This document shows, piece after piece, positions 1 to 32,000 of a stretch of 32,000 bases of DNA; positions within the stretch are counted from its first letter, which is position 1, and every line of letters begins with the position of its first letter. A program made the translations under genes and the position numbers. The notes beneath the pieces are model-generated. The model saw only the letters and a program-made list of their open reading frames with translations. It was not told the origin of the DNA and searched no databases. The stretch comes from [Mycobacterium] zoologicum (lineage in GTDB: Bacteria; Actinomycetota; Actinomycetes; Mycobacteriales; Mycobacteriaceae): positions 74,061 through 106,060 of the forward strand of contig NZ_JAYJJS010000018.1 of assembly GCF_020181635.2 (NCBI RefSeq), read 5' to 3'.

Positions 1-1351
1 TGGCCGGGGCGAAGGCGATGTACCACGCGTGCGGCGGCGTGTGCCGCGGATCGGGACCGTGTTCGGCGGTACCGGTCTTCGACGCGATCTGTACGCCCGG
101 GATGGCCCCCTCCTGCTGGGTCACTCTTTCGGCGTCGATCATCAGTTCAGTCAGCTTAGCCGCGACCTGCGAGGACACCGCACGGCGCTGTTCGCGCGGC
201 TGGGTGGTCGCGATCCCGGCCAGATCCGGTCCTTCCAGCCCGTCGACCAGGTAGGGCGCCATGGTCAGGCCGCCGTTGGCGATGGTCGCGGCGATGACGG
301 CGTTCTTCAAAGGCGTGACCGCCACGTCCTTCTGGCCGATGCTGGTCATGCCCAGTGCCGCGGCGTCGCGGATCGGGCCGATCGTCGACTCGGCCGCCTG
401 CAGCGGGATCGGCTCGGGGGGCAGGTCCAGACCGAAGCCGGCGGCGGTGGAGCGCAGCGCGTCGGCCCCGGTGCGGATACCCAACTGGACGAAGGCGGTG
501 TTGCAGGACCGGGCGAAGGCCACCTTCAGCGGAACGGTCGCCTCGTGGCCGTCGCAGGTGTTGCCGCCGTAGTTCTCCAGCGTGACGCTGGAGTCGGGCA
601 GCCCGATGCGCGCGGCGTTGGTCAGGGTCTCGTTCTCGCTGATGCCGGCCTGCAACGCCGCCGCGGTGGTGATCACCTTGAACGTCGAGCCGGGCGGGTA
701 GGTCTCGTTGAGGGCGCGGTTGGTCAACGGCGATTCCGGGTTGTCCCGCAGCTGCTGCCAGGCCTTGCCCTGCGCGGCGGAATCGTGCGAGGACAACTCG
801 TTGGGGTCATAGGACGGTGCCGACACCATGGCCAAGACCTTGCCGGTGGACGGTTCCAGGGCCACCACCGCACCGCGGCAGCCGCCCGAGCAGCCGTTGC
901 GCATGGCCTCCCAGCCGGCCTGCTGTACCCGGGGGCGGATGGTGGTCTCCACGTTGCCGCCGCGGGGGCTGCGGCCGGTGAAGAAGTCGGCCAGCCGCAG
1001 CCCGAACAGCCGCGAGTCGGAGCCGTTGAGCACGCTGTCCTCGGCGCGCTCCAGGCCGCTGCTGGAGTAGCGCAGCGAGTAGAACCCGGTGATCGGGGCA
1101 TAGACGGCCGGGTCGGCGTAGATGCGCTGGTATTTGATCCGGTCGTCGGTGGCCACCGAGTAGGCCAGCAGTTGGCCCGCGGCGGTGATCTGTCCGCGCT
1201 GGCGGGAGTATTCGTCGAGCAGCACGCGCTGGTTGCGCGGGTCGGCGCGCAGGCCGTCGGCGGCGAACACCTGGGTCAGGGTGGCGTTGCCCAACAGCAG
1301 CACGATCAACGCCATCAGCGTCATCGCGACGCGGCGCAGGGAGGTATTCAT
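1..1351 (-). CDS. pbpA: Penicillin-binding protein A (class B transpeptidase); 3' end cut by the window edge
   Basis: Absent from the ORF track because it runs off the window. My reverse-complement translation from the ATG (rc of 1349-1351) reads MNTSLRRVAMTLMALIVLLLGN...PPGSTFKVITTAAAL...FARSCNTAF...ASKTGTAEH. That gives a membrane anchor plus the SxxK (STFK), SxN (SCN) and KTG motifs. The start overlaps the rodA stop (ATGA). Synteny matches Rv0016c-Rv0020c. Confidence 0.9.
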   Translation of the reverse strand, partial: MNTSLRRVAMTLMALIVLLLGNATLTQVFAADGLRADPRNQRVLLDEYSRQRGQITAAGQLLAYSVATDDRIKYQRIYADPAVYAPITGFYSLRYSSSGLERAEDSVLNGSDSRLFGLRLADFFTGRSPRGGNVETTIRPRVQQAGWEAMRNGCSGGCRGAVVALEPSTGKVLAMVSAPSYDPNELSSHDSAAQGKAWQQLRDNPESPLTNRALNETYPPGSTFKVITTAAALQAGISENETLTNAARIGLPDSSVTLENYGGNTCDGHEATVPLKVAFARSCNTAFVQLGIRTGADALRSTAAGFGLDLPPEPIPLQAAESTIGPIRDAAALGMTSIGQKDVAVTPLKNAVIAATIANGGLTMAPYLVDGLEGPDLAGIATTQPREQRRAVSSQVAAKLTELMIDAERVTQQEGAIPGVQIASKTGTAEHGPDPRHTPPHAWYIAFAPA

Positions 1352-2760
1352 ATGCGCTCGATCACCGCCGTGCCGGCATCGCCGATCGAGGTAGCGCGCT
1401 GCTGCGGCTGGGTGCTCAGCGGTCGGCGAGCGGCGTGCGAGACGCGCAGCACGATCGCCAGCAGCACGTAGTTGGCCAGCAGTGAGGACCCGCCGTAGGA
1501 CAGCCACGGGGTGGTCAGCCCGGTCAGCGGGATCAGTTTCGTGACGCCGCCGACCACGATGAACAACTGGATGCCCAGGGTGGCGGCCAGACCGGCGGCC
1601 AGCAGCTTGCCGAAGCTGTCGCGCACGGCGATCGCGGTGCGCATGCCCCGCACGATCACGATCGTGTACAGGATCAGCACCCCGGCCAGACCGACCAGGC
1701 CCAGCTCCTCGCCGAACGCGGCGATGATGAAGTCCGTCGACACCGCGGGCACGTAGCCGGGCTGTCCGTTGCCCAGGCCGGTGCCGAAGATGCCGCCGGT
1801 GGCGAAGCTGAACAGTGACTGCACCATCTGGTAGCCGATGCCCTCGGGGTCGGCGAACGGGTCCAGCCAGGTCTGCACCCGCACCCGGACGTGGCTGAAC
1901 ATGAAGTACGCCGCGGTGCTGCCGGCGGCGAACAGCAGCATGCCGATCACCATCCAGCTGAACCGGCGGGTGGCCAGGTACACCACCACCAGAAACGAGG
2001 TGTAGAGCAGCAGCGAGGTGCCGAGATCCTTCTCGAAGGCCATCACCGCCACCGCGATGACCCAGGCCGCGAGCAGCGGGACCAGGTCCCGCGGGCGGGG
2101 CAGGTTCATGCCGAGTACGTGCTTGCCGGCGCTGGTGAACACGCCACGCTTGGCCACCAGCACCGCGGCGAAGAAGATCAGCAACAGAATCTTGGAGAAC
2201 TCGGCGGGCTGAATCGAGAAGCCCGGCAGGCGAATCCAGATCTTGGCGCCCTGCTGTTCGGACATCGACGCGGGCAGCAGACCGGGGATCACCAGCAATA
2301 CCAGGCCCACCAGACCGCACAGGTAGCCGCTGCCGGCGAGCTGGCGGTGATCTTTGAGCAGTTCCAGGACCGCGGCGAACACCAGCACGCCGACCAGCGT
2401 CCACAGCATCTGGGCGCCCGCACCCGGGCGTGAGTCGGCGCCGTCTACTCCGACCCCGAGGTCGATGCGGTGGATCATCACCAGCCCGAGTCCGTTGAGC
2501 AGCGCGACCACCGGCAGCAGCAGCGGGTCGGCGTAGCGGGCGCAGCGCCGGATCACCAGGTGGGCGAAAGTGAACAGAACCAGAAACGCGGTCCCGTAGC
2601 CGACCAGGTCCCAGCGCAGGCCCTGCTCGTGTCCGGCCTCGACGATCGAGATCGCCACGGCGACGATCATGGTCGCGAAGCACAGCAGCAGCAGTTCGGC
2701 GTTGCGCCGATCCGGCAGCACCGGGATCAGCGACACCGGCGGCTGCGGTTCTGTGGTCAT
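1348..2760 (-). CDS. rodA: SEDS-family peptidoglycan glycosyltransferase RodA/FtsW
   Basis: 470 aa starting MTTEPQPPVSLIPVLPDRRNAELLLL, polytopic and hydrophobic throughout. The 747-aa track ORF (1348..3591) carries a spurious Arg/Pro-rich N-terminal extension that overlaps pstP. The real ATG (rc 2758-2760) overlaps the pstP stop (ATGA). Position is between pstP and pbpA. Confidence 0.88.
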   Translation of the reverse strand: MTTEPQPPVSLIPVLPDRRNAELLLLCFATMIVAVAISIVEAGHEQGLRWDLVGYGTAFLVLFTFAHLVIRRCARYADPLLLPVVALLNGLGLVMIHRIDLGVGVDGADSRPGAGAQMLWTLVGVLVFAAVLELLKDHRQLAGSGYLCGLVGLVLLVIPGLLPASMSEQQGAKIWIRLPGFSIQPAEFSKILLLIFFAAVLVAKRGVFTSAGKHVLGMNLPRPRDLVPLLAAWVIAVAVMAFEKDLGTSLLLYTSFLVVVYLATRRFSWMVIGMLLFAAGSTAAYFMFSHVRVRVQTWLDPFADPEGIGYQMVQSLFSFATGGIFGTGLGNGQPGYVPAVSTDFIIAAFGEELGLVGLAGVLILYTIVIVRGMRTAIAVRDSFGKLLAAGLAATLGIQLFIVVGGVTKLIPLTGLTTPWLSYGGSSLLANYVLLAIVLRVSHAARRPLSTQPQQRATSIGDAGTAVIERI

Positions 2761-4145
2761 GAGGCCGCCCGACAGTCGGTCCCCGGTTCTGGCGGGGCCG
2801 GCGGCAGGTTCGTCAGCGTGGGCAGGTGTGGTGTGGGCGCGGTGTCGCCGCCGGTCTTCGGCGTGGCCGGCTTGGCCGGGCACGGCGGCAGCAGTGAGTC
2901 GCGGGCCAGGTTGCGCAGTTGGGTGATCGCGTCGTCGAGGGTCCCGGCGGGCAGGCCGTTGCTGACCTGTTGGCGGGCGGGTGGGCGCAGATCCTGCAGG
3001 GTCATCAGCCGGCAGCCCAATTTGTCGCCGGACTGGCTGAAGCTGATCTGCACCAGCGCCCCGCGGCTGTCCAGACACCCCAGCAGGTAAGGCTCCTGCA
3101 GTGGCATACCCAGGACGGCCCCCTGCACGCCGCGCATGATCGCCACGGTGCCGCCGTAGGCCGTCACGTAGTAGTTGGTGCGGATGATCACCCGCCCGAT
3201 CAGCAGCCCGGCGAACAGCAACGCCACCAGCAGCGCCGCCACCGTGACCATCCGCCGCCGGGACCGGGGTGGCCGGTCCGGGGTCTCGATCTGCGGCAGC
3301 ACTCGCTTGACGACGGCTTTGCGCGGTGAGATCGCCGAGGCGCGGCCGGCGGCCGTGTTGAGGGAGACGACGTGCTCGTCGGCGTTGTCGGAGACCGCGC
3401 CGGCCAGGATCGGCTGGGTCTGGCCGTAGTCGACGTCGACGACGTCGGCGACCACCACCGTCACGTTGTCGGGGCCGCCGCCGCGCAGCGCCAACTCGAT
3501 CAGCCGCAGCGCGCAGTCGTTGACGTCGGGGATCTCCAGCGCCTCGTGGATGGTCTCGGTGCTCACCGGGTCGCTCAATCCGTCGGAGCACAGCAGGTAG
3601 CGGTCCCCGGCCTGCGCCTCACGCATGATCAGCGTCGGCTCCACCTCGTGGCCGGTCAGTGCCCGCATGATCAGCGAGCGCTGAGGATGGCTGTGGGCCT
3701 CCTCCAGGGTGATCCGGCCCTCATCGACCAGGGTCTGAACGAAGGTGTCGTCCTTGGTGATCTGGGTGAGCTCGCCGTCGCGCAGCAGGTAGCCGCGCGA
3801 GTCGCCGATGTGGGCCAGCCCGAGCCGCGGAGCGGCGAACAGGATGGTGGTCAGCGTGGTGCCCATGCCTTCGAGTTCCGGATGGTCCTCGACGTAGGCG
3901 GCGATAGCTGAGTTACCTTCTTGCACAGCCGATTCCAGCTTGGCCAGTAGGTCGCCGCCGGGCTCGTCGTCGTCCAGGTGGGCGAGCGCGGCGATCACCA
4001 GCTGCGACGCCACTTCACCGGCAGCGTGCCCGCCCATGCCGTCGGCCAGGGCCAGCAGCCGGGCCCCGGCGTAGACCGAGTCCTCATTGTTGGAGCGCAC
4101 CAGTCCGCGGTCGCTGCGGGCGGCGTAGCGCAGGACCAGGCTCAC
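2757..4145 (-). CDS. pstP: PP2C-family Ser/Thr phosphatase PstP with TM anchor and extracellular tail
   Basis: 462 aa. PP2C motifs are RSNNEDS, LADGMGGHAAGEVAS, LLCSDGL and GGGPDNVTVVV. A hydrophobic segment (VTVAALLVALLFAGLLIG) follows the catalytic domain. The gene has 4-nt overlaps with both fhaB and rodA. Confidence 0.92.
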   Translation of the reverse strand: MSLVLRYAARSDRGLVRSNNEDSVYAGARLLALADGMGGHAAGEVASQLVIAALAHLDDDEPGGDLLAKLESAVQEGNSAIAAYVEDHPELEGMGTTLTTILFAAPRLGLAHIGDSRGYLLRDGELTQITKDDTFVQTLVDEGRITLEEAHSHPQRSLIMRALTGHEVEPTLIMREAQAGDRYLLCSDGLSDPVSTETIHEALEIPDVNDCALRLIELALRGGGPDNVTVVVADVVDVDYGQTQPILAGAVSDNADEHVVSLNTAAGRASAISPRKAVVKRVLPQIETPDRPPRSRRRMVTVAALLVALLFAGLLIGRVIIRTNYYVTAYGGTVAIMRGVQGAVLGMPLQEPYLLGCLDSRGALVQISFSQSGDKLGCRLMTLQDLRPPARQQVSNGLPAGTLDDAITQLRNLARDSLLPPCPAKPATPKTGGDTAPTPHLPTLTNLPPAPPEPGTDCRAAS

Positions 4146-4609
4146 CGGCGGAGCTCGATCGCGGTCTTGCCGATTCGAATCGGCGTTCCGACGGGAACTC
4201 GGACGGCAGTAGTCACCTTCACCCTGTCAAGGTAGGTGCCGTTGGTCGATCCGAGGTCTTCGACATACCATTCCGTTCCCCGTTGGGACAGTCGCGCGTG
4301 CCGGGTGGAGGCGTAGTCGTCGGTGAGCACCAGGGTGGAGTCGTCGGCGCGCCCGACCAGAACAGGCTGGTCGCTCAGCGCGATCCGGGCCCCGGTGAGC
4401 GGCCCCTCGGTGACCACCAGGTGGCGCGCGGTGCTGCGCTGCTCGCGCGACGGCAGCAGAACACCGCGGATCGACAGGCCGCGGCGAACCATCACCGCGC
4501 CGGTCGGGGCGTAGATGTCGGTGCGCAGGATGCGCAGCACCGACCAGATGAACAGCCACAGCAACGTCAAAAAACCGGCGCGCGTCAGCTGCAGCACGAG
4601 TCCCTGCAT
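4142..4609 (-). CDS. fhaB: FHA-domain membrane protein FhaB/FipA
   Basis: I place the start at MQGLVLQLTRAGFLTLLWLFIW, giving 155 aa, the same length as Rv0019c. The track ORF begins 17 codons further upstream. It has an N-terminal TM helix and a C-terminal FHA domain (GRADDSTLVLTDDYASTRHARL...STNGTYLD). Confidence 0.85.
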   Translation of the reverse strand: MQGLVLQLTRAGFLTLLWLFIWSVLRILRTDIYAPTGAVMVRRGLSIRGVLLPSREQRSTARHLVVTEGPLTGARIALSDQPVLVGRADDSTLVLTDDYASTRHARLSQRGTEWYVEDLGSTNGTYLDRVKVTTAVRVPVGTPIRIGKTAIELRR

Positions 4610-4772
4610 CCGGCGTCCTCTCCGTCTTCGCGCCGACCATGTGGTGCTCACGCGGAGCACTTCGGCAAAGTCACGATACTTGGACGCGGCTGACCGTAGG
4701 GAAAAGCGGGAGGGCCCCGCATGCTCTGGGCCTTCTTCCGGCTTATCCGGGCCGCGTGACGTGTGCCGGAAG

Positions 4773-6227
4773 CTAGTGGACCCGGACGATGATCTCGGAG
4801 TGACCCAGGCGGATCACGTCGCCGTCGGCCAGCTGCCACTCCTGCACCGGGGCGTTGTTCACCGTGGTGCCGTTGGTGGAGTTCAGATCGGACAGCAGCG
4901 CCACCCGGCCGTCCCAGCGGATCTCCAGGTGCCGGCGCGAGACCCCGGTGTCGGGCAGCCGGAACTGAGCGTCCTGGCCGCGGCCGACCACGTTGGCGCC
5001 TTCGTGCAGCTGGTAGGTGCGGCCGCTGCCGTCGTCGAGCTGCAGGGTGACCGACGCCGGAGCCGAGTAGGCGCGCTGCCCGTAGTCCTGGCCGTAGCCG
5101 CCCTGGGGTTCGCCGTAGCCGCCGGGGGCGGGCTGCCCGTAGTCCTGGCCGTAGCCGCCCTGGGGTTCGCCGTAGCCACTGGGGGCCTGTTGGCCGTAGT
5201 CCTGGCCGTAGTCGTAGCCGGGCGCGGCGGCCGGGGCCTGCTGGCCGTAGTCATAGCCGGGCTGGCCTGCGGGCTGGGAGTAGTCCTGCCGGCCGTAGGA
5301 CGGGGCGCCCTGGTCGGGGTAGGACTGCCGCTGCTCGTCGGGGTAGGAGTAGTCGTTGCCGTAGCCGGGCTGACTGCCGGGGTACCCCTGCTGCTGCTGC
5401 GGGTAGCCCTGGGGCGCCTGGGGAGCTGCCTGGGGTGCGCCGTAGCCGCCCCGGTCCGGGTAGGAGGGGCGCGGGTCATAGCCCTGAGGAGCGCCCTGAG
5501 GCGGGCCCTGGGGTGCGCCGTAGCCGCCCTGGCCGCCGTGGCCGCTGGGGTAGCCCTGGTCGTAGCCGCCCTGGTCGTAGCCGCCCTGACGCGGCGGGGC
5601 GTACCCGCCCTGACCACCCGGAGCCTGCTGGTAGGGGTCGGGCTCGGGGGCGTAGTGGCCGCCTCGGGCGTCGTCGCCCGGCCGGCCGTAGCGCGGGTCG
5701 TAATAGTCGTCGCCCGGACGGTCCTGACCGTGGGCGCCGCGGTAGCTCGGGTTATCGGTCATCGGTGACACTCCTGATTCTGCGACAGACGCATGCTCTG
5801 ATAGGGGCGGGCGGGGTTCATTGACCGTCTGGCTGGGGCGGGCATCCGGATTGACAGCGCCTCGGGTGCGCACCTGACCGGTACGCAGACTCGGCGACTG
5901 CTCGAACCGGACAACCACATCACCATACGTTTGCCACCCCTGTTCGCCGATGTGTCCGGCCAAATGCCGGGCGAAGGCCTTCGACGTCAGTTCCTGGTCG
6001 GCGCCCACATTGTCGTAGTCGTCCACACCGAGGGTAATGACGTATTCGTTGGGTGCCAAAAGCTGATTGCCGGCCAACGCGCGGACTCCGGCGGCGGCTT
6101 CACGGCGCAGCGCAGCCTCGATGTCCTCGGGGACCACTTCCCCTCCGAACACCTTGGCCATCGCATCCTCCACGGCGGATTCGAGCTTGCGCTCGATGCG
6201 CTGAACCAGCCCATGCTGGCTGTCCAT
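4773..6227 (-). CDS. fhaA: FHA-domain protein FhaA with long Gly/Tyr/Gln/Pro-rich linker
   Basis: 484 aa. The conserved N-terminal domain reads MDSQHGLVQRIERKLESAVEDAMAKVFGGEVVPEDIEAAL. A low-complexity GYxQ/P linker of about 230 aa follows. The C-terminal FHA domain reads VVGRGQDAQFRLPDTGVSRRHLEIRWDG...STNGTTVN. It occupies the position of Rv0020c. Confidence 0.92.
   Translation of the reverse strand: MDSQHGLVQRIERKLESAVEDAMAKVFGGEVVPEDIEAALRREAAAGVRALAGNQLLAPNEYVITLGVDDYDNVGADQELTSKAFARHLAGHIGEQGWQTYGDVVVRFEQSPSLRTGQVRTRGAVNPDARPSQTVNEPRPPLSEHASVAESGVSPMTDNPSYRGAHGQDRPGDDYYDPRYGRPGDDARGGHYAPEPDPYQQAPGGQGGYAPPRQGGYDQGGYDQGYPSGHGGQGGYGAPQGPPQGAPQGYDPRPSYPDRGGYGAPQAAPQAPQGYPQQQQGYPGSQPGYGNDYSYPDEQRQSYPDQGAPSYGRQDYSQPAGQPGYDYGQQAPAAAPGYDYGQDYGQQAPSGYGEPQGGYGQDYGQPAPGGYGEPQGGYGQDYGQRAYSAPASVTLQLDDGSGRTYQLHEGANVVGRGQDAQFRLPDTGVSRRHLEIRWDGRVALLSDLNSTNGTTVNNAPVQEWQLADGDVIRLGHSEIIVRVH
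5076..5177. repeat. Tandem 57-bp (19-codon) direct repeat inside the fhaA linker
   Basis: The 45-nt string ctgcccgtagtcctggccgtagccgccctggggttcgccgtagcc occurs at 5076-5120 and again at 5133-5177. It encodes repeated GYGEPQGGYGQDYGQ units. Confidence 0.85.
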
Positions 6228-6486
6228 CTGCAGTTCGCCTCACTTGCCGTCATCGACTCACCCGGTCAGGGGACGCCGCCGCGGCGTGTCGCCCGGCTGC
6301 ATCCGCCCTGCACATGGTATCGACCCGGTAAGCCAGGGCGGCACCCTAAAACGGCGGAGAATCGGATAAGACCAGGTCACGAAGGGGTCACGGTGAGCGG
6401 TACGTGGCCAGCACCACGGTGGGTGGTCGTGCTCCAACCGCTGGGAAGGGGACCCGCGCGGCCGTGATAGGCTCCCCCGGTCGCTC

Positions 6487-6569
6487 GGGCGAGTGGCGGA
6501 ATGGCAGACGCGCTGGCTTCAGGTGCCAGTGTCCTTCGGGACGTGGGGGTTCAAGTCCCCCTTCGCCCA
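6487..6569 (+). tRNA. leuT: tRNA-Leu (anticodon CAG), class II tRNA with long variable arm
   Basis: Folded by hand. Acceptor stem gggcgag pairs with ttcgccc, discriminator is a. Anticodon stem ctggc/gccag encloses loop ttCAGgt. T arm is ggggg-ttcaagt-ccccc. CCA is not encoded. Same position as leuT downstream of fhaA in M. tuberculosis. Confidence 0.9.
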
Positions 6570-6576
6570 CAATGTG

Positions 6577-6620
6577 ATGAGTCGGGTCATGGGTTACACA
6601 TGAGTCGCGTCATCGGTTAC
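6577..6620. repeat. Imperfect tandem direct repeat (two 21-nt units, 23-bp period) just 3' of the tRNA
   Basis: atgagtcgggtcatgggttac (6577-6597) and atgagtcgcgtcatcggttac (6600-6620) match at 19 of 21 positions. The second unit overlaps the stop codon of the 95-aa ORF. Confidence 0.7.
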
Positions 6621-6904
6621 GGATTGCCTCGGCTTTTGCCGGGGGTTTTCTGTTTGTTGGGCCAGTAGTTGTGGTCGGGGTCGATGTGGTGGTTGGCGAC
6701 CTGCCCGCCGTGGCGGCCCACGACGACGCCCGACTGATCGGCCAGCCACGCTTGCAGGTCGGACTGGGCGGCGTGCTGATCGGCCTGAAGCTGCCGGCCC
6801 TGTGGTGACCGCCAGAACTCGTCCATGTGGTCGAAAAGCTCCTGTAGCGTCTCTGCTGGTCGCCACCGCCGGTCCTCGGGCGCGTTCTCCATGTCGTCGG
6901 GCAT
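6617..6904 (-). CDS. Hypothetical 95-aa protein, co-oriented with and 7 nt downstream of the GNAT toxin gene
   Basis: ORF MPDDMENAPEDRRWRPAETLQELFDHMDEFWRSPQGRQLQ... has mostly G/C-ending codons, typical of this genome. I recognise no family. No obvious Shine-Dalgarno sequence. Confidence 0.5.
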   Translation of the reverse strand: MPDDMENAPEDRRWRPAETLQELFDHMDEFWRSPQGRQLQADQHAAQSDLQAWLADQSGVVVGRHGGQVANHHIDPDHNYWPNKQKTPGKSRGNP

Positions 6905-6911
6905 CAGCCAG

Positions 6912-7421
6912 TCACTTCGGCGGCGGGTCGAGCAGGGCGCGGGCGTCTTTGATCAGCAGCAGCAGGTGCAGCGGGTCGGTCGGGGAGGGCTCGAAATCGA
7001 AGTGCGCGTAGAACGCGCGCGCCTGCTCGTGCAGCGCGTGAACCAGCAGTGCCCGCACCCCGATGATCTCCGCGGCGGCCACCGCGCGGGTGATCGCGTC
7101 GCGCAGTAGTGCAGCGCCCAGCCCCTGGCCTTGTTCCTTGCGGTCGATCGCCAGCCGTGACAGCAGGATCACGGGAACCGGGTCGGGCATATTGCGCCGT
7201 ACCCGCCCTGGAGTTCCGGCGCGCTCCACCACCGCTGAGGCCAACGCGTAGAACCCGACGACGCGGCCGCCCCGGCACGTCACGAAGCACCGGGAGGCAC
7301 CCTCGACGTGGTTGGCCAGTGCGCGTCCCCGCAGGTACTCATCCAGGGTTGGTTCGCCGCTGTCGAAGTCGGCGACCACATCGTGTTCGCTGATCGGCCG
7401 GGGCGCGCTGTAGTTGCTCAC
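6912..7421 (-). CDS. GNAT acetyltransferase toxin of a DUF1778/GNAT (TacT/AtaT/KacT-like) type II TA system
   Basis: 169 aa. The acetyl-CoA pocket motif is RKEQGQGLGAALL within LSRLAIDRKEQGQGLG. Size fits the family. The gene has a 4-nt overlap with an upstream DUF1778-type antitoxin gene. Confidence 0.8.
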   Translation of the reverse strand: MSNYSAPRPISEHDVVADFDSGEPTLDEYLRGRALANHVEGASRCFVTCRGGRVVGFYALASAVVERAGTPGRVRRNMPDPVPVILLSRLAIDRKEQGQGLGAALLRDAITRAVAAAEIIGVRALLVHALHEQARAFYAHFDFEPSPTDPLHLLLLIKDARALLDPPPK

Positions 7422-7687
7422 TCGTCGAAGATCGAGGACTCCGCGAACAACTTCTCCAGCCGCGGCTTCTGCGACACCGGGCGGTCCAGCACCGCCACGA
7501 ACTCCGACCAGGCCGACGCATCAAGCATGAACAGCCGCCGATCGGCGAGCACCGCGCGGGCATGAGCCAGCGTCGCAGTCACCGCGAAGTTGGTCAGATC
7601 GGTCCCCTCCACTTCGGCGGCACGACGAATCAGCGCGTCCTGCTCAGCAGTCAGGCGCACCGCGAACCGCTCCGTCTTCGTAGCCAT
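7418..7687 (-). CDS. DUF1778 (TacA-like, RHH) antitoxin
   Basis: MATKTERFAVRLTAEQDALIRRAAEVEGTDLTNFAVTATLAHARAVLADRRLFMLDASAWSEFVAVL is the typical DUF1778 layout. The start is ambiguous: ATG at 7687, 7696 or 7738. I prefer 7687 or 7696. Confidence 0.78.
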   Translation of the reverse strand: MATKTERFAVRLTAEQDALIRRAAEVEGTDLTNFAVTATLAHARAVLADRRLFMLDASAWSEFVAVLDRPVSQKPRLEKLFAESSIFDE

Positions 7688-7693
7688 GCCGTC

Positions 7694-7720
7694 CATTGTG
7701 TGCCTATCAGGCACACAATG
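7694..7720. promoter_or_regulatory. Perfect 12-bp-arm palindrome, candidate TA autoregulatory operator
   Basis: cattgtgtgcct-atc-aggcacacaatg lies directly at or upstream of the antitoxin start codon. RHH antitoxins typically bind palindromes in their own promoter. Confidence 0.6.
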
Positions 7721-8193
7721 CAACAGGGTTTTGATCATGCCCCTGACCAGGCTCGATGCACTTCATACCTGTTAAAACACGCTCTGACTCACGGAAAGGG
7801 TTACCGGGGCCAGTCGGGTCGCGGGGCGTGGGCCGTCACGAACACCTCGGCATCCTGACCGGACAGGTGCAGTTGACGGTGGAGCTGGCGGTCGTAGTCG
7901 GGGTGATCTGGCCACGCTTGCCGGCGTGGAAGAGGTCGTCGGTCACCGTGACCCTGGGCGGCGGCATGCTGGCTGACCCCGCGGCGTGCGCCGCGAGCGG
8001 TTTGAGGCGCCAGCAAGGTCGATGGGCGGACTGGCGGTGGGCGCGGCCCGGTCAACACCTTTGGGGTGCGGTGCCGAGGCGCTCCTCGTCTGTTCGCCGC
8101 GCGTAGCTGTCACTGTTACAGGCGAGACTGGCACGAATGACGGCCACCGAACCGCACTGGCGGCACATCTGCGAAGTGTGCGGGGTCGAGGAG

Positions 8194-8811
8194 CTACTCC
8201 CCTGTCGGCGCCTGCCGCAGTCCCGGCAGCACGTACCGGCGCAGATGCCGGCGCAGGGACGCCGGGTCGTCGGGGTCGATGTGGTTGCCCGGGACGCTGC
8301 CCAGGCTGATCATCACCCGCGCCACCCACTCGCTGGCCTCCGGCAGATCGGTGTCCGGGTGGATGTCGCCGGCGGCGGCGGCCGCCGCCATGAACGGGAA
8401 CCAGAACGCCGCGAGGTCGGGCACCAGGTCGCGGACGCCGGCTCCGGCGCAGGCGGTGAACTCGTCGGGTTCTGCGGCGCGTAGCCGCATCAACAGGGTG
8501 CCGGGGTCGTCGTAGGCGCGCCGGCCGATCTGCACGCCGGCCAGCAACTGTTCCTCGAAGGAGTTCATGGCGGACAGCTCGGCGCGTGATCGGGCCCAAC
8601 TGGTCTCGACCAGGCGGATGATCGCGGCTCCCACCAGCGAGGGCTTGTCGGGGAAGTTCCGGTACAGCCAGGCCCGCGACACCCCGGCGCGTTCGGCGAC
8701 GTCGGTCATGGTCGTGGCCCGGATTCCCCTGTCGGCCAACAAATGTTCGGTCGCATCCAGGAGCCGGTCGGTTGTCGACGACGCGGTTCCCGGCGGCGTC
8801 TTTGTCTCCAC
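8194..8811 (-). CDS. TetR-family transcriptional regulator
   Basis: 205 aa. The N-terminal HTH reads RLLDATEHLLADRGIRATTMTDVAERAGVSRAWLYRNFPDK. The gene is divergent from the FMO operon. Confidence 0.88.
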   Translation of the reverse strand: METKTPPGTASSTTDRLLDATEHLLADRGIRATTMTDVAERAGVSRAWLYRNFPDKPSLVGAAIIRLVETSWARSRAELSAMNSFEEQLLAGVQIGRRAYDDPGTLLMRLRAAEPDEFTACAGAGVRDLVPDLAAFWFPFMAAAAAAGDIHPDTDLPEASEWVARVMISLGSVPGNHIDPDDPASLRRHLRRYVLPGLRQAPTGE

Positions 8812-8846
8812 GGTGCACCTCCTGTGGCGGCCAGCGTAGCAAGGCG

Positions 8847-8916
8847 GTAGACAGATTCTACGATCTGTGTACTATGACCTGGCGCACCATGTAGACACTT
8901 CTGCGAACCTGTCTAC
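8847..8916. promoter_or_regulatory. Candidate TetR operator(s) in the divergent tetR/FMO intergenic region
   Basis: GTAGACA occurs at 8847 and 8891, and inverted (TGTCTAC) at 8910. An imperfect palindrome tagacagat-tctacg-atctgtgta spans 8848-8871. Confidence 0.5.
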
Positions 8917-8936
8917 CCCCGATCCCGGAGGTCCCT

Positions 8937-10301
8937 ATGCCCACACCCCGCACCGCGATCATCGGTGCCGGCATCAGCGGCCTGACCGCCGGCAAGATGC
9001 TCACCGACTACGCGATCGACTACACCTGCTTCGAATCGTCTGACCGGATCGGCGGCAACTGGGCCTTCGGCAACCCCAACGGGCACTCCAGCGCCTACCG
9101 CTCCCTGCACATCGACACCTCCAAGCACCAGCTGTCGTTCAAAGACTTCCCGATGCCTGCCCACTACCCCGATTTCTTGCACCACACGCTGGTCAAGGAG
9201 TACCTGGAGGCCTACGCGGCAGCGTTCGAGCTCAAACGCAACATCGAGTTCGAGATGACGGTCGCCCACGCGCAGCGGCTACCCGGCGGCGGATGGGAGC
9301 TGGAACTGGCCGGCGGTCGGCGGGAATGCTTCGACCTGCTGATCGTGGCCAACGGCCACCACTGGGACCCGCGTCTGCCGGAGTTCCCGGGTGAGTTCAC
9401 CGGCCAGACGCTGCACGCCCACCACTACATCGACCCGAAGACGCCGCTGGAGTTCAGCGGCAAGCGGATCCTGGTGGTCGGGCTGGGCAACAGTGCCGCC
9501 GACATCGCCGTGGAACTGTCGTCGAAGGCCCTGGACAACGAGCTGACGCTGTCGACGCGCTCGAGCGCCTGGATCGTGCCGAAGTACGTGGCCGGCAAGC
9601 CCGCCGACAAGTATTACCGGACCAGCCCCCACATTCCGCTGTCGTGGCAGCGCAAGGTGATTCAGCGAGTCCAGCCGTTCCTGTCGGGGCGGCCCGAGGA
9701 TCTCGGCCTGCCGACGCCCAACCACAAGCTCTTCGAGGCGCACCCCACCCAGTCGGTGGAGCTGCCGCTGCGGCTCGGGTCCGGCGATGTGATCCCCAAG
9801 CCCGACATCAGCCGATTCGACGGCGCCACCGTGCATTTCACCGACGGCACCAGCGGTGACTTCGACATCATCGTCTACGCCACCGGTTACAACATCACCT
9901 TCCCGTTCTTCGACCCGGAGTTCATCAGCGCACCGGACAACCGGATCGACTTGTACAAGCGGATGTTCTACCCCGGTATCGAGGACTTGGTGTTCGCCGG
10001 TTTCGCCCAGGCGACGCCGACGCTGTTCCCGTTCGTGGAGTCCCAGGCCCGCCTGATCGGTGCCTACGCGGCCGGCCGCTACCGGCTGCCGTCGACCGCC
10101 GAGATGCGCCGGGTGATCGCCGCCGACACCCACAAGTACACCGGGCACGTGATGAACAGCCCGCGTCACACCCAGCAGGTCGACTACTTCCTCTACGAAC
10201 ACGACATGCGTACCCGTGAGATCCCGCGCGGCGCCCAGCGGGCCGCCGAACGCGGTGCGCCCAGTTGGGCCGGCGTGCGTGCGATGGAGGTATCCGGATG
10301 A
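8937..10301 (+). CDS. Class B flavin-containing monooxygenase (FMO / Baeyer-Villiger-type)
   Basis: 454 aa. FAD Rossmann motif is GAGISG and the NADPH Rossmann motif is GLGNSAAD. The FMO fingerprint FxGxxxHxxxY appears as FTGQTLHAHHY. The C-terminal ATGY motif is present. A GGAGG sequence lies 6 nt upstream of the ATG. Confidence 0.85.
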   Translation: MPTPRTAIIGAGISGLTAGKMLTDYAIDYTCFESSDRIGGNWAFGNPNGHSSAYRSLHIDTSKHQLSFKDFPMPAHYPDFLHHTLVKEYLEAYAAAFELKRNIEFEMTVAHAQRLPGGGWELELAGGRRECFDLLIVANGHHWDPRLPEFPGEFTGQTLHAHHYIDPKTPLEFSGKRILVVGLGNSAADIAVELSSKALDNELTLSTRSSAWIVPKYVAGKPADKYYRTSPHIPLSWQRKVIQRVQPFLSGRPEDLGLPTPNHKLFEAHPTQSVELPLRLGSGDVIPKPDISRFDGATVHFTDGTSGDFDIIVYATGYNITFPFFDPEFISAPDNRIDLYKRMFYPGIEDLVFAGFAQATPTLFPFVESQARLIGAYAAGRYRLPSTAEMRRVIAADTHKYTGHVMNSPRHTQQVDYFLYEHDMRTREIPRGAQRAAERGAPSWAGVRAMEVSG

Positions 10302-11215
10302 GCACCGAGATCCGATTCCGCAGCGAAGGCACCACCTGCGTCGGGCAATTCTTCCCGGCCACCCGGGACAACGGCACCGAGGCGCCGGTCGTGGTGCTCG
10401 GGCACGGCCTGGGCGGCACCGTCGACTCCGGACTGATCCCGTTCGCCGAGCGGCTGAGCGCGGCCGGGTTCGCCGCGCTTGCGTTCGACTACCGGTACTT
10501 CGGGGCCTCAGAAGGACAACCGCGCCAACGGATCTCGATGCGGGAACAGATCGTCGACTTCCGTGCGGCCTGCACCGCCGCGGCCGGGCAGCCCGGCGTC
10601 GATCCGGAGCGCATCGTGCTGTGGGGTGTGTCGCTGGCCGGCGGCCACGTCTTCGAGGTCGCCGCCACGCTGCCCGCTGTTGCCGCCGCGATCTCGCTGA
10701 CCCCGTTGGTCAGCGGTCCGGCCGCCGCTGTCGCGGCGCTGGGTCAGCACCGCCCGACGACGATGCTGCGTTCCACGGCAACCGGGTGGCGCAGTGCGCT
10801 GGCCCAGCGCGTCGGCCGGGAGCCCGCGACGATCCCACTGGTCGGCCGCCCCGGCGAGCAGGCCACGCTGACCGCCGACGGCTATTACGAGGCGTACCTC
10901 GCGATGGCCGGGCCCACCTGGCGCAACGAGATCGACGCGCAGGTCGGCGTGCAGCTCGGCGGCTACCGCCCGGCGGCCAAGCACGCCGCGGCCATCAGCT
11001 GCCCGATGCTGGTGCAGATCGCCGACTTCGACCGGAGCGCTCCCCCGCGGGCGGCGGCCAAGGCGGCGTTCGCCGCCCGCGCCGAAGTGCGGCACTACCC
11101 GTGCGATCACTTCGATGTCTTCGCCGGCGGCGCGTGGTTCGAGCACGCCGTCGAGCACCAGATCGCCTTTTTGACCCGGCATCTGGCGGCCACGACCGCT
11201 ACGGTCACGGGTTAG
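10298..11215 (+). CDS. Alpha/beta-fold hydrolase (putative esterase)
   Basis: Starts MSTEIRFRSEGTT, with the ATG overlapping the FMO stop (ATGA). HGLGG acts as the oxyanion motif. The nucleophile elbow is GVSLAGG. The track ORF start at 10265 is probably too early. Confidence 0.8.
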   Translation: MSTEIRFRSEGTTCVGQFFPATRDNGTEAPVVVLGHGLGGTVDSGLIPFAERLSAAGFAALAFDYRYFGASEGQPRQRISMREQIVDFRAACTAAAGQPGVDPERIVLWGVSLAGGHVFEVAATLPAVAAAISLTPLVSGPAAAVAALGQHRPTTMLRSTATGWRSALAQRVGREPATIPLVGRPGEQATLTADGYYEAYLAMAGPTWRNEIDAQVGVQLGGYRPAAKHAAAISCPMLVQIADFDRSAPPRAAAKAAFAARAEVRHYPCDHFDVFAGGAWFEHAVEHQIAFLTRHLAATTATVTG

Positions 11216-11223
11216 GAGGCCTG

Positions 11224-12846
11224 ATGGCAGAGACCATGCAGCAGTTGCTCGCCGAACGCACCGCTGACACCGGCCTGGCGGTGCTCCACAACGACACCGA
11301 CGGCCGGCAGACCCGCTGGACCTGGCGCGAGTACCTCGACCGCGCCGCCCGCCATGCCGCCGCGCTGATCGACCGGGCCGACACCGCCCGCCCGGTGCAC
11401 GTCGGTGCGCTGCTGGGCAACACCCCGGCGATGCTGACCGCACTGGCCGGCGCCGCGTTGGGAGGCTACGTGCTGTGCGGGGTCAACAGCACCCGGCGCG
11501 GCTCGGCGCTCATCGGTGACCTGCGCACCGCCGACGCACAGATCCTGCTGGTCGACGCCGAGCACTCCGGTTTGTTGGCGGACCTTCGGCCCGATCTGGA
11601 CCTGGCCGGGATCACCGTCATCGACGTGGACGACCCGGCCTGGGAGCAGCAGTGCGCCGGCGCCGGTGAGCTGCAACCGCACCGGCAGGTCGCACCGCTG
11701 GACCCGTTCATGCTGATCTTCACCTCGGGCACCAGCGGCGACCCGAAAGCCGTTCTGGTGAGCCATTTCATGGTGCTGGTGGCCGGACAGAGCCTGACCG
11801 AACGGTTCGAACTGGGCGGCGACGACGTGGTCTACCTGTCCATGCCGCTGTTTCACTCCAATGCGATCGCGGCCGGGTTCGGCCCCGCGGTGGCGGCCGG
11901 CGCGGCGATGGCACCGGCGAAGTTCTCCGCGTCACGGTTCTTGGCCGACGTCCGCGGTTATGGCGCCACCTACATGAACTACGTCGGCAAGCCGTTCGCC
12001 TACCTGCTGGCGCACCCGGAGCAACACGACGACGCCGACAACCCGCTGCGGGTCGCCTTCGGCAACGAGGCCTCCGAACGCGACATCGGCGAGTTCGCCC
12101 GCCGCTTCGGGGTGCACGTGGTCGACGCCTTCGGCTCCACCGAGAACGCCGTCACCATCACCCGCGATGAGGGCACCCCGCCCGGCTCGGTGGGCCGCGG
12201 ATTCCCCGGCGTCGCCATCTACAAAGACGATCCGATCGCCGAATGCCCACCGGCGGTCTTCGACGAACACGGCGCGTTGTCCAACGCCGAGGAGGCCATC
12301 GGCGAGTTGGTCAACACCGCCGGGTCGGGATTCTTCACCGGCTACTACAACAACGAGCAGGCCACCGCCGACCGGATGCGCGACGGCATGTACTGGTCGG
12401 GTGATCTGGCCTATAAGGACGCCGACGGCTGGATCTATCTGGCCGGACGCACCGCCGACTGGATGCGGGTGGATGGCGAGAACCTGGCTGCGGCGCCGAT
12501 CGAACGAATCCTGATGCGCCACAACGCTATCAACCAGGCAGCGGTCTACGCGGTGCCCGATGGCAACGTGGGCGATCAGGTGATGGCGGCGCTGGTGCTG
12601 CGCGACAACGCGAGACTGAGCGAAGCCGAGTTCTCCGATTTTCTAGCCGCTCAGGAGGATCTCTCCCCCAAGGCGTGGCCCCGCTATGTCCGGCTGACCG
12701 CCGAGCTGCCCGCCACGGCTACCAACAAGATCCTCAAGCGTGTGCTGGCCGCCGAGCGTACCGATGTCGGAACGGACACCCTGTGGGTCCGCCCCGACCG
12801 CCAGCGCACCTATCGAACCGCTACGACGACGGGAGCATCCCGATGA
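11224..12846 (+). CDS. AMP-dependent acyl-CoA synthetase/ligase (FadD-like)
   Basis: 540 aa starting MAETMQQLLAERT, with AGGAGG 5 nt upstream. The AMP-binding motif is IFTSGTSGDPKAV. Other motifs are GSTE, YWSGDLA and a C-terminal TATNKILKR. The 876-aa track ORF (10216..) is an artefactual upstream extension. Confidence 0.88.
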   Translation: MAETMQQLLAERTADTGLAVLHNDTDGRQTRWTWREYLDRAARHAAALIDRADTARPVHVGALLGNTPAMLTALAGAALGGYVLCGVNSTRRGSALIGDLRTADAQILLVDAEHSGLLADLRPDLDLAGITVIDVDDPAWEQQCAGAGELQPHRQVAPLDPFMLIFTSGTSGDPKAVLVSHFMVLVAGQSLTERFELGGDDVVYLSMPLFHSNAIAAGFGPAVAAGAAMAPAKFSASRFLADVRGYGATYMNYVGKPFAYLLAHPEQHDDADNPLRVAFGNEASERDIGEFARRFGVHVVDAFGSTENAVTITRDEGTPPGSVGRGFPGVAIYKDDPIAECPPAVFDEHGALSNAEEAIGELVNTAGSGFFTGYYNNEQATADRMRDGMYWSGDLAYKDADGWIYLAGRTADWMRVDGENLAAAPIERILMRHNAINQAAVYAVPDGNVGDQVMAALVLRDNARLSEAEFSDFLAAQEDLSPKAWPRYVRLTAELPATATNKILKRVLAAERTDVGTDTLWVRPDRQRTYRTATTTGASR

Positions 12847-13619
12847 CAGGTCAGACACCGGTCGCCCTGATCGTCGGCGGCGCCTCGGGCATCGGACTGG
12901 CCAGCGCGCACGCCCTGGCCGAGCGCGGCGACCACGTGGTGATCGCCGACGTCAACGAATCCGCCGCCCGCGCCCGGGCCGCCGAACTCGGCTCAACCGC
13001 CACCGCAGTGGCCGCCGACGTGACCGATGAGGCAAGTGTCGCAGCGGCTTTCGCGGCCGCACGCGAAATCGGGCCGGTGCACAGTGTGGTCAGTTGCGCG
13101 GGCTTGTCGATCATCGGGCCGATTGCCGATATCGAGTTGTCCGGCTGGCAGACCACCATCGACGTCTGCCTCACCGGCACCATGCTGGTGATCAAGCATG
13201 CGGCACGCAACCTCGAAGAGGGCGGCAGCGTGGTAGCGATCTCTTCGCTCAACGGCCGCCAGCCCGGTACCACGATGGCCGCCTACTGCAGCGCCAAAGC
13301 CGGTGTGCTGATGCTGATTCAGGTGGCCGCCCTGGAGTTGGCCGCCCGTGGCATCCGGGTGAATGCGGTCTCCCCCGGCCTGGTCGACACTCCCCTGGTC
13401 GCCGGCCTGGCTATGGTCCCCGGCCTGACCGACGAGTACATCGAGAACACTCCACTCGGGCGCCAGGGTGTGCCCGACGACATCGCGTCCGCCGTGGAGT
13501 TCCTGACCTCGCAGCGGGCCTCCTGGATCACCGGGGCGGCCTTCGACATCAACGGCGGTGCGCACCTGATGCGCTACCCCGACGTGCTCGGCAAAGTACA
13601 GGCGTTGGCAGGGAGTTGA
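12843..13619 (+). CDS. Short-chain dehydrogenase/reductase (SDR)
   Basis: 258 aa starting MTGQTPVALIVGGASGIGLA (TGxxxGxG-type motif). The catalytic YxxxK appears as YCSAKAG. The start overlaps the ligase stop (ATGA). Confidence 0.88.
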   Translation: MTGQTPVALIVGGASGIGLASAHALAERGDHVVIADVNESAARARAAELGSTATAVAADVTDEASVAAAFAAAREIGPVHSVVSCAGLSIIGPIADIELSGWQTTIDVCLTGTMLVIKHAARNLEEGGSVVAISSLNGRQPGTTMAAYCSAKAGVLMLIQVAALELAARGIRVNAVSPGLVDTPLVAGLAMVPGLTDEYIENTPLGRQGVPDDIASAVEFLTSQRASWITGAAFDINGGAHLMRYPDVLGKVQALAGS

Positions 13620-13623
13620 TCAC

Positions 13624-14649
13624 ATGCGCAGTGTCGTAATCGATGCCCCCGGTTCGGTCCGGGTGGACACCCGGCCCGACGCGGAACTGCCCGGGGCCGA
13701 CGGCGCCGTGGTGGCGGTGACCGCGACCGCGATCTGCGGCTCGGATCTGCACTTCTACGAAGGCGATTACCCCCTGGTCGACGCGGTGCCGCTGGGGCAT
13801 GAGGCCATCGGCACCGTGGTCGAGGTCGGCTCGCAGGTGAGCTCGGTGCGCGCCGGTGACCGGGTGATGGTCTCCTCGGTGGCGGGCTGCGGACACTGCG
13901 CCGGCTGCGGCACCCTGGACCCGATCCGCTGCCATTCGGGCCCGCTGATCTTCGGCTCCGGCGCACTCGGCGGTGCGCAGTCCGAGCTGCTCGCGGTGCC
14001 GGGAGCCGACTTTCAGCTGGCCCGGATCCCCGACGGCATCAGCGTCGAGCAGGCCCTGCTGCTCACCGACAACCTCGCCACCGGATGGGCGGCCGCACAG
14101 CGGGCCGACATCCCGGTCGGCGGCACGGTCGCGGTGATCGGACTAGGCGCGGTCGGCCTGTGCGCCGGGATCAGCGCGCTGTTCCTCGGTGCGGCAACAG
14201 TTCTCGGCATCGACCCGGTGGAGCAGCGGCGGGATCGGGCGGCCGGCATGGGGATGACCCCGGCGTCACCGTCGACCACGGCCGCGGCGATGGAGCTGAC
14301 CGGCGGGCGCGGGGTGGACGCGGTGATCGACGCCGTCGGCTCCGACACCACCATGGCCGACGCCCTGACCGCGGTGCGCGCCGGGGGAACGGTGTCGGTG
14401 GTCGGCGTGCACGACCTGCAGCCCTTCCCGTTCCCGGCGCTCGCGGCGCTGATCCGCAGCGTCACCCTGCGGATGACCACCGCCCCGGTGCAGCAGACCT
14501 GGCCGCAGCTGGTGCCGCTGCTGGTCTCCGGGAGGCTGAAGGTGGACGGCATCTTCACCACCGAGATGGCCCTCGACGACGCGACCGAGGCCTACCGGGC
14601 CGTCGCTGCCCGGTCCGGAGACGTGGTGAAAGTGCTGCTCACGCCGTAG
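13624..14649 (+). CDS. Zinc-dependent medium-chain alcohol dehydrogenase (MDR family)
   Basis: 341 aa. ICGSDLH and GHEAIG are the catalytic Zn ligands. The structural Zn cluster is CGHCAGCG. The NAD-binding motif is GLGAVGL. Confidence 0.88.
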   Translation: MRSVVIDAPGSVRVDTRPDAELPGADGAVVAVTATAICGSDLHFYEGDYPLVDAVPLGHEAIGTVVEVGSQVSSVRAGDRVMVSSVAGCGHCAGCGTLDPIRCHSGPLIFGSGALGGAQSELLAVPGADFQLARIPDGISVEQALLLTDNLATGWAAAQRADIPVGGTVAVIGLGAVGLCAGISALFLGAATVLGIDPVEQRRDRAAGMGMTPASPSTTAAAMELTGGRGVDAVIDAVGSDTTMADALTAVRAGGTVSVVGVHDLQPFPFPALAALIRSVTLRMTTAPVQQTWPQLVPLLVSGRLKVDGIFTTEMALDDATEAYRAVAARSGDVVKVLLTP

Positions 14650-14684
14650 GGTGAGGCGAACGCCGACCAGCGAGAGGACAGCAC

Positions 14685-15755
14685 GTGGCAAAGCGGATTG
14701 TGTTCTGGGGCACCGGTTTTGTCGGCAAGATGGTGATAGCCGAGATCGTCAAACACCCGCTGTTCGAGCTCGTCGGCGTCGGCGTCAGCGACCCGGCCAA
14801 GGTGGGGCGCGACGTCGGGGAGATCTGCGGCATCCCCAGCGTCGGGGTCACCGCCACCGACGACGTCGACGCCTTGATCGCCCTGGCGCCCGACGCGCTG
14901 GTGCACTACGGCCCGACGGCCGCACACGCCGCGGACAACATCACGCTGATGTCGCGCTTCCTGCGCGCAGGCATCGACGTCTGCTCCACGGCGATGACCC
15001 CGTGGGTGTGGCCCGGGCTCAAACTCAACCCGCCGGAGCTGCTGAAGCCGATCACGCAGGCGTGCGAGGACGGCGGGGCGTCCTGCTTCACCACCGGTAT
15101 CGATCCGGGCTTCGCCAACGACCTGTTCCCGATGACGCTGATGGGCGTCTGCGCCGAGGTCCGCAAGGTGCGCGCCTCAGAGTTGTTGGACTACACCAAC
15201 TACACCGGGGACTACGAGAACGAGATGGGGATCGGCCGCGAACCCGACTTCCAGCCGGTGCTCAAGATCCCCGAGGTGCTGATCTTCGCCTGGGGCGGAA
15301 CGGTTCCGATGATCGCGCACGCCGCCGGCATCGAGCTCGATGAGATCACCACGACCTGGGAGACCTGGGTGACCCCGAACGAGCGCCCGACCGCCAAGGG
15401 GGCGATCAAGCCCGGTCAGGTTGCGGCGGTGCGCTTCACCATCAACGGGGTCTACCGGGGCGAGACCCGCATTCAGCTCGAACATGTCAACCGGATCGGA
15501 CAGGACGCGGCACCGGAGTGGCCGTCGGGCACCCAGGATGACGTCTATCGCGTAGATATCGAAGGGACGCCCAGTATTTCGCAGGAGACGGCGTTCCGAT
15601 TCACCGACGGCTCCGGACGTGACGCGGCGACCGCGGGCTGCCTGGCCACCGGGATGCGTGCGCTGAACGCGGTGCCGGCCGTCAACGACCTGCCGCCGGG
15701 CTGGGTCACCGCGCTGGACCTGCCTTTGATTCCCGGGGCCGGAACCATTCGCTGA
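14685..15755 (+). CDS. NAD(P)-binding DapB-like / amine-dehydrogenase-family oxidoreductase
   Basis: 356 aa with a GTG start. The N-terminal Rossmann reads RIVFWGTGFVGKMVIAEI. The overall layout resembles proteins usually annotated in mycobacteria as dihydrodipicolinate reductase N-terminal domain proteins. Substrate unknown. Confidence 0.65.
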   Translation: MAKRIVFWGTGFVGKMVIAEIVKHPLFELVGVGVSDPAKVGRDVGEICGIPSVGVTATDDVDALIALAPDALVHYGPTAAHAADNITLMSRFLRAGIDVCSTAMTPWVWPGLKLNPPELLKPITQACEDGGASCFTTGIDPGFANDLFPMTLMGVCAEVRKVRASELLDYTNYTGDYENEMGIGREPDFQPVLKIPEVLIFAWGGTVPMIAHAAGIELDEITTTWETWVTPNERPTAKGAIKPGQVAAVRFTINGVYRGETRIQLEHVNRIGQDAAPEWPSGTQDDVYRVDIEGTPSISQETAFRFTDGSGRDAATAGCLATGMRALNAVPAVNDLPPGWVTALDLPLIPGAGTIR

Positions 15756-15762
15756 GGCCGCT

Positions 15763-16728
15763 TCAGCTCCGCGGCCGCAGCCGCAACGGCGGCATCGGCG
15801 GCGCGGGCAGCCGGTCGAGGCGGCCCCGGTAGCCGTCCACCGCACCGAAGCGTTCGTCGCCGTCCTGCCACAGCTGCCGGAACGCGACGATCTCCTCGTG
15901 GCTGCGGCCGATGAAGTTCCACCACATCACCAGCTCGGATCCGAAGGGCGTCCCGCCCAGCAGCAGCACCCGGGCGGGGGAGTCGCCCGGGTTGCGCAGC
16001 GACAGCTCCCGGTGCCCCGTCCCCTGATAGCCGACCGCGCCGGAACCGAGCGGCACGCCGCTGAGCTGCACGGCCCCGGTGTCGCACAGCACCCCGTGCT
16101 CGAACCCCGGGTCGACGTCGAGCACCAGGTCGGTGCGCGGCTCCAGGTCGAGTTGGGCGCCGAGCAGCGCAGTGAAGGACTCGACGGGGGAGCGGCGTCC
16201 GGCCAGCTCGCCGAGAAACACCAGCGCTGTCGCACCGGGCAGCGACACCGGCTCGGGTGCGTAGTGGTCGAAGGCACGCTCGGCGTCACGCGCGGCGTCC
16301 GGCAGTGCCACCCACAGTTGCACGCCGTGCAGGATCGGCGCGGATTGGGCGTCGACCGAGACCTCGGAGTGGCAGATACCGGCACCGGCGGTCATCAGGT
16401 TCAGCTCGCCGGGGCGCACCACCGCGTGCACGCCACCGCTGTCGCGGTGCTCGACGCGCCCGCTGAACAGCCAGGTCGCGGTCTGCAGCCCGGTGTGCGG
16501 GTGCGGGGGCACATCCATGCCCCCGGCGGTCGCGATGTCATGCGGACCGTAGTGGTCGATGAAGCACCAGGCGCCGATCAGCGAGCGTTCGCGCTGGGGC
16601 AGGGTGCGGCGAACCAGGATGGCCCGCGGCCCGCCCAACGGAACCTCGCGGGGCTCCAACACCTCGATGCCTTCCGACGGCCCTGCCGCACAGTCGAATT
16701 CACTTGCAGTGGATTCCAGGTTGCTCAA
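15763..16728 (-). CDS. Pirin-family bicupin protein
   Basis: 321 aa. The N-terminal cupin metal ligands lie in PPHPHTGLQTATWLFSGRVEHRDS. The sequence LMTAGAGICHSE follows. Confidence 0.85.
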   Translation of the reverse strand: MSNLESTASEFDCAAGPSEGIEVLEPREVPLGGPRAILVRRTLPQRERSLIGAWCFIDHYGPHDIATAGGMDVPPHPHTGLQTATWLFSGRVEHRDSGGVHAVVRPGELNLMTAGAGICHSEVSVDAQSAPILHGVQLWVALPDAARDAERAFDHYAPEPVSLPGATALVFLGELAGRRSPVESFTALLGAQLDLEPRTDLVLDVDPGFEHGVLCDTGAVQLSGVPLGSGAVGYQGTGHRELSLRNPGDSPARVLLLGGTPFGSELVMWWNFIGRSHEEIVAFRQLWQDGDERFGAVDGYRGRLDRLPAPPMPPLRLRPRS

Positions 16729-16776
16729 CCGCCCACCTCCGCGCCGTGCGCCATGCCGTTGCGGCGACCCTACCGC

Positions 16777-17193
16777 TCAGGCCGCAGACGGGCGACCGAT
16801 CGGACCGGACGGCAGGTGAAACACGGCCGCGGGCGTCGTAAGACGGTGACGTTCGTGGTTGGCCAGCAGCGCCTGGTTCTCGGGGAGTTCACGGGTGTTG
16901 ATCTCGCCGTCGGCGATCTTCTGCAGCACCGCGTGGGCCGCGGCGAGTTCGGCCCGCTTGCGGTACTGCCCGCCGGGCAGTTTCACCCCGGCCCACACGC
17001 CGTACTCCTCGCCGCGTTCCACTGCCAGCGCGGCGCACCGGCGTTGCTGGGCGAGCGGGCAGCGCCGCAGGCACTGCAGCCGGGCTTCGGTCGAGGACTG
17101 TTCGTATGCGCGGGCCTTGGCGGCTCCGTCGGCTCCGTCGGCGTCGGGGTAGCCGAACCACAGTTCGGGATTCGCGGAGCAGGGGGGTGCCAT
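16777..17193 (-). CDS. whiB5: WhiB-family Fe-S transcription factor, WhiB5-like
   Basis: 138 aa starting MAPPCSANPELWFGYPD, with GAGGAGG upstream of the ATG. Cys are at 5, 41, 45 and 53, giving a CxxxC spacing that I recall as the WhiB5 peculiarity rather than the usual CxxC. A GVWAG turn is present. Position is divergent from an XRE gene, as for Rv0022c/Rv0023. The 225-aa track ORF is an upstream extension. Confidence 0.8.
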   Translation of the reverse strand: MAPPCSANPELWFGYPDADGADGAAKARAYEQSSTEARLQCLRRCPLAQQRRCAALAVERGEEYGVWAGVKLPGGQYRKRAELAAAHAVLQKIADGEINTRELPENQALLANHERHRLTTPAAVFHLPSGPIGRPSAA

Positions 17194-17249
17194 CAGAACG
17201 ACCTCCTCATTGTGCGGACGTGTAACCCGGAACGGATAACGTAGATGGA

Positions 17250-17303
17250 AACATATATGAACAGATATGCCGAACGCAAGAGAAGGTGATAAAAACATAT
17301 ATG
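17250..17303. promoter_or_regulatory. AT-rich divergent promoter region with two copies of AACATATATG (palindromic core CATATATG)
   Basis: Copies lie at 17250-17259 and 17294-17303, 44 bp apart. The second forms the 10-bp palindrome acatatatgt. They sit in the most AT-rich stretch between whiB5 and the XRE gene. Confidence 0.5.
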
Positions 17304-17356
17304 TAACTAGTGAAGGGCCAGGCTGTGTACTATCCGGACATGGCCTGGGCGCAACG

Positions 17357-18127
17357 ATGAGCCGTGAGGCAGCGGGCGCGGCCATCCGGGCCCTGCGGGA
17401 GGCGCGCGACTGGTCGCTGGCAGACCTCGCCGCCGCCACCGGCGTCAGCATCATGGGCTTGAGCTACCTGGAGCGCGGAGCGCGCAAGGCTCACAAAAGC
17501 ACAGTTCAGAAGGTTGAGAATGGGCTCGGCCTGCCGCCGGGCACCTATTCTCGGCTGTTGATGGCCGACGATCCCGACGCCGAACTCGCCCAGTTGATGT
17601 CGGTCGCCGCACCTCCAGCGTCGTCTGCCAGGCCCGCCGGAGCGGTCGTCGTCGACCGCCACAGCGACACTGAAGTCCTGGAGGGATACGCCGAAGCGCA
17701 ACTCGACGCCCTGCGTTCGGTGATCGCCAGACTGCCTTCGGAAGCATCAGACGAATACGAGACGTATATTCTTTCCGTGATCGCGCAGTGCGTGACGGCG
17801 GAGATGTTGGCGGCCAGTTCCTGGCGGGTGGCCGTCAACGCCGGCGCCGGTCACGCGGACCGGCTCATGGCGCACCTGCAGGCGCTGGAAGTCACCCGCG
17901 CCGACCTGTTGGCCCGGATGCCCGCCAGCCTGACCAGCCGGTTCGACCAGGCGTGCACACGCTCGGCGCTGCCGGAACCGGTGATCGCCGGGTTGCTCGG
18001 CATCACCGTCGAGGAGATGTGGGACATCCGGAACACCGGCGTGATCCCGCCGGGAGCACTGGCCCGGGTGCGCGCGTTCGCCGACGCCGAAGCAACCGAC
18101 CGACACAACGAGGGGGCGCAACGGTGA
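17357..18127 (+). CDS. XRE-family helix-turn-helix transcriptional regulator (Rv0023-like)
   Basis: 256 aa starting MSREAAGAAIRALREARDWSLADLAAATGVSIMGLSYLERGARK (HTH_XRE). A second HTH-like segment lies near the C-terminus (LPEPVIAGLLGITVEEMWDIRN). The stop overlaps the next gene's GTG start. Confidence 0.82.
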   Translation: MSREAAGAAIRALREARDWSLADLAAATGVSIMGLSYLERGARKAHKSTVQKVENGLGLPPGTYSRLLMADDPDAELAQLMSVAAPPASSARPAGAVVVDRHSDTEVLEGYAEAQLDALRSVIARLPSEASDEYETYILSVIAQCVTAEMLAASSWRVAVNAGAGHADRLMAHLQALEVTRADLLARMPASLTSRFDQACTRSALPEPVIAGLLGITVEEMWDIRNTGVIPPGALARVRAFADAEATDRHNEGAQR

Positions 18128-18948
18128 ACAGTGAGCTGGACCTGCTGACCAGGGCCCACGCGCTCTTCGGCGCCGGGGGGCAGCCGGCGACGTTGGATGC
18201 CGGACTCGATCGCTATGCCGATCTGCTGGAACGGAACGCGAACAGCTACACCGGCCCGGCGCACGAGCGCTATCGGCAGACGGTAGGTGCCCAGCGGGCA
18301 CGGCTGTTGGCGAATGCGCGTACCGATGCGGCCGCAACGGCTGTGCTGGCCGCCGCGTTCGCCGACCATGCCCACGGCCGGCAGCAGACGGCAGGGGTAC
18401 TGGCCGCGGCGCGCGCCGACGGGCCGGCCGCCGACTCTCCGCTGGCGCAGCGGGAGGCCATGCGCCGGCGCGCGGCACGACTGCGAGCCCAACGTGCCCA
18501 CGTGCTCTCGGCACACCGGCGTGCCCGGGCGCACCGGGCCGGGTTGGCACGGCTGCGGTATCGCGGTGCGCGACGTCGTGTGGACCCGAATCGGTTGCGG
18601 CTGCCCAACACTCGCGCCGGGGCGGCGGTGCGTGCGGCGCTGTCGCGGATCGGCAGACCGTACGTCTGGGGTGCCACCGGGCCGGACCGATTCGACTGCT
18701 CGGGCCTGACCCAGTGGGCGTACCGCCAGGCCGGCGTACCGCTGTCGCGCACCACCTACACCCAGATCTACGACGGAATTCCGGTGGCGCGCTCCGAGAT
18801 TCGGCCAGGTGACCTGGTGTTCCCCAGCACCGGCCACGTCCAGATGGCGATCGGGAACAATCTGGTGGTCGAAGCCCCACACCCCGGTGCGGCGGTTCAG
18901 ATCAGCCCGCTGGGCGGATATGTCGCGATTCGGCGCCCGGTGTCCTGA
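18124..18948 (+). CDS. NlpC/P60 cysteine peptidoglycan endopeptidase with long helical N-terminal region (Rv0024-like)
   Basis: GTG start overlapping the XRE stop (GTGA). The C-terminal domain GRPYVWGATGPDRFDCSGLTQWAYRQAGV...PGDLVFPSTGHVQMAIGNN...EAPHPG carries the Cys and His catalytic residues. I see no N-terminal signal peptide. Confidence 0.82.
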   Translation: MNSELDLLTRAHALFGAGGQPATLDAGLDRYADLLERNANSYTGPAHERYRQTVGAQRARLLANARTDAAATAVLAAAFADHAHGRQQTAGVLAAARADGPAADSPLAQREAMRRRAARLRAQRAHVLSAHRRARAHRAGLARLRYRGARRRVDPNRLRLPNTRAGAAVRAALSRIGRPYVWGATGPDRFDCSGLTQWAYRQAGVPLSRTTYTQIYDGIPVARSEIRPGDLVFPSTGHVQMAIGNNLVVEAPHPGAAVQISPLGGYVAIRRPVS

Positions 18949-19026
18949 GGAGTCCACAGCCCCCGGTCGGGTGAATTGTCGGCGTCGCGTGCCCTGCGTA
19001 GTGTCACCGGCCATGGAGCGGTCAGC

Positions 19027-20373
19027 GTGACGACTCGCGACGACGTGTTGGACGTGATTCACCGGATCGAGACGGCCGGGAACGCGGGTGAGGCGACGCG
19101 TGCGGCACAGGCCGCCTTGACTCTGCCGCTGCCGTCGGCGGGTTATGACCGGGTACTGGATCAGCTGCGCACGGCGTATCCGCGAATCGTCGGCGCGGCA
19201 GCTACCGAGCAGCAGGGCGCCGCAGCACAGGCCATGAAGGAAGCTGAAGCGGAACTGCGCCAACAGCTCTCGGCAACAGCGGAATTCGACCGGCACATCC
19301 TAGAAGCGTTGCGTCACGCCGGCCAGAACACAGTGGAGGGCCGTCGCCGCCTCGACAACCTGGAGGCCGAGATCGTCGGCGCGGCGCGGGCGTGGGATCT
19401 GAGCACCGCGGCCGGGTCCCGCGAGTTCCAGCGTTACCTGATCGGCAAACTGGGCGAGATCATCCGGGTGGTCGCCGCAGCCGACGACGACGACACCGCC
19501 AAGCAGGAGCTGACGACCGCGCTCACGGCGTTGTACACCGACAACACCGGCCGCGATGAGTCATCACCGGCCGCGCAGCCCCCCGCGGGTGTCACCGACC
19601 CGGTGTTGATGCCCGATGTCCCGGCAAAGGCAGGTCCCGACGAGGAGGATCCCTGGCTCGACCCCGACCTGGACGACGCTTACCTCGACGACGAACTGGA
19701 GCCCGAACCCGGTCCTGCGGCCGCAGCGCACTACCAGCCCGGGATGCCGTCGATGCCCCCGAACTTCGGCGGCGAATCGCCGGGCTTCGGCGGAATGCCG
19801 GCGGGGATGTCGCCCGGTTTGCCGCTGGCCGGACTGGGCTCGGACCCGTTCGACGACATCGGTGACCAGGAGTACCCGAGAGAGACCGAGGCCGAAGACG
19901 CTGGGCCGGAGGACAAGGCTGACACGGACACCGCCGCCGACGCTGATGACGCCGGCGGACCCGCACCGGAGCCTCCGGCCGACGACGGGCCGGTGACCGT
20001 GCGGCTGCCGGACGGGCAGACCACTAGCGTCGCCGATCCGCAGCTGGCCGCAGCCATGCAGGCCGCCGCGGACGGCACGCCGGTGGCGGAGGCGTTCCGT
20101 CGGCAGGGGATCGCCATCCCGCCGCCGGGCACACCCGTGACCGCCCCCGTGGACCAGGCGCAACTTCAGCCCGGTGATATCGGGGTGTTCACCGACCGCC
20201 ATGCGCTCGCCGTGGGCGATGGCCGGGCCCTGCTCGACGGGCAGCTCCACCTGGCCGGCAACCTGCGGGGGCCCGGATTCCTGGGCTGGCAGCATCCCCC
20301 GATCCGCGCCGGCGGGCCGGCACCGGTCCCCGAACCCGTCCCTACACACACCGCCGGCTACCGGTGGGCTTGA
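19027..20373 (+). CDS. Large hypothetical protein (Rv0026-like): helical N-domain, acidic/Pro-rich linker, degenerate NlpC/P60-like C-domain
   Basis: The reading frame is open from TTG at 18976. I prefer the GTG at 19027 (VTTRDDVLDVIHRIE), which has GGAG about 11 nt upstream and gives 448 aa. See findings for the C-terminal similarity to the neighbouring NlpC/P60 domain. Confidence 0.7.
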   Translation: MTTRDDVLDVIHRIETAGNAGEATRAAQAALTLPLPSAGYDRVLDQLRTAYPRIVGAAATEQQGAAAQAMKEAEAELRQQLSATAEFDRHILEALRHAGQNTVEGRRRLDNLEAEIVGAARAWDLSTAAGSREFQRYLIGKLGEIIRVVAAADDDDTAKQELTTALTALYTDNTGRDESSPAAQPPAGVTDPVLMPDVPAKAGPDEEDPWLDPDLDDAYLDDELEPEPGPAAAAHYQPGMPSMPPNFGGESPGFGGMPAGMSPGLPLAGLGSDPFDDIGDQEYPRETEAEDAGPEDKADTDTAADADDAGGPAPEPPADDGPVTVRLPDGQTTSVADPQLAAAMQAAADGTPVAEAFRRQGIAIPPPGTPVTAPVDQAQLQPGDIGVFTDRHALAVGDGRALLDGQLHLAGNLRGPGFLGWQHPPIRAGGPAPVPEPVPTHTAGYRWA

Positions 20374-20419
20374 AAATCGCCGTCTCAACCGTCATCGTCG
20401 ACTAGCCAGGGAGGTAAAC

Positions 20420-20734
20420 ATGCCACAGGAGATCCACGTCAACAACGCCGTGCTCACCAAGGCGGCCGGAAACCACCAAGAGACGTCCGAATACCTGGCT
20501 ACCGTGTCGGCCTCCCACGAGGGCATCCGGGCGATGCTGAGCTCGCTCGGGCCGATCTACGGTGACCTGCGTCAGGCCGCGGACTCGATGCTCGACGCCC
20601 GCAAGGGCTGCTACGACAGCCAGGCAGGCGAGCATTCGGACGTGGCCGGCAACCTGCACGGCGCAGTGTCAACGTGGAACAAGCACGAAGACGACGCGGC
20701 CAGGTCCTTCCGGAACCTCACCGATGGGCGCTGA
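20420..20734 (+). CDS. Small helical protein of the EspC-like / type VII secretion target family (Rv0027-like)
   Basis: 104 aa starting MPQEIHVNNAVLTKAAGNHQETSEYL... A GGAGG sequence lies upstream. The length and the helix-turn-helix-hairpin style pattern resemble EspC/DUF2580-type proteins. This family call is by eye only. Confidence 0.6.
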   Translation: MPQEIHVNNAVLTKAAGNHQETSEYLATVSASHEGIRAMLSSLGPIYGDLRQAADSMLDARKGCYDSQAGEHSDVAGNLHGAVSTWNKHEDDAARSFRNLTDGR

Positions 20735-21048
20735 TGACTGAGCCGAATCCGGCATATGACACCGCGCATCCCAGCGGCGACGTGCTGTTCCGGTCCTGCC
20801 GCGGCGGTTATCTGCACAGCGTGGCGCTGAGCGAGACAGCCATGGGGGCCGACGTCTCTCGGCTGGCCGAGGCGATCGTGCTGACGGCCGAGGTGTCGTT
20901 CCTCAAGGCGGCGTTGGAGATCCGGGCCGACATGGTCACCACCGGGCACGCGCCCTCAGCTGCGGTGCCCACCAACGACGATCTTCGGGTGGCCACCGAG
21001 CGTCTGGTGGAACACCGACTGCACGGCGACCGGCACACCGGGCGTTAA
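20734..21048 (+). CDS. YbaB/EbfC-fold (EspL-like) small protein (Rv0028-like)
   Basis: 104 aa starting MTEPNPAYD. The start shares one nucleotide with the upstream stop (TGATG). The core GDVLFRSCRGGYLHSVALSETAMGADVSRLAEAIVLTAEVSF fits the YbaB-like pattern. Confidence 0.6.
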   Translation: MTEPNPAYDTAHPSGDVLFRSCRGGYLHSVALSETAMGADVSRLAEAIVLTAEVSFLKAALEIRADMVTTGHAPSAAVPTNDDLRVATERLVEHRLHGDRHTGR

Positions 21049-21285
21049 GTCACCCACTGCCCGGCGGCATCGGCCCTCGGTGCAATGCCGTCGGGTGCGT
21101 CGATCACCGTGTCACCGAACAGGTTTCGGGCGCGCTCCAGCAGCGCGAGCACTTCGCTCAGCGTTGCTTCACATCCCGTACCCGGGGACCCGACGTCGGC
21201 CATGAAATGCACGCTACCGACCTGCTGTGGGGCTGACAATTCACGACACACAGGGGTTGGGGATAGCCAACGGTACGCTTGCGCG

Positions 21286-22887
21286 GTGGCACTATTCGGT
21301 CGACGGTCGGCGCGCCAGCGCCTCCGGAGCGCGGCCCGGGAGTCGCTGACGATCCCGGCGTTCAGCGCTCCGGTCGACTGCAGTGCCTGGGTGCTCGGCG
21401 GACTGTGGCCCGCAGAGTTGGCGACGGTGACGCCGGCGACGGCTCAGCTGGCCGAGTACCTGGACGCCGATCTGCGGCGCATTGCAGATTCGGCGAACGA
21501 AAAGCTGCATGCGATCGGTCGATCGGGGCTGGCGGGTCAGGCGCGGCAGACCGCCGAGTCCAGAGTGATCAACGTGGCCAGGGCGTTCGCCGTACTTCGG
21601 GTGGAGTCGACGGTGCGCTATCTGCACAACGAGGCCCTGGAGTTTCGTCCGCAGTACGCCAGCCTGAATTCGGCCCCGCCCCCGGCGGCGGTGACCGAGC
21701 AGATCCCGGCCCCGGTAGAGCCGGAACCCGTCGCGGTGGAACTGCCTCGCCCGGTCGATCCGCCCCCGGAGGCCCCGAGACCCGCGGCCCGTCATCGGAT
21801 GCCGGAGCCGGTCGTGGTCGAGGCGCCGCCCGCACCGCTTCCCGAGCCCGAGTCCGAGCCCGCGCCGGTCCCGGAGGTGGCGGAGCCGGCTCCCGAGGTG
21901 CCGGTGGCGGAGGAGCCGGTTGTTGTGCCGCCGGTTGTTGTGGAGCCCGTGTTGGTGGAACCGGTGGTGGCGGAGCCAGTGGTGGAGCCACCGGTTGAGG
22001 TTGTGCTTCCGGTCGAGGTGGTACCAGTCGTCGAGGTGCCCGTCGTCGAGGTGCCGGTTGTGGTCCCGCCACCGGAGCCGGTGGTGGCCCTGCCGCCCCC
22101 GCCCGAGCCGGTTGTGGTCAGGCCGGAGTCTTCCGAGCCGACGGTTCTCATTCCGGTGGAGCCCGAACCGCCCGTCGTCGTCGCGGCCGAGCCCGAACCG
22201 CCCGTCGTACCCGCCACGCCACCCCCGGCCCCGCCGGCCGTGACCGAATCCGATGACCAGCGCCTGCAGCGCCTGCTGGCGTTCGTCGCGCGGCAGGAGC
22301 CCGGCCTGAGCTGGGCCGTCGGCAGCTTCGCCGACGGCAAGACCGTGCTGGTCACCGACTTGGCCCACGGCTGGATCCCGTCCGGGATCGAGCTGCCGGC
22401 CGAAGTGCACCTGCTCGGTCCCGGGCAACGAACCGGCACCGCGGCCGCCATGCTGGGCGACGCAACGGCGTCGGCCATTTACCACCCCGGCGATCGGCTG
22501 GGCTGGGCCAGCGACTTCGGCGTGACCGAAGCCTCGGTACAGCCTCGCGAACTGGACGCCGTCGACGACCTCGGCTGGCAGCTCAGTGAGGCCACCCACT
22601 GGCGTGACGGGCTGCCGCGGATGGCCAACACTCTGGTGAAGGCTGGTGCGACCGGCACCGGTGTGGCCGACGCTGAAATCGACTTACTGCGAGTGCATCT
22701 GGACACCGTGCGCTATCAGCTGCTCGCGCAGTATCCCGGCGCCGACGCCGCTCTGGTGCTCAACTGCATGCTGCTGGCCGCGACCGAGGGCATCGCCGCT
22801 GGCGATGGGGTCTCGGCCAACTACCACTACAGCTGGTTCCGTGCGCTCAGCGCTCCGCAGCCCAGCCAGTGGGACCCGCAGAAGTAA
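21286..22887 (+). CDS. Large Pro/Val/Glu-rich protein with conserved C-terminal domain (Rv0029-like)
   Basis: The frame is open from 21085. I favour the GTG at 21286 (VALFGRRSARQRL). Layout is a helical N-domain, then about 190 aa of PEPV/PVVE repeats, then a C-domain (LQRLLAFVARQEPGLSWAVG...VLVTDLAHGWIP). That C-domain is paralogous to the partial ORF at 31293-32000. The start codon is uncertain. Confidence 0.7.
   Translation: MALFGRRSARQRLRSAARESLTIPAFSAPVDCSAWVLGGLWPAELATVTPATAQLAEYLDADLRRIADSANEKLHAIGRSGLAGQARQTAESRVINVARAFAVLRVESTVRYLHNEALEFRPQYASLNSAPPPAAVTEQIPAPVEPEPVAVELPRPVDPPPEAPRPAARHRMPEPVVVEAPPAPLPEPESEPAPVPEVAEPAPEVPVAEEPVVVPPVVVEPVLVEPVVAEPVVEPPVEVVLPVEVVPVVEVPVVEVPVVVPPPEPVVALPPPPEPVVVRPESSEPTVLIPVEPEPPVVVAAEPEPPVVPATPPPAPPAVTESDDQRLQRLLAFVARQEPGLSWAVGSFADGKTVLVTDLAHGWIPSGIELPAEVHLLGPGQRTGTAAAMLGDATASAIYHPGDRLGWASDFGVTEASVQPRELDAVDDLGWQLSEATHWRDGLPRMANTLVKAGATGTGVADAEIDLLRVHLDTVRYQLLAQYPGADAALVLNCMLLAATEGIAAGDGVSANYHYSWFRALSAPQPSQWDPQK
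21670..22250. repeat. Low-complexity Pro/Glu/Val coding repeats (PEPV, PVVE, EPEPPVV units)
   Basis: Visible in both DNA and protein. For example, gagcccgaaccgcccgtcgt occurs twice about 30 bp apart near 22159 and 22189. VEVPVVEVPVVV and AEPEPPVV are both repeated. Confidence 0.8.
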
Positions 22888-22936
22888 GGCCGGCATTGAA
22901 TTGACGCTACTCACACGGGCTCGACATACTAAGTGA

Positions 22937-23245
22937 ATGTCGGGGCCGGACAGTCGCACGGAACTCAGCGACAGGGACCTCGTCGAGTCCGTGCTGCGGG
23001 ACCTGCGTGAGGCCGCGGAGAAGTGGGAAGCGCTCGTCGCGGAAGCCGAAAACACCACGTACAGCGTCGATCTGGGTGACGTGCGGGCGGTGGCCAATGC
23101 GGACGGGCGGCTGCTGGAGCTGACCCTGCACCCCTGTGTGGTCACCGATTACACCCACGGTGAGTTGGCGGATCGCCTCAACATGGTGTTCACCGCCCTG
23201 CGCGAAGAGGCGGTGGCCGACTTCGAAGCCCGGTACGGCAGCTAG
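22937..23245 (+). CDS. YbaB/EbfC-fold (EspL-like) small protein (Rv0030-like)
   Basis: 102 aa. YSVDLGDVRAVANADGRLLELTLHPCVVTDYTHGELADRLNMVFTALREEA fits the YbaB-like core. Confidence 0.6.
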   Translation: MSGPDSRTELSDRDLVESVLRDLREAAEKWEALVAEAENTTYSVDLGDVRAVANADGRLLELTLHPCVVTDYTHGELADRLNMVFTALREEAVADFEARYGS

Positions 23246-23254
23246 GAGTGATGC

Positions 23255-23278
23255 CGGTCGCGTCACACGCCGCGACCG
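23255..23278. terminator. GC-rich hairpin between convergent genes (possible bidirectional terminator)
   Basis: cggtcgcg-tcacacgc-cgcgaccg forms an 8-bp perfect stem with an 8-nt loop. There is no U-tract, which is common in mycobacteria. Confidence 0.4.
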
Positions 23279-23318
23279 TGGACTGACGCCTCCGGGTGCA
23301 CGCGAATGGGGCCGTTTC

Positions 23319-23720
23319 TCAGATGGAGATGATGTGGACGATGTCCTCAAGGCCGCGAAAATCGTTGGGGTTCCGGGTGTATAGCGGCAGGCCCGCAGCC
23401 AGCGCAGTCGCCGCGATGAGTAGGTCGACAGCGCGCCACCGGGGTTGGCGGCCGGCAGCGACACCGGCGGCGTAGATCCGTCCATACGCCCTCGCGCAGT
23501 CACCGTCGAACGGTAGCGGTTCCACCCAGGATTCGATCTGTTGCAGCCGATCTTGGCGGCGTGCACTTTCGGCCCGGTCGTCGGTCGCATGCGGGCCGGC
23601 GGAGAGCTCAGCCATGGTTACCGCGCTGACAGAAGCCCCTTCGGGGAGATCGGCCGGGACAACAACGTCCAGGTCGATGATGACCGAAGTGTCGAGCAGG
23701 CCGGTACCGGTATCAGCCAC
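23319..23720 (-). CDS. vapC: PIN-domain ribonuclease toxin VapC
   Basis: 133 aa. The conserved acidic residues lie in LLDTSVIIDL, MAELSAG, DLLIAATA and YTRNPNDF. The gene overlaps the upstream antitoxin gene by 8 nt. Confidence 0.88.
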   Translation of the reverse strand: MADTGTGLLDTSVIIDLDVVVPADLPEGASVSAVTMAELSAGPHATDDRAESARRQDRLQQIESWVEPLPFDGDCARAYGRIYAAGVAAGRQPRWRAVDLLIAATALAAGLPLYTRNPNDFRGLEDIVHIISI

Positions 23721-23967
23721 GCGGCGTGATGTCCTGATCGGCGTGGCTGTCGAGGTCCTTGCGGAACCGCGCGTACTCGATGCGCGGAGCGCCGCGGAAG
23801 GCCTCCGCCAGTGCCGGGCCGTTTACGACGTACCGCCGCCGCAGCGGGACCAGTTCCCCCACGGGCACGCCATTGCGGGTGACGACGAACGCTTCTCCTT
23901 CGTCGAGCTTGCGCATGATGTCACCGCTGCTGTTACGCAACTCGCGCTGGCTGATTTCCCGACTCAC
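23713..23967 (-). CDS. vapB: Phd/YefM-type antitoxin (VapB)
   Basis: 84 aa. MSREISQRELRNSSGDIMRKLDEGEAFVVTRNGVPVGELVPL is the typical Phd/YefM N-terminus. Confidence 0.85.
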   Translation of the reverse strand: MSREISQRELRNSSGDIMRKLDEGEAFVVTRNGVPVGELVPLRRRYVVNGPALAEAFRGAPRIEYARFRKDLDSHADQDITPRG

Positions 23968-23999
23968 TCCACGAGTGTAGCGCTGGTGCTACGGGGTGC

Positions 24000-25019
24000 C
24001 TAGATGCTGTAATGCCGCAGCCGCTGCAACCGTCGCATCCCGGCGGCGGCCACCTTCTCCGGGGCCGGGCGCAGCGCCGTCTCCATCCGGGAGCGGACGT
24101 CGTCGGTGTCGAGGTGCGTACCGATCGCGACGAGGTGGCCGGCGCCGGAGCCCGCGGGCGCATTGGCCACATGGACCGACGTGCCGACGACGTTGAACAG
24201 GTAGTGGCGCTTGCCGATAGCCACGGTGCCCTTCATGCGGTAGACGCCACGCGGCGGGCTTTCGAGCAGGTCGATGAGCGGGCCCGGGTCCACGGGGCCG
24301 TCGCCGAGGACGGTCACCGACGCCGCATGCACATGCTCATCGTGATCGTGATCGGGCTCGGCAAGCAGGAGTTCTCGAAAGGACATCTGCCCGTCCTCGC
24401 CGCCGTCGTCGACGTCGTAGAGTAACCGGGGATCGATGCGGCCGGCTATCGCACCCACCACGTACGCGTCGGGATTCAGTTCGCGCACACGGGATTCCAC
24501 CCGGCGCAACGTCTCCTCGCGGGCGTCCTCGGCGATCCGGTCCAACTTGTTGACCACCACCAGCGACGCCGCGCCGTACCGCGGCGGGGGAGCGGGGCCG
24601 GTGTCGACGGTGTCGAAGTGCTCCGCGCCGTCGATGACGTCGACGACACCGCCGTGGCGGATCCGCTCCACCCCGCTGAACCGGATGAGTCGCGATATGG
24701 TCACCGGTTCGGCCATTCCACTGGCCTCGACGATGATCGCGTCCAGCGCGAGCTTCGGGTCGGCGAGCTTCTCCAGCGCGTCGTCGAGCCCGCCCTCGTC
24801 GGGCAGGCAGCAGATGCATCCCCCGGCGATCGAGACGGGTTCGTCGATTTGACCGGTGACCAGTCCGGCGTCGACATTGAGTTCACCGAAGTCGTTGATA
24901 ACCACCCCGATTCGCGCTCCCGGCGCCCGCAGGACATGGTTGAGCAGGGTGGTCTTGCCCGCGCCGAGGTAGCCGGTCAGCGCGATGACAGGGATGGCAG
25001 CAGCGTTCCGGTCGGCCAT
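24000..25019 (-). CDS. COG0523 / CobW-family G3E GTPase metallochaperone
   Basis: 339 aa. Walker A is GYLGAGKTTLL and the metal-binding motif is GCICC. VVNKLD is the NKxD-like motif. A His/Asp-rich stretch (EPDHDHDEHVH) precedes the CobW C-domain. Confidence 0.88.
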   Translation of the reverse strand: MADRNAAAIPVIALTGYLGAGKTTLLNHVLRAPGARIGVVINDFGELNVDAGLVTGQIDEPVSIAGGCICCLPDEGGLDDALEKLADPKLALDAIIVEASGMAEPVTISRLIRFSGVERIRHGGVVDVIDGAEHFDTVDTGPAPPPRYGAASLVVVNKLDRIAEDAREETLRRVESRVRELNPDAYVVGAIAGRIDPRLLYDVDDGGEDGQMSFRELLLAEPDHDHDEHVHAASVTVLGDGPVDPGPLIDLLESPPRGVYRMKGTVAIGKRHYLFNVVGTSVHVANAPAGSGAGHLVAIGTHLDTDDVRSRMETALRPAPEKVAAAGMRRLQRLRHYSI

Positions 25020-25035
25020 CCGGCCATTATCGCGG

Positions 25036-26013
25036 TCAGGCGTCGGCCGGGAACCAGTAGTCCAGTGTCTGCTCGACCCCGCCCCAGTCGACGCCCAGCC
25101 AGTCGCCGAAGAAGCCTTCGATGTTGCCGAAGGCGCTGTAGACGAACGCCACGGCCGAGTAGAACAGGCCGTCCCACCAGGCGCTGTCGACCAGGCCGTG
25201 GCTCCAGGCGTTGACCCAGGCGCCGAACTGGTCGAAGTCCCCGGAGATGTCGATGTTGGTGATCATGCCGTCGGTGCTGGACGTGTGGTTGCCGACCTCG
25301 GCGGGGGACAGTCCCAGATACATCATGTGCTCGTAGAACAAGCCGAGCCCATCGGTGGAGGTGGGGTCGGTGACCGGGTCGCCGGGAATCGTGTAGTCGG
25401 TTACCGCGAACGCGTTCGTCGGGGTCTGGACGCCGTTCAGCAGAGCGGTGTCGAAGAAGTCGGGGGACGAGGCCCCGCCGCCGTCCAGCGACGCGGTATC
25501 CGCACCAACGGGATTGCCGATGAACACGAAGTGCAGAAGGTTCGGGTCGACGCCGTCGTGGGCCAGCTGCGCCATTGCGATCGAGCCGGCCGTCGCACCC
25601 TGCGACCAGCCGAACACCCACAGCGGGTGGTCGGCGTCGTAGGCGTCCGGGTTGGCGGCGAGTTGGGCGTGTACCTCGCGCACGATCTCGGCCGCCCCGA
25701 CGAAACTGCTGTGCCCCTGCTGGACCAGCGCCGGGGTGGACAGCAGCAGCAACGACCCGTCGCACCCGGCGGAACCGACCACGCATGCGGTCGGGTCGTC
25801 GCCGACGTCGAAACCCAAGGGGCGCAGGTACAGATCAGCCGCGGTCTCGGCGAACGTCGCCGACGGCGTCGACAGGATGGTCGGTCCGACGAAGATCGCG
25901 GTGTCGGCAAGCAGGTCGATATCGACGTACGCGGCGTGGACGGTGGGTGCGGCCAGGACGCTGCCGGCGACCGCACCGGCGATGGCCATCGGCGCGATCG
26001 CTCTGGTCAGCAT
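25036..26013 (-). CDS. Secreted stand-alone PE-PPE-domain serine hydrolase, copy 1
   Basis: I place the start at MLTRAIAPMAIAGAVAGSVLAAPTVHA, which is signal-peptide-like. The nucleophile elbow is FGWSQGA (GxSxG). The C-terminal part contains the PGDPV motif. It is near-identical in layout to the divergent neighbour. Confidence 0.8.
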   Translation of the reverse strand: MLTRAIAPMAIAGAVAGSVLAAPTVHAAYVDIDLLADTAIFVGPTILSTPSATFAETAADLYLRPLGFDVGDDPTACVVGSAGCDGSLLLLSTPALVQQGHSSFVGAAEIVREVHAQLAANPDAYDADHPLWVFGWSQGATAGSIAMAQLAHDGVDPNLLHFVFIGNPVGADTASLDGGGASSPDFFDTALLNGVQTPTNAFAVTDYTIPGDPVTDPTSTDGLGLFYEHMMYLGLSPAEVGNHTSSTDGMITNIDISGDFDQFGAWVNAWSHGLVDSAWWDGLFYSAVAFVYSAFGNIEGFFGDWLGVDWGGVEQTLDYWFPADA

Positions 26014-26181
26014 CCTGGGCCCCTCCACCCGCAAGCTAAAAATCACACGAATAAATCACAAGAGTGAGCTGAGGGCGATCATGGCAGGGACCTCCGTCGA
26101 AGTCAACGGATCATTGACTCTCGCAGGCAGAGAATGCCACTATTGCGTCTTCGGCCGTCTCTCGTCCTAGGAGCCTCCGCA

Positions 26182-27162
26182 ATGATCGCAACCCGAGCGT
26201 TGGCGCCGGTCGCCGCCGCGTTTACCGTCGCCGCCGGCGTCCTCGGAACGCCCGTCCTGCCGACCACCTGGACGCAGGTGGCGCTGCTGGCGGACACCGC
26301 GATCTTCGTCGGCGGCACCATGCTGTCCACGCCGTCGGCGACATTCGCGCAGACCGCGGCCGATCTGTACCTGAACCCGTTGGGTTTCGACGCCGGCGAC
26401 GACCCGACGGTGTGTGTGATCGGTTCCGGCGTCTGCGATTCCCCACTGCAGGTGTTGACCACCCCGGAACTGATCCTGCAGGGGCACAGCAGTTTTGTCG
26501 GCGCGGCGGAGATCGTGCGGACGGTGCAGGCCGAGCTCGCCGGGAACCCCGGTGTCTACGACGCCGAGCATCCGCTGTGGGTGTTCGGCTACTCGCAGGG
26601 TGCGACGGCCGCCTCGATCGCGATGGCGCAGCTGGCGCACGACGGTGTCGACCCGCGGGCTTTGCACTTCGTGTTCATCGGCGACCCGTCCGATGCGGAC
26701 GGCGTCAGCGCCACCAACCAGAGCGACACTCCATGGGACAGGCTTTTCGACATGCCGATACTGAACGGCAACCTGACCCCGAACGACGCGTTCCCGACGA
26801 CCATCTACACGTTCCCGGGCGACCCCGTCGCCGACGCCGCCTCCAATTCGATGCTCGGCCTGTTCTACGAGCACATGATGTACATGGGGCTCACGCCGGC
26901 GCAGGTTGCCGACCAGACGAAAACTGTCGACGGCATGATCACCAACGTCGATATCTCCGGGGACATCGATCAGTTCAGTGCCTGGATCAACTCGTTCGGA
27001 CACGGGTTGCTCGACAGCGCCTCGGTGGAAGCGCTCTTCAATTCGCTTGTGGCCCTTGTGTACAGCGCCTTCGGCAACATCGAGGGCTTCTTCACCGACT
27101 GGATGGGCATCGACTGGGGCGGGGTCGAGCAGACGCTGGACTACTGGTTCCCGGAGGCCTGA
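26182..27162 (+). CDS. Secreted stand-alone PE-PPE-domain serine hydrolase, copy 2
   Basis: I place the start at MIATRALAPVAAAFTVAAGVLG. The nucleophile elbow is FGYSQGA. The protein is collinear with copy 1 along its whole length. The C-terminus FGNIEGFFTDWMGIDWGGVEQTLDYWFPEA compares with FGNIEGFFGDWLGVDWGGVEQTLDYWFPADA in copy 1. Confidence 0.8.
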   Translation: MIATRALAPVAAAFTVAAGVLGTPVLPTTWTQVALLADTAIFVGGTMLSTPSATFAQTAADLYLNPLGFDAGDDPTVCVIGSGVCDSPLQVLTTPELILQGHSSFVGAAEIVRTVQAELAGNPGVYDAEHPLWVFGYSQGATAASIAMAQLAHDGVDPRALHFVFIGDPSDADGVSATNQSDTPWDRLFDMPILNGNLTPNDAFPTTIYTFPGDPVADAASNSMLGLFYEHMMYMGLTPAQVADQTKTVDGMITNVDISGDIDQFSAWINSFGHGLLDSASVEALFNSLVALVYSAFGNIEGFFTDWMGIDWGGVEQTLDYWFPEA

Positions 27163-27167
27163 CCGAA

Positions 27168-27190
27168 TCGCGCTAGTTGCGCTAGCGCGA
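27168..27190. promoter_or_regulatory. Palindrome upstream of the second vapBC operon (candidate operator)
   Basis: tcgcgctag-ttgcg-ctagcgcga has 9-bp arms and lies 20 nt upstream of the antitoxin ATG. It also contains the self-complementary gcgctagcgc. Confidence 0.45.
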
Positions 27191-27209
27191 ATCCTGGAAT
27201 CTCCCTACC

Positions 27210-27452
27210 ATGGCCTCCATGGAGACGATCAGCAGCACAGACGCCAAAAACCAGCTCAATCGGCTCTTGAACGACGTCAAATCCGGTGCTTCGTTCACCA
27301 TCACCAGCCACGGCAAGCCGGTTGCGCAACTGGTGCCAGTCGCGGCCGTCCCACGCAGATTTGGTCAGCTGCCAAGCGTCGCCGTTCCCGATGACTTCGA
27401 CGCCGCACTGCCGGCAGCAGAACTCGAGGCATGGGACGGGTCCCAGGGGTGA
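27210..27452 (+). CDS. vapB: Phd/YefM-type antitoxin
   Basis: 80 aa. METISSTDAKNQLNRLLNDVKSGASFTITSHGKPVAQLVP is the typical Phd/YefM fold signature. Confidence 0.85.
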   Translation: MASMETISSTDAKNQLNRLLNDVKSGASFTITSHGKPVAQLVPVAAVPRRFGQLPSVAVPDDFDAALPAAELEAWDGSQG

Positions 27453-27838
27453 ATGTCCTACTCGACACCCACGTACTGCTGCGGCTGGTCAGTAACCCCT
27501 CGAATCTGGCTCCCGAAACGCTCGCGATCTTGTCCGACCCCGGGACCGACCTGTGGGTGACGGCCGCGTCGGCCTGGGAGATCGCAACCAAGACCCGGTT
27601 GGGGCGCCTCGACGGTGCAGCGTTGTTGTCGACATGGACCGACGTCATGACCGACATGAGCTGTTCGGAACTGGCGATCGACTCCGCCGACGCGATCCTT
27701 GCCGGCCGACTTCCCTGGGAACACCGCGACCCGTTCGACCGGATCATCGTCGCCCAAGCGTTACGACGCAATCTCACCATCGCAACCCGTGATGCCAAGA
27801 TCATCGACGCGGCGATCACCCCGACCCTGACAGGGTGA
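27449..27838 (+). CDS. vapC: PIN-domain toxin VapC
   Basis: The GTG at 27449 overlaps the antitoxin stop (GTGA). An alternative in-frame ATG lies at 27431. The acidic residues lie in LLDTHVLL, SAWEIATK, DRIIVAQA and IATRDAKI. Confidence 0.85.
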   Translation: MNVLLDTHVLLRLVSNPSNLAPETLAILSDPGTDLWVTAASAWEIATKTRLGRLDGAALLSTWTDVMTDMSCSELAIDSADAILAGRLPWEHRDPFDRIIVAQALRRNLTIATRDAKIIDAAITPTLTG

Positions 27839-27897
27839 ATTGACGGTAAAAAGTTCGCCTGCCACGATCGCCGAAAGACGATCGAGGGGAGGTCGGG

Positions 27898-28212
27898 ATG
27901 TTCGTCGATCCGGCGATGCTGACGGCGGGTGCAGCCCATGCCCACACGGCGTCCGAGCACGCCCAAGCAGGCGCGAAGGAGCTGGATCAGCGCACGGTAA
28001 CGGCGGGAATCTTCGGGGGCTTCGGCGCGGCCGATGTCTTCCACCAGGCGATTTCGACCAGTCACGCCGAGCACGTCACCACGCTCAATGATCACCGCCG
28101 GACGCTGGCTGATGTCGGGGACAAGGCCCACCTCGCCCGGCGGGCGTTCCTCGGCATGGACCATGAAGCCGCGGCCCAACTGCGTGGGGTGCGGTGCAAC
28201 TCCAACATCTGA
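27898..28212 (+). CDS. Small all-helical EspC-like / type VII secretion target-like protein, candidate partner of the downstream toxin
   Basis: 104 aa starting MFVDPAMLTAGAAHAHTASEHAQAGAKEL... A GAGGGGAGG sequence lies upstream. Same size class and layout as the 20420 gene. Its 3' end overlaps the downstream GTG start by 19 nt. Confidence 0.6.
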   Translation: MFVDPAMLTAGAAHAHTASEHAQAGAKELDQRTVTAGIFGGFGAADVFHQAISTSHAEHVTTLNDHRRTLADVGDKAHLARRAFLGMDHEAAAQLRGVRCNSNI

Positions 28213-29690
28213 ATCTGCCGTGGCTCATCGAAGCCGCCGGCGGTGATCCGTGGCAGGTCAACAGCACCCTGCAAAGCGGCAATCCGGGCGTCGTCGACGA
28301 GCTGGCGCAGGCCTTCCACAACGCCGCTTTGTGTACGTCCGAGTCCAGTGCGGCGTTCACCGAGGCGGGGAAACGCTTCCGGGCCGCGTGGAACCGGGAG
28401 AACGGTGAACACCCGATCAACGACTCCCTGGAAGTTCAGCGCGCCACCCAAACCCTGCACCTGCAGCAGAACCAGCTCCTCGCGATTGGCACCGATCTGG
28501 AGAACATCGCCGCCGCGCTGGCTGAGGCTCAGCGCGACGCGGCGGACAAGATCGCCGCACTGGAGACGCAGCTGCAAAACATCGACGACCACATCGGCGT
28601 CTACCTCGACGCCGACGCCGACGTCTCGGACCTGGTGCAGATGGCTGCCGACGACACCGCCGGGATTCTGCATCAGATCGAAAAGATCCGCGACGACTAC
28701 GCCGCGACACTTCAAGCCGCAACGGCCAAGCTGTTGTCCGACGGCTACGACCCGGTGGCCCTGCACGGCTACGACGGCGACGGGCAGCCGACGCTGGACC
28801 AGCAGACCGACCGCGCCGCCGATGCCTACGGCACCACCCAGCGCGACCACGACCAGCAGCTGGTGGACGAGCCCGGCGAGATGACGCCGGAGAAGGCCGA
28901 AGCCGCTGCGCGCCTGCGCGATTACGCCACCGTCAGCGACCCCGCGGCCGATCCGGATGCCCGACGTCTCGCCGGTGAGCGCCTCGATGACTTCCGGATG
29001 GCTAATTTTGTTGGGCAGCTGCCGCCGGACATGGTGTTGGGCGGCGATGCCCGAAGCAACGCGGCCAATCGGTTGGACATGCAGCGCCGCCTGGAATCTG
29101 GAACCGTGCATCCCGATATCGCGCCGATGACTCCGGATCAGGCCACCCGAGCCCTCGACGAGGCTGAAACCGTCGCCCGCGCTTGGACACTCACCAGCTT
29201 CGCCGACCGACTTCGCAACAGCGGAGTGTCCCCGGGAGGCGTCACGCGGGCTGTCACCGCAATCAGGAACGGGATCCCGGCCAGGGAGTTCTTCGACCAG
29301 CTCTCGAACGCCTCCGGCAGCGTAGGCAAGGGACTGGCGAAATACGGAGAAGTATTATCTCCGGCGGATCACCGAATCAACCCGAGCGCGTACACCAAGG
29401 CCGACGCCGCGGCGTTGGCGAAATTCGGCAGGAATCTCGGCGGTGCGGCGACTGTACTGGACGGTGCACTAACCTTGATCGACGTGGTGAACGGCGATAT
29501 CTCGCCGAAGCAGGGTGTGGCGGAATTTGGTGGCCGTTGGGCAGGGGGTGCAGTAGGTGGATGGGGCGCGCTTGTTGCAATGTCCTTCTTGGTCGCACCG
29601 GAGATAGCCGTGCCCGTCGCAGTGGCCGGTGGCGTAATCGGCGGCTCCAAATTGGGTCAAACAGCCGTCGATAAACTGCTGGGATACTAA
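28194..29690 (+). CDS. Candidate polymorphic toxin: helical N-terminal (T7SS-targeting-like) region plus C-terminal double glycine-zipper hydrophobic hairpin
   Basis: 498 aa with a GTG start. The N-terminus reads NLPWLIEAAGGDPWQVNSTLQSGNPGVVDELAQAFHNA and is followed by coiled-coil-like helices. The last 60 aa or so read GGRWAGGAVGGWGALVAMSFLVAPEIAVPVAVAGGVIGGSKLGQ, with repeated GxxxG spacing. The function is inferred, not demonstrated. Confidence 0.55.
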   Translation: MQLQHLNLPWLIEAAGGDPWQVNSTLQSGNPGVVDELAQAFHNAALCTSESSAAFTEAGKRFRAAWNRENGEHPINDSLEVQRATQTLHLQQNQLLAIGTDLENIAAALAEAQRDAADKIAALETQLQNIDDHIGVYLDADADVSDLVQMAADDTAGILHQIEKIRDDYAATLQAATAKLLSDGYDPVALHGYDGDGQPTLDQQTDRAADAYGTTQRDHDQQLVDEPGEMTPEKAEAAARLRDYATVSDPAADPDARRLAGERLDDFRMANFVGQLPPDMVLGGDARSNAANRLDMQRRLESGTVHPDIAPMTPDQATRALDEAETVARAWTLTSFADRLRNSGVSPGGVTRAVTAIRNGIPAREFFDQLSNASGSVGKGLAKYGEVLSPADHRINPSAYTKADAAALAKFGRNLGGAATVLDGALTLIDVVNGDISPKQGVAEFGGRWAGGAVGGWGALVAMSFLVAPEIAVPVAVAGGVIGGSKLGQTAVDKLLGY

Positions 29691-29691
29691 C

Positions 29692-30333
29692 TTGAATTAT
29701 GCACTGATCATCGCAGGCGGTCTCTGCCTTTTCGCCGGTGGGCTGCTTGAGCATCTAAAGGTGCCGTTGACGACAAAGCGTCGCATGTACTGGTATCTGG
29801 CGGCACTGTCGGGGATACTTTGGTTCCTAGCGGGCTACCCCAATCTTGAGAATATGCTCGGTTTCCTCGCCATGGCATTGGTAATCCAGCTGGGATGGGC
29901 ATATGCCCACACGCCATATATTCGCATAAATGGCAAAATTTACGCGTTTGAATCAAAGTATGTAAACATCGAATCGGAAAATGGCCCGGACGAACTTCGG
30001 CGGCGCAATGAATTTACTACACCGACCAAGATGTGGTGGGTAGTTGCATTTTGGCCGATAGTGATTTGCGCCGCGATATGCAGTTCATTTCTGCCGGGCC
30101 GTGAAGGATTTAGTATTCACAACGACGGTGCGTGGATTCTCGGTTTGCTCGGATACTGCCTGTTCTTCGGAATCGTTGTGGGCCGAGGCGAGGCGAAGCT
30201 CGACCGCTCGATCGCGCAAGGACAATGGCCCCAGTTCATCATCGCGTCGATATGCTCAGCGGGTCTGTTCGCCGTGTTCTATCTGACGGCCTACCACGCG
30301 ACCATGCTGGTGAGGGAACGACGGGAAGACTGA
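29692..30333 (+). CDS. Polytopic (about 6 TM) membrane protein, candidate immunity protein
   Basis: 213 aa. The TTG start lies 1 nt after the toxin stop. An alternative in-frame ATG lies at codon 32. Hydrophobic segments are YALIIAGGLCLFAGGLL, YWYLAALSGILWFLAGY, MLGFLAMALVIQLGWAYA, MWWVVAFWPIVICAAICSSFL, AWILGLLGYCLFFGIVVG and FIIASICSAGLFAVFYLTAY. It uses many A/T-ending codons, unlike its neighbours. Confidence 0.6.
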   Translation: MNYALIIAGGLCLFAGGLLEHLKVPLTTKRRMYWYLAALSGILWFLAGYPNLENMLGFLAMALVIQLGWAYAHTPYIRINGKIYAFESKYVNIESENGPDELRRRNEFTTPTKMWWVVAFWPIVICAAICSSFLPGREGFSIHNDGAWILGLLGYCLFFGIVVGRGEAKLDRSIAQGQWPQFIIASICSAGLFAVFYLTAYHATMLVRERRED

Positions 30334-30357
30334 CTGGGCGCTGCCTTCCCAGCCGCC

Positions 30358-31296
30358 TTACTTCGACGAATCCTTCTTGTCCACAATGCGTTTCAGCGGC
30401 GTGATGCCGGGGTGGCTGGCGTCCTTGGTGGCGGACTTCGTCACCGGCACGTTCGGGGCGGCGGTGGTCCGACCCTTGACCGGTTGACCGTTGGGCATGC
30501 CGGGGGTCGTGATCCGCTTCGACTCGGTCGGTCCGTCTTTGCCGCCCTTGCCGCCGCCGCCCGCTCCGCCGGGCATCATCGGCATCATTCCGCCACCGCC
30601 GCCACCCGGTCCGGCCGCCCCACCTGGGGCGCCGGCCATTCCACCTTTGGCCATGGCGCTGGCCGGTGTTGTCGGTGTCGAGGTGCCCGGGACCGGTGGC
30701 GGGCCGAGATTGCTGGCCGGCGTGGTACCCATGCCGAGCCCGCCGCCGCTTCCCCCGGAGCCCGAGATTCCGGTCGATCCAAGATCCGGGTGGACGTTCG
30801 AGGCAAGTGTGGTGCCGCCGAGGCCGCCTTTGGCCAGCGACATCAGCGGCGACAGCGCACCCTGGCCGGCCTGCATCAAGCCCTGCGGCACTTTGCCCAC
30901 CGAGCCGAGCACGCCACTGAGAGCGCCGGTGACGCCTTGCAGCGCGCCGGTGACGCCCTGCATGGCGCCGCCCATCGCGTCCTGAGGTGCCTTTCCGGCC
31001 AGGGCGGCGTCGCCCTTGCCGGCGAGCTTCTCGAACTGCGACGCCGCGTCGGCCTCATGCTCACTGAACTTTCGCACCGCGTCTAACGCATGCCCGGTGC
31101 GGTCGGCGTGGTCCCCGGCGATGTCGGTGTTGGTCCCGGGGAGGTCGGCGTTGGTCGCGGCGCCGAATGCCGCAGCGTTGGCGTCGGTGGACGAGACGCC
31201 GCCAGTGTGGACGGGAGCAGGCGCAAGCGGAGTCGGAGGGGCGCTCATGCCGGTCTGCATGTATTTCTCAAGCTCGGCGATGACGTCGTTGGTCAT
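30358..31296 (-). CDS. Gly/Ala/Pro-rich low-complexity protein, possible ESX-associated substrate
   Basis: 312 aa. The helical N-part reads MTNDVIAELEKYMQTG...ALDAVRKFSEHEADAASQFEKLAG. QGVTGAL repeats follow. Gly runs and MMPMMPGGAGGGG recall the C-termini of PPE/Esp proteins. The start overlaps the upstream gene's stop (ATGA). Confidence 0.6.
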   Translation of the reverse strand: MTNDVIAELEKYMQTGMSAPPTPLAPAPVHTGGVSSTDANAAAFGAATNADLPGTNTDIAGDHADRTGHALDAVRKFSEHEADAASQFEKLAGKGDAALAGKAPQDAMGGAMQGVTGALQGVTGALSGVLGSVGKVPQGLMQAGQGALSPLMSLAKGGLGGTTLASNVHPDLGSTGISGSGGSGGGLGMGTTPASNLGPPPVPGTSTPTTPASAMAKGGMAGAPGGAAGPGGGGGGMMPMMPGGAGGGGKGGKDGPTESKRITTPGMPNGQPVKGRTTAAPNVPVTKSATKDASHPGITPLKRIVDKKDSSK

Positions 31297-32000
31297 GGCT
31301 TCAAACCTCCGTACCGCACCGTCACGGCCTGGTGCCAGGCCAGGTGGTAGCGGGCGAGTTCTTCACTTCCGTCGATCAGGGCGTCGACGGCCGCCAGCAG
31401 CATCCAGTCCGCGACGTCTTTGGGGGCGTGCGCCGGATATGCCGAGAGTACTCGTGTCCGCGTCGCATCGACCACCTGCTGGAACAGTTCGATTTCATTG
31501 TCGGCGGCACCGTATCGGCGGGACACGGCCTGCGCGACGGTCTGCACGATGCGCGGCAGACGCGAATTGGCTCCGACGGTGTCGATCAGCGTGGGGCCCA
31601 ATTCGTCGACGCGCTGGCCGTGGCGGGCGCGTTCCCCGGTACCGGGAATCGGGTCCTGCGGATCGGCGCCAGCGATGTAGGTGTTCGGCTGGTGGGAGGC
31701 CACGGCCACCACCGCACCCAGAAGGTCGACCGCGCTGGTGTCCCGGCGGCGCTGCGCGGGGCTGAGAAGGGTCACACCTGGTGGGAGTTTGACGGTGGGG
31801 GGAATCCAGCCGCCGGCCAGATCGGTGACCAACACGGTGGTGGACTCGTCGTCGCGCAATCCGGCGGCCCATGCCAGTCCCGGTTCCTGACGGGCGACGG
31901 CGTCAACTTTGCGCTGCAGATCCTGTTGCTCGGCAAGACGTTTGCCGGCAGTACCAGCGCCGGCCCCAGCCGTTCCGCCGGCCGCCGCGCTGCCGGCCAT
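31293..32000 (-). CDS. Rv0029-like C-terminal domain protein (paralog of 21286..22887); 5' end probably beyond the window
   Basis: VARQEPGLAWAAGLRDDESTTVLVTDLAGGWIPPTVKLPPGVTLLSPAQR aligns with the C-domain of the 21286 gene. The frame stays open to the window edge, so the apparent ATG at 32000 may be internal. Confidence 0.7.
   Translation of the reverse strand: MAGSAAAGGTAGAGAGTAGKRLAEQQDLQRKVDAVARQEPGLAWAAGLRDDESTTVLVTDLAGGWIPPTVKLPPGVTLLSPAQRRRDTSAVDLLGAVVAVASHQPNTYIAGADPQDPIPGTGERARHGQRVDELGPTLIDTVGANSRLPRIVQTVAQAVSRRYGAADNEIELFQQVVDATRTRVLSAYPAHAPKDVADWMLLAAVDALIDGSEELARYHLAWHQAVTVRYGGLKP

Follow-up and report, generated by a model that had tools for sequence, protein, structure and literature searches.

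Two accessory gene modules of probable ESX-2-type secretion loci without a membrane core in [Mycobacterium] zoologicum

Gene content of the two modules

The window analyzed here, a stretch of 32,000 nucleotides of [Mycobacterium] zoologicum (contig NZ_JAYJJS010000018.1), harbors two gene modules that flank a region of filler genes (Table 1). All genes that the original prediction had named for Modules A and B were recovered at the expected positions and with matching families by ORF analysis, gene calling and Pfam searches. For Module B this picture has to be amended, because the Gly-rich protein and the second copy of the conserved C-domain are encoded on the minus strand and the latter gene is cut by the end of the window.

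Table 1. Location and assignment of the modules, their genes and the filler region in the window
Feature	Position	Strand	Assignment	Basis
whiB gene	16777..17193	-	WhiB-family regulator, whiB5 positional equivalent, divergent from Module A	Pfam Whib
Module A	17.36-23.25 kb	all +		ORFs, third-codon-position GC gene calling, Pfam
A1	17357..18127	+	XRE/HTH_3 regulator, Rv0023-like	Pfam HTH_3, E 3e-10
A2	18124..18948	+	NlpC/P60 peptidoglycan endopeptidase	Pfam NLPC_P60, E 4e-19
A3	18976..20373	+	DUF4226 N-domain, Rv0026-like	Pfam DUF4226, E 8e-34
A4	20420..20734	+	EspC-like small helical protein	Pfam T7SS_ESX_EspC, E 1e-15, 58 bits
A5	20734..21048	+	DUF2694 protein	Pfam DUF2694, E 2e-51
A6	21286..22887	+	EspK/Rv3899c-type protein, DUF5632+DUF5631	Pfam
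A7	22937..23245	+	DUF2710, YbaB-like small protein	Pfam DUF2710, E 3e-58
Filler at lost-core site	23319..27838	mixed		Pfam
VapC/Phd	23319-23967	-	filler region	Pfam
CobW GTPase	24000-25019	-	filler region	Pfam
PE-PPE-domain hydrolase, first	25036-26046	-	filler region	Pfam
PE-PPE-domain hydrolase, second	26134-27162	+	filler region	Pfam
Phd-VapC	27210-27838	+	filler region	Pfam
Module B	27.9-32.0 kb	B1-B3 +, B4-B5 -		ORFs, Pfam
B1	27898..28212	+	DUF2563 small helical protein	Pfam DUF2563, E 2e-27; weak EspC match, E 0.0065
B2	28194..29690	+	Hydro_N_hd (PPE-like) N-domain protein	Pfam Hydro_N_hd
B3	29692..30333	+	multi-pass membrane protein	sequence; atypical codon usage
B4	30358..31296	-	Gly-rich protein, EspC-like N-terminal helical region	blastp/hhalign to A4
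B5	31293..32000	-	Rv3899c-type EspK-like protein	Pfam DUF5632+DUF5631

Module A is located downstream of pbpA-rodA-pstP-fhaB-fhaA, and its XRE gene, which overlaps A2 by 4 nt, adjoins the WhiB gene in nearly all related loci. The N-domain of A2 is helical and weakly resembles DUF4226 (hhalign probability 46%, E 2e-4); the protein has a partial RipC-like match in NCBIfam, and no Sec signal was apparent on inspecting its sequence by eye. A3 combines its DUF4226 domain with an acidic, Pro-rich linker and a conserved C-domain, and matches small DUF4226 proteins as well as a DUF4226+DUF6973 protein with an hhalign probability of 100%. A small DUF4226 gene is found 5' of A3 in most other genera, whereas nearly all loci of Mycolicibacter lack it; DUF4226 is not known to be linked to export. 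The profile search confirmed the EspC-like nature of A4, whose score lies well above the Pfam cut-off of 23.5 bits and whose WxxxE motif near the C-terminus is conserved across 77 orthologues. Its stop codon overlaps the start codon of A5 (TGATG). One of the two predicted YbaB-like proteins could be substantiated, since a weak match to YbaB_DNA_bd recurs in 10/10 members of the DUF2710 family of A7 (best E 4.5e-5, below the cut-off). The other could not: profile comparison found no YbaB signal in the DUF2694 protein A5, which appears to have a fold without recognisable T7SS likeness. A6 is composed of a conserved N-domain, an expanded Pro/Val/Glu linker with tandem repeats and the C-terminal DUF5632+DUF5631 domains.

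The DUF5631/DUF5632 profiles match both A6 and B5, and the C-domains of both proteins match the structure of Rv3899c (PDB 5IMU; E 5e-30 and E 8e-72, respectively). Of B5, the window contains only the C-terminal domain and part of the linker; the entire protein has at least 470 aa and is rich in Pro/Ala/Gly in its N-part. The fold of Rv3899c resembles the substrate-chaperone domain at the C-terminus of EspK, which binds EspB and whose fold recurs in Rv0029 and Rv2082 (PMC9811218). The predicted paralogy of the modules is clear for A6 and B5 (38% identity, E 2e-27), weak for A4 and the N-terminus of B4 (blastp E 2e-4; hhalign probability 50%) and not clear for the other proteins of the window. 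An aromatic-xxx-D/E motif is conserved in A4, B1 (FxxxD), B4 (FxxxE) and the Esx protein of the locus. B2 consists of the Hydro_N_hd domain, a conserved middle domain and a variable C-terminal Gly-zipper membrane segment (hydrophobic at residues 449-485); B3 lacks a Pfam match and has a low GC content of 0.59. B1 and B2 overlap by 19 nt, which is conserved in four comparison loci (L005, L095, L096, L152), and the overlaps of A4/A5 and B1/B2 suggest coupled translation. B4 is translationally coupled to B5.

Linkage of the modules to ESX cores

A tblastn analysis of the whole window detected no homologues of EccA, EccB, EccC, EccD, EccE, MycP, EspG, Esx, PE or PPE, in agreement with the predicted absence of the core machinery. 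The situation in other genomes is different. EccB lies at most 2.5 kb after DUF2710 in 42 of the 48 Rv0029-type loci from outside Mycolicibacter whose downstream sequence is long enough, and eccB-eccC-PE-PPE follow directly 3' of Module A (42/48); A7 is the last gene before eccB wherever the core is kept. Where the sequence extends far enough, Module A precedes a complete ESX locus with an ESX-2-like gene order; in one of these loci (L093), which ranges from EccB to EccA, a CbiA-domain gene separates EspG from EccD. M. decipiens, M. kubicae and Mycobacterium sp. Z3061 carry truncated versions of this A-type locus. On comparison, the A-type EccB belongs to none of the ESX-1, ESX-3 and ESX-5 types. 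The same accessory set is located 5' of eccB in a plasmid-borne ESX locus, where the A2-like protein is annotated as DUF4226.

Module B has an equivalent linkage. In many lineages eccB is preceded by a B-type arm of genes for DUF2563, Hydro_N_hd, a 157-aa protein, an EspK-like protein, a Gly-rich protein, DUF2710, an A2-like protein and SLT, with the B4 gene between the EspK-like gene and DUF2710/eccB. Examples are metagenome contigs with the order B1, B2, 157-aa protein, B5, B4, DUF2710, A2-like protein, SLT, EccB and EccC; another is M. spongiae, whose A2-like protein preceding eccB has a weak DUF4226 match. Mycobacterium sp. SMC-15 (L152) exhibits the layout of Module B with the core still present: EccC and EccB on the minus strand, DUF4226, PknH_C, B1, B2 and B3 on the plus strand, and B4 and B5 on the minus strand. 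Its EccB and EccC are 72-75% identical to those of B-type loci and of the locus that M. spongiae has at the ESX-2 position, and only 59-63% identical to A-type cores.

These comparative loci account for the arrangement of the two core-less modules. The predicted orphan islands thus proved to be linked to cores in other genomes, with the core missing here, and the modules probably represent accessory (esp-like) arms that belonged to two sister T7SS loci of the ESX-2 type. Synteny in M. spongiae, together with the M. tuberculosis gene order, suggests that the B-type clade corresponds to ESX-2 of M. tuberculosis.

Loss of the core

The sister Mycolicibacter species harbor a B-type core between Modules A and B. 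In most Mycolicibacter loci the genes from EccA to PPE are located on the minus strand directly after DUF2710, and the position of the filler region is occupied by eccA...eccB on the minus strand. An in-frame fusion of the eccB N-terminus with the eccA C-terminus is the only remnant of the core in M. algericus and M. longobardus; neither core genes nor this scar were found at the site in the window and in [M.] vasticus, and the filler region contains no ESX relic. Judging from these neighbors, the core is absent from the window because it was deleted from this site. The entire Mycolicibacter clade lacks the A-type core, and Module A is nevertheless kept in all 20 Mycolicibacter loci without it.

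Retention, alternative explanations and the B1-B2-B3 cassette

Both modules are under purifying selection. Between the two core-less genomes dN/dS ranges from 0 to 0.47 for all module genes where it is computable (B3 is too diverged), with the caveat that some of the divergence used may predate the core loss. The values are 0-0.23 for A1 (0.15), A2, A4-A7 (A7 about 0), B1 and B5, similar to those of the flanking and filler genes (0.06-0.26), and highest for A3 (0.47), B2 and B4 (0.36-0.47). It is thus exceedingly doubtful that the modules are inert relics which decay after losing their secretion machine. The missing core, the elevated values of the latter three genes and the loss of the small DUF4226 gene would fit such a decay, but every ORF is intact, the translational couplings are preserved, dN/dS is well below 1 throughout and the retention of Module A is complete. 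A function independent of T7SS, for example as a cell-wall remodelling unit around NlpC/P60 under WhiB5/XRE control, with cytoplasmic helical and chaperone-like proteins and an ESX linkage that merely reflects co-regulation, is improbable. A 21.6-kb plasmid without annotated ESX genes encodes a DUF5631 protein, and a Module-B-like B5/B1/B2 cluster of M. senuensis is distant from any ESX core; both suggest that module proteins may work without a dedicated core. Moreover, DUF2694 and DUF4226 lack a recognisable T7SS fold, and overexpression of Rv0023 alters the NADH/NAD+ balance rather than secretion (PMC7020754). Against this stand the tight gene order 5' of eccB, conserved in two core clades and a plasmid ESX, the EspC score of A4, the homology of the A6/B5 domain to Rv3899c with its EspK-like fold and the lack of a visible Sec signal in A2.

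The original prediction regarded Module B as a duplicate that had diverged from Module A and acquired a toxin cassette, which is highly improbable. The paralogy of A6 and B5, the DUF2710, A2-like and DUF4226 genes of the canonical B-type arm and the atypical GC of the B2 C-terminus and B3 are compatible with a duplication. However, the paralogy spans entire ESX loci whose cores fall into distinct clades, as documented by the EccB/EccC identities, which rules against a recently equipped copy and makes Module B the 5' arm of the sister clade instead. In many lineages, M. spongiae among them, DUF2563 and Hydro_N_hd are tied to B-type arms; since the cassette genes precede eccB there, the cassette is an old component of the arm, and recent exchange is apparent only in the C-terminal part of B2 and in B3. 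Between close relatives B2 is a mosaic with 85% identity in its N-part and 24% in its C-part, and B3, which is 51% identical to a 213-aa protein of SMC-15 and only 23% to its vasticus counterpart, has been replaced in parallel. This abrupt drop, the parallel swap, the local GC drop across the exchanged part and the tandem cassettes of M. helvum are hallmarks of toxin/immunity diversification, and T7SSb toxins with glycine-zipper C-termini and polytopic immunity proteins are known (PMC7456083, PMC12744356). Module B therefore carries a candidate toxin/immunity-like cassette, in which the Gly-zipper region of B2 and B3 look as if they swap together like toxin/immunity pairs and B3 is a candidate immunity or partner protein. 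It is somewhat unlikely, given this exchange, that B1-B2-B3 form a PE/PPE-like envelope channel or a membrane-anchored effector with B3 as inner-membrane assembly partner. Such a role would agree with the ~500-aa architecture of B2, which is conserved at ~45% identity in many mycobacteria, with a C-terminal region that is almost confined to its own family and not shuffled onto other trafficking domains, and with the lack of hits in phages. It would also agree with the AlphaFold2 model of the B2 N-domain, for which Foldseek ranked PPE41, PPE15 and PPE4 highest (target-normalised TM 0.57-0.71; non-significant E of 0.3-0.8). Pfam models of PPE, PE and WXG100 match neither B1 nor B2; the pair looks PE/PPE-like, with B1 as proposed PE-like partner.

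A model of two orphaned accessory arms

Our preferred reading as ESX accessory arms can be outlined as follows. Module A and the divergent whiB5-like gene would represent the conserved 5' arm of the A-type locus, which is intact in many environmental mycobacteria and reduced to eccB-eccC-PE-PPE in some slow growers. Module B would be the 5' arm of the B-type core, whose clade includes the M. spongiae locus found where M. tuberculosis has ESX-2 on its chromosome; in the present lineage toxin-antitoxin, CobW and hydrolase genes would have taken the place of the deleted core. The arms may encode substrate-like helical proteins (A4, the DUF4226 proteins, the B1-B2 pair, B4) that the EspK-type chaperones A6 and B5 present for export, assisted by the YbaB-like adaptor A7 and the cell-wall hydrolase A2, while B2 and B3 could act as membrane-active effector and cognate membrane partner. 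Features that speak for a substrate-like nature are the aromatic-xxx-D/E motif of A4, B1 and B4, the PPE resemblance of the B2 N-domain model and the overlapping genes. Control by XRE/WhiB5 is conceivable: Rv0023 binds the whiB5 upstream region (PMC7020754), and WhiB5 regulates esx-2 and esx-4 according to Casonato et al. 2012 as cited there. By analogy with espACD, which serves ESX-1, the arms may now act in trans and depend on an ESX system encoded elsewhere.

Comparison with known systems

The closest equivalent of Module A is the whiB5-Rv0023-Rv0030 block of M. tuberculosis, as originally predicted; the assignment was judged by the shared location downstream of pbpA-rodA-pstP-fhaB-fhaA, by the position of the block next to whiB in relatives, by the published layout of whiB5/Rv0023/Rv0024 (PMC7020754) and by the EspK-like fold of Rv0029 (PMC9811218). 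In M. decipiens and M. kubicae the order of this block is WhiB(-), XRE, NlpC/P60, DUF4226, EspC-like, DUF2694, DUF5632/5631 and DUF2710. It differs from the window by the small DUF4226 gene and by an A6 counterpart of ~360-385 aa, compared with 533 aa and a much longer repeat linker here.

The espK-espL-espB and espACD genes of ESX-1 share with the modules a Pro-rich protein that ends in a chaperone-like domain (A6, B5), an EspC-family protein (A4) and a YbaB-like small protein (A7), a type to which EspL and EspD belong; espACD is likewise located apart from any core machine. In contrast, the partners here are DUF4226, DUF2694, DUF2563 and Hydro_N_hd proteins instead of EspA or EspB, the loci of the arms are of the ESX-2 type and the orphaning of the arms would reflect core deletion rather than accessory-gene duplication. 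Module B resembles the 5' flank of M. tuberculosis ESX-2 (Rv3896c-Rv3899c) in the strong match of B5 to the Rv3899c fragment and in the A2-like/DUF4226 and SLT genes before eccB in B-type arms. DUF2563, Hydro_N_hd and DUF5631/2 proteins also occur together in the Rv2078-Rv2083 cluster, where the Hydro_N_hd protein carries an alpha/beta-hydrolase C-domain in place of the Gly-zipper segment of B2.

M. spongiae harbors a triad of B1, B2 and a membrane protein together with a WXG100 pair between pcnA and the eccB at the ESX-2 position, the site of the cpnT operon (esxF-esxE-cpnT-ift) in M. tuberculosis. No sequence similarity to CpnT/TNT was detected; CpnT has an NAD+ glycohydrolase C-domain instead of a membrane segment and is exported via ESX-4 (ESX-5 in another study), not ESX-2. 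In its operon the gene for an exported protein of two domains is nevertheless followed by its cognate gene (PMC8593097), comparable to B2/B3. The membrane-depolarising toxins TspA/TsaI and EsxX of the S. aureus T7SSb differ by their LXG domain, in place of which B2 has a PPE-like N-domain, and the C-domain of B2 is not common to other toxin families. The host here is diderm, a mycobacterium whose secretion system is of the T7SSa type, and the toxin/immunity role of B2/B3 is putative. The common layout comprises a small helical partner gene upstream (B1), a helical N-terminal trafficking domain and a C-terminal glycine-zipper membrane segment with a varying C-terminal part (B2), and a polytopic membrane protein encoded directly 3' (B3).

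Two ESX-associated gene modules without core machinery

The gene set of the window (GC content about 69%) is based on gene calling by third-codon-position GC and on ORF listings, which were mutually consistent. Upstream of Module A are located the genes for PbpA, RodA, the PP2C phosphatase PstP, FhaB and FhaA, surroundings that represent the origin-proximal region of mycobacterial chromosomes. After these come unrelated metabolic genes, then a gene for a pirin and, on the minus strand, one for a WhiB-family protein. Module A encodes, in this order, an XRE protein (A1), an NlpC/P60 protein (A2), a DUF4226 protein (A3), an EspC-family protein (A4), a DUF2694 protein (A5), a proline-rich protein with terminal DUF5632 and DUF5631 domains (A6) and a DUF2710 protein (A7). 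Module B consists of a DUF2563 protein (B1), a Hydro_N_hd protein (B2) and a membrane protein (B3) on the plus strand, and of a glycine-rich protein (B4) and a second DUF5632-DUF5631 protein (B5) on the minus strand, the last of which crosses the window end. The interval between the modules is filled by two PIN/Phd toxin-antitoxin pairs, a CobW GTPase gene and two genes for PE-PPE-domain hydrolases.

The 13 proteins encoded by a complete related locus (metagenome contig L093) and EccB, EccC, PE and PPE of M. decipiens served as tblastn queries; no homologue of ESX core genes, Esx, PE or PPE was detected anywhere in the window (E > 0.2). The set that defines a complete ESX system (eccB, eccC, eccD, eccE and mycP together with an Esx WXG100 pair and a PE/PPE pair) is accordingly absent from it. 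The original prediction of two ESX-associated modules without core machinery was confirmed with corrections, because both gene sets are present and the search for core, Esx, PE and PPE homologues was negative.

The window harbors three toxin-antitoxin pairs in 32 kb (one TacA/GNAT, two Phd/PIN). Linkage to a DUF2563/Hydro_N_hd pair, as seen for the Phd-VapC pair immediately upstream of B1-B2, recurs in a distant metagenome contig (L123). The two hydrolase genes form a divergent pair with 67% mutual identity, and the single copy in [Mycobacterium] vasticus points to a recent inverted duplication in the window.

Features of the window and of comparative loci; dN/dS by Nei-Gojobori, window versus [M.] vasticus, both without core
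Feature	Locus	Coordinates	Strand	dN/dS
TacA/GNAT pair	window	6912-7696		
Module A	window	17.36-23.25 kb	+	
A1	window		+	0.15
A2	window		+	0.20
A3	window		+	0.47
A3 C-domain	window	19966-20373	+	
A4	window		+	0.23
A5	window		+	0.14
A6	window		+	0.10
A6 repeat linker	window	21864-22055	+	
A7	window		+	~0
Phd/PIN pair	window	23319-23967		
Hydrolase genes	window	25036-27162		
Phd/PIN pair	window	27210-27838		
Module B	window	27.9-32.0 kb	+/-	
B1	window		+	0.20
B2	window		+	0.38
Low-GC stretch	window	29100-30333		
B4	window		-	0.36
B5	window		-	0.17
Reduced core	L007 (M. decipiens)	11484-18704		
Reduced core	L091 (M. kubicae)	8489-15679		
Reduced core	L094 (Mycobacterium sp. Z3061)	8502-15636		
eccB::eccA fusion	L014 (M. 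algericus)	11023-11718	-	
eccB::eccA fusion	L015 (M. longobardus)	11034-11627	-	
DUF4226-DUF6973 gene	L014 (M. algericus)	11791-12861		
Tandem DUF2563/Hydro_N_hd cassettes	L006 (M. helvum)	9705-16025		
DUF5631-type gene	L153 (pCBMA213_3)	9240-11378		
DUF5631-type gene	L089 (M. lentiflavum)	14802-16058		

Linkage of Module A to a proposed ESX-2-type core

Scanning of species-representative genomes with an alignment of the A6-type C-domain returned 479 relatives, and 80 loci were kept; the closest relative among them is [M.] vasticus (98% identity). According to tblastn the gene order in the kept loci is conserved almost everywhere, namely WhiB on the minus strand, XRE, NlpC/P60, an optional small DUF4226 protein, DUF4226, EspC-like, DUF2694, EspK-like and DUF2710. 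Outside Mycolicibacter, 48 loci have sufficient sequence downstream; in 42 of them EccB is located at most 2.5 kb beyond DUF2710, and EccC, PE and PPE come next as far as the retained sequence extends. The metagenome-assembled contig L093 shows the complete A-type locus on one piece: Module A is continued by SLT, EccB, EccC, PE, PPE, two Esx proteins, EspG, a CbiA-domain gene, EccD, MycP, EccE and EccA. An extra gene between espG and eccD is a feature of ESX-2 in M. tuberculosis. M. aichiense has a partial arm (EspK-like and DUF2710) followed by a complete core, and on a 144-kb plasmid of M. paragordonae genes for DUF5631, DUF4226, a "type VII secretion target", DUF2694, DUF2710 and DUF4226 are located directly upstream of eccB.

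The slow growers M. decipiens, M. kubicae and Mycobacterium sp. Z3061 retain a reduced core of only eccB, eccC, PE and PPE behind Module A with its Rv0030-like gene. The next gene encodes a Ser/Thr kinase in M. decipiens, and the following genes in the other two species resemble Rv0036c-Rv0041. The reduced ESX of the three species occupies a site that is devoid of ESX in M. tuberculosis. The proposed equivalence of Module A and the Rv0023-Rv0030 block of M. tuberculosis is supported by position, as gene order and chromosomal neighbourhood agree in relatives of this species and the published layout is the same; M. tuberculosis itself is not among the 80 kept loci.

In comparisons with the PDB the A-type EccB scored 287 bits with EccB5, 254 with EccB3 and 190 with EccB1, and judged by its sequence it is not of the ESX-1, ESX-3 or ESX-5 type. 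Typing of the A-type core by names was abandoned, as no M. tuberculosis EccC occurs among the best 120 relatives, which are all at least 81% identical. The label "ESX-6" was likewise discarded; it denotes an unrelated partial duplication of ESX-1 in M. marinum. Rv0023 binds the upstream region of whiB5 (PMC7020754), and earlier work showed that WhiB5 regulates esx-2 and esx-4 (Casonato et al. 2012, as cited in PMC7020754). WhiB5 control of esx-2 fits the physical linkage of Module A to an ESX core.

DUF5631-type proteins are also encoded on the 21.6-kb plasmid pCBMA213_3, which has no annotated ESX genes, and on a replicon of M. lentiflavum, where the gene adjoins an IS110 element and a VapBC pair.

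Module B and the loss of the core in Mycolicibacter

B-type arms were retrieved by a metagenome scan with B5-type domains. Many contigs share a single order, i.e. DUF2563, Hydro_N_hd, a 157-aa protein, EspK-like, glycine-rich, DUF2710, A2-like, SLT, EccB, EccC, PE and PPE. M. spongiae harbors the triad of DUF2563, Hydro_N_hd and membrane protein together with a WXG100 pair between pcnA and an eccB-eccC pair, an interval that presumably corresponds to the ESX-2 position and the cpnT operon site on the M. tuberculosis map. EccB and EccC of the Mycolicibacter-like strain SMC-15 are 72-75% identical to those of the B-type contigs and M. spongiae, but only 59-63% to A-type cores and 46-52% to the plasmid system. 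The ESX core proteins split into two sequence clades, A-type and B-type. The idea that ESX-2 and Rv0023-Rv0030 of M. tuberculosis were separated by an origin-spanning inversion was dropped in view of these distinct clades. In M. helvum two DUF2563/Hydro_N_hd cassettes (505 and 453 aa) are arranged in tandem, each followed by small non-Pfam ORFs, in a region without ESX genes.

Most Mycolicibacter loci carry EccA, EccE, MycP, EccD, CbiA, EspG, Esx and PPE on the opposite strand right after DUF2710. The other end of the locus is seen in SMC-15, with Esx, Esx, PPE, PE, EccC and EccB on the minus strand, DUF4226, PknH_C, B1, B2 and B3 on the plus strand, and B4 and B5 on the minus strand; this is the Module B layout of the window with the core still joined. 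M. algericus and M. longobardus possess in-frame eccB::eccA fusion ORFs after DUF2710, in which 35 and 14 initial eccB codons, respectively, are joined to the last 183 codons of eccA with an identical eccA junction; a DUF4226 gene, B4 and B5 come next. These fusions are deletion scars. Neither core genes nor a scar were found in the window and in [M.] vasticus, and the core is kept in [M.] crassicus and [M.] nativiensis, the next-nearest relatives by A6 identity. The A-type core is absent from all 20 Mycolicibacter loci. The core positions in Mycolicibacter, the SMC-15 layout, the scars and the core-less pair together make it likely that Module A is an arm of the A-type core and Module B an arm of the B-type core, and that the B-type core was recently deleted from between them.

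Domain composition of the module proteins

A6 and B5 exceed the Pfam cut-offs of both DUF5632 and DUF5631, as the original prediction of a shared C-domain implied, and their C-domains match the solved Rv3899c fragment (PDB 5IMU) with E values of 5e-30 and 8e-72. A6 is tripartite, with a conserved N-domain (86 orthologues), a PV/PE repeat linker and the C-domain; B5 has at least 470 aa according to identical contigs and a Pro/Ala/Gly-rich N-part. Both share the build of EspK, i.e. N-domain, proline-rich linker and C-domain. EspK holds EspB at its helical tip with the C-terminal domain, which acts as a chaperone; the closest structural relative of this domain is Rv3899c, encoded beside ESX-2, and Rv0029 and Rv2082 have the same fold (PMC9811218). 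A6 and B5 are predicted chaperone proteins of the EspK/Rv3899c type. The A6 linker contains tandem repeats of 15, 21 and 30 nt that encode the PV/PE repeats and lengthen the protein by about 150 aa relative to its orthologues in other genera (360-385 aa).

The proposed EspC likeness proved significant for A4, which scores 58.1 bits with T7SS_ESX_EspC (PF10824; cut-off 23.5) over profile positions 1-98 of 100; B1 stays under the cut-off with 17.3 bits and belongs to DUF2563. For A7, YbaB_DNA_bd matches were obtained in 10 of 10 DUF2710 family members, all under the cut-off (best E 4.5e-5). No such match was found in 10 DUF2694 family members for A5, nor any match in a PDB profile search or by fold comparison of a single-sequence structure model of low confidence, and the YbaB assignment of A5 gained no support.

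The supposed partial paralogy of the modules stood for A6 and B5 and for the DUF4226 relations, while the all-against-all comparison (blastp, and profile-profile hhalign on orthologue alignments) otherwise yielded few cross-module links. Weak links connect A4 with the N-terminus of B4, A4 with Esx, and the N-part of A2 with DUF4226. A substrate-like feature of A4, B1, the B4 N-terminus and the Esx protein of the locus is a conserved aromatic-xxx-D/E motif close to where the helical region ends; the PE control has YxxxE. DUF4226 resembles a modular N-domain. Besides a stand-alone form of about 120 aa there are fusions with an acidic linker and C-domain (A3) or with DUF6973 (a 356-aa protein of M. 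algericus), and weak similarity extends to the N-part of the NlpC/P60 protein and to that of the A2-like proteins preceding eccB. The M. algericus fusion protein is encoded between the eccB scar and B4, and the counterpart site in SMC-15 is occupied by a 202-aa DUF4226 protein and a PknH_C protein. A PDB sequence search gave no match for A3 and B2, and the sole NCBIfam match was a partial RipC-like one for A2. The A3 C-domain (consensus ...L.PGDIG.FTDRHALALG...) resembles by eye, with no profile support, the C-terminal half of NlpC/P60 lacking the catalytic Cys region.

A candidate effector cassette

Neither B1 nor B2 matches the Pfam PE or PPE families at E <= 0.01. B2 was modelled with AlphaFold2 from an alignment of 61 sequences, and the prediction is confident over residues 1-182 and 200-345 (N-domain pLDDT 80-97). 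Foldseek ranks PPE41, PPE15 and PPE4 as most similar to the model, over their whole length (target-normalised TM 0.57-0.71; probability 0.57-1.0, with 1.0 for the three best), at non-significant E values of 0.3-2.4. The PPE-like model and the overlapping gene of about 100 aa upstream, whose 19-nt overlap is conserved in related loci, suggest that B1 and B2 may form a PE/PPE-like pair.

B2 represents a conserved family of about 500 aa that is mosaic among close relatives. Identity between the window and [M.] vasticus is 85% over residues 1-300 but only 24% over the last ~170 (331-498), and the C-part of the window is 59-65% identical to more distant strains. B3 counterparts vary in step with the C-type of B2 (51-55% identity within a type, 23-30% across types). 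The final third of the B2 gene and the entire B3 gene form a stretch with GC down to 0.59, weak codon bias and loss of the third-codon-position GC signal, which coincides with the part differing from [M.] vasticus. The C-part of B2 contains a glycine-zipper hydrophobic segment and resembles the T7SSb toxins TspA and EsxX of Staphylococcus aureus, which have polytopic immunity proteins.

Abrupt C-terminal divergence in close relatives and a co-varying downstream gene are both hallmarks of polymorphic toxins. The boldest reading of B1-B2-B3 is a chromosomal ESX-2-type effector cassette, in which a PE/PPE-like B1-B2 heterodimer would export a variable, membrane-permeabilising glycine-zipper C-domain and B3 would be the cognate membrane immunity protein; we consider it rather unlikely in this full form. 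A serious rival is that the three proteins serve as a channel or anchor instead of a classical polymorphic toxin. It is favored by the confinement of the B2 C-region to its own family, where only 42 representative clusters match, nearly all of them C-ends of same-family proteins of about 450-550 aa or fragments, so that shuffling onto other toxin scaffolds was not seen. The C-domain also has no Pfam or PDB match and thus no known toxin fold, and B2 has no match among 50,697 phage records, by which a phage origin was dismissed.

Retention of the orphaned genes and relation to known systems

The flanking and filler genes show dN/dS ratios of 0.06-0.26, and values similar to those of the module genes in the table were obtained against M. 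longobardus. Translational couplings are kept at A1/A2, A4/A5 (TGATG overlap), B1/B2 (19-nt overlap) and B5/B4 (ATGA overlap). Low dN/dS and preserved couplings argue for a continued function of the orphaned genes.

ESX-2 is among the least understood mycobacterial type VII systems; PMC8593097, which identifies no substrate of ESX-2, gives membrane permeabilisation as the first function reported for it. Earlier publications cover the individual families, the EspK-like fold in Rv0029 and Rv2082 and the control of esx-2 by WhiB5. Queries of the searchable literature by DUF names and Rv numbers returned no description of the two blocks as arms of sister ESX-2-type loci, of a stepwise series of core loss, or of a PPE-like, C-terminally variable Hydro_N_hd cassette. 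The long-uncharacterised Rv0023-Rv0030-like block and the DUF2563/Hydro_N_hd/EspK-like block are now linked to ESX-2-type cores, and concrete candidates can be named for substrates, chaperones and a membrane-active effector. The natural series leads from the complete via the truncated locus to the scar and finally to nothing, and strains with and without core provide a ready test of export and of the exporting system. If the effector reading were true, mycobacteria would own a polymorphic family of membrane-active toxins tied to ESX-2, which persists without its own core by recourse to another ESX system. By analogy with espACD, the precedent for accessory genes that are used in trans by an ESX system, the orphaned arms may work in trans via another ESX system.

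Follow-up and report, generated by a model that had tools for sequence, protein, structure and literature searches.

[quoted passage not shown] A preliminary description had proposed this from three tightly coupled plus-strand open reading frames, whose layout is as it stated. The first gene (27898 to 28212, plus strand) has an ATG start with a GGAGG ribosome-binding site 7 nt upstream and encodes a small helical protein of 104 aa; the second (28194 to 29690, plus strand; GTG start, TAA stop) encodes a 498-aa protein composed of a carrier N-domain and a putative toxin module; the third (29692 to 30333, plus strand; TTG start) encodes a 213-aa polytopic membrane protein, the proposed cognate immunity protein. 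The first two reading frames share a 19-nt overlap, and a 1-nt gap separates the TAA of the second from the start of the third. The peptide strings quoted in the preliminary description (LPWLIEAAGGDPWQV, AGGAVGGWGALVA and VAGGVIGGSKLG) are present in the translations, and no hydrophobic segment occurs at the N-terminus of the 498-aa protein, in keeping with the claimed lack of a Sec signal. Judged from sequence comparison, the three genes probably form a polymorphic toxin-immunity operon of the type VII (ESX) secretion kind.

There are no ESX core genes within the window, and the secretion system is therefore assumed. The neighbourhood includes Esp-like and DUF5631/5632 genes and other putative T7SS substrates. 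A promoter and terminator scan returned nothing exceeding shuffled expectation, and an NCBIfam search with five proteins gave nothing useful.

Small DUF2563 protein and helical carrier domain

The 104-aa protein matches DUF2563 (PF10817) over its full length (residues 1-102; Pfam E 2e-27, 96 bits against a cut-off of 21.2). It had been labelled EspC-like, which is fair as to style, but its Pfam match to T7SS_ESX_EspC (E 0.0065, 17.3 bits) lies under the 23.5-bit gathering threshold, as does that to WXG100 (E 0.08, 13.7 bits; threshold 27.3), and its curated family is DUF2563. Near its C-terminus is an FxxxD/E motif, F84-L-G-M-D88 (28147 to 28161, plus strand), a candidate export arm in which F84 is kept in 66 of 67 aligned DUF2563 proteins and D/E88 in all 67. 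The FxxxD motif of Lap1 is required for LXG toxin export, and T7SSa substrates carry YxxxD/E (PMC9600955). The motif identified here appears analogous to both, and the DUF2563 protein is proposed to act in T7SS targeting as PE, Lap1 or Tap do. By tblastn, 57 of the 88 Hydro_N_hd genes examined have a DUF2563 homologue as their immediate upstream neighbour, and HMM searching recovered more such loci, the arrangement being conserved in most of them; a literature search on DUF2563 and Rv2078/Rv2079 found nothing functional.

The first 180 residues of the 498-aa protein (28194 to 28733, plus strand) constitute a Hydro_N_hd (PF22905) carrier domain, an elongated three-helix bundle (Pfam E 4e-65). 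In the AF2 model of residues 1-276 (pLDDT 90.5), helices span residues 31-65, 79-139 and 145-182, and the best sensible PDB matches of the N-domain are PPE15 and PPE41 (prob 1.0, TM-target 0.61-0.66), along with EsxA, making a PPE/WXG-like fold the closest match to the predicted structure. No Pfam PE or PPE match was found for the N-domain, and LXG (PF04740), DUF3130 and DUF3958 gave no Pfam match at the locus at E <= 0.1. Helices 2 and 3 are joined by a Trp-containing turn, W66-NRENG71-EHPINDS (28389 to 28427, plus strand; loop 66-78 in the AF2 model), in which W66, G71, P74 and I75 are invariant in alignment A1, and which occupies a position equivalent to that of the WxG/LxG turn. By analogy with PE-PPE or Lap/Tap-LXG/Eat pairs, the DUF2563 protein may pair with this helical N-domain to generate a two-part secretion signal, to which the small protein would contribute the FxxxD/E arm and the toxin its Trp-containing turn. 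This signal would be recognised by an ESX translocase, likely ESX-4 by analogy with EatA and CpnT.

That this helical N-terminus is a polymorphic-toxin targeting domain, as had been suggested, agrees with its modularity: elsewhere in mycobacteria the same Hydro_N_hd domain stands in front of TNT (E 1e-23), of Abhydrolase_8, the latter in longer paralogues of ~584-656 aa only, and of several unassigned C-termini. One TNT paralogue is followed by a gene for a weakly Imm63-like protein. The 498-aa protein itself is named 'putative alpha/beta hydrolase' by NCBI and UniRef, and Pfam describes its N-domain as 'Hydrolase N-terminal helical domain'; that it is an alpha/beta hydrolase nevertheless has next to no probability, as the hydrolase domain is absent, the match is confined to residues 1-180, which are the helical carrier, and the name has been transferred from the Abhydrolase_8 paralogues. 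The misleading annotation can thus be corrected. With the N-domain as query, tblastn matched nothing in a phage collection, so nothing ties the domain to the M. abscessus prophage toxin cassettes which that collection includes.

Glycine-zipper hairpin and its resemblance to colicins

The sole hydrophobic stretch of the 498-aa protein, residues ~446-488, falls within a helical hairpin at residues 443-488 (29520 to 29657, plus strand) that is proposed to be a membrane-inserting element. Two C-terminal hydrophobic helices with GxxxG spacing had been reported here, and extended glycine zippers following the pattern of TelE-, EsxX- and Tse4-type membrane toxins, (G/A/S)xxxGxxxG or GxxxGxxx(G/S/T), were indeed found at residues 443-455 and 476-488 (AEFGGRWAGGAVG and AVAGGVIGGSKLG), with Pro469 at the turn. 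Glycine accounts for 23% of the last 60 residues, compared with 7.5% elsewhere in the protein, and the enrichment of GxxxG spacing over composition is modest, being matched in 135 of 5000 shuffles. The zipper glycine columns are kept across the toxin family, in which P469 is invariant. Homologues of ~500 aa number 423 across the Mycobacteriaceae, and this widespread family (> 400 homologues) is predicted to depolarise membranes through a glycine-zipper hairpin that may be colicin-like.

Many Mycobacteriaceae genera keep the full ~500-aa architecture with its Gly-rich C-terminal hairpin, which would also suit a resident tail-anchored protein, that is, a PPE-like ESX-associated protein held in the membrane by the hairpin, with the 6-TM protein as a structural or assembly partner and no toxin-immunity relationship between them. 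The lack of any hydrophobic element other than the hairpin, and surroundings of Esp-like and DUF5631/5632 genes with unassigned functions, point the same way. What counts against the toxin reading is that the hairpin superfamily is conserved in ~500-aa orthologues of many genera, a level at which a conserved housekeeping anchor would look much the same. We consider a tail anchor unlikely given the exchange of the module described below, and retain the hairpin as a candidate toxin element.

Searches of the PDB with a C-terminal profile gave colicin Ib (0.01), colicin A (0.011) and pyocin S5 (0.02-0.04), all of them pore-forming domains whose hydrophobic hairpins align with that of the 498-aa protein. 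Comparison with a colicin pore-domain alignment by hhalign gave Prob 38-54%, and a deeper profile raised this to Prob 72% (P 3.3e-5), with P values ranging from 3e-4 to 3e-5; reversed controls gave P 0.015-0.08 (0.056 against the Prob 72% result) and column shuffles P > 0.3. The C-terminus is therefore suggestive of a remote similarity to colicin/pyocin pore-forming domains that lies below conventional significance. Individual toxin sequences gave no match to Pfam Colicin (PF01024), Foldseek with the C-terminal AF2 model returned nothing (E >= 2), and AF2 confidence over the hairpin is low (pLDDT < 50). Designed helical-repeat proteins headed the PDB matches of the C-terminal profile (E ~1e-6) and were rejected as spurious, arising from weak repeats of one short motif that are summed.

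Joint exchange of the putative toxin module and the membrane protein gene

The toxin module starts at the junction motif ARRLAGERLDDFRMA (residues 256-270; 28959 to 29003, plus strand), which is made up of invariant or near-invariant columns and is also the left recombination breakpoint; ARRLAGERLDD defines the boundary of the mobile module. DNA identity to the syntenic M. vasticus locus (L003) is 85-96% over 27200-29000, collapses at ~29005, just past this motif, to ~40% over 29000-30350, and recovers to ~91% from 30350. The replaced cassette (29005 to 30357, plus strand) comprises toxin codons ~271-498, the whole 213-aa gene and a short intergenic tail. In-frame GC3 falls from 0.84 in codons 1-267 to 0.69 in codons 268-498 and 0.62 in the 213-aa gene, the overall GC content of which is 0.53 compared with 0.67-0.70 in the flanks. 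Cassette polymorphism had been set out in the preliminary description as a test of its own reading. The reading passes it, as it does the other predictions open to sequence analysis: the C-terminal ~228 codons have been exchanged jointly with the downstream gene. The window and M. vasticus loci, near-isogenic and differing only in the toxin-immunity cassette, represent a natural experiment.

The same toxin module also follows N-domains of another kind, namely a Pfam WXG100 domain in P0133 (E 1e-12) and further WxG-bearing N-domains, in fusions that NCBI names 'WXG100 family type VII secretion target'. The junction motif is kept in the WXG100-fused relatives, and a member of the same membrane protein family again comes next. 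One such locus, in M. frederiksbergense (L094), encodes three proteins: a small one with a YxxxD motif, a toxin of the WxG type, and one of 235 aa that the 6-TM HMM matches at 2e-76.

The six transmembrane segments attributed to the 213-aa protein are borne out by six hydrophobic segments in Kyte-Doolittle windows (residues 1-19, 32-50, 55-73, 116-134, 146-164 and 182-200), of which TM2 and TM3 are weaker. Neither this protein nor its relatives have a Pfam or NCBIfam match, DUF443 included, and only 8 homologues of it were found among 5.8e9 proteins. For 55 glycine-zipper toxins the gene that follows immediately is matched by the family HMM, which finds no member in TNT or hydrolase loci; members are sometimes arrayed, with 3-7 genes per locus. 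A short form of 3 TM segments and ~110 aa matches only the N-terminal half of the 6-TM protein (Prob 99.8%); an internal duplication of the 6-TM protein was considered and is unsupported (Prob 16% for N-half against C-half). Identity between downstream proteins tracks identity between toxin C-termini (partial r 0.40 given N-domain identity; 0 of 2000 permutations). The 213-aa protein is accordingly proposed, from these sequence patterns, as the cognate immunity protein, the representative of a new, array-forming membrane immunity superfamily. Homology to the colicin E1, Ia, Ib and K immunity proteins (Cei, Iia, Iib and Cki) is unsupported, with hhalign P values of 0.2-0.25 and a reversed control that performed as well.

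For a housekeeping tail anchor one would not expect joint exchange with the adjacent gene while the flanks stay 90% identical, nor foreign GC content, nor partner genes in paralogous arrays of 3-7, nor shuffling with its partner onto unrelated WXG100 N-domains; in addition, a bona fide toxin domain, TNT, rides on the same N-domain. The same patterns bear on who the target might be. An ESX-secreted effector acting on the membranes of a eukaryotic host or predator (amoeba, macrophage), with the 6-TM protein shielding the producer during export, has precedents in EsxA and in CpnT/TNT with the pore-forming EsxE-EsxF, which are reported to act in host cells (PMC8593097, PMC12635105). This is improbable here, as fast cassette turnover, a cognate membrane immunity protein and immunity arrays are hallmarks of interbacterial kin discrimination, as for TspA (PMC7456083), and the ~500-aa family occurs widely among Mycolicibacterium species that are environmental saprophytes. 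The module could instead be a self-acting, holin-like pore through which other T7SS substrates exit, comparable to EsxE-EsxF with CpnT and regulated by the 6-TM protein, given that other putative T7SS substrates adjoin the locus and that in M. tuberculosis toxins are secreted by way of small pore-forming Esx proteins (work cited within PMC13444075). Such a shared device should be conserved rather than polymorphic, TNT and hydrolase payloads take the place of the module in paralogues, and the co-divergence of the C-terminus with the downstream gene favours a specific inhibitor-target pair, all of which makes an export device very improbable.

Under the preferred reading of an interbacterial toxin with its own immunity protein, the exported module (residues ~256-498) would reach a rival mycobacterium from the outside and insert its hairpin into the cytoplasmic membrane, where the hairpin would oligomerise and dissipate the membrane potential, by analogy with colicin-type and TspA/EsxX/TelE-type toxins. 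The 213-aa protein, translationally coupled 1 nt downstream, would block the hairpin in the producer's own membrane. We tentatively suggest, as a possibility somewhat short of an even chance, that residues ~256-498 constitute an actinobacterial domain remotely related to the colicin/pyocin channel domain, delivered by ESX across the mycomembrane and neutralised by a new 3-TM/6-TM immunity superfamily. If so, this would be the first family of interbacterial toxins in mycobacteria to depolarise membranes, and the window-type and M. vasticus-type cassettes would be natural incompatibility groups. An active toxin would also raise the question of how the protein passes the mycomembrane to reach the inner membrane of its target, and could point to vulnerabilities of the mycobacterial envelope.

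Comparison with known toxin systems

The first mycobacterial ESX interbacterial toxins were shown in 2026, with one characterised payload, an arabinanase, and approximately half of the candidate payloads in the accompanying survey had no predicted function (PMC13444075). These ESX-4-dependent EatA/TapA1-TapA2/EatI loci (Benedict et al., Nat Commun, June 2026; PMC13444075) resemble the present locus in gene order, with a small helical helper followed by a toxin whose N-terminus is an elongated helical bundle and whose C-terminus varies, and then by an immunity gene that is often unannotated, and in being found in Mycobacteriaceae. The survey lists alpha/beta-hydrolase and TNT payloads, both of which occur here on Hydro_N_hd paralogues, and notes TM-helix immunity proteins for envelope-targeting toxins (PMC13444075). 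The differences are that the payload is a putative glycine-zipper membrane module here and a GH183 arabinanase in EatA, that a single DUF2563 protein stands in place of two Tap proteins, with the likeness to EatA/Tap taken from their description, and that the candidate immunity protein is a polytopic membrane protein whereas the Eat locus encodes a lipoprotein inhibitor. The preliminary description had regarded the locus as a new effector class should its reading hold, which was overstated in that loci combining an ESX-4-dependent toxin with Tap helpers and an immunity gene have been published and the Firmicute analogues TspA, TelE and EsxX are characterised; what stands of it is that glycine-zipper or pore payloads are absent from the main text of that study (PMC13444075), and neither the putative membrane-targeting payload nor its immunity family is known to have been reported from mycobacteria.

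CpnT of M. tuberculosis carries TNT, as do Hydro_N_hd paralogues, but has a different N-terminal domain and EsxE-EsxF helpers. The likeness to PE/PPE pairs lies in the N-domain model, which superposes best on PPE, and in a partner of ~100 aa with a [Y/F]xxxD/E motif. EsxX/ExiCD and TelE/TipE involve LXG glycine-zipper toxins (PMC12744356), compared here by description; the 498-aa toxin has no LXG domain, its hairpin differs from theirs in having two zippers flanking an invariant Pro turn, and, unlike for EsxX, no soluble ExiAB-type cytoplasmic immunity pair is encoded next to it. With colicins and pyocin S5 the 498-aa protein shares a hydrophobic hairpin ~10-50 residues from the C-terminus that follows amphipathic helices, and the profile alignment is in register with helices ~6-10 at a Prob of up to 72%, below significance and without confirmation by fold search. 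Colicin immunity proteins are integral membrane proteins, as is the candidate here, and Cei, Iia and Iib are similar in size to the 3-TM, ~110-aa form; delivery would involve a T7SS carrier in place of the receptor and translocation domains of colicins.

TspA/TsaI of S. aureus (T7SSb) offers a similar organisation, as TspA, likewise in the range of ~470-500 aa, joins a helical N-domain to a polymorphic C-terminus that bears one or two late hydrophobic helices and is membrane-depolarising, an activity predicted for the 498-aa protein (PMC7456083). Both systems have adjacent polytopic membrane immunity proteins, proposed as such here, and paralogue arrays, with 10 tsaI genes compared to up to 7 genes per locus in the present family (PMC7456083). 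They differ in phylum and in secretion system, which would be T7SSa in diderm mycobacteria; the N-domain is Hydro_N_hd and not LXG-like, and the membrane protein family is not DUF443. The comparison with TspA drawn in the preliminary description is nonetheless apt, because the C-terminus of the 498-aa toxin has the same kind of weak colicin-like similarity, which in TspA is to colicin Ia (PMC7456083).

Gene arrangement and cassette replacement

The operon consists of three genes on the positive strand, which lie exactly where the preliminary description placed them: a gene for a 104-aa candidate partner (27898-28212; ATG start with GGAGG 7 nt upstream), a gene for a 498-aa candidate toxin (28194-29690; GTG start) and a gene for a 213-aa membrane protein (29692-30333; TTG start). 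The 19-nt overlap between the first two and the 1-nt gap between the TAA stop of the second and the start of the third are likewise present in the sequence. Converging on the operon from the negative strand are genes for a 312-aa protein rich in Gly, Ala and Pro that matches no Pfam family (30358-31296) and a DUF5631/DUF5632 protein (31293-32000). Immediately upstream, overlapping VapBC-like genes on the positive strand (27210-27838) encode a Phd/YefM antitoxin (80 aa) and a PIN-domain toxin (135 aa). These are preceded by two divergently transcribed paralogues carrying the PE-PPE C-terminal hydrolase domain (PF08237; 25036-26046, negative strand, and 26134-27162, positive strand), each of approximately 340 aa with a hydrophobic N-terminus.

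This region is syntenic with a locus of M. vasticus (L003), with protein identities of 97% for Phd, 91% for PIN, 79% for the 312-aa protein and 86% for the DUF5631/DUF5632 protein; the PF08237 homologue is in the opposite orientation in M. vasticus, which places the synteny break at approximately 27200. DNA identity is 85-96% over 27200-29000, falls to approximately 40% over 29000-30350, and returns to approximately 91% from 30350. The left breakpoint (approximately 29005) lies directly past the codons of the invariant motif ARRLAGERLDDFRMA (aa 256-270) and the right one falls at the stop of the convergently transcribed gene for the 312-aa protein (30358), so the replaced segment comprises codons ~271-498 of the candidate toxin and the whole 213-aa gene. 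This segment is compositionally foreign: GC3 is 0.84 in toxin codons 1-267, 0.69 in codons 268-498 and 0.62 in the 213-aa gene, the GC content of which is 0.53 against 0.67-0.70 in the flanks. In the M. vasticus counterpart, the glycine-zipper C-terminus is a different one and the membrane protein, of 242 aa, is only approximately 24% identical to the 213-aa protein. The absence of cassette polymorphism had been named beforehand as an outcome that would refute a toxin-immunity pair; the C-terminus and downstream gene are swapped between the two species, and the hypothesis therefore survives this test.

ESX core genes are absent from the 32 kb of the window. Approximately 5 kb upstream of the operon is a five-gene cluster of T7SS-flavoured proteins on the positive strand (18976-23245), encoding DUF4226 (18976-20373), an EspC-family protein (20174-20734; PF10824, E 1e-15), DUF2694 (20674-21048), a 600-aa DUF5631/DUF5632 protein (21085-22887) and DUF2710 (22937-23245), an arrangement that we take to resemble the M. 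tuberculosis Rv0025-Rv0029 region. On the negative strand, a TacA-like antitoxin (PF08681) followed by a GNAT acetyltransferase (6912-7738) forms a TacAT-type arrangement, and genes for a PP2C phosphatase, an FHA protein and an FhaA_N+FHA protein (2757-6227) follow the order of pstP-fhaB-fhaA, by which the window belongs to the conserved cell-division and signalling region near the origin of mycobacterial chromosomes.

Carrier domain and putative DUF2563 partner

The sole Pfam match of the 498-aa protein is Hydro_N_hd (PF22905; aa 1-180, E 4e-65), aa 181-498 matching nothing in Pfam or NCBIfam. A database protein with a 100% match, which assigns the window to [Mycobacterium] zoologicum, a Mycolicibacter, is annotated as a "putative alpha/beta hydrolase"; this name, rejected here, has been carried over from longer paralogues in which Abhydrolase_8 is present. 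Hydropathy analysis finds no hydrophobic segment at the N-terminus, in agreement with the proposed lack of a Sec signal. The AlphaFold2 model of aa 1-276 (pLDDT 90.5) contains three long helices (31-65, 79-139 and 145-182). In a Foldseek comparison with the PDB, its structurally sensible neighbours were the PPE15 and PPE41 subunits of PE-PPE complexes (prob 1.0, TM-target 0.61-0.66) as well as EsxA; the E-values of 0.14-1.5 are not significant alone. The loop joining helices 2 and 3 bears invariant W66, G71, P74 and I75, the position occupied by the WxG/LxG turn in T7SS substrates.

The comparison of loci draws on a search in which each species was represented by one genome; of 366 loci, the 80 best-scoring were examined using heuristic ORF calls. 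Within these 80, Hydro_N_hd is fused to TNT (PF14021, E 1e-23 and 6e-20), to Abhydrolase_8, to glycine-zipper C-termini and to at least four C-termini without a Pfam match, in keeping with the earlier view of the N-terminus as a carrier like those of polymorphic toxins. Many genomes have several tandem copies of Hydro_N_hd genes. The downstream genes vary with payload class: TNT payloads are followed by soluble proteins of approximately 140-163 aa, one with a weak Imm63 match, hydrolase payloads by proteins of approximately 175-215 aa with one hydrophobic segment each, and glycine-zipper C-termini by membrane proteins.

The 104-aa protein belongs to Pfam DUF2563 (E 2e-27). It had been labelled EspC-like, and an EspC match does exist, though it is sub-threshold, as is that to WXG100. 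Of 67 DUF2563 proteins, 66 have F84, and every one has an acidic residue (D or E) at position 88. By single-query tblastn, 57 of the 88 Hydro_N_hd genes in the best 80 of 366 loci have DUF2563 encoded directly upstream, and an HMM search adds several more. In approximately 19 of the same 80 loci, genes for DUF5631/DUF5632 proteins lie no more than 8 kb from a Hydro_N_hd gene; in some slow growers (L011, L012, L014, L033, L041 and L079) they are found directly upstream of the toxin gene in place of DUF2563, and these proteins may have an accessory role.

The toxin module is also carried by other N-domains, including WXG100-type ones. When aa 336-498 were searched with HMMER against a full set of 1.84 billion representative proteins, only 18 relatives emerged, several of which have the whole span from ADPxARRLAxERLDD to the glycine-zipper end. 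The N-terminus of one (P0133) matches Pfam WXG100 (48 bits, E 1e-12), WxG motifs are present in three others (P0134, P0138 and P0141), and the cluster of P0133 as well as P0134 are named "WXG100 family type VII secretion target" by NCBI or UniRef. A three-gene locus of M. frederiksbergense (Mycolicibacterium; L094, 3677-6221) encodes a 104-aa protein from outside DUF2563 that contains YVGTD (YxxxD motif), a 502-aa toxin with the same module on a WxG-type N-domain (TWEGEGG), and a 235-aa protein matching the 6-TM family HMM at 2e-76; judged by these motifs, it is a clean example of an exchanged carrier with a predicted two-part T7SS signal.

Putative immunity family

The 213-aa protein, which has no Pfam or NCBIfam match, contains six hydrophobic segments in Kyte-Doolittle windows, and the six TM helices of the preliminary description are thus reproduced, with TM segments here and throughout assigned by hydropathy only. 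Members of its family occur in a full form (approximately 200-260 aa, six TM segments) and a short form (approximately 110 aa, three TM segments) equal to the N-terminal half (hhalign Prob 99.8%). Across all the loci examined, 55 glycine-zipper toxin genes are directly followed by a gene that the family HMM recognises, and TNT and hydrolase loci yield no match. In 28 toxin/6-TM pairs, C-terminal identity is tracked by downstream identity when the N-domain is controlled for (partial rank r 0.40, 0/2000 permutations), with a reverse partial correlation of 0.13.

Tandem arrays of three to seven 3-TM/6-TM paralogues adjoin glycine-zipper toxin genes in six loci (L007, L010, L024, L049, L054 and L058), for example at 1640-4838 of L024 (negative strand), 1087-4474 of L058 and 9466-11949 of L010. 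They are reminiscent of the arrays of tsaI immunity genes in S. aureus and suggest orphan-immunity islands. Toxin genes at two further loci (L015, 8001-9251, and L060, 8001-9257) are apparently cut short by truncation or a frameshift, to 416 and 419 aa; at L015 the downstream 6-TM gene is intact (9556-10281), and the toxin may have decayed there with the immunity gene kept.

Only eight word-sharing homologues of the 213-aa protein were found among 5.8 billion proteins. Its exact sequence occurs only in Logan read assemblies and, unlike the neighbouring toxin, is absent from NCBI and UniRef proteins, so the public genome probably lacks an annotation of this gene, which has a TTG start and low GC content, as was the case for EatI in M. 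abscessus.

Payload and relation to known toxins

The sole hydrophobic stretch of the 498-aa protein (aa ~446-488) lies in a C-terminus with two extended glycine zippers (aa 443-455 and 476-488), bearing out the hydrophobic helices with GxxxG spacing seen earlier. Glycine accounts for 23% of the final 60 residues and for 7.5% of the rest of the protein; with this composition, the GxxxG spacing departs only modestly from random, 135 of 5000 shuffles reaching it. When C-terminal profiles were compared to the PDB, the only meaningful matches were pore-forming bacteriocin domains, namely colicin Ib (E 0.01), colicin A (E 0.011), pyocin S5 (E 0.02-0.04) and colicin B (E 2.1); all are in register from the helices preceding the hairpin through the hairpin itself. 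Local E-values, here as elsewhere in the analysis, refer to small databases. Eight colicin pore domains taken from annotated plasmids were aligned, and hhalign comparison of the profiles with this alignment gave Prob 38-54% and P 1.3e-4 to 3.3e-4 (reversed template, P 0.015-0.08; 30 column shuffles, P > 0.3), and a 175-sequence query profile gave Prob 72% and P 3.3e-5 (reversed control, 0.056). Single C-terminal sequences did not match Pfam Colicin, AlphaFold2 confidence for the hairpin is low (pLDDT < 50), and Foldseek with the C-terminal model found no fold match. The profile matches are suggestive, not conclusive, of a relationship to colicin-type pore domains.

Regardless of colicin homology, the C-terminal glycine-zipper hairpin is common to the 498-aa protein and to TelE, EsxX and TspA. 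All three are membrane-depolarising T7SS toxins (for TelE and EsxX, PMC12744356). In addition, TspA can be modelled on colicin Ia, shows polymorphism and adjoins an array of polytopic immunity genes (PMC7456083). On the strength of the hairpin, the payload is likely of the membrane-depolarising type; we infer the roles of all three proteins (toxin, export, immunity) from their sequences.

According to Benedict et al. (June 2026, PMC13444075), EatA is secreted through ESX-4 in mycobacteria, consists of a helical N-bundle and a GH183 payload, and shares its locus with genes for the helpers TapA1/TapA2 and the inhibitor EatI. Loci of this type are numerous in the survey reported there; alpha/beta-hydrolase, HNH, NlpC/P60 and TNT domains occur as payloads, 47% of payloads lack a predicted function, and immunity proteins have TM helices where the envelope is the target. 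Compared by description, the operon fits these EatA/Tap loci on every feature tested, and it does not constitute the new effector class for ESX systems that had been proposed. Glycine-zipper, pore or depolarising payloads and DUF2563 are not mentioned in the main text of that paper, and the operon is therefore regarded as a new member of the published EatA-type kind, to which are added here a module boundary (ARRLAGERLDD), a 3-TM/6-TM putative immunity superfamily with its arrays, a natural cassette swap between the window and M. vasticus, and a possible relationship of the payload to colicins.

Follow-up and report, generated by a model that had tools for sequence, protein, structure and literature searches.

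The window is a stretch of 32 000 nucleotides of [Mycobacterium] zoologicum DNA, and coordinates below are positions in it, on the plus strand unless stated otherwise; related loci are designated by L numbers. The locus comprises three consecutive genes. The first (27898–28212) encodes a small helical partner protein of 104 residues belonging to DUF2563 (Pfam PF10817, E = 2.4e-27), with weak, sub-threshold matches to EspC (0.0065) and WXG100 (0.079), and its 3' end overlaps the start of the second gene by 19 nt. The second gene (28194–29690) encodes a 498-residue protein of the family PF22905 with a helical N-domain, a conserved middle part and a variable tail, regarded here as a candidate secreted membrane toxin. 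The third (29692–30333) encodes a polytopic membrane protein of 213 residues, regarded as the candidate immunity protein on the basis of its 5–6 hydrophobic segments and its position. The same DUF2563–PF22905 gene order recurs in relatives and at a paralogous locus on contig C24. Upstream, and outside the cassette described below, lies a PhdYeFM–PIN toxin–antitoxin pair (27210–27838; Pfam PF02604 and PF01850), which is present in L094 and is missing from L095 together with 26108–27162. The right flank (30358–32000, minus strand) is convergent; it was assigned by Pfam and synteny and encodes a 312-residue glycine-rich protein and a DUF5632/DUF5631 protein of the ESX-associated type (PF18646 and PF18645 in 31293–32000), and it is syntenic in L029 and L095. 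An Rfam search of 26000–32000 returned only a chance miRNA match far below threshold.

PF22905 is the sole Pfam family matched by the 498-residue protein (residues 2–180, E = 2.5e-64), which has more than 424 homologs of about 500 residues. In paralogs the same domain is fused to an α/β-hydrolase (C24) or to another glycine-zipper tail (C7), and PF22905 is a modular carrier domain. A full-length AF2 model (62 sequences) was confident for residues 1–360, with a pLDDT below 50 (30–48) for residues 368–498; a model of the tail alone (31 sequences) was unusable (pLDDT 44). PPE proteins were the top Foldseek matches of the full model, with non-significant E-values of 0.4–1; the N-domain model superposed on PPE41, PPE15 and PPE4 with TM-scores to the target of 0.52–0.65, again with non-significant Foldseek E-values. 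The arrangement resembles that of PE/PPE heterodimers in that the gene of a small helical protein lies just upstream of the larger one, but neither a PE nor a PPE Pfam match was found here, and a C-terminal membrane tail with a linked membrane gene is foreign to PE/PPE.

Throughout the family of ~500-residue proteins the tails are homologous and form a single domain. The last ~120 residues of the present protein contain an invariant His and an invariant Asp, amphipathic helices and a glycine-zipper hydrophobic hairpin (residues 451–487, 29544–29654), delimited from hydropathy segments. Glycine-zipper Pfam models were matched weakly by five of 62 family members and by the C7 paralog. In profile searches the hairpin region weakly matched two pore domains, that of colicin Ib at E = 0.004 and that of pyocin S5 at E = 0.005. 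Pfam and NCBIfam gave no match to the tail, and no enzymatic or toxin domain was matched in Pfam by the 498-residue protein or its family members; neither the Colicin model nor the LXG domain was among the 25 most frequently matched of the 42 Pfam families to which the 62 members had matches (E ≤ 1).

The gene of the 213-residue protein begins with a TTG start codon 1 nt beyond the stop of the toxin gene. No match to the protein was found in Pfam, NCBIfam or the PDB, including DUF443, the TsaI immunity family (Pfam/NCBIfam), and a PDB profile search with the protein family yielded only chance matches to GPCRs. A word-based search recovered just eight homologs; a profile search recovered an immunity family of 217 clusters at 50% identity, with 12 invariant alignment columns. 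At least 27 related loci encode a homolog immediately after the tail. The window's own genome was found to contain no orphan tail, no orphan cassette and no second copy of the immunity gene.

An earlier note on this DNA had described an AT-richer stretch running from near 29330 to the convergent stop near 30333. Sliding-window GC, GC3 and a CAI-like codon index bear out such a stretch far beyond chance. GC falls from ~0.66 to 0.47–0.56 between 29600 and 30200, and a two-breakpoint maximum-likelihood fit places the deepest trough at 29650–30180 (GC 0.500 inside, 0.665 outside). The 213-residue ORF has a GC of 0.533 (genome 0.677), with GC1, GC2 and GC3 of 0.547, 0.435 and 0.617, the GC3 of neighbouring genes being 0.77–0.87. 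Equally AT-rich windows of 642 bp make up 0.14% of the 4.83 Mb genome (window mean 0.678, s.d. 0.035), and the region of this ORF is among 22 low-GC islands in the whole genome. On the CAI-like index (genome reference 0.645 ± 0.10), toxin codons 1–375 score 0.682 and codons 376–498 score 0.476, while immunity codons 1–172 score 0.412 and codons 173–213 score 0.598; GC3 is 0.821 for toxin codons 1–375 and 0.756 for the 3' end of the immunity gene (30209–30333). Codon usage thus changes at ~29320 and recovers at ~30210, within the 3' end of the 213-residue gene. The limits given in the earlier note need to be adjusted accordingly: at the left limit the shift is mainly one of GC3 and codon usage, total GC within this part of the toxin gene still being ~0.61, and at the right the composition already recovers ~120 bp before 30333.

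One alternative would be that low GC is unrelated to DNA exchange and stems only from the residues that a membrane protein requires, or from a low level of expression. GC1 and GC2 of the 213-residue gene are low as well as GC3, and amino-acid content therefore contributes. In a comparison class of 244 long ORFs of the same genome with at least four predicted TM helices (GC3 0.852 ± 0.062), however, this gene is an extreme outlier: it is the lowest of the class and the sole member with a GC of at most 0.5335 or a GC3 of at most 0.617. The membrane-protein gene proposed as a yardstick in the earlier note, rodA (1348–2760, minus strand), has a GC3 of 0.917; together with the rank of the 213-residue gene among the 244, this value means that the composition-based refutation envisaged there fails. 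The shift moreover has its start in the soluble part of the toxin gene and its end within the membrane gene, and both points coincide exactly with the divergence breakpoints described below. Membrane-protein composition was rejected as the cause of the low GC on account of the 244-gene comparison, and this explanation is considered very improbable.

Nucleotide divergence between related loci jumps at 29319–29343 and again at 30209–30228 in independent strain pairs. For L005 and L095 the maximum-likelihood breakpoints are 29319 and 30209, with a divergence of 47% inside and 14% outside; the pair L033 and L035 has the same breakpoints, and for L096 and L033 they are 29343 and 30228 (42% inside, 1% outside). 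Divergence breakpoints, tree conflict and the CAI-like index together define a hypervariable, AT-richer cassette at 29319–30209 that consists of toxin codons 376–498 and immunity codons 1–172. The left boundary near 29330, inside the 498-residue ORF, is thereby confirmed; the right one, which had been supposed to be at the convergent stop, instead falls within the immunity gene, ahead of the codons for the last TM helix.

On the left of the cassette lies the conserved N-part of the toxin gene (codons 1–375, 28194–29318), recognized from nucleotide identity, GC3 and the CAI-like index, the 3' portion of which is the left recombination arm. Its nucleotide identity to L095 is 82–93%, and between L096 and L033 identity is 97–100% up to ~29330. 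On the right, the conserved final segment of the immunity gene (30209–30333), which codes for the last TM helix and the tail, is the right arm, recognized from the recovery of identity: relative to L095 this rises from ~46–52% (windows 30085–30231) to 67–81% (windows from 30172 to 30321), and between L096 and L033 it returns to 88–100%. Across 11 loci the amino-acid identity of the N-part is 72–96%, compared with 25–94% for the tail; in L036 the N-part is 83% identical to that of the window, the tail 25% and the immunity gene 21%.

Trees built from the N-part and from the cassette disagree (AU tests, p = 7e-66 and 4e-51). L096 is 98% identical to L033 in the N-part, 70% in the C-terminal part and 51% in the immunity gene, and the corresponding values relative to L035 are 86, 96 and 98%. 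Judged from these sequences, L096, which is a Logan contig and could be a chimeric assembly, appears to be a clear recombinant with an L033-like N-part and an L035-like tail and immunity gene. Tails of types A and B are each paired with a matching downstream gene; within type A, the similarity rankings of tail and immunity protein are not perfectly parallel. In a short patch at 29429–29520, 19 of the 58 toxin-gene nucleotide differences from the 95%-identical relative L094 are clustered in 92 bp; the whole immunity gene differs from that of L094 at only seven positions (dS 0.013, compared with 0.123 in the tail). This contrast, the imperfect ranking within type A and the absence of an orphan cassette from the window's own genome weigh against the explanation favoured below.

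Strains, and two chromosomal sites, thus exchange tail codons 376–498 together with immunity codons 1–172 as a single block. The exchange proceeds by homologous recombination in the conserved arms, namely the toxin codons up to ~375 on the left and the stretch coding for the last TM helix of the immunity protein on the right. The shared breakpoints, the incongruent trees and L096 all uphold the earlier proposal that the toxin 3' end and the downstream gene form an exchangeable unit on a conserved N-part. Taken by itself, the recombining hypervariable cassette is held with high confidence.

The further reading of this segment as a recent acquisition from a low-GC donor outside the mycobacteria, private to this genome, does not survive. 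That the segment is one of so few low-GC islands in the genome, and that the word-based search found so few homologs of the 213-residue protein, would suit such an import. The pair with its GC dip, on the other hand, is a feature of every Mycolicibacter ortholog and also of mycobacteria further removed, all named toxin-gene homologs and all titled loci holding the pair are mycobacterial or belong to a related MAG, the tail is one homologous domain family-wide, the immunity-family clusters are numerous and divergent, and the cassette contains no mobility genes. A one-off import was rejected because the dip is seen at every orthologous locus (Mycolicibacter and other mycobacteria), and it is the least probable of the explanations considered, being scarcely tenable. 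GC tracks conservation (Spearman 0.80, p = 6e-7); low GC is a property of the cassette in every relative and follows sequence divergence. The core of the cassette is probably AT-richer because its divergence prevents internal recombination and diversifying selection acts on it, which would let it drift towards AT while the arms stay GC-rich.

Some related loci depart from the simple pair. Tandem immunity-like paralogs occur in L043 (three) and L040 (two). L057 has an orphan tail remnant, which is in another frame and is preceded by stop codons, together with a short immunity-like gene, and at the syntenic site in L029–L031 a 5'-truncated toxin gene stands beside an intact immunity-like gene. 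Comparison by hhalign of the small ORFs L043 6259–6606 and L057 6294–6581 with the tail profile found nothing. The arrays, the orphan remnant and the truncated toxin with an intact immunity gene are hallmarks of polymorphic toxin loci, as are the variable tip on a conserved N-part and the downstream gene that co-varies and is exchanged with that tip.

The closest experimental counterpart is TspA/TsaI of Staphylococcus aureus, a T7SSb toxin that depolarises membranes, with its immunity protein (PMC7456083, PMC9484751). Both systems comprise a protein of ~470–500 residues with a helical N-terminal export domain (a candidate one here), a polymorphic C-terminal domain with one or two hydrophobic helices and a colicin-Ia-like prediction, a gene for a polytopic (5-TM) membrane immunity protein (here a candidate) directly downstream, and immunity arrays and toxin-fragment remnants at a locus away from the secretion gene cluster. 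They differ in that the N-domain here is PF22905 and not LXG-like, the partner protein belongs to DUF2563, the host is an actinobacterium equipped with ESX (T7SSa) systems and the immunity family lacks a DUF443 match. The present cassette is clearly exchanged, using a conserved arm at the 3' end of the immunity gene, whereas for tsaI just a 5' homology block and little recombination have been reported (PMC9484751).

EsxX and TelE belong to the LXG toxins and end in a glycine zipper (PMC12744356, PMC10434224). The present protein shares with them the glycine-zipper tail, which in EsxX/TelE is required for membrane toxicity, candidate type VII export with small helical partners and an immunity gene adjoining the toxin gene, but it has no LXG domain and no detected sequence similarity to these Firmicutes T7SSb proteins. 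Its likeness to pore-forming colicins and pyocins (colicin Ia/Ib, pyocin S5) consists of the weak profile matches, which cover the hairpin-containing half of the pore domain (a ten-helix bundle with a buried hydrophobic hairpin in colicins), and of a small polytopic inner-membrane immunity protein (a candidate here); colicins, however, use receptor and translocation domains instead of the N-terminal type VII-like delivery domain found here. In Rhs and CDI (CdiA-CT/CdiI) systems a conserved core of typical GC is followed by an AT-richer variable tip and immunity gene, orphan tip–immunity modules occur and tips are replaced by recombination. All of these features recur here, although neither the proteins nor their secretion routes and demarcation motifs are related and the tips here form one fold family as opposed to the many toxin folds of Rhs/CDI. 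A Rhs mosaic event is cited in PMC9484751.

On balance we favour an operon in which DUF2563, a PF22905 protein with a glycine-zipper tail (the toxin candidate) and a 5–6-TM protein (the immunity candidate) act together, with the AT-richer segment as its hypervariable core and exchanged cassette; the toxin would be ESX-exported and depolarising. We infer toxicity, immunity and ESX export of the locus, and the labels 'toxin' and 'immunity' are to be read in the same sense. The DUF2563 protein and the PF22905 N-domain would probably be exported as a helical pair by an ESX/type VII system, the tail would insert into the membrane of a neighbouring cell and depolarise it, and the downstream protein would shield the producer. 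In favour of this export route, besides the PPE-like model, WXG100_2 was matched weakly by 24 of the 62 family members, the genome contains four EccB loci, and EccB/EccC adjoin the L029 locus. Against it, no conserved WxG or YxxxD/E motif was seen by eye, and the window's contig carries no ESX core genes.

The same genes could instead encode an ESX-associated tail-anchored membrane protein and its polytopic partner that are neither toxin nor immunity protein, the contact surfaces of which diversify for another reason (kin or mating-identity recognition, escape from phages that use them as receptors) while the cassette still recombines. All of the evidence for cassette exchange fits this equally well, no enzymatic or toxin domain is matched, and the neighbours are ESX-associated with unassigned roles (DUF4226, DUF2710, DUF5631/5632); in M. 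smegmatis, polymorphic esx1-linked genes set mating identity in distributive conjugal transfer, which also counts in its favour. Protection from the toxins of others, however, better accounts for the arrays of the downstream gene in L043 and L040, and protection likewise better accounts for its retention in intact form beside a truncated or decayed tail in L029–L031 and L057; furthermore, the carrier domain bears a hydrolase in a paralog and the layout is that of TspA/TsaI. We therefore regard a partnership of this kind as unlikely, while giving it considerably more weight than either of the compositional explanations above, and retain the toxin–immunity operon as the preferred reading.

Type VII toxins directed at other bacteria are well established for Firmicutes. 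A literature search turned up no experimentally characterised case of a mycobacterial ESX system exporting an antibacterial toxin–immunity pair, nor anything on what PF22905 or DUF2563 do. The locus is a concrete and testable candidate for such a pair, having defined cassette boundaries, several natural alleles at one site and a natural recombinant. Where a genome is GC-rich, a local dip in GC3 or in codon usage can point to a hypervariable cassette that is resident and not to foreign DNA, which is a useful caution for the reading of 'genomic islands'. More tentatively, and with somewhat less than even confidence, PF22905/DUF2563 operons of this type may represent a family of mycobacterial toxins, widespread but so far undescribed, that ESX (T7SSa) systems deliver to other bacteria and that form pores. 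Their tails would be colicin-like, and the polytopic immunity proteins would make up a new family; the cassettes would be shuffled between strains and chromosomal sites and would owe their persistent AT-richness, as a by-product, to a core too diverged to recombine.

The AT-richer stretch lies within three tightly coupled plus-strand genes. The first (27898-28212) encodes a 104-aa DUF2563 protein (E = 2.4e-27) with sub-threshold similarity to EspC and WXG100. The second, the candidate toxin gene (28194-29690), encodes a 498-aa protein matching PF22905 (Pfam title 'hydrolase N-terminal helical domain') over residues 2-180 (E = 2.5e-64). The product of the third, the putative immunity gene (29692-30333), is 213 aa long, contains 5-6 hydrophobic segments and has no relative in Pfam, NCBIfam or PDB. 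The 498-aa protein was modelled confidently for residues 1-360 and poorly for residues 368-498; the best PDB matches of the model were PPE41, PPE15 and PPE4 (TM-score to target 0.52-0.65, E only 0.4-1). PPE proteins are the larger partners in PE/PPE type VII substrates. The toxin tail is closed by a glycine-zipper hairpin (residues 451-487). The genome has two further PF22905 genes. One is preceded by DUF2563 and has a C-domain of the alpha/beta-hydrolase type (Abhydrolase_8). The other encodes the third PF22905 protein (456 aa), which has a different Gly-zipper tail; it lies on contig C7 of the same genome (142146-145703; 700-2070, minus strand, of the fetched locus L003), where the upstream gene encodes a PknH_C-domain protein and not DUF2563. 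PF22905 therefore carries differing C-terminal modules. Four EccB loci, all on other contigs, show that ESX systems are present. ESX-associated neighbours of the operon (17267-23245 and 30358-32000) comprise a DUF4226 protein, DUF2710 and two DUF5632/DUF5631 proteins.

The composition of the window (contig C18, 74061-106060) was compared with the whole genome (4.83 Mb, 67.7% GC); the best protein matches of the window are from Mycolicibacter species. In a 200-bp sliding profile GC fell from ∼0.66 to 0.47-0.56 across 29600-30200 and then rose to 0.70-0.75 past 30400; a likelihood fit placed the deepest trough at 29650-30180. The 213-aa ORF has a GC of 0.533 and a GC3 of 0.617 (adjoining genes, GC3 0.77-0.87), both the lowest of 244 long ORFs predicted to have four or more TM helices (class GC3 0.852 ± 0.062), and only 0.14% of 642-bp windows genome-wide are equally AT-rich. 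The gene proposed as a yardstick, rodA (1348-2760, minus strand), has a GC3 of 0.917. A CAI-like index (reference set, ORFs of at least 400 aa; genome mean 0.645 ± 0.10) was 0.682 for toxin codons 1-375, 0.476 for codons 376-498, 0.412 for immunity codons 1-172 and 0.598 for codons 173-213. Taken together, these values show that the shift in the toxin tail and immunity gene is real, as the earlier note had claimed. It begins close to the proposed left edge at 29330; the right edge, which had been put at the convergent stop, is instead inside the immunity gene, ∼120 bp before the stop codon.

The same note suggested that the tail and immunity gene had been acquired or swapped as a unit onto a resident N-terminal part. 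Amino-acid identities were calculated for toxin residues 1-322, residues 323-498 and the downstream protein, in that order, against homologous loci fetched from relatives. They were 98, 70 and 51% for L096 (a Logan contig) versus L033, 86, 96 and 98% for L096 versus L035, 88, 67 and 40% for the window versus L095, and 83, 25 and 21% for the window versus L036, which has a second tail-and-immunity type in common with L037, L038 and L054. Divergent blocks were located in sliding windows of nucleotide identity and by a likelihood fit with two breakpoints. The block spans 29319-30209 between the window and L095 (divergence 47% inside, 14% outside) and 29343-30228 between L096 and L033 (42% inside, 1% outside), with the same coordinates for L033 versus L035; L096 and L035 are 99-100% identical over the block and mostly 76-90% upstream of it, down to 60-71% near 28,530-28,670. 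The left junction falls at toxin residues 376-384 and the right at immunity residues 173-179, just ahead of the last TM helix; the junction between types A and B is further upstream, near 29024 (∼residue 277). Maximum-likelihood trees of the N-part (27898-29318) and the cassette (29344-30208) disagree: an L096+L035 clade was rejected by the N-part data (AU p = 7e-66) and an L096+L033 clade by the cassette data (AU p = 4e-51), these p-values being descriptive since the clades were picked after the identity matrix had been seen. Breakpoints and tree conflict thus support the unit swap, and a recombining hypervariable cassette is well supported, with little doubt on our part.

The operon occurs in two chromosomal contexts. 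In context A (the window, L094 and L095) a Gly-rich gene and a DUF5632/5631 gene lie on its right side; in context B (L032, L096, L097 and others) its neighbours are a TetR gene on one side and an MPAB_Lcp_cat gene on the other. Context-A cassettes split into two cassette clades, each also holding context-B loci, and this mixing shows that exchange also crosses chromosomal sites. Strains differ by an insertion or deletion in the flank just upstream of the operon (26108-27777): the relative L095 (80% identity; compare 1-405) has neither the PhdYeFM-PIN pair nor the second copy of the PE-PPE-domain hydrolase.

Against the close relative L094 (95% protein identity), dS was 0.077 for the N-part, 0.123 for the tail and 0.013 for the immunity gene. 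Nineteen nucleotide differences are grouped in 92 bp of the tail (29429-29520) and L094 is otherwise 97-100% identical, with the immunity gene nearly unchanged, which suggests either conversion over a short tract or selection acting locally on the tail, the immunity gene staying as it was.

Arrays and remnants were found in other relatives: three tandem immunity-family genes follow the toxin gene in L043 (5475-7952), two occur in L040 (5475-7471), and L057 (6272-7043) has a decayed second tail fragment and then a short immunity-like gene. In three sequencing runs (L029-L031, metagenome or isolate) alignment to the window begins only at 29160, and a 5'-truncated toxin (residues 323-498, 64% identity) is encoded beside an intact 220-aa immunity homologue, at a site adjoining a PIN-CcdA pair and EccB/EccC. 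At the syntenic site (L029, 4812-6663; L031, 297-2148) the opposite-strand PIN-CcdA pair occupies the place of DUF2563 and of toxin codons 1 to ∼322, and both the tail ORF and the immunity gene are intact. In either arrangement the cassette is bordered by a toxin-antitoxin pair. No orphan copy of the cassette was found in the window's own genome.

Proteins with the ∼500-aa architecture are common across mycobacteria (at least 424 matches, many full length; 61 loci in species-representative genomes). Directly 3' of the tail, at least 27 fetched loci have a homologue of the 213-aa gene (identity 21-98%). Its family alignment has 12 invariant columns, and 217 clusters, 135 at E ≤ 1e-10, were retrieved when 1.84 billion representatives were searched with a profile; the family is real, evolves fast and is undescribed. 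In a Mycolicibacterium subgroup (L045-L050, L064 and L066, ∼5500-5900 in each) the tail terminates in an extension of the GGGGKSW type and the downstream ORF picked is short (∼110-170 aa), apparently with two TM helices in only some; at the thresholds used these ORFs had no 213-aa-family similarity save one weak match in L066.

The tail is one homologous domain throughout the family. Within this otherwise hypervariable tail, three residues (His393, Asp404 and Pro469) do not vary among 62 members (consensus PxGRH...SxADA) and could form a functional motif, not only a membrane hairpin. Family profiles weakly matched the pore domains of colicin Ib (E = 0.004) and pyocin S5 (E = 0.005), in each over the half that contains the hairpin; the Pfam Colicin model was absent from the 25 most often matched of the 42 Pfam families hit by the 62 members at E ≤ 1, and modelling of the tail yielded no usable model. 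A possible likeness of the tail to colicins is for these reasons no more than a lead. Among experimentally studied systems, the operon most resembles TspA/TsaI. TspA (469 aa) has a helical N-domain and a polymorphic channel-forming C-terminal domain predicted to be colicin Ia-like, and its adjacently encoded partner TsaI is a 5-TM immunity protein (PMC7456083); the locus has immunity arrays and toxin fragments (PMC9484751). The likeness extends to the helical N-domain, the polymorphic C-terminal domain, the adjoining polytopic immunity gene, and the arrays and fragments. EsxX and TelE provide glycine-zipper precedents (PMC12744356, PMC10434224). The literature searched gave no paper on what PF22905 or DUF2563 does, nor any describing a mycobacterial toxin-immunity pair with antibacterial activity and ESX export. 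Export by ESX of a putative toxin-immunity pair is the mechanism considered most probable here, with moderate confidence.

Acquisition from a foreign source does not hold as an explanation. In every Mycolicibacter orthologue the downstream gene has a GC of 0.54-0.59 versus 0.65-0.66 for the locus, and the last 80 toxin codons have a GC3 of 0.53-0.73 versus 0.78-0.84 for the N-part; more distant loci are alike (L013 at 0.52, L040 and L043 at 0.60). GC tracks conservation (Spearman 0.80, p = 6e-7; 90-nt windows, six alleles). The dip belongs to the cassette and not to this genome alone, and the cassette is a polymorphism of long standing, present across the whole family, that mycobacteria exchange with one another rather than a foreign import.
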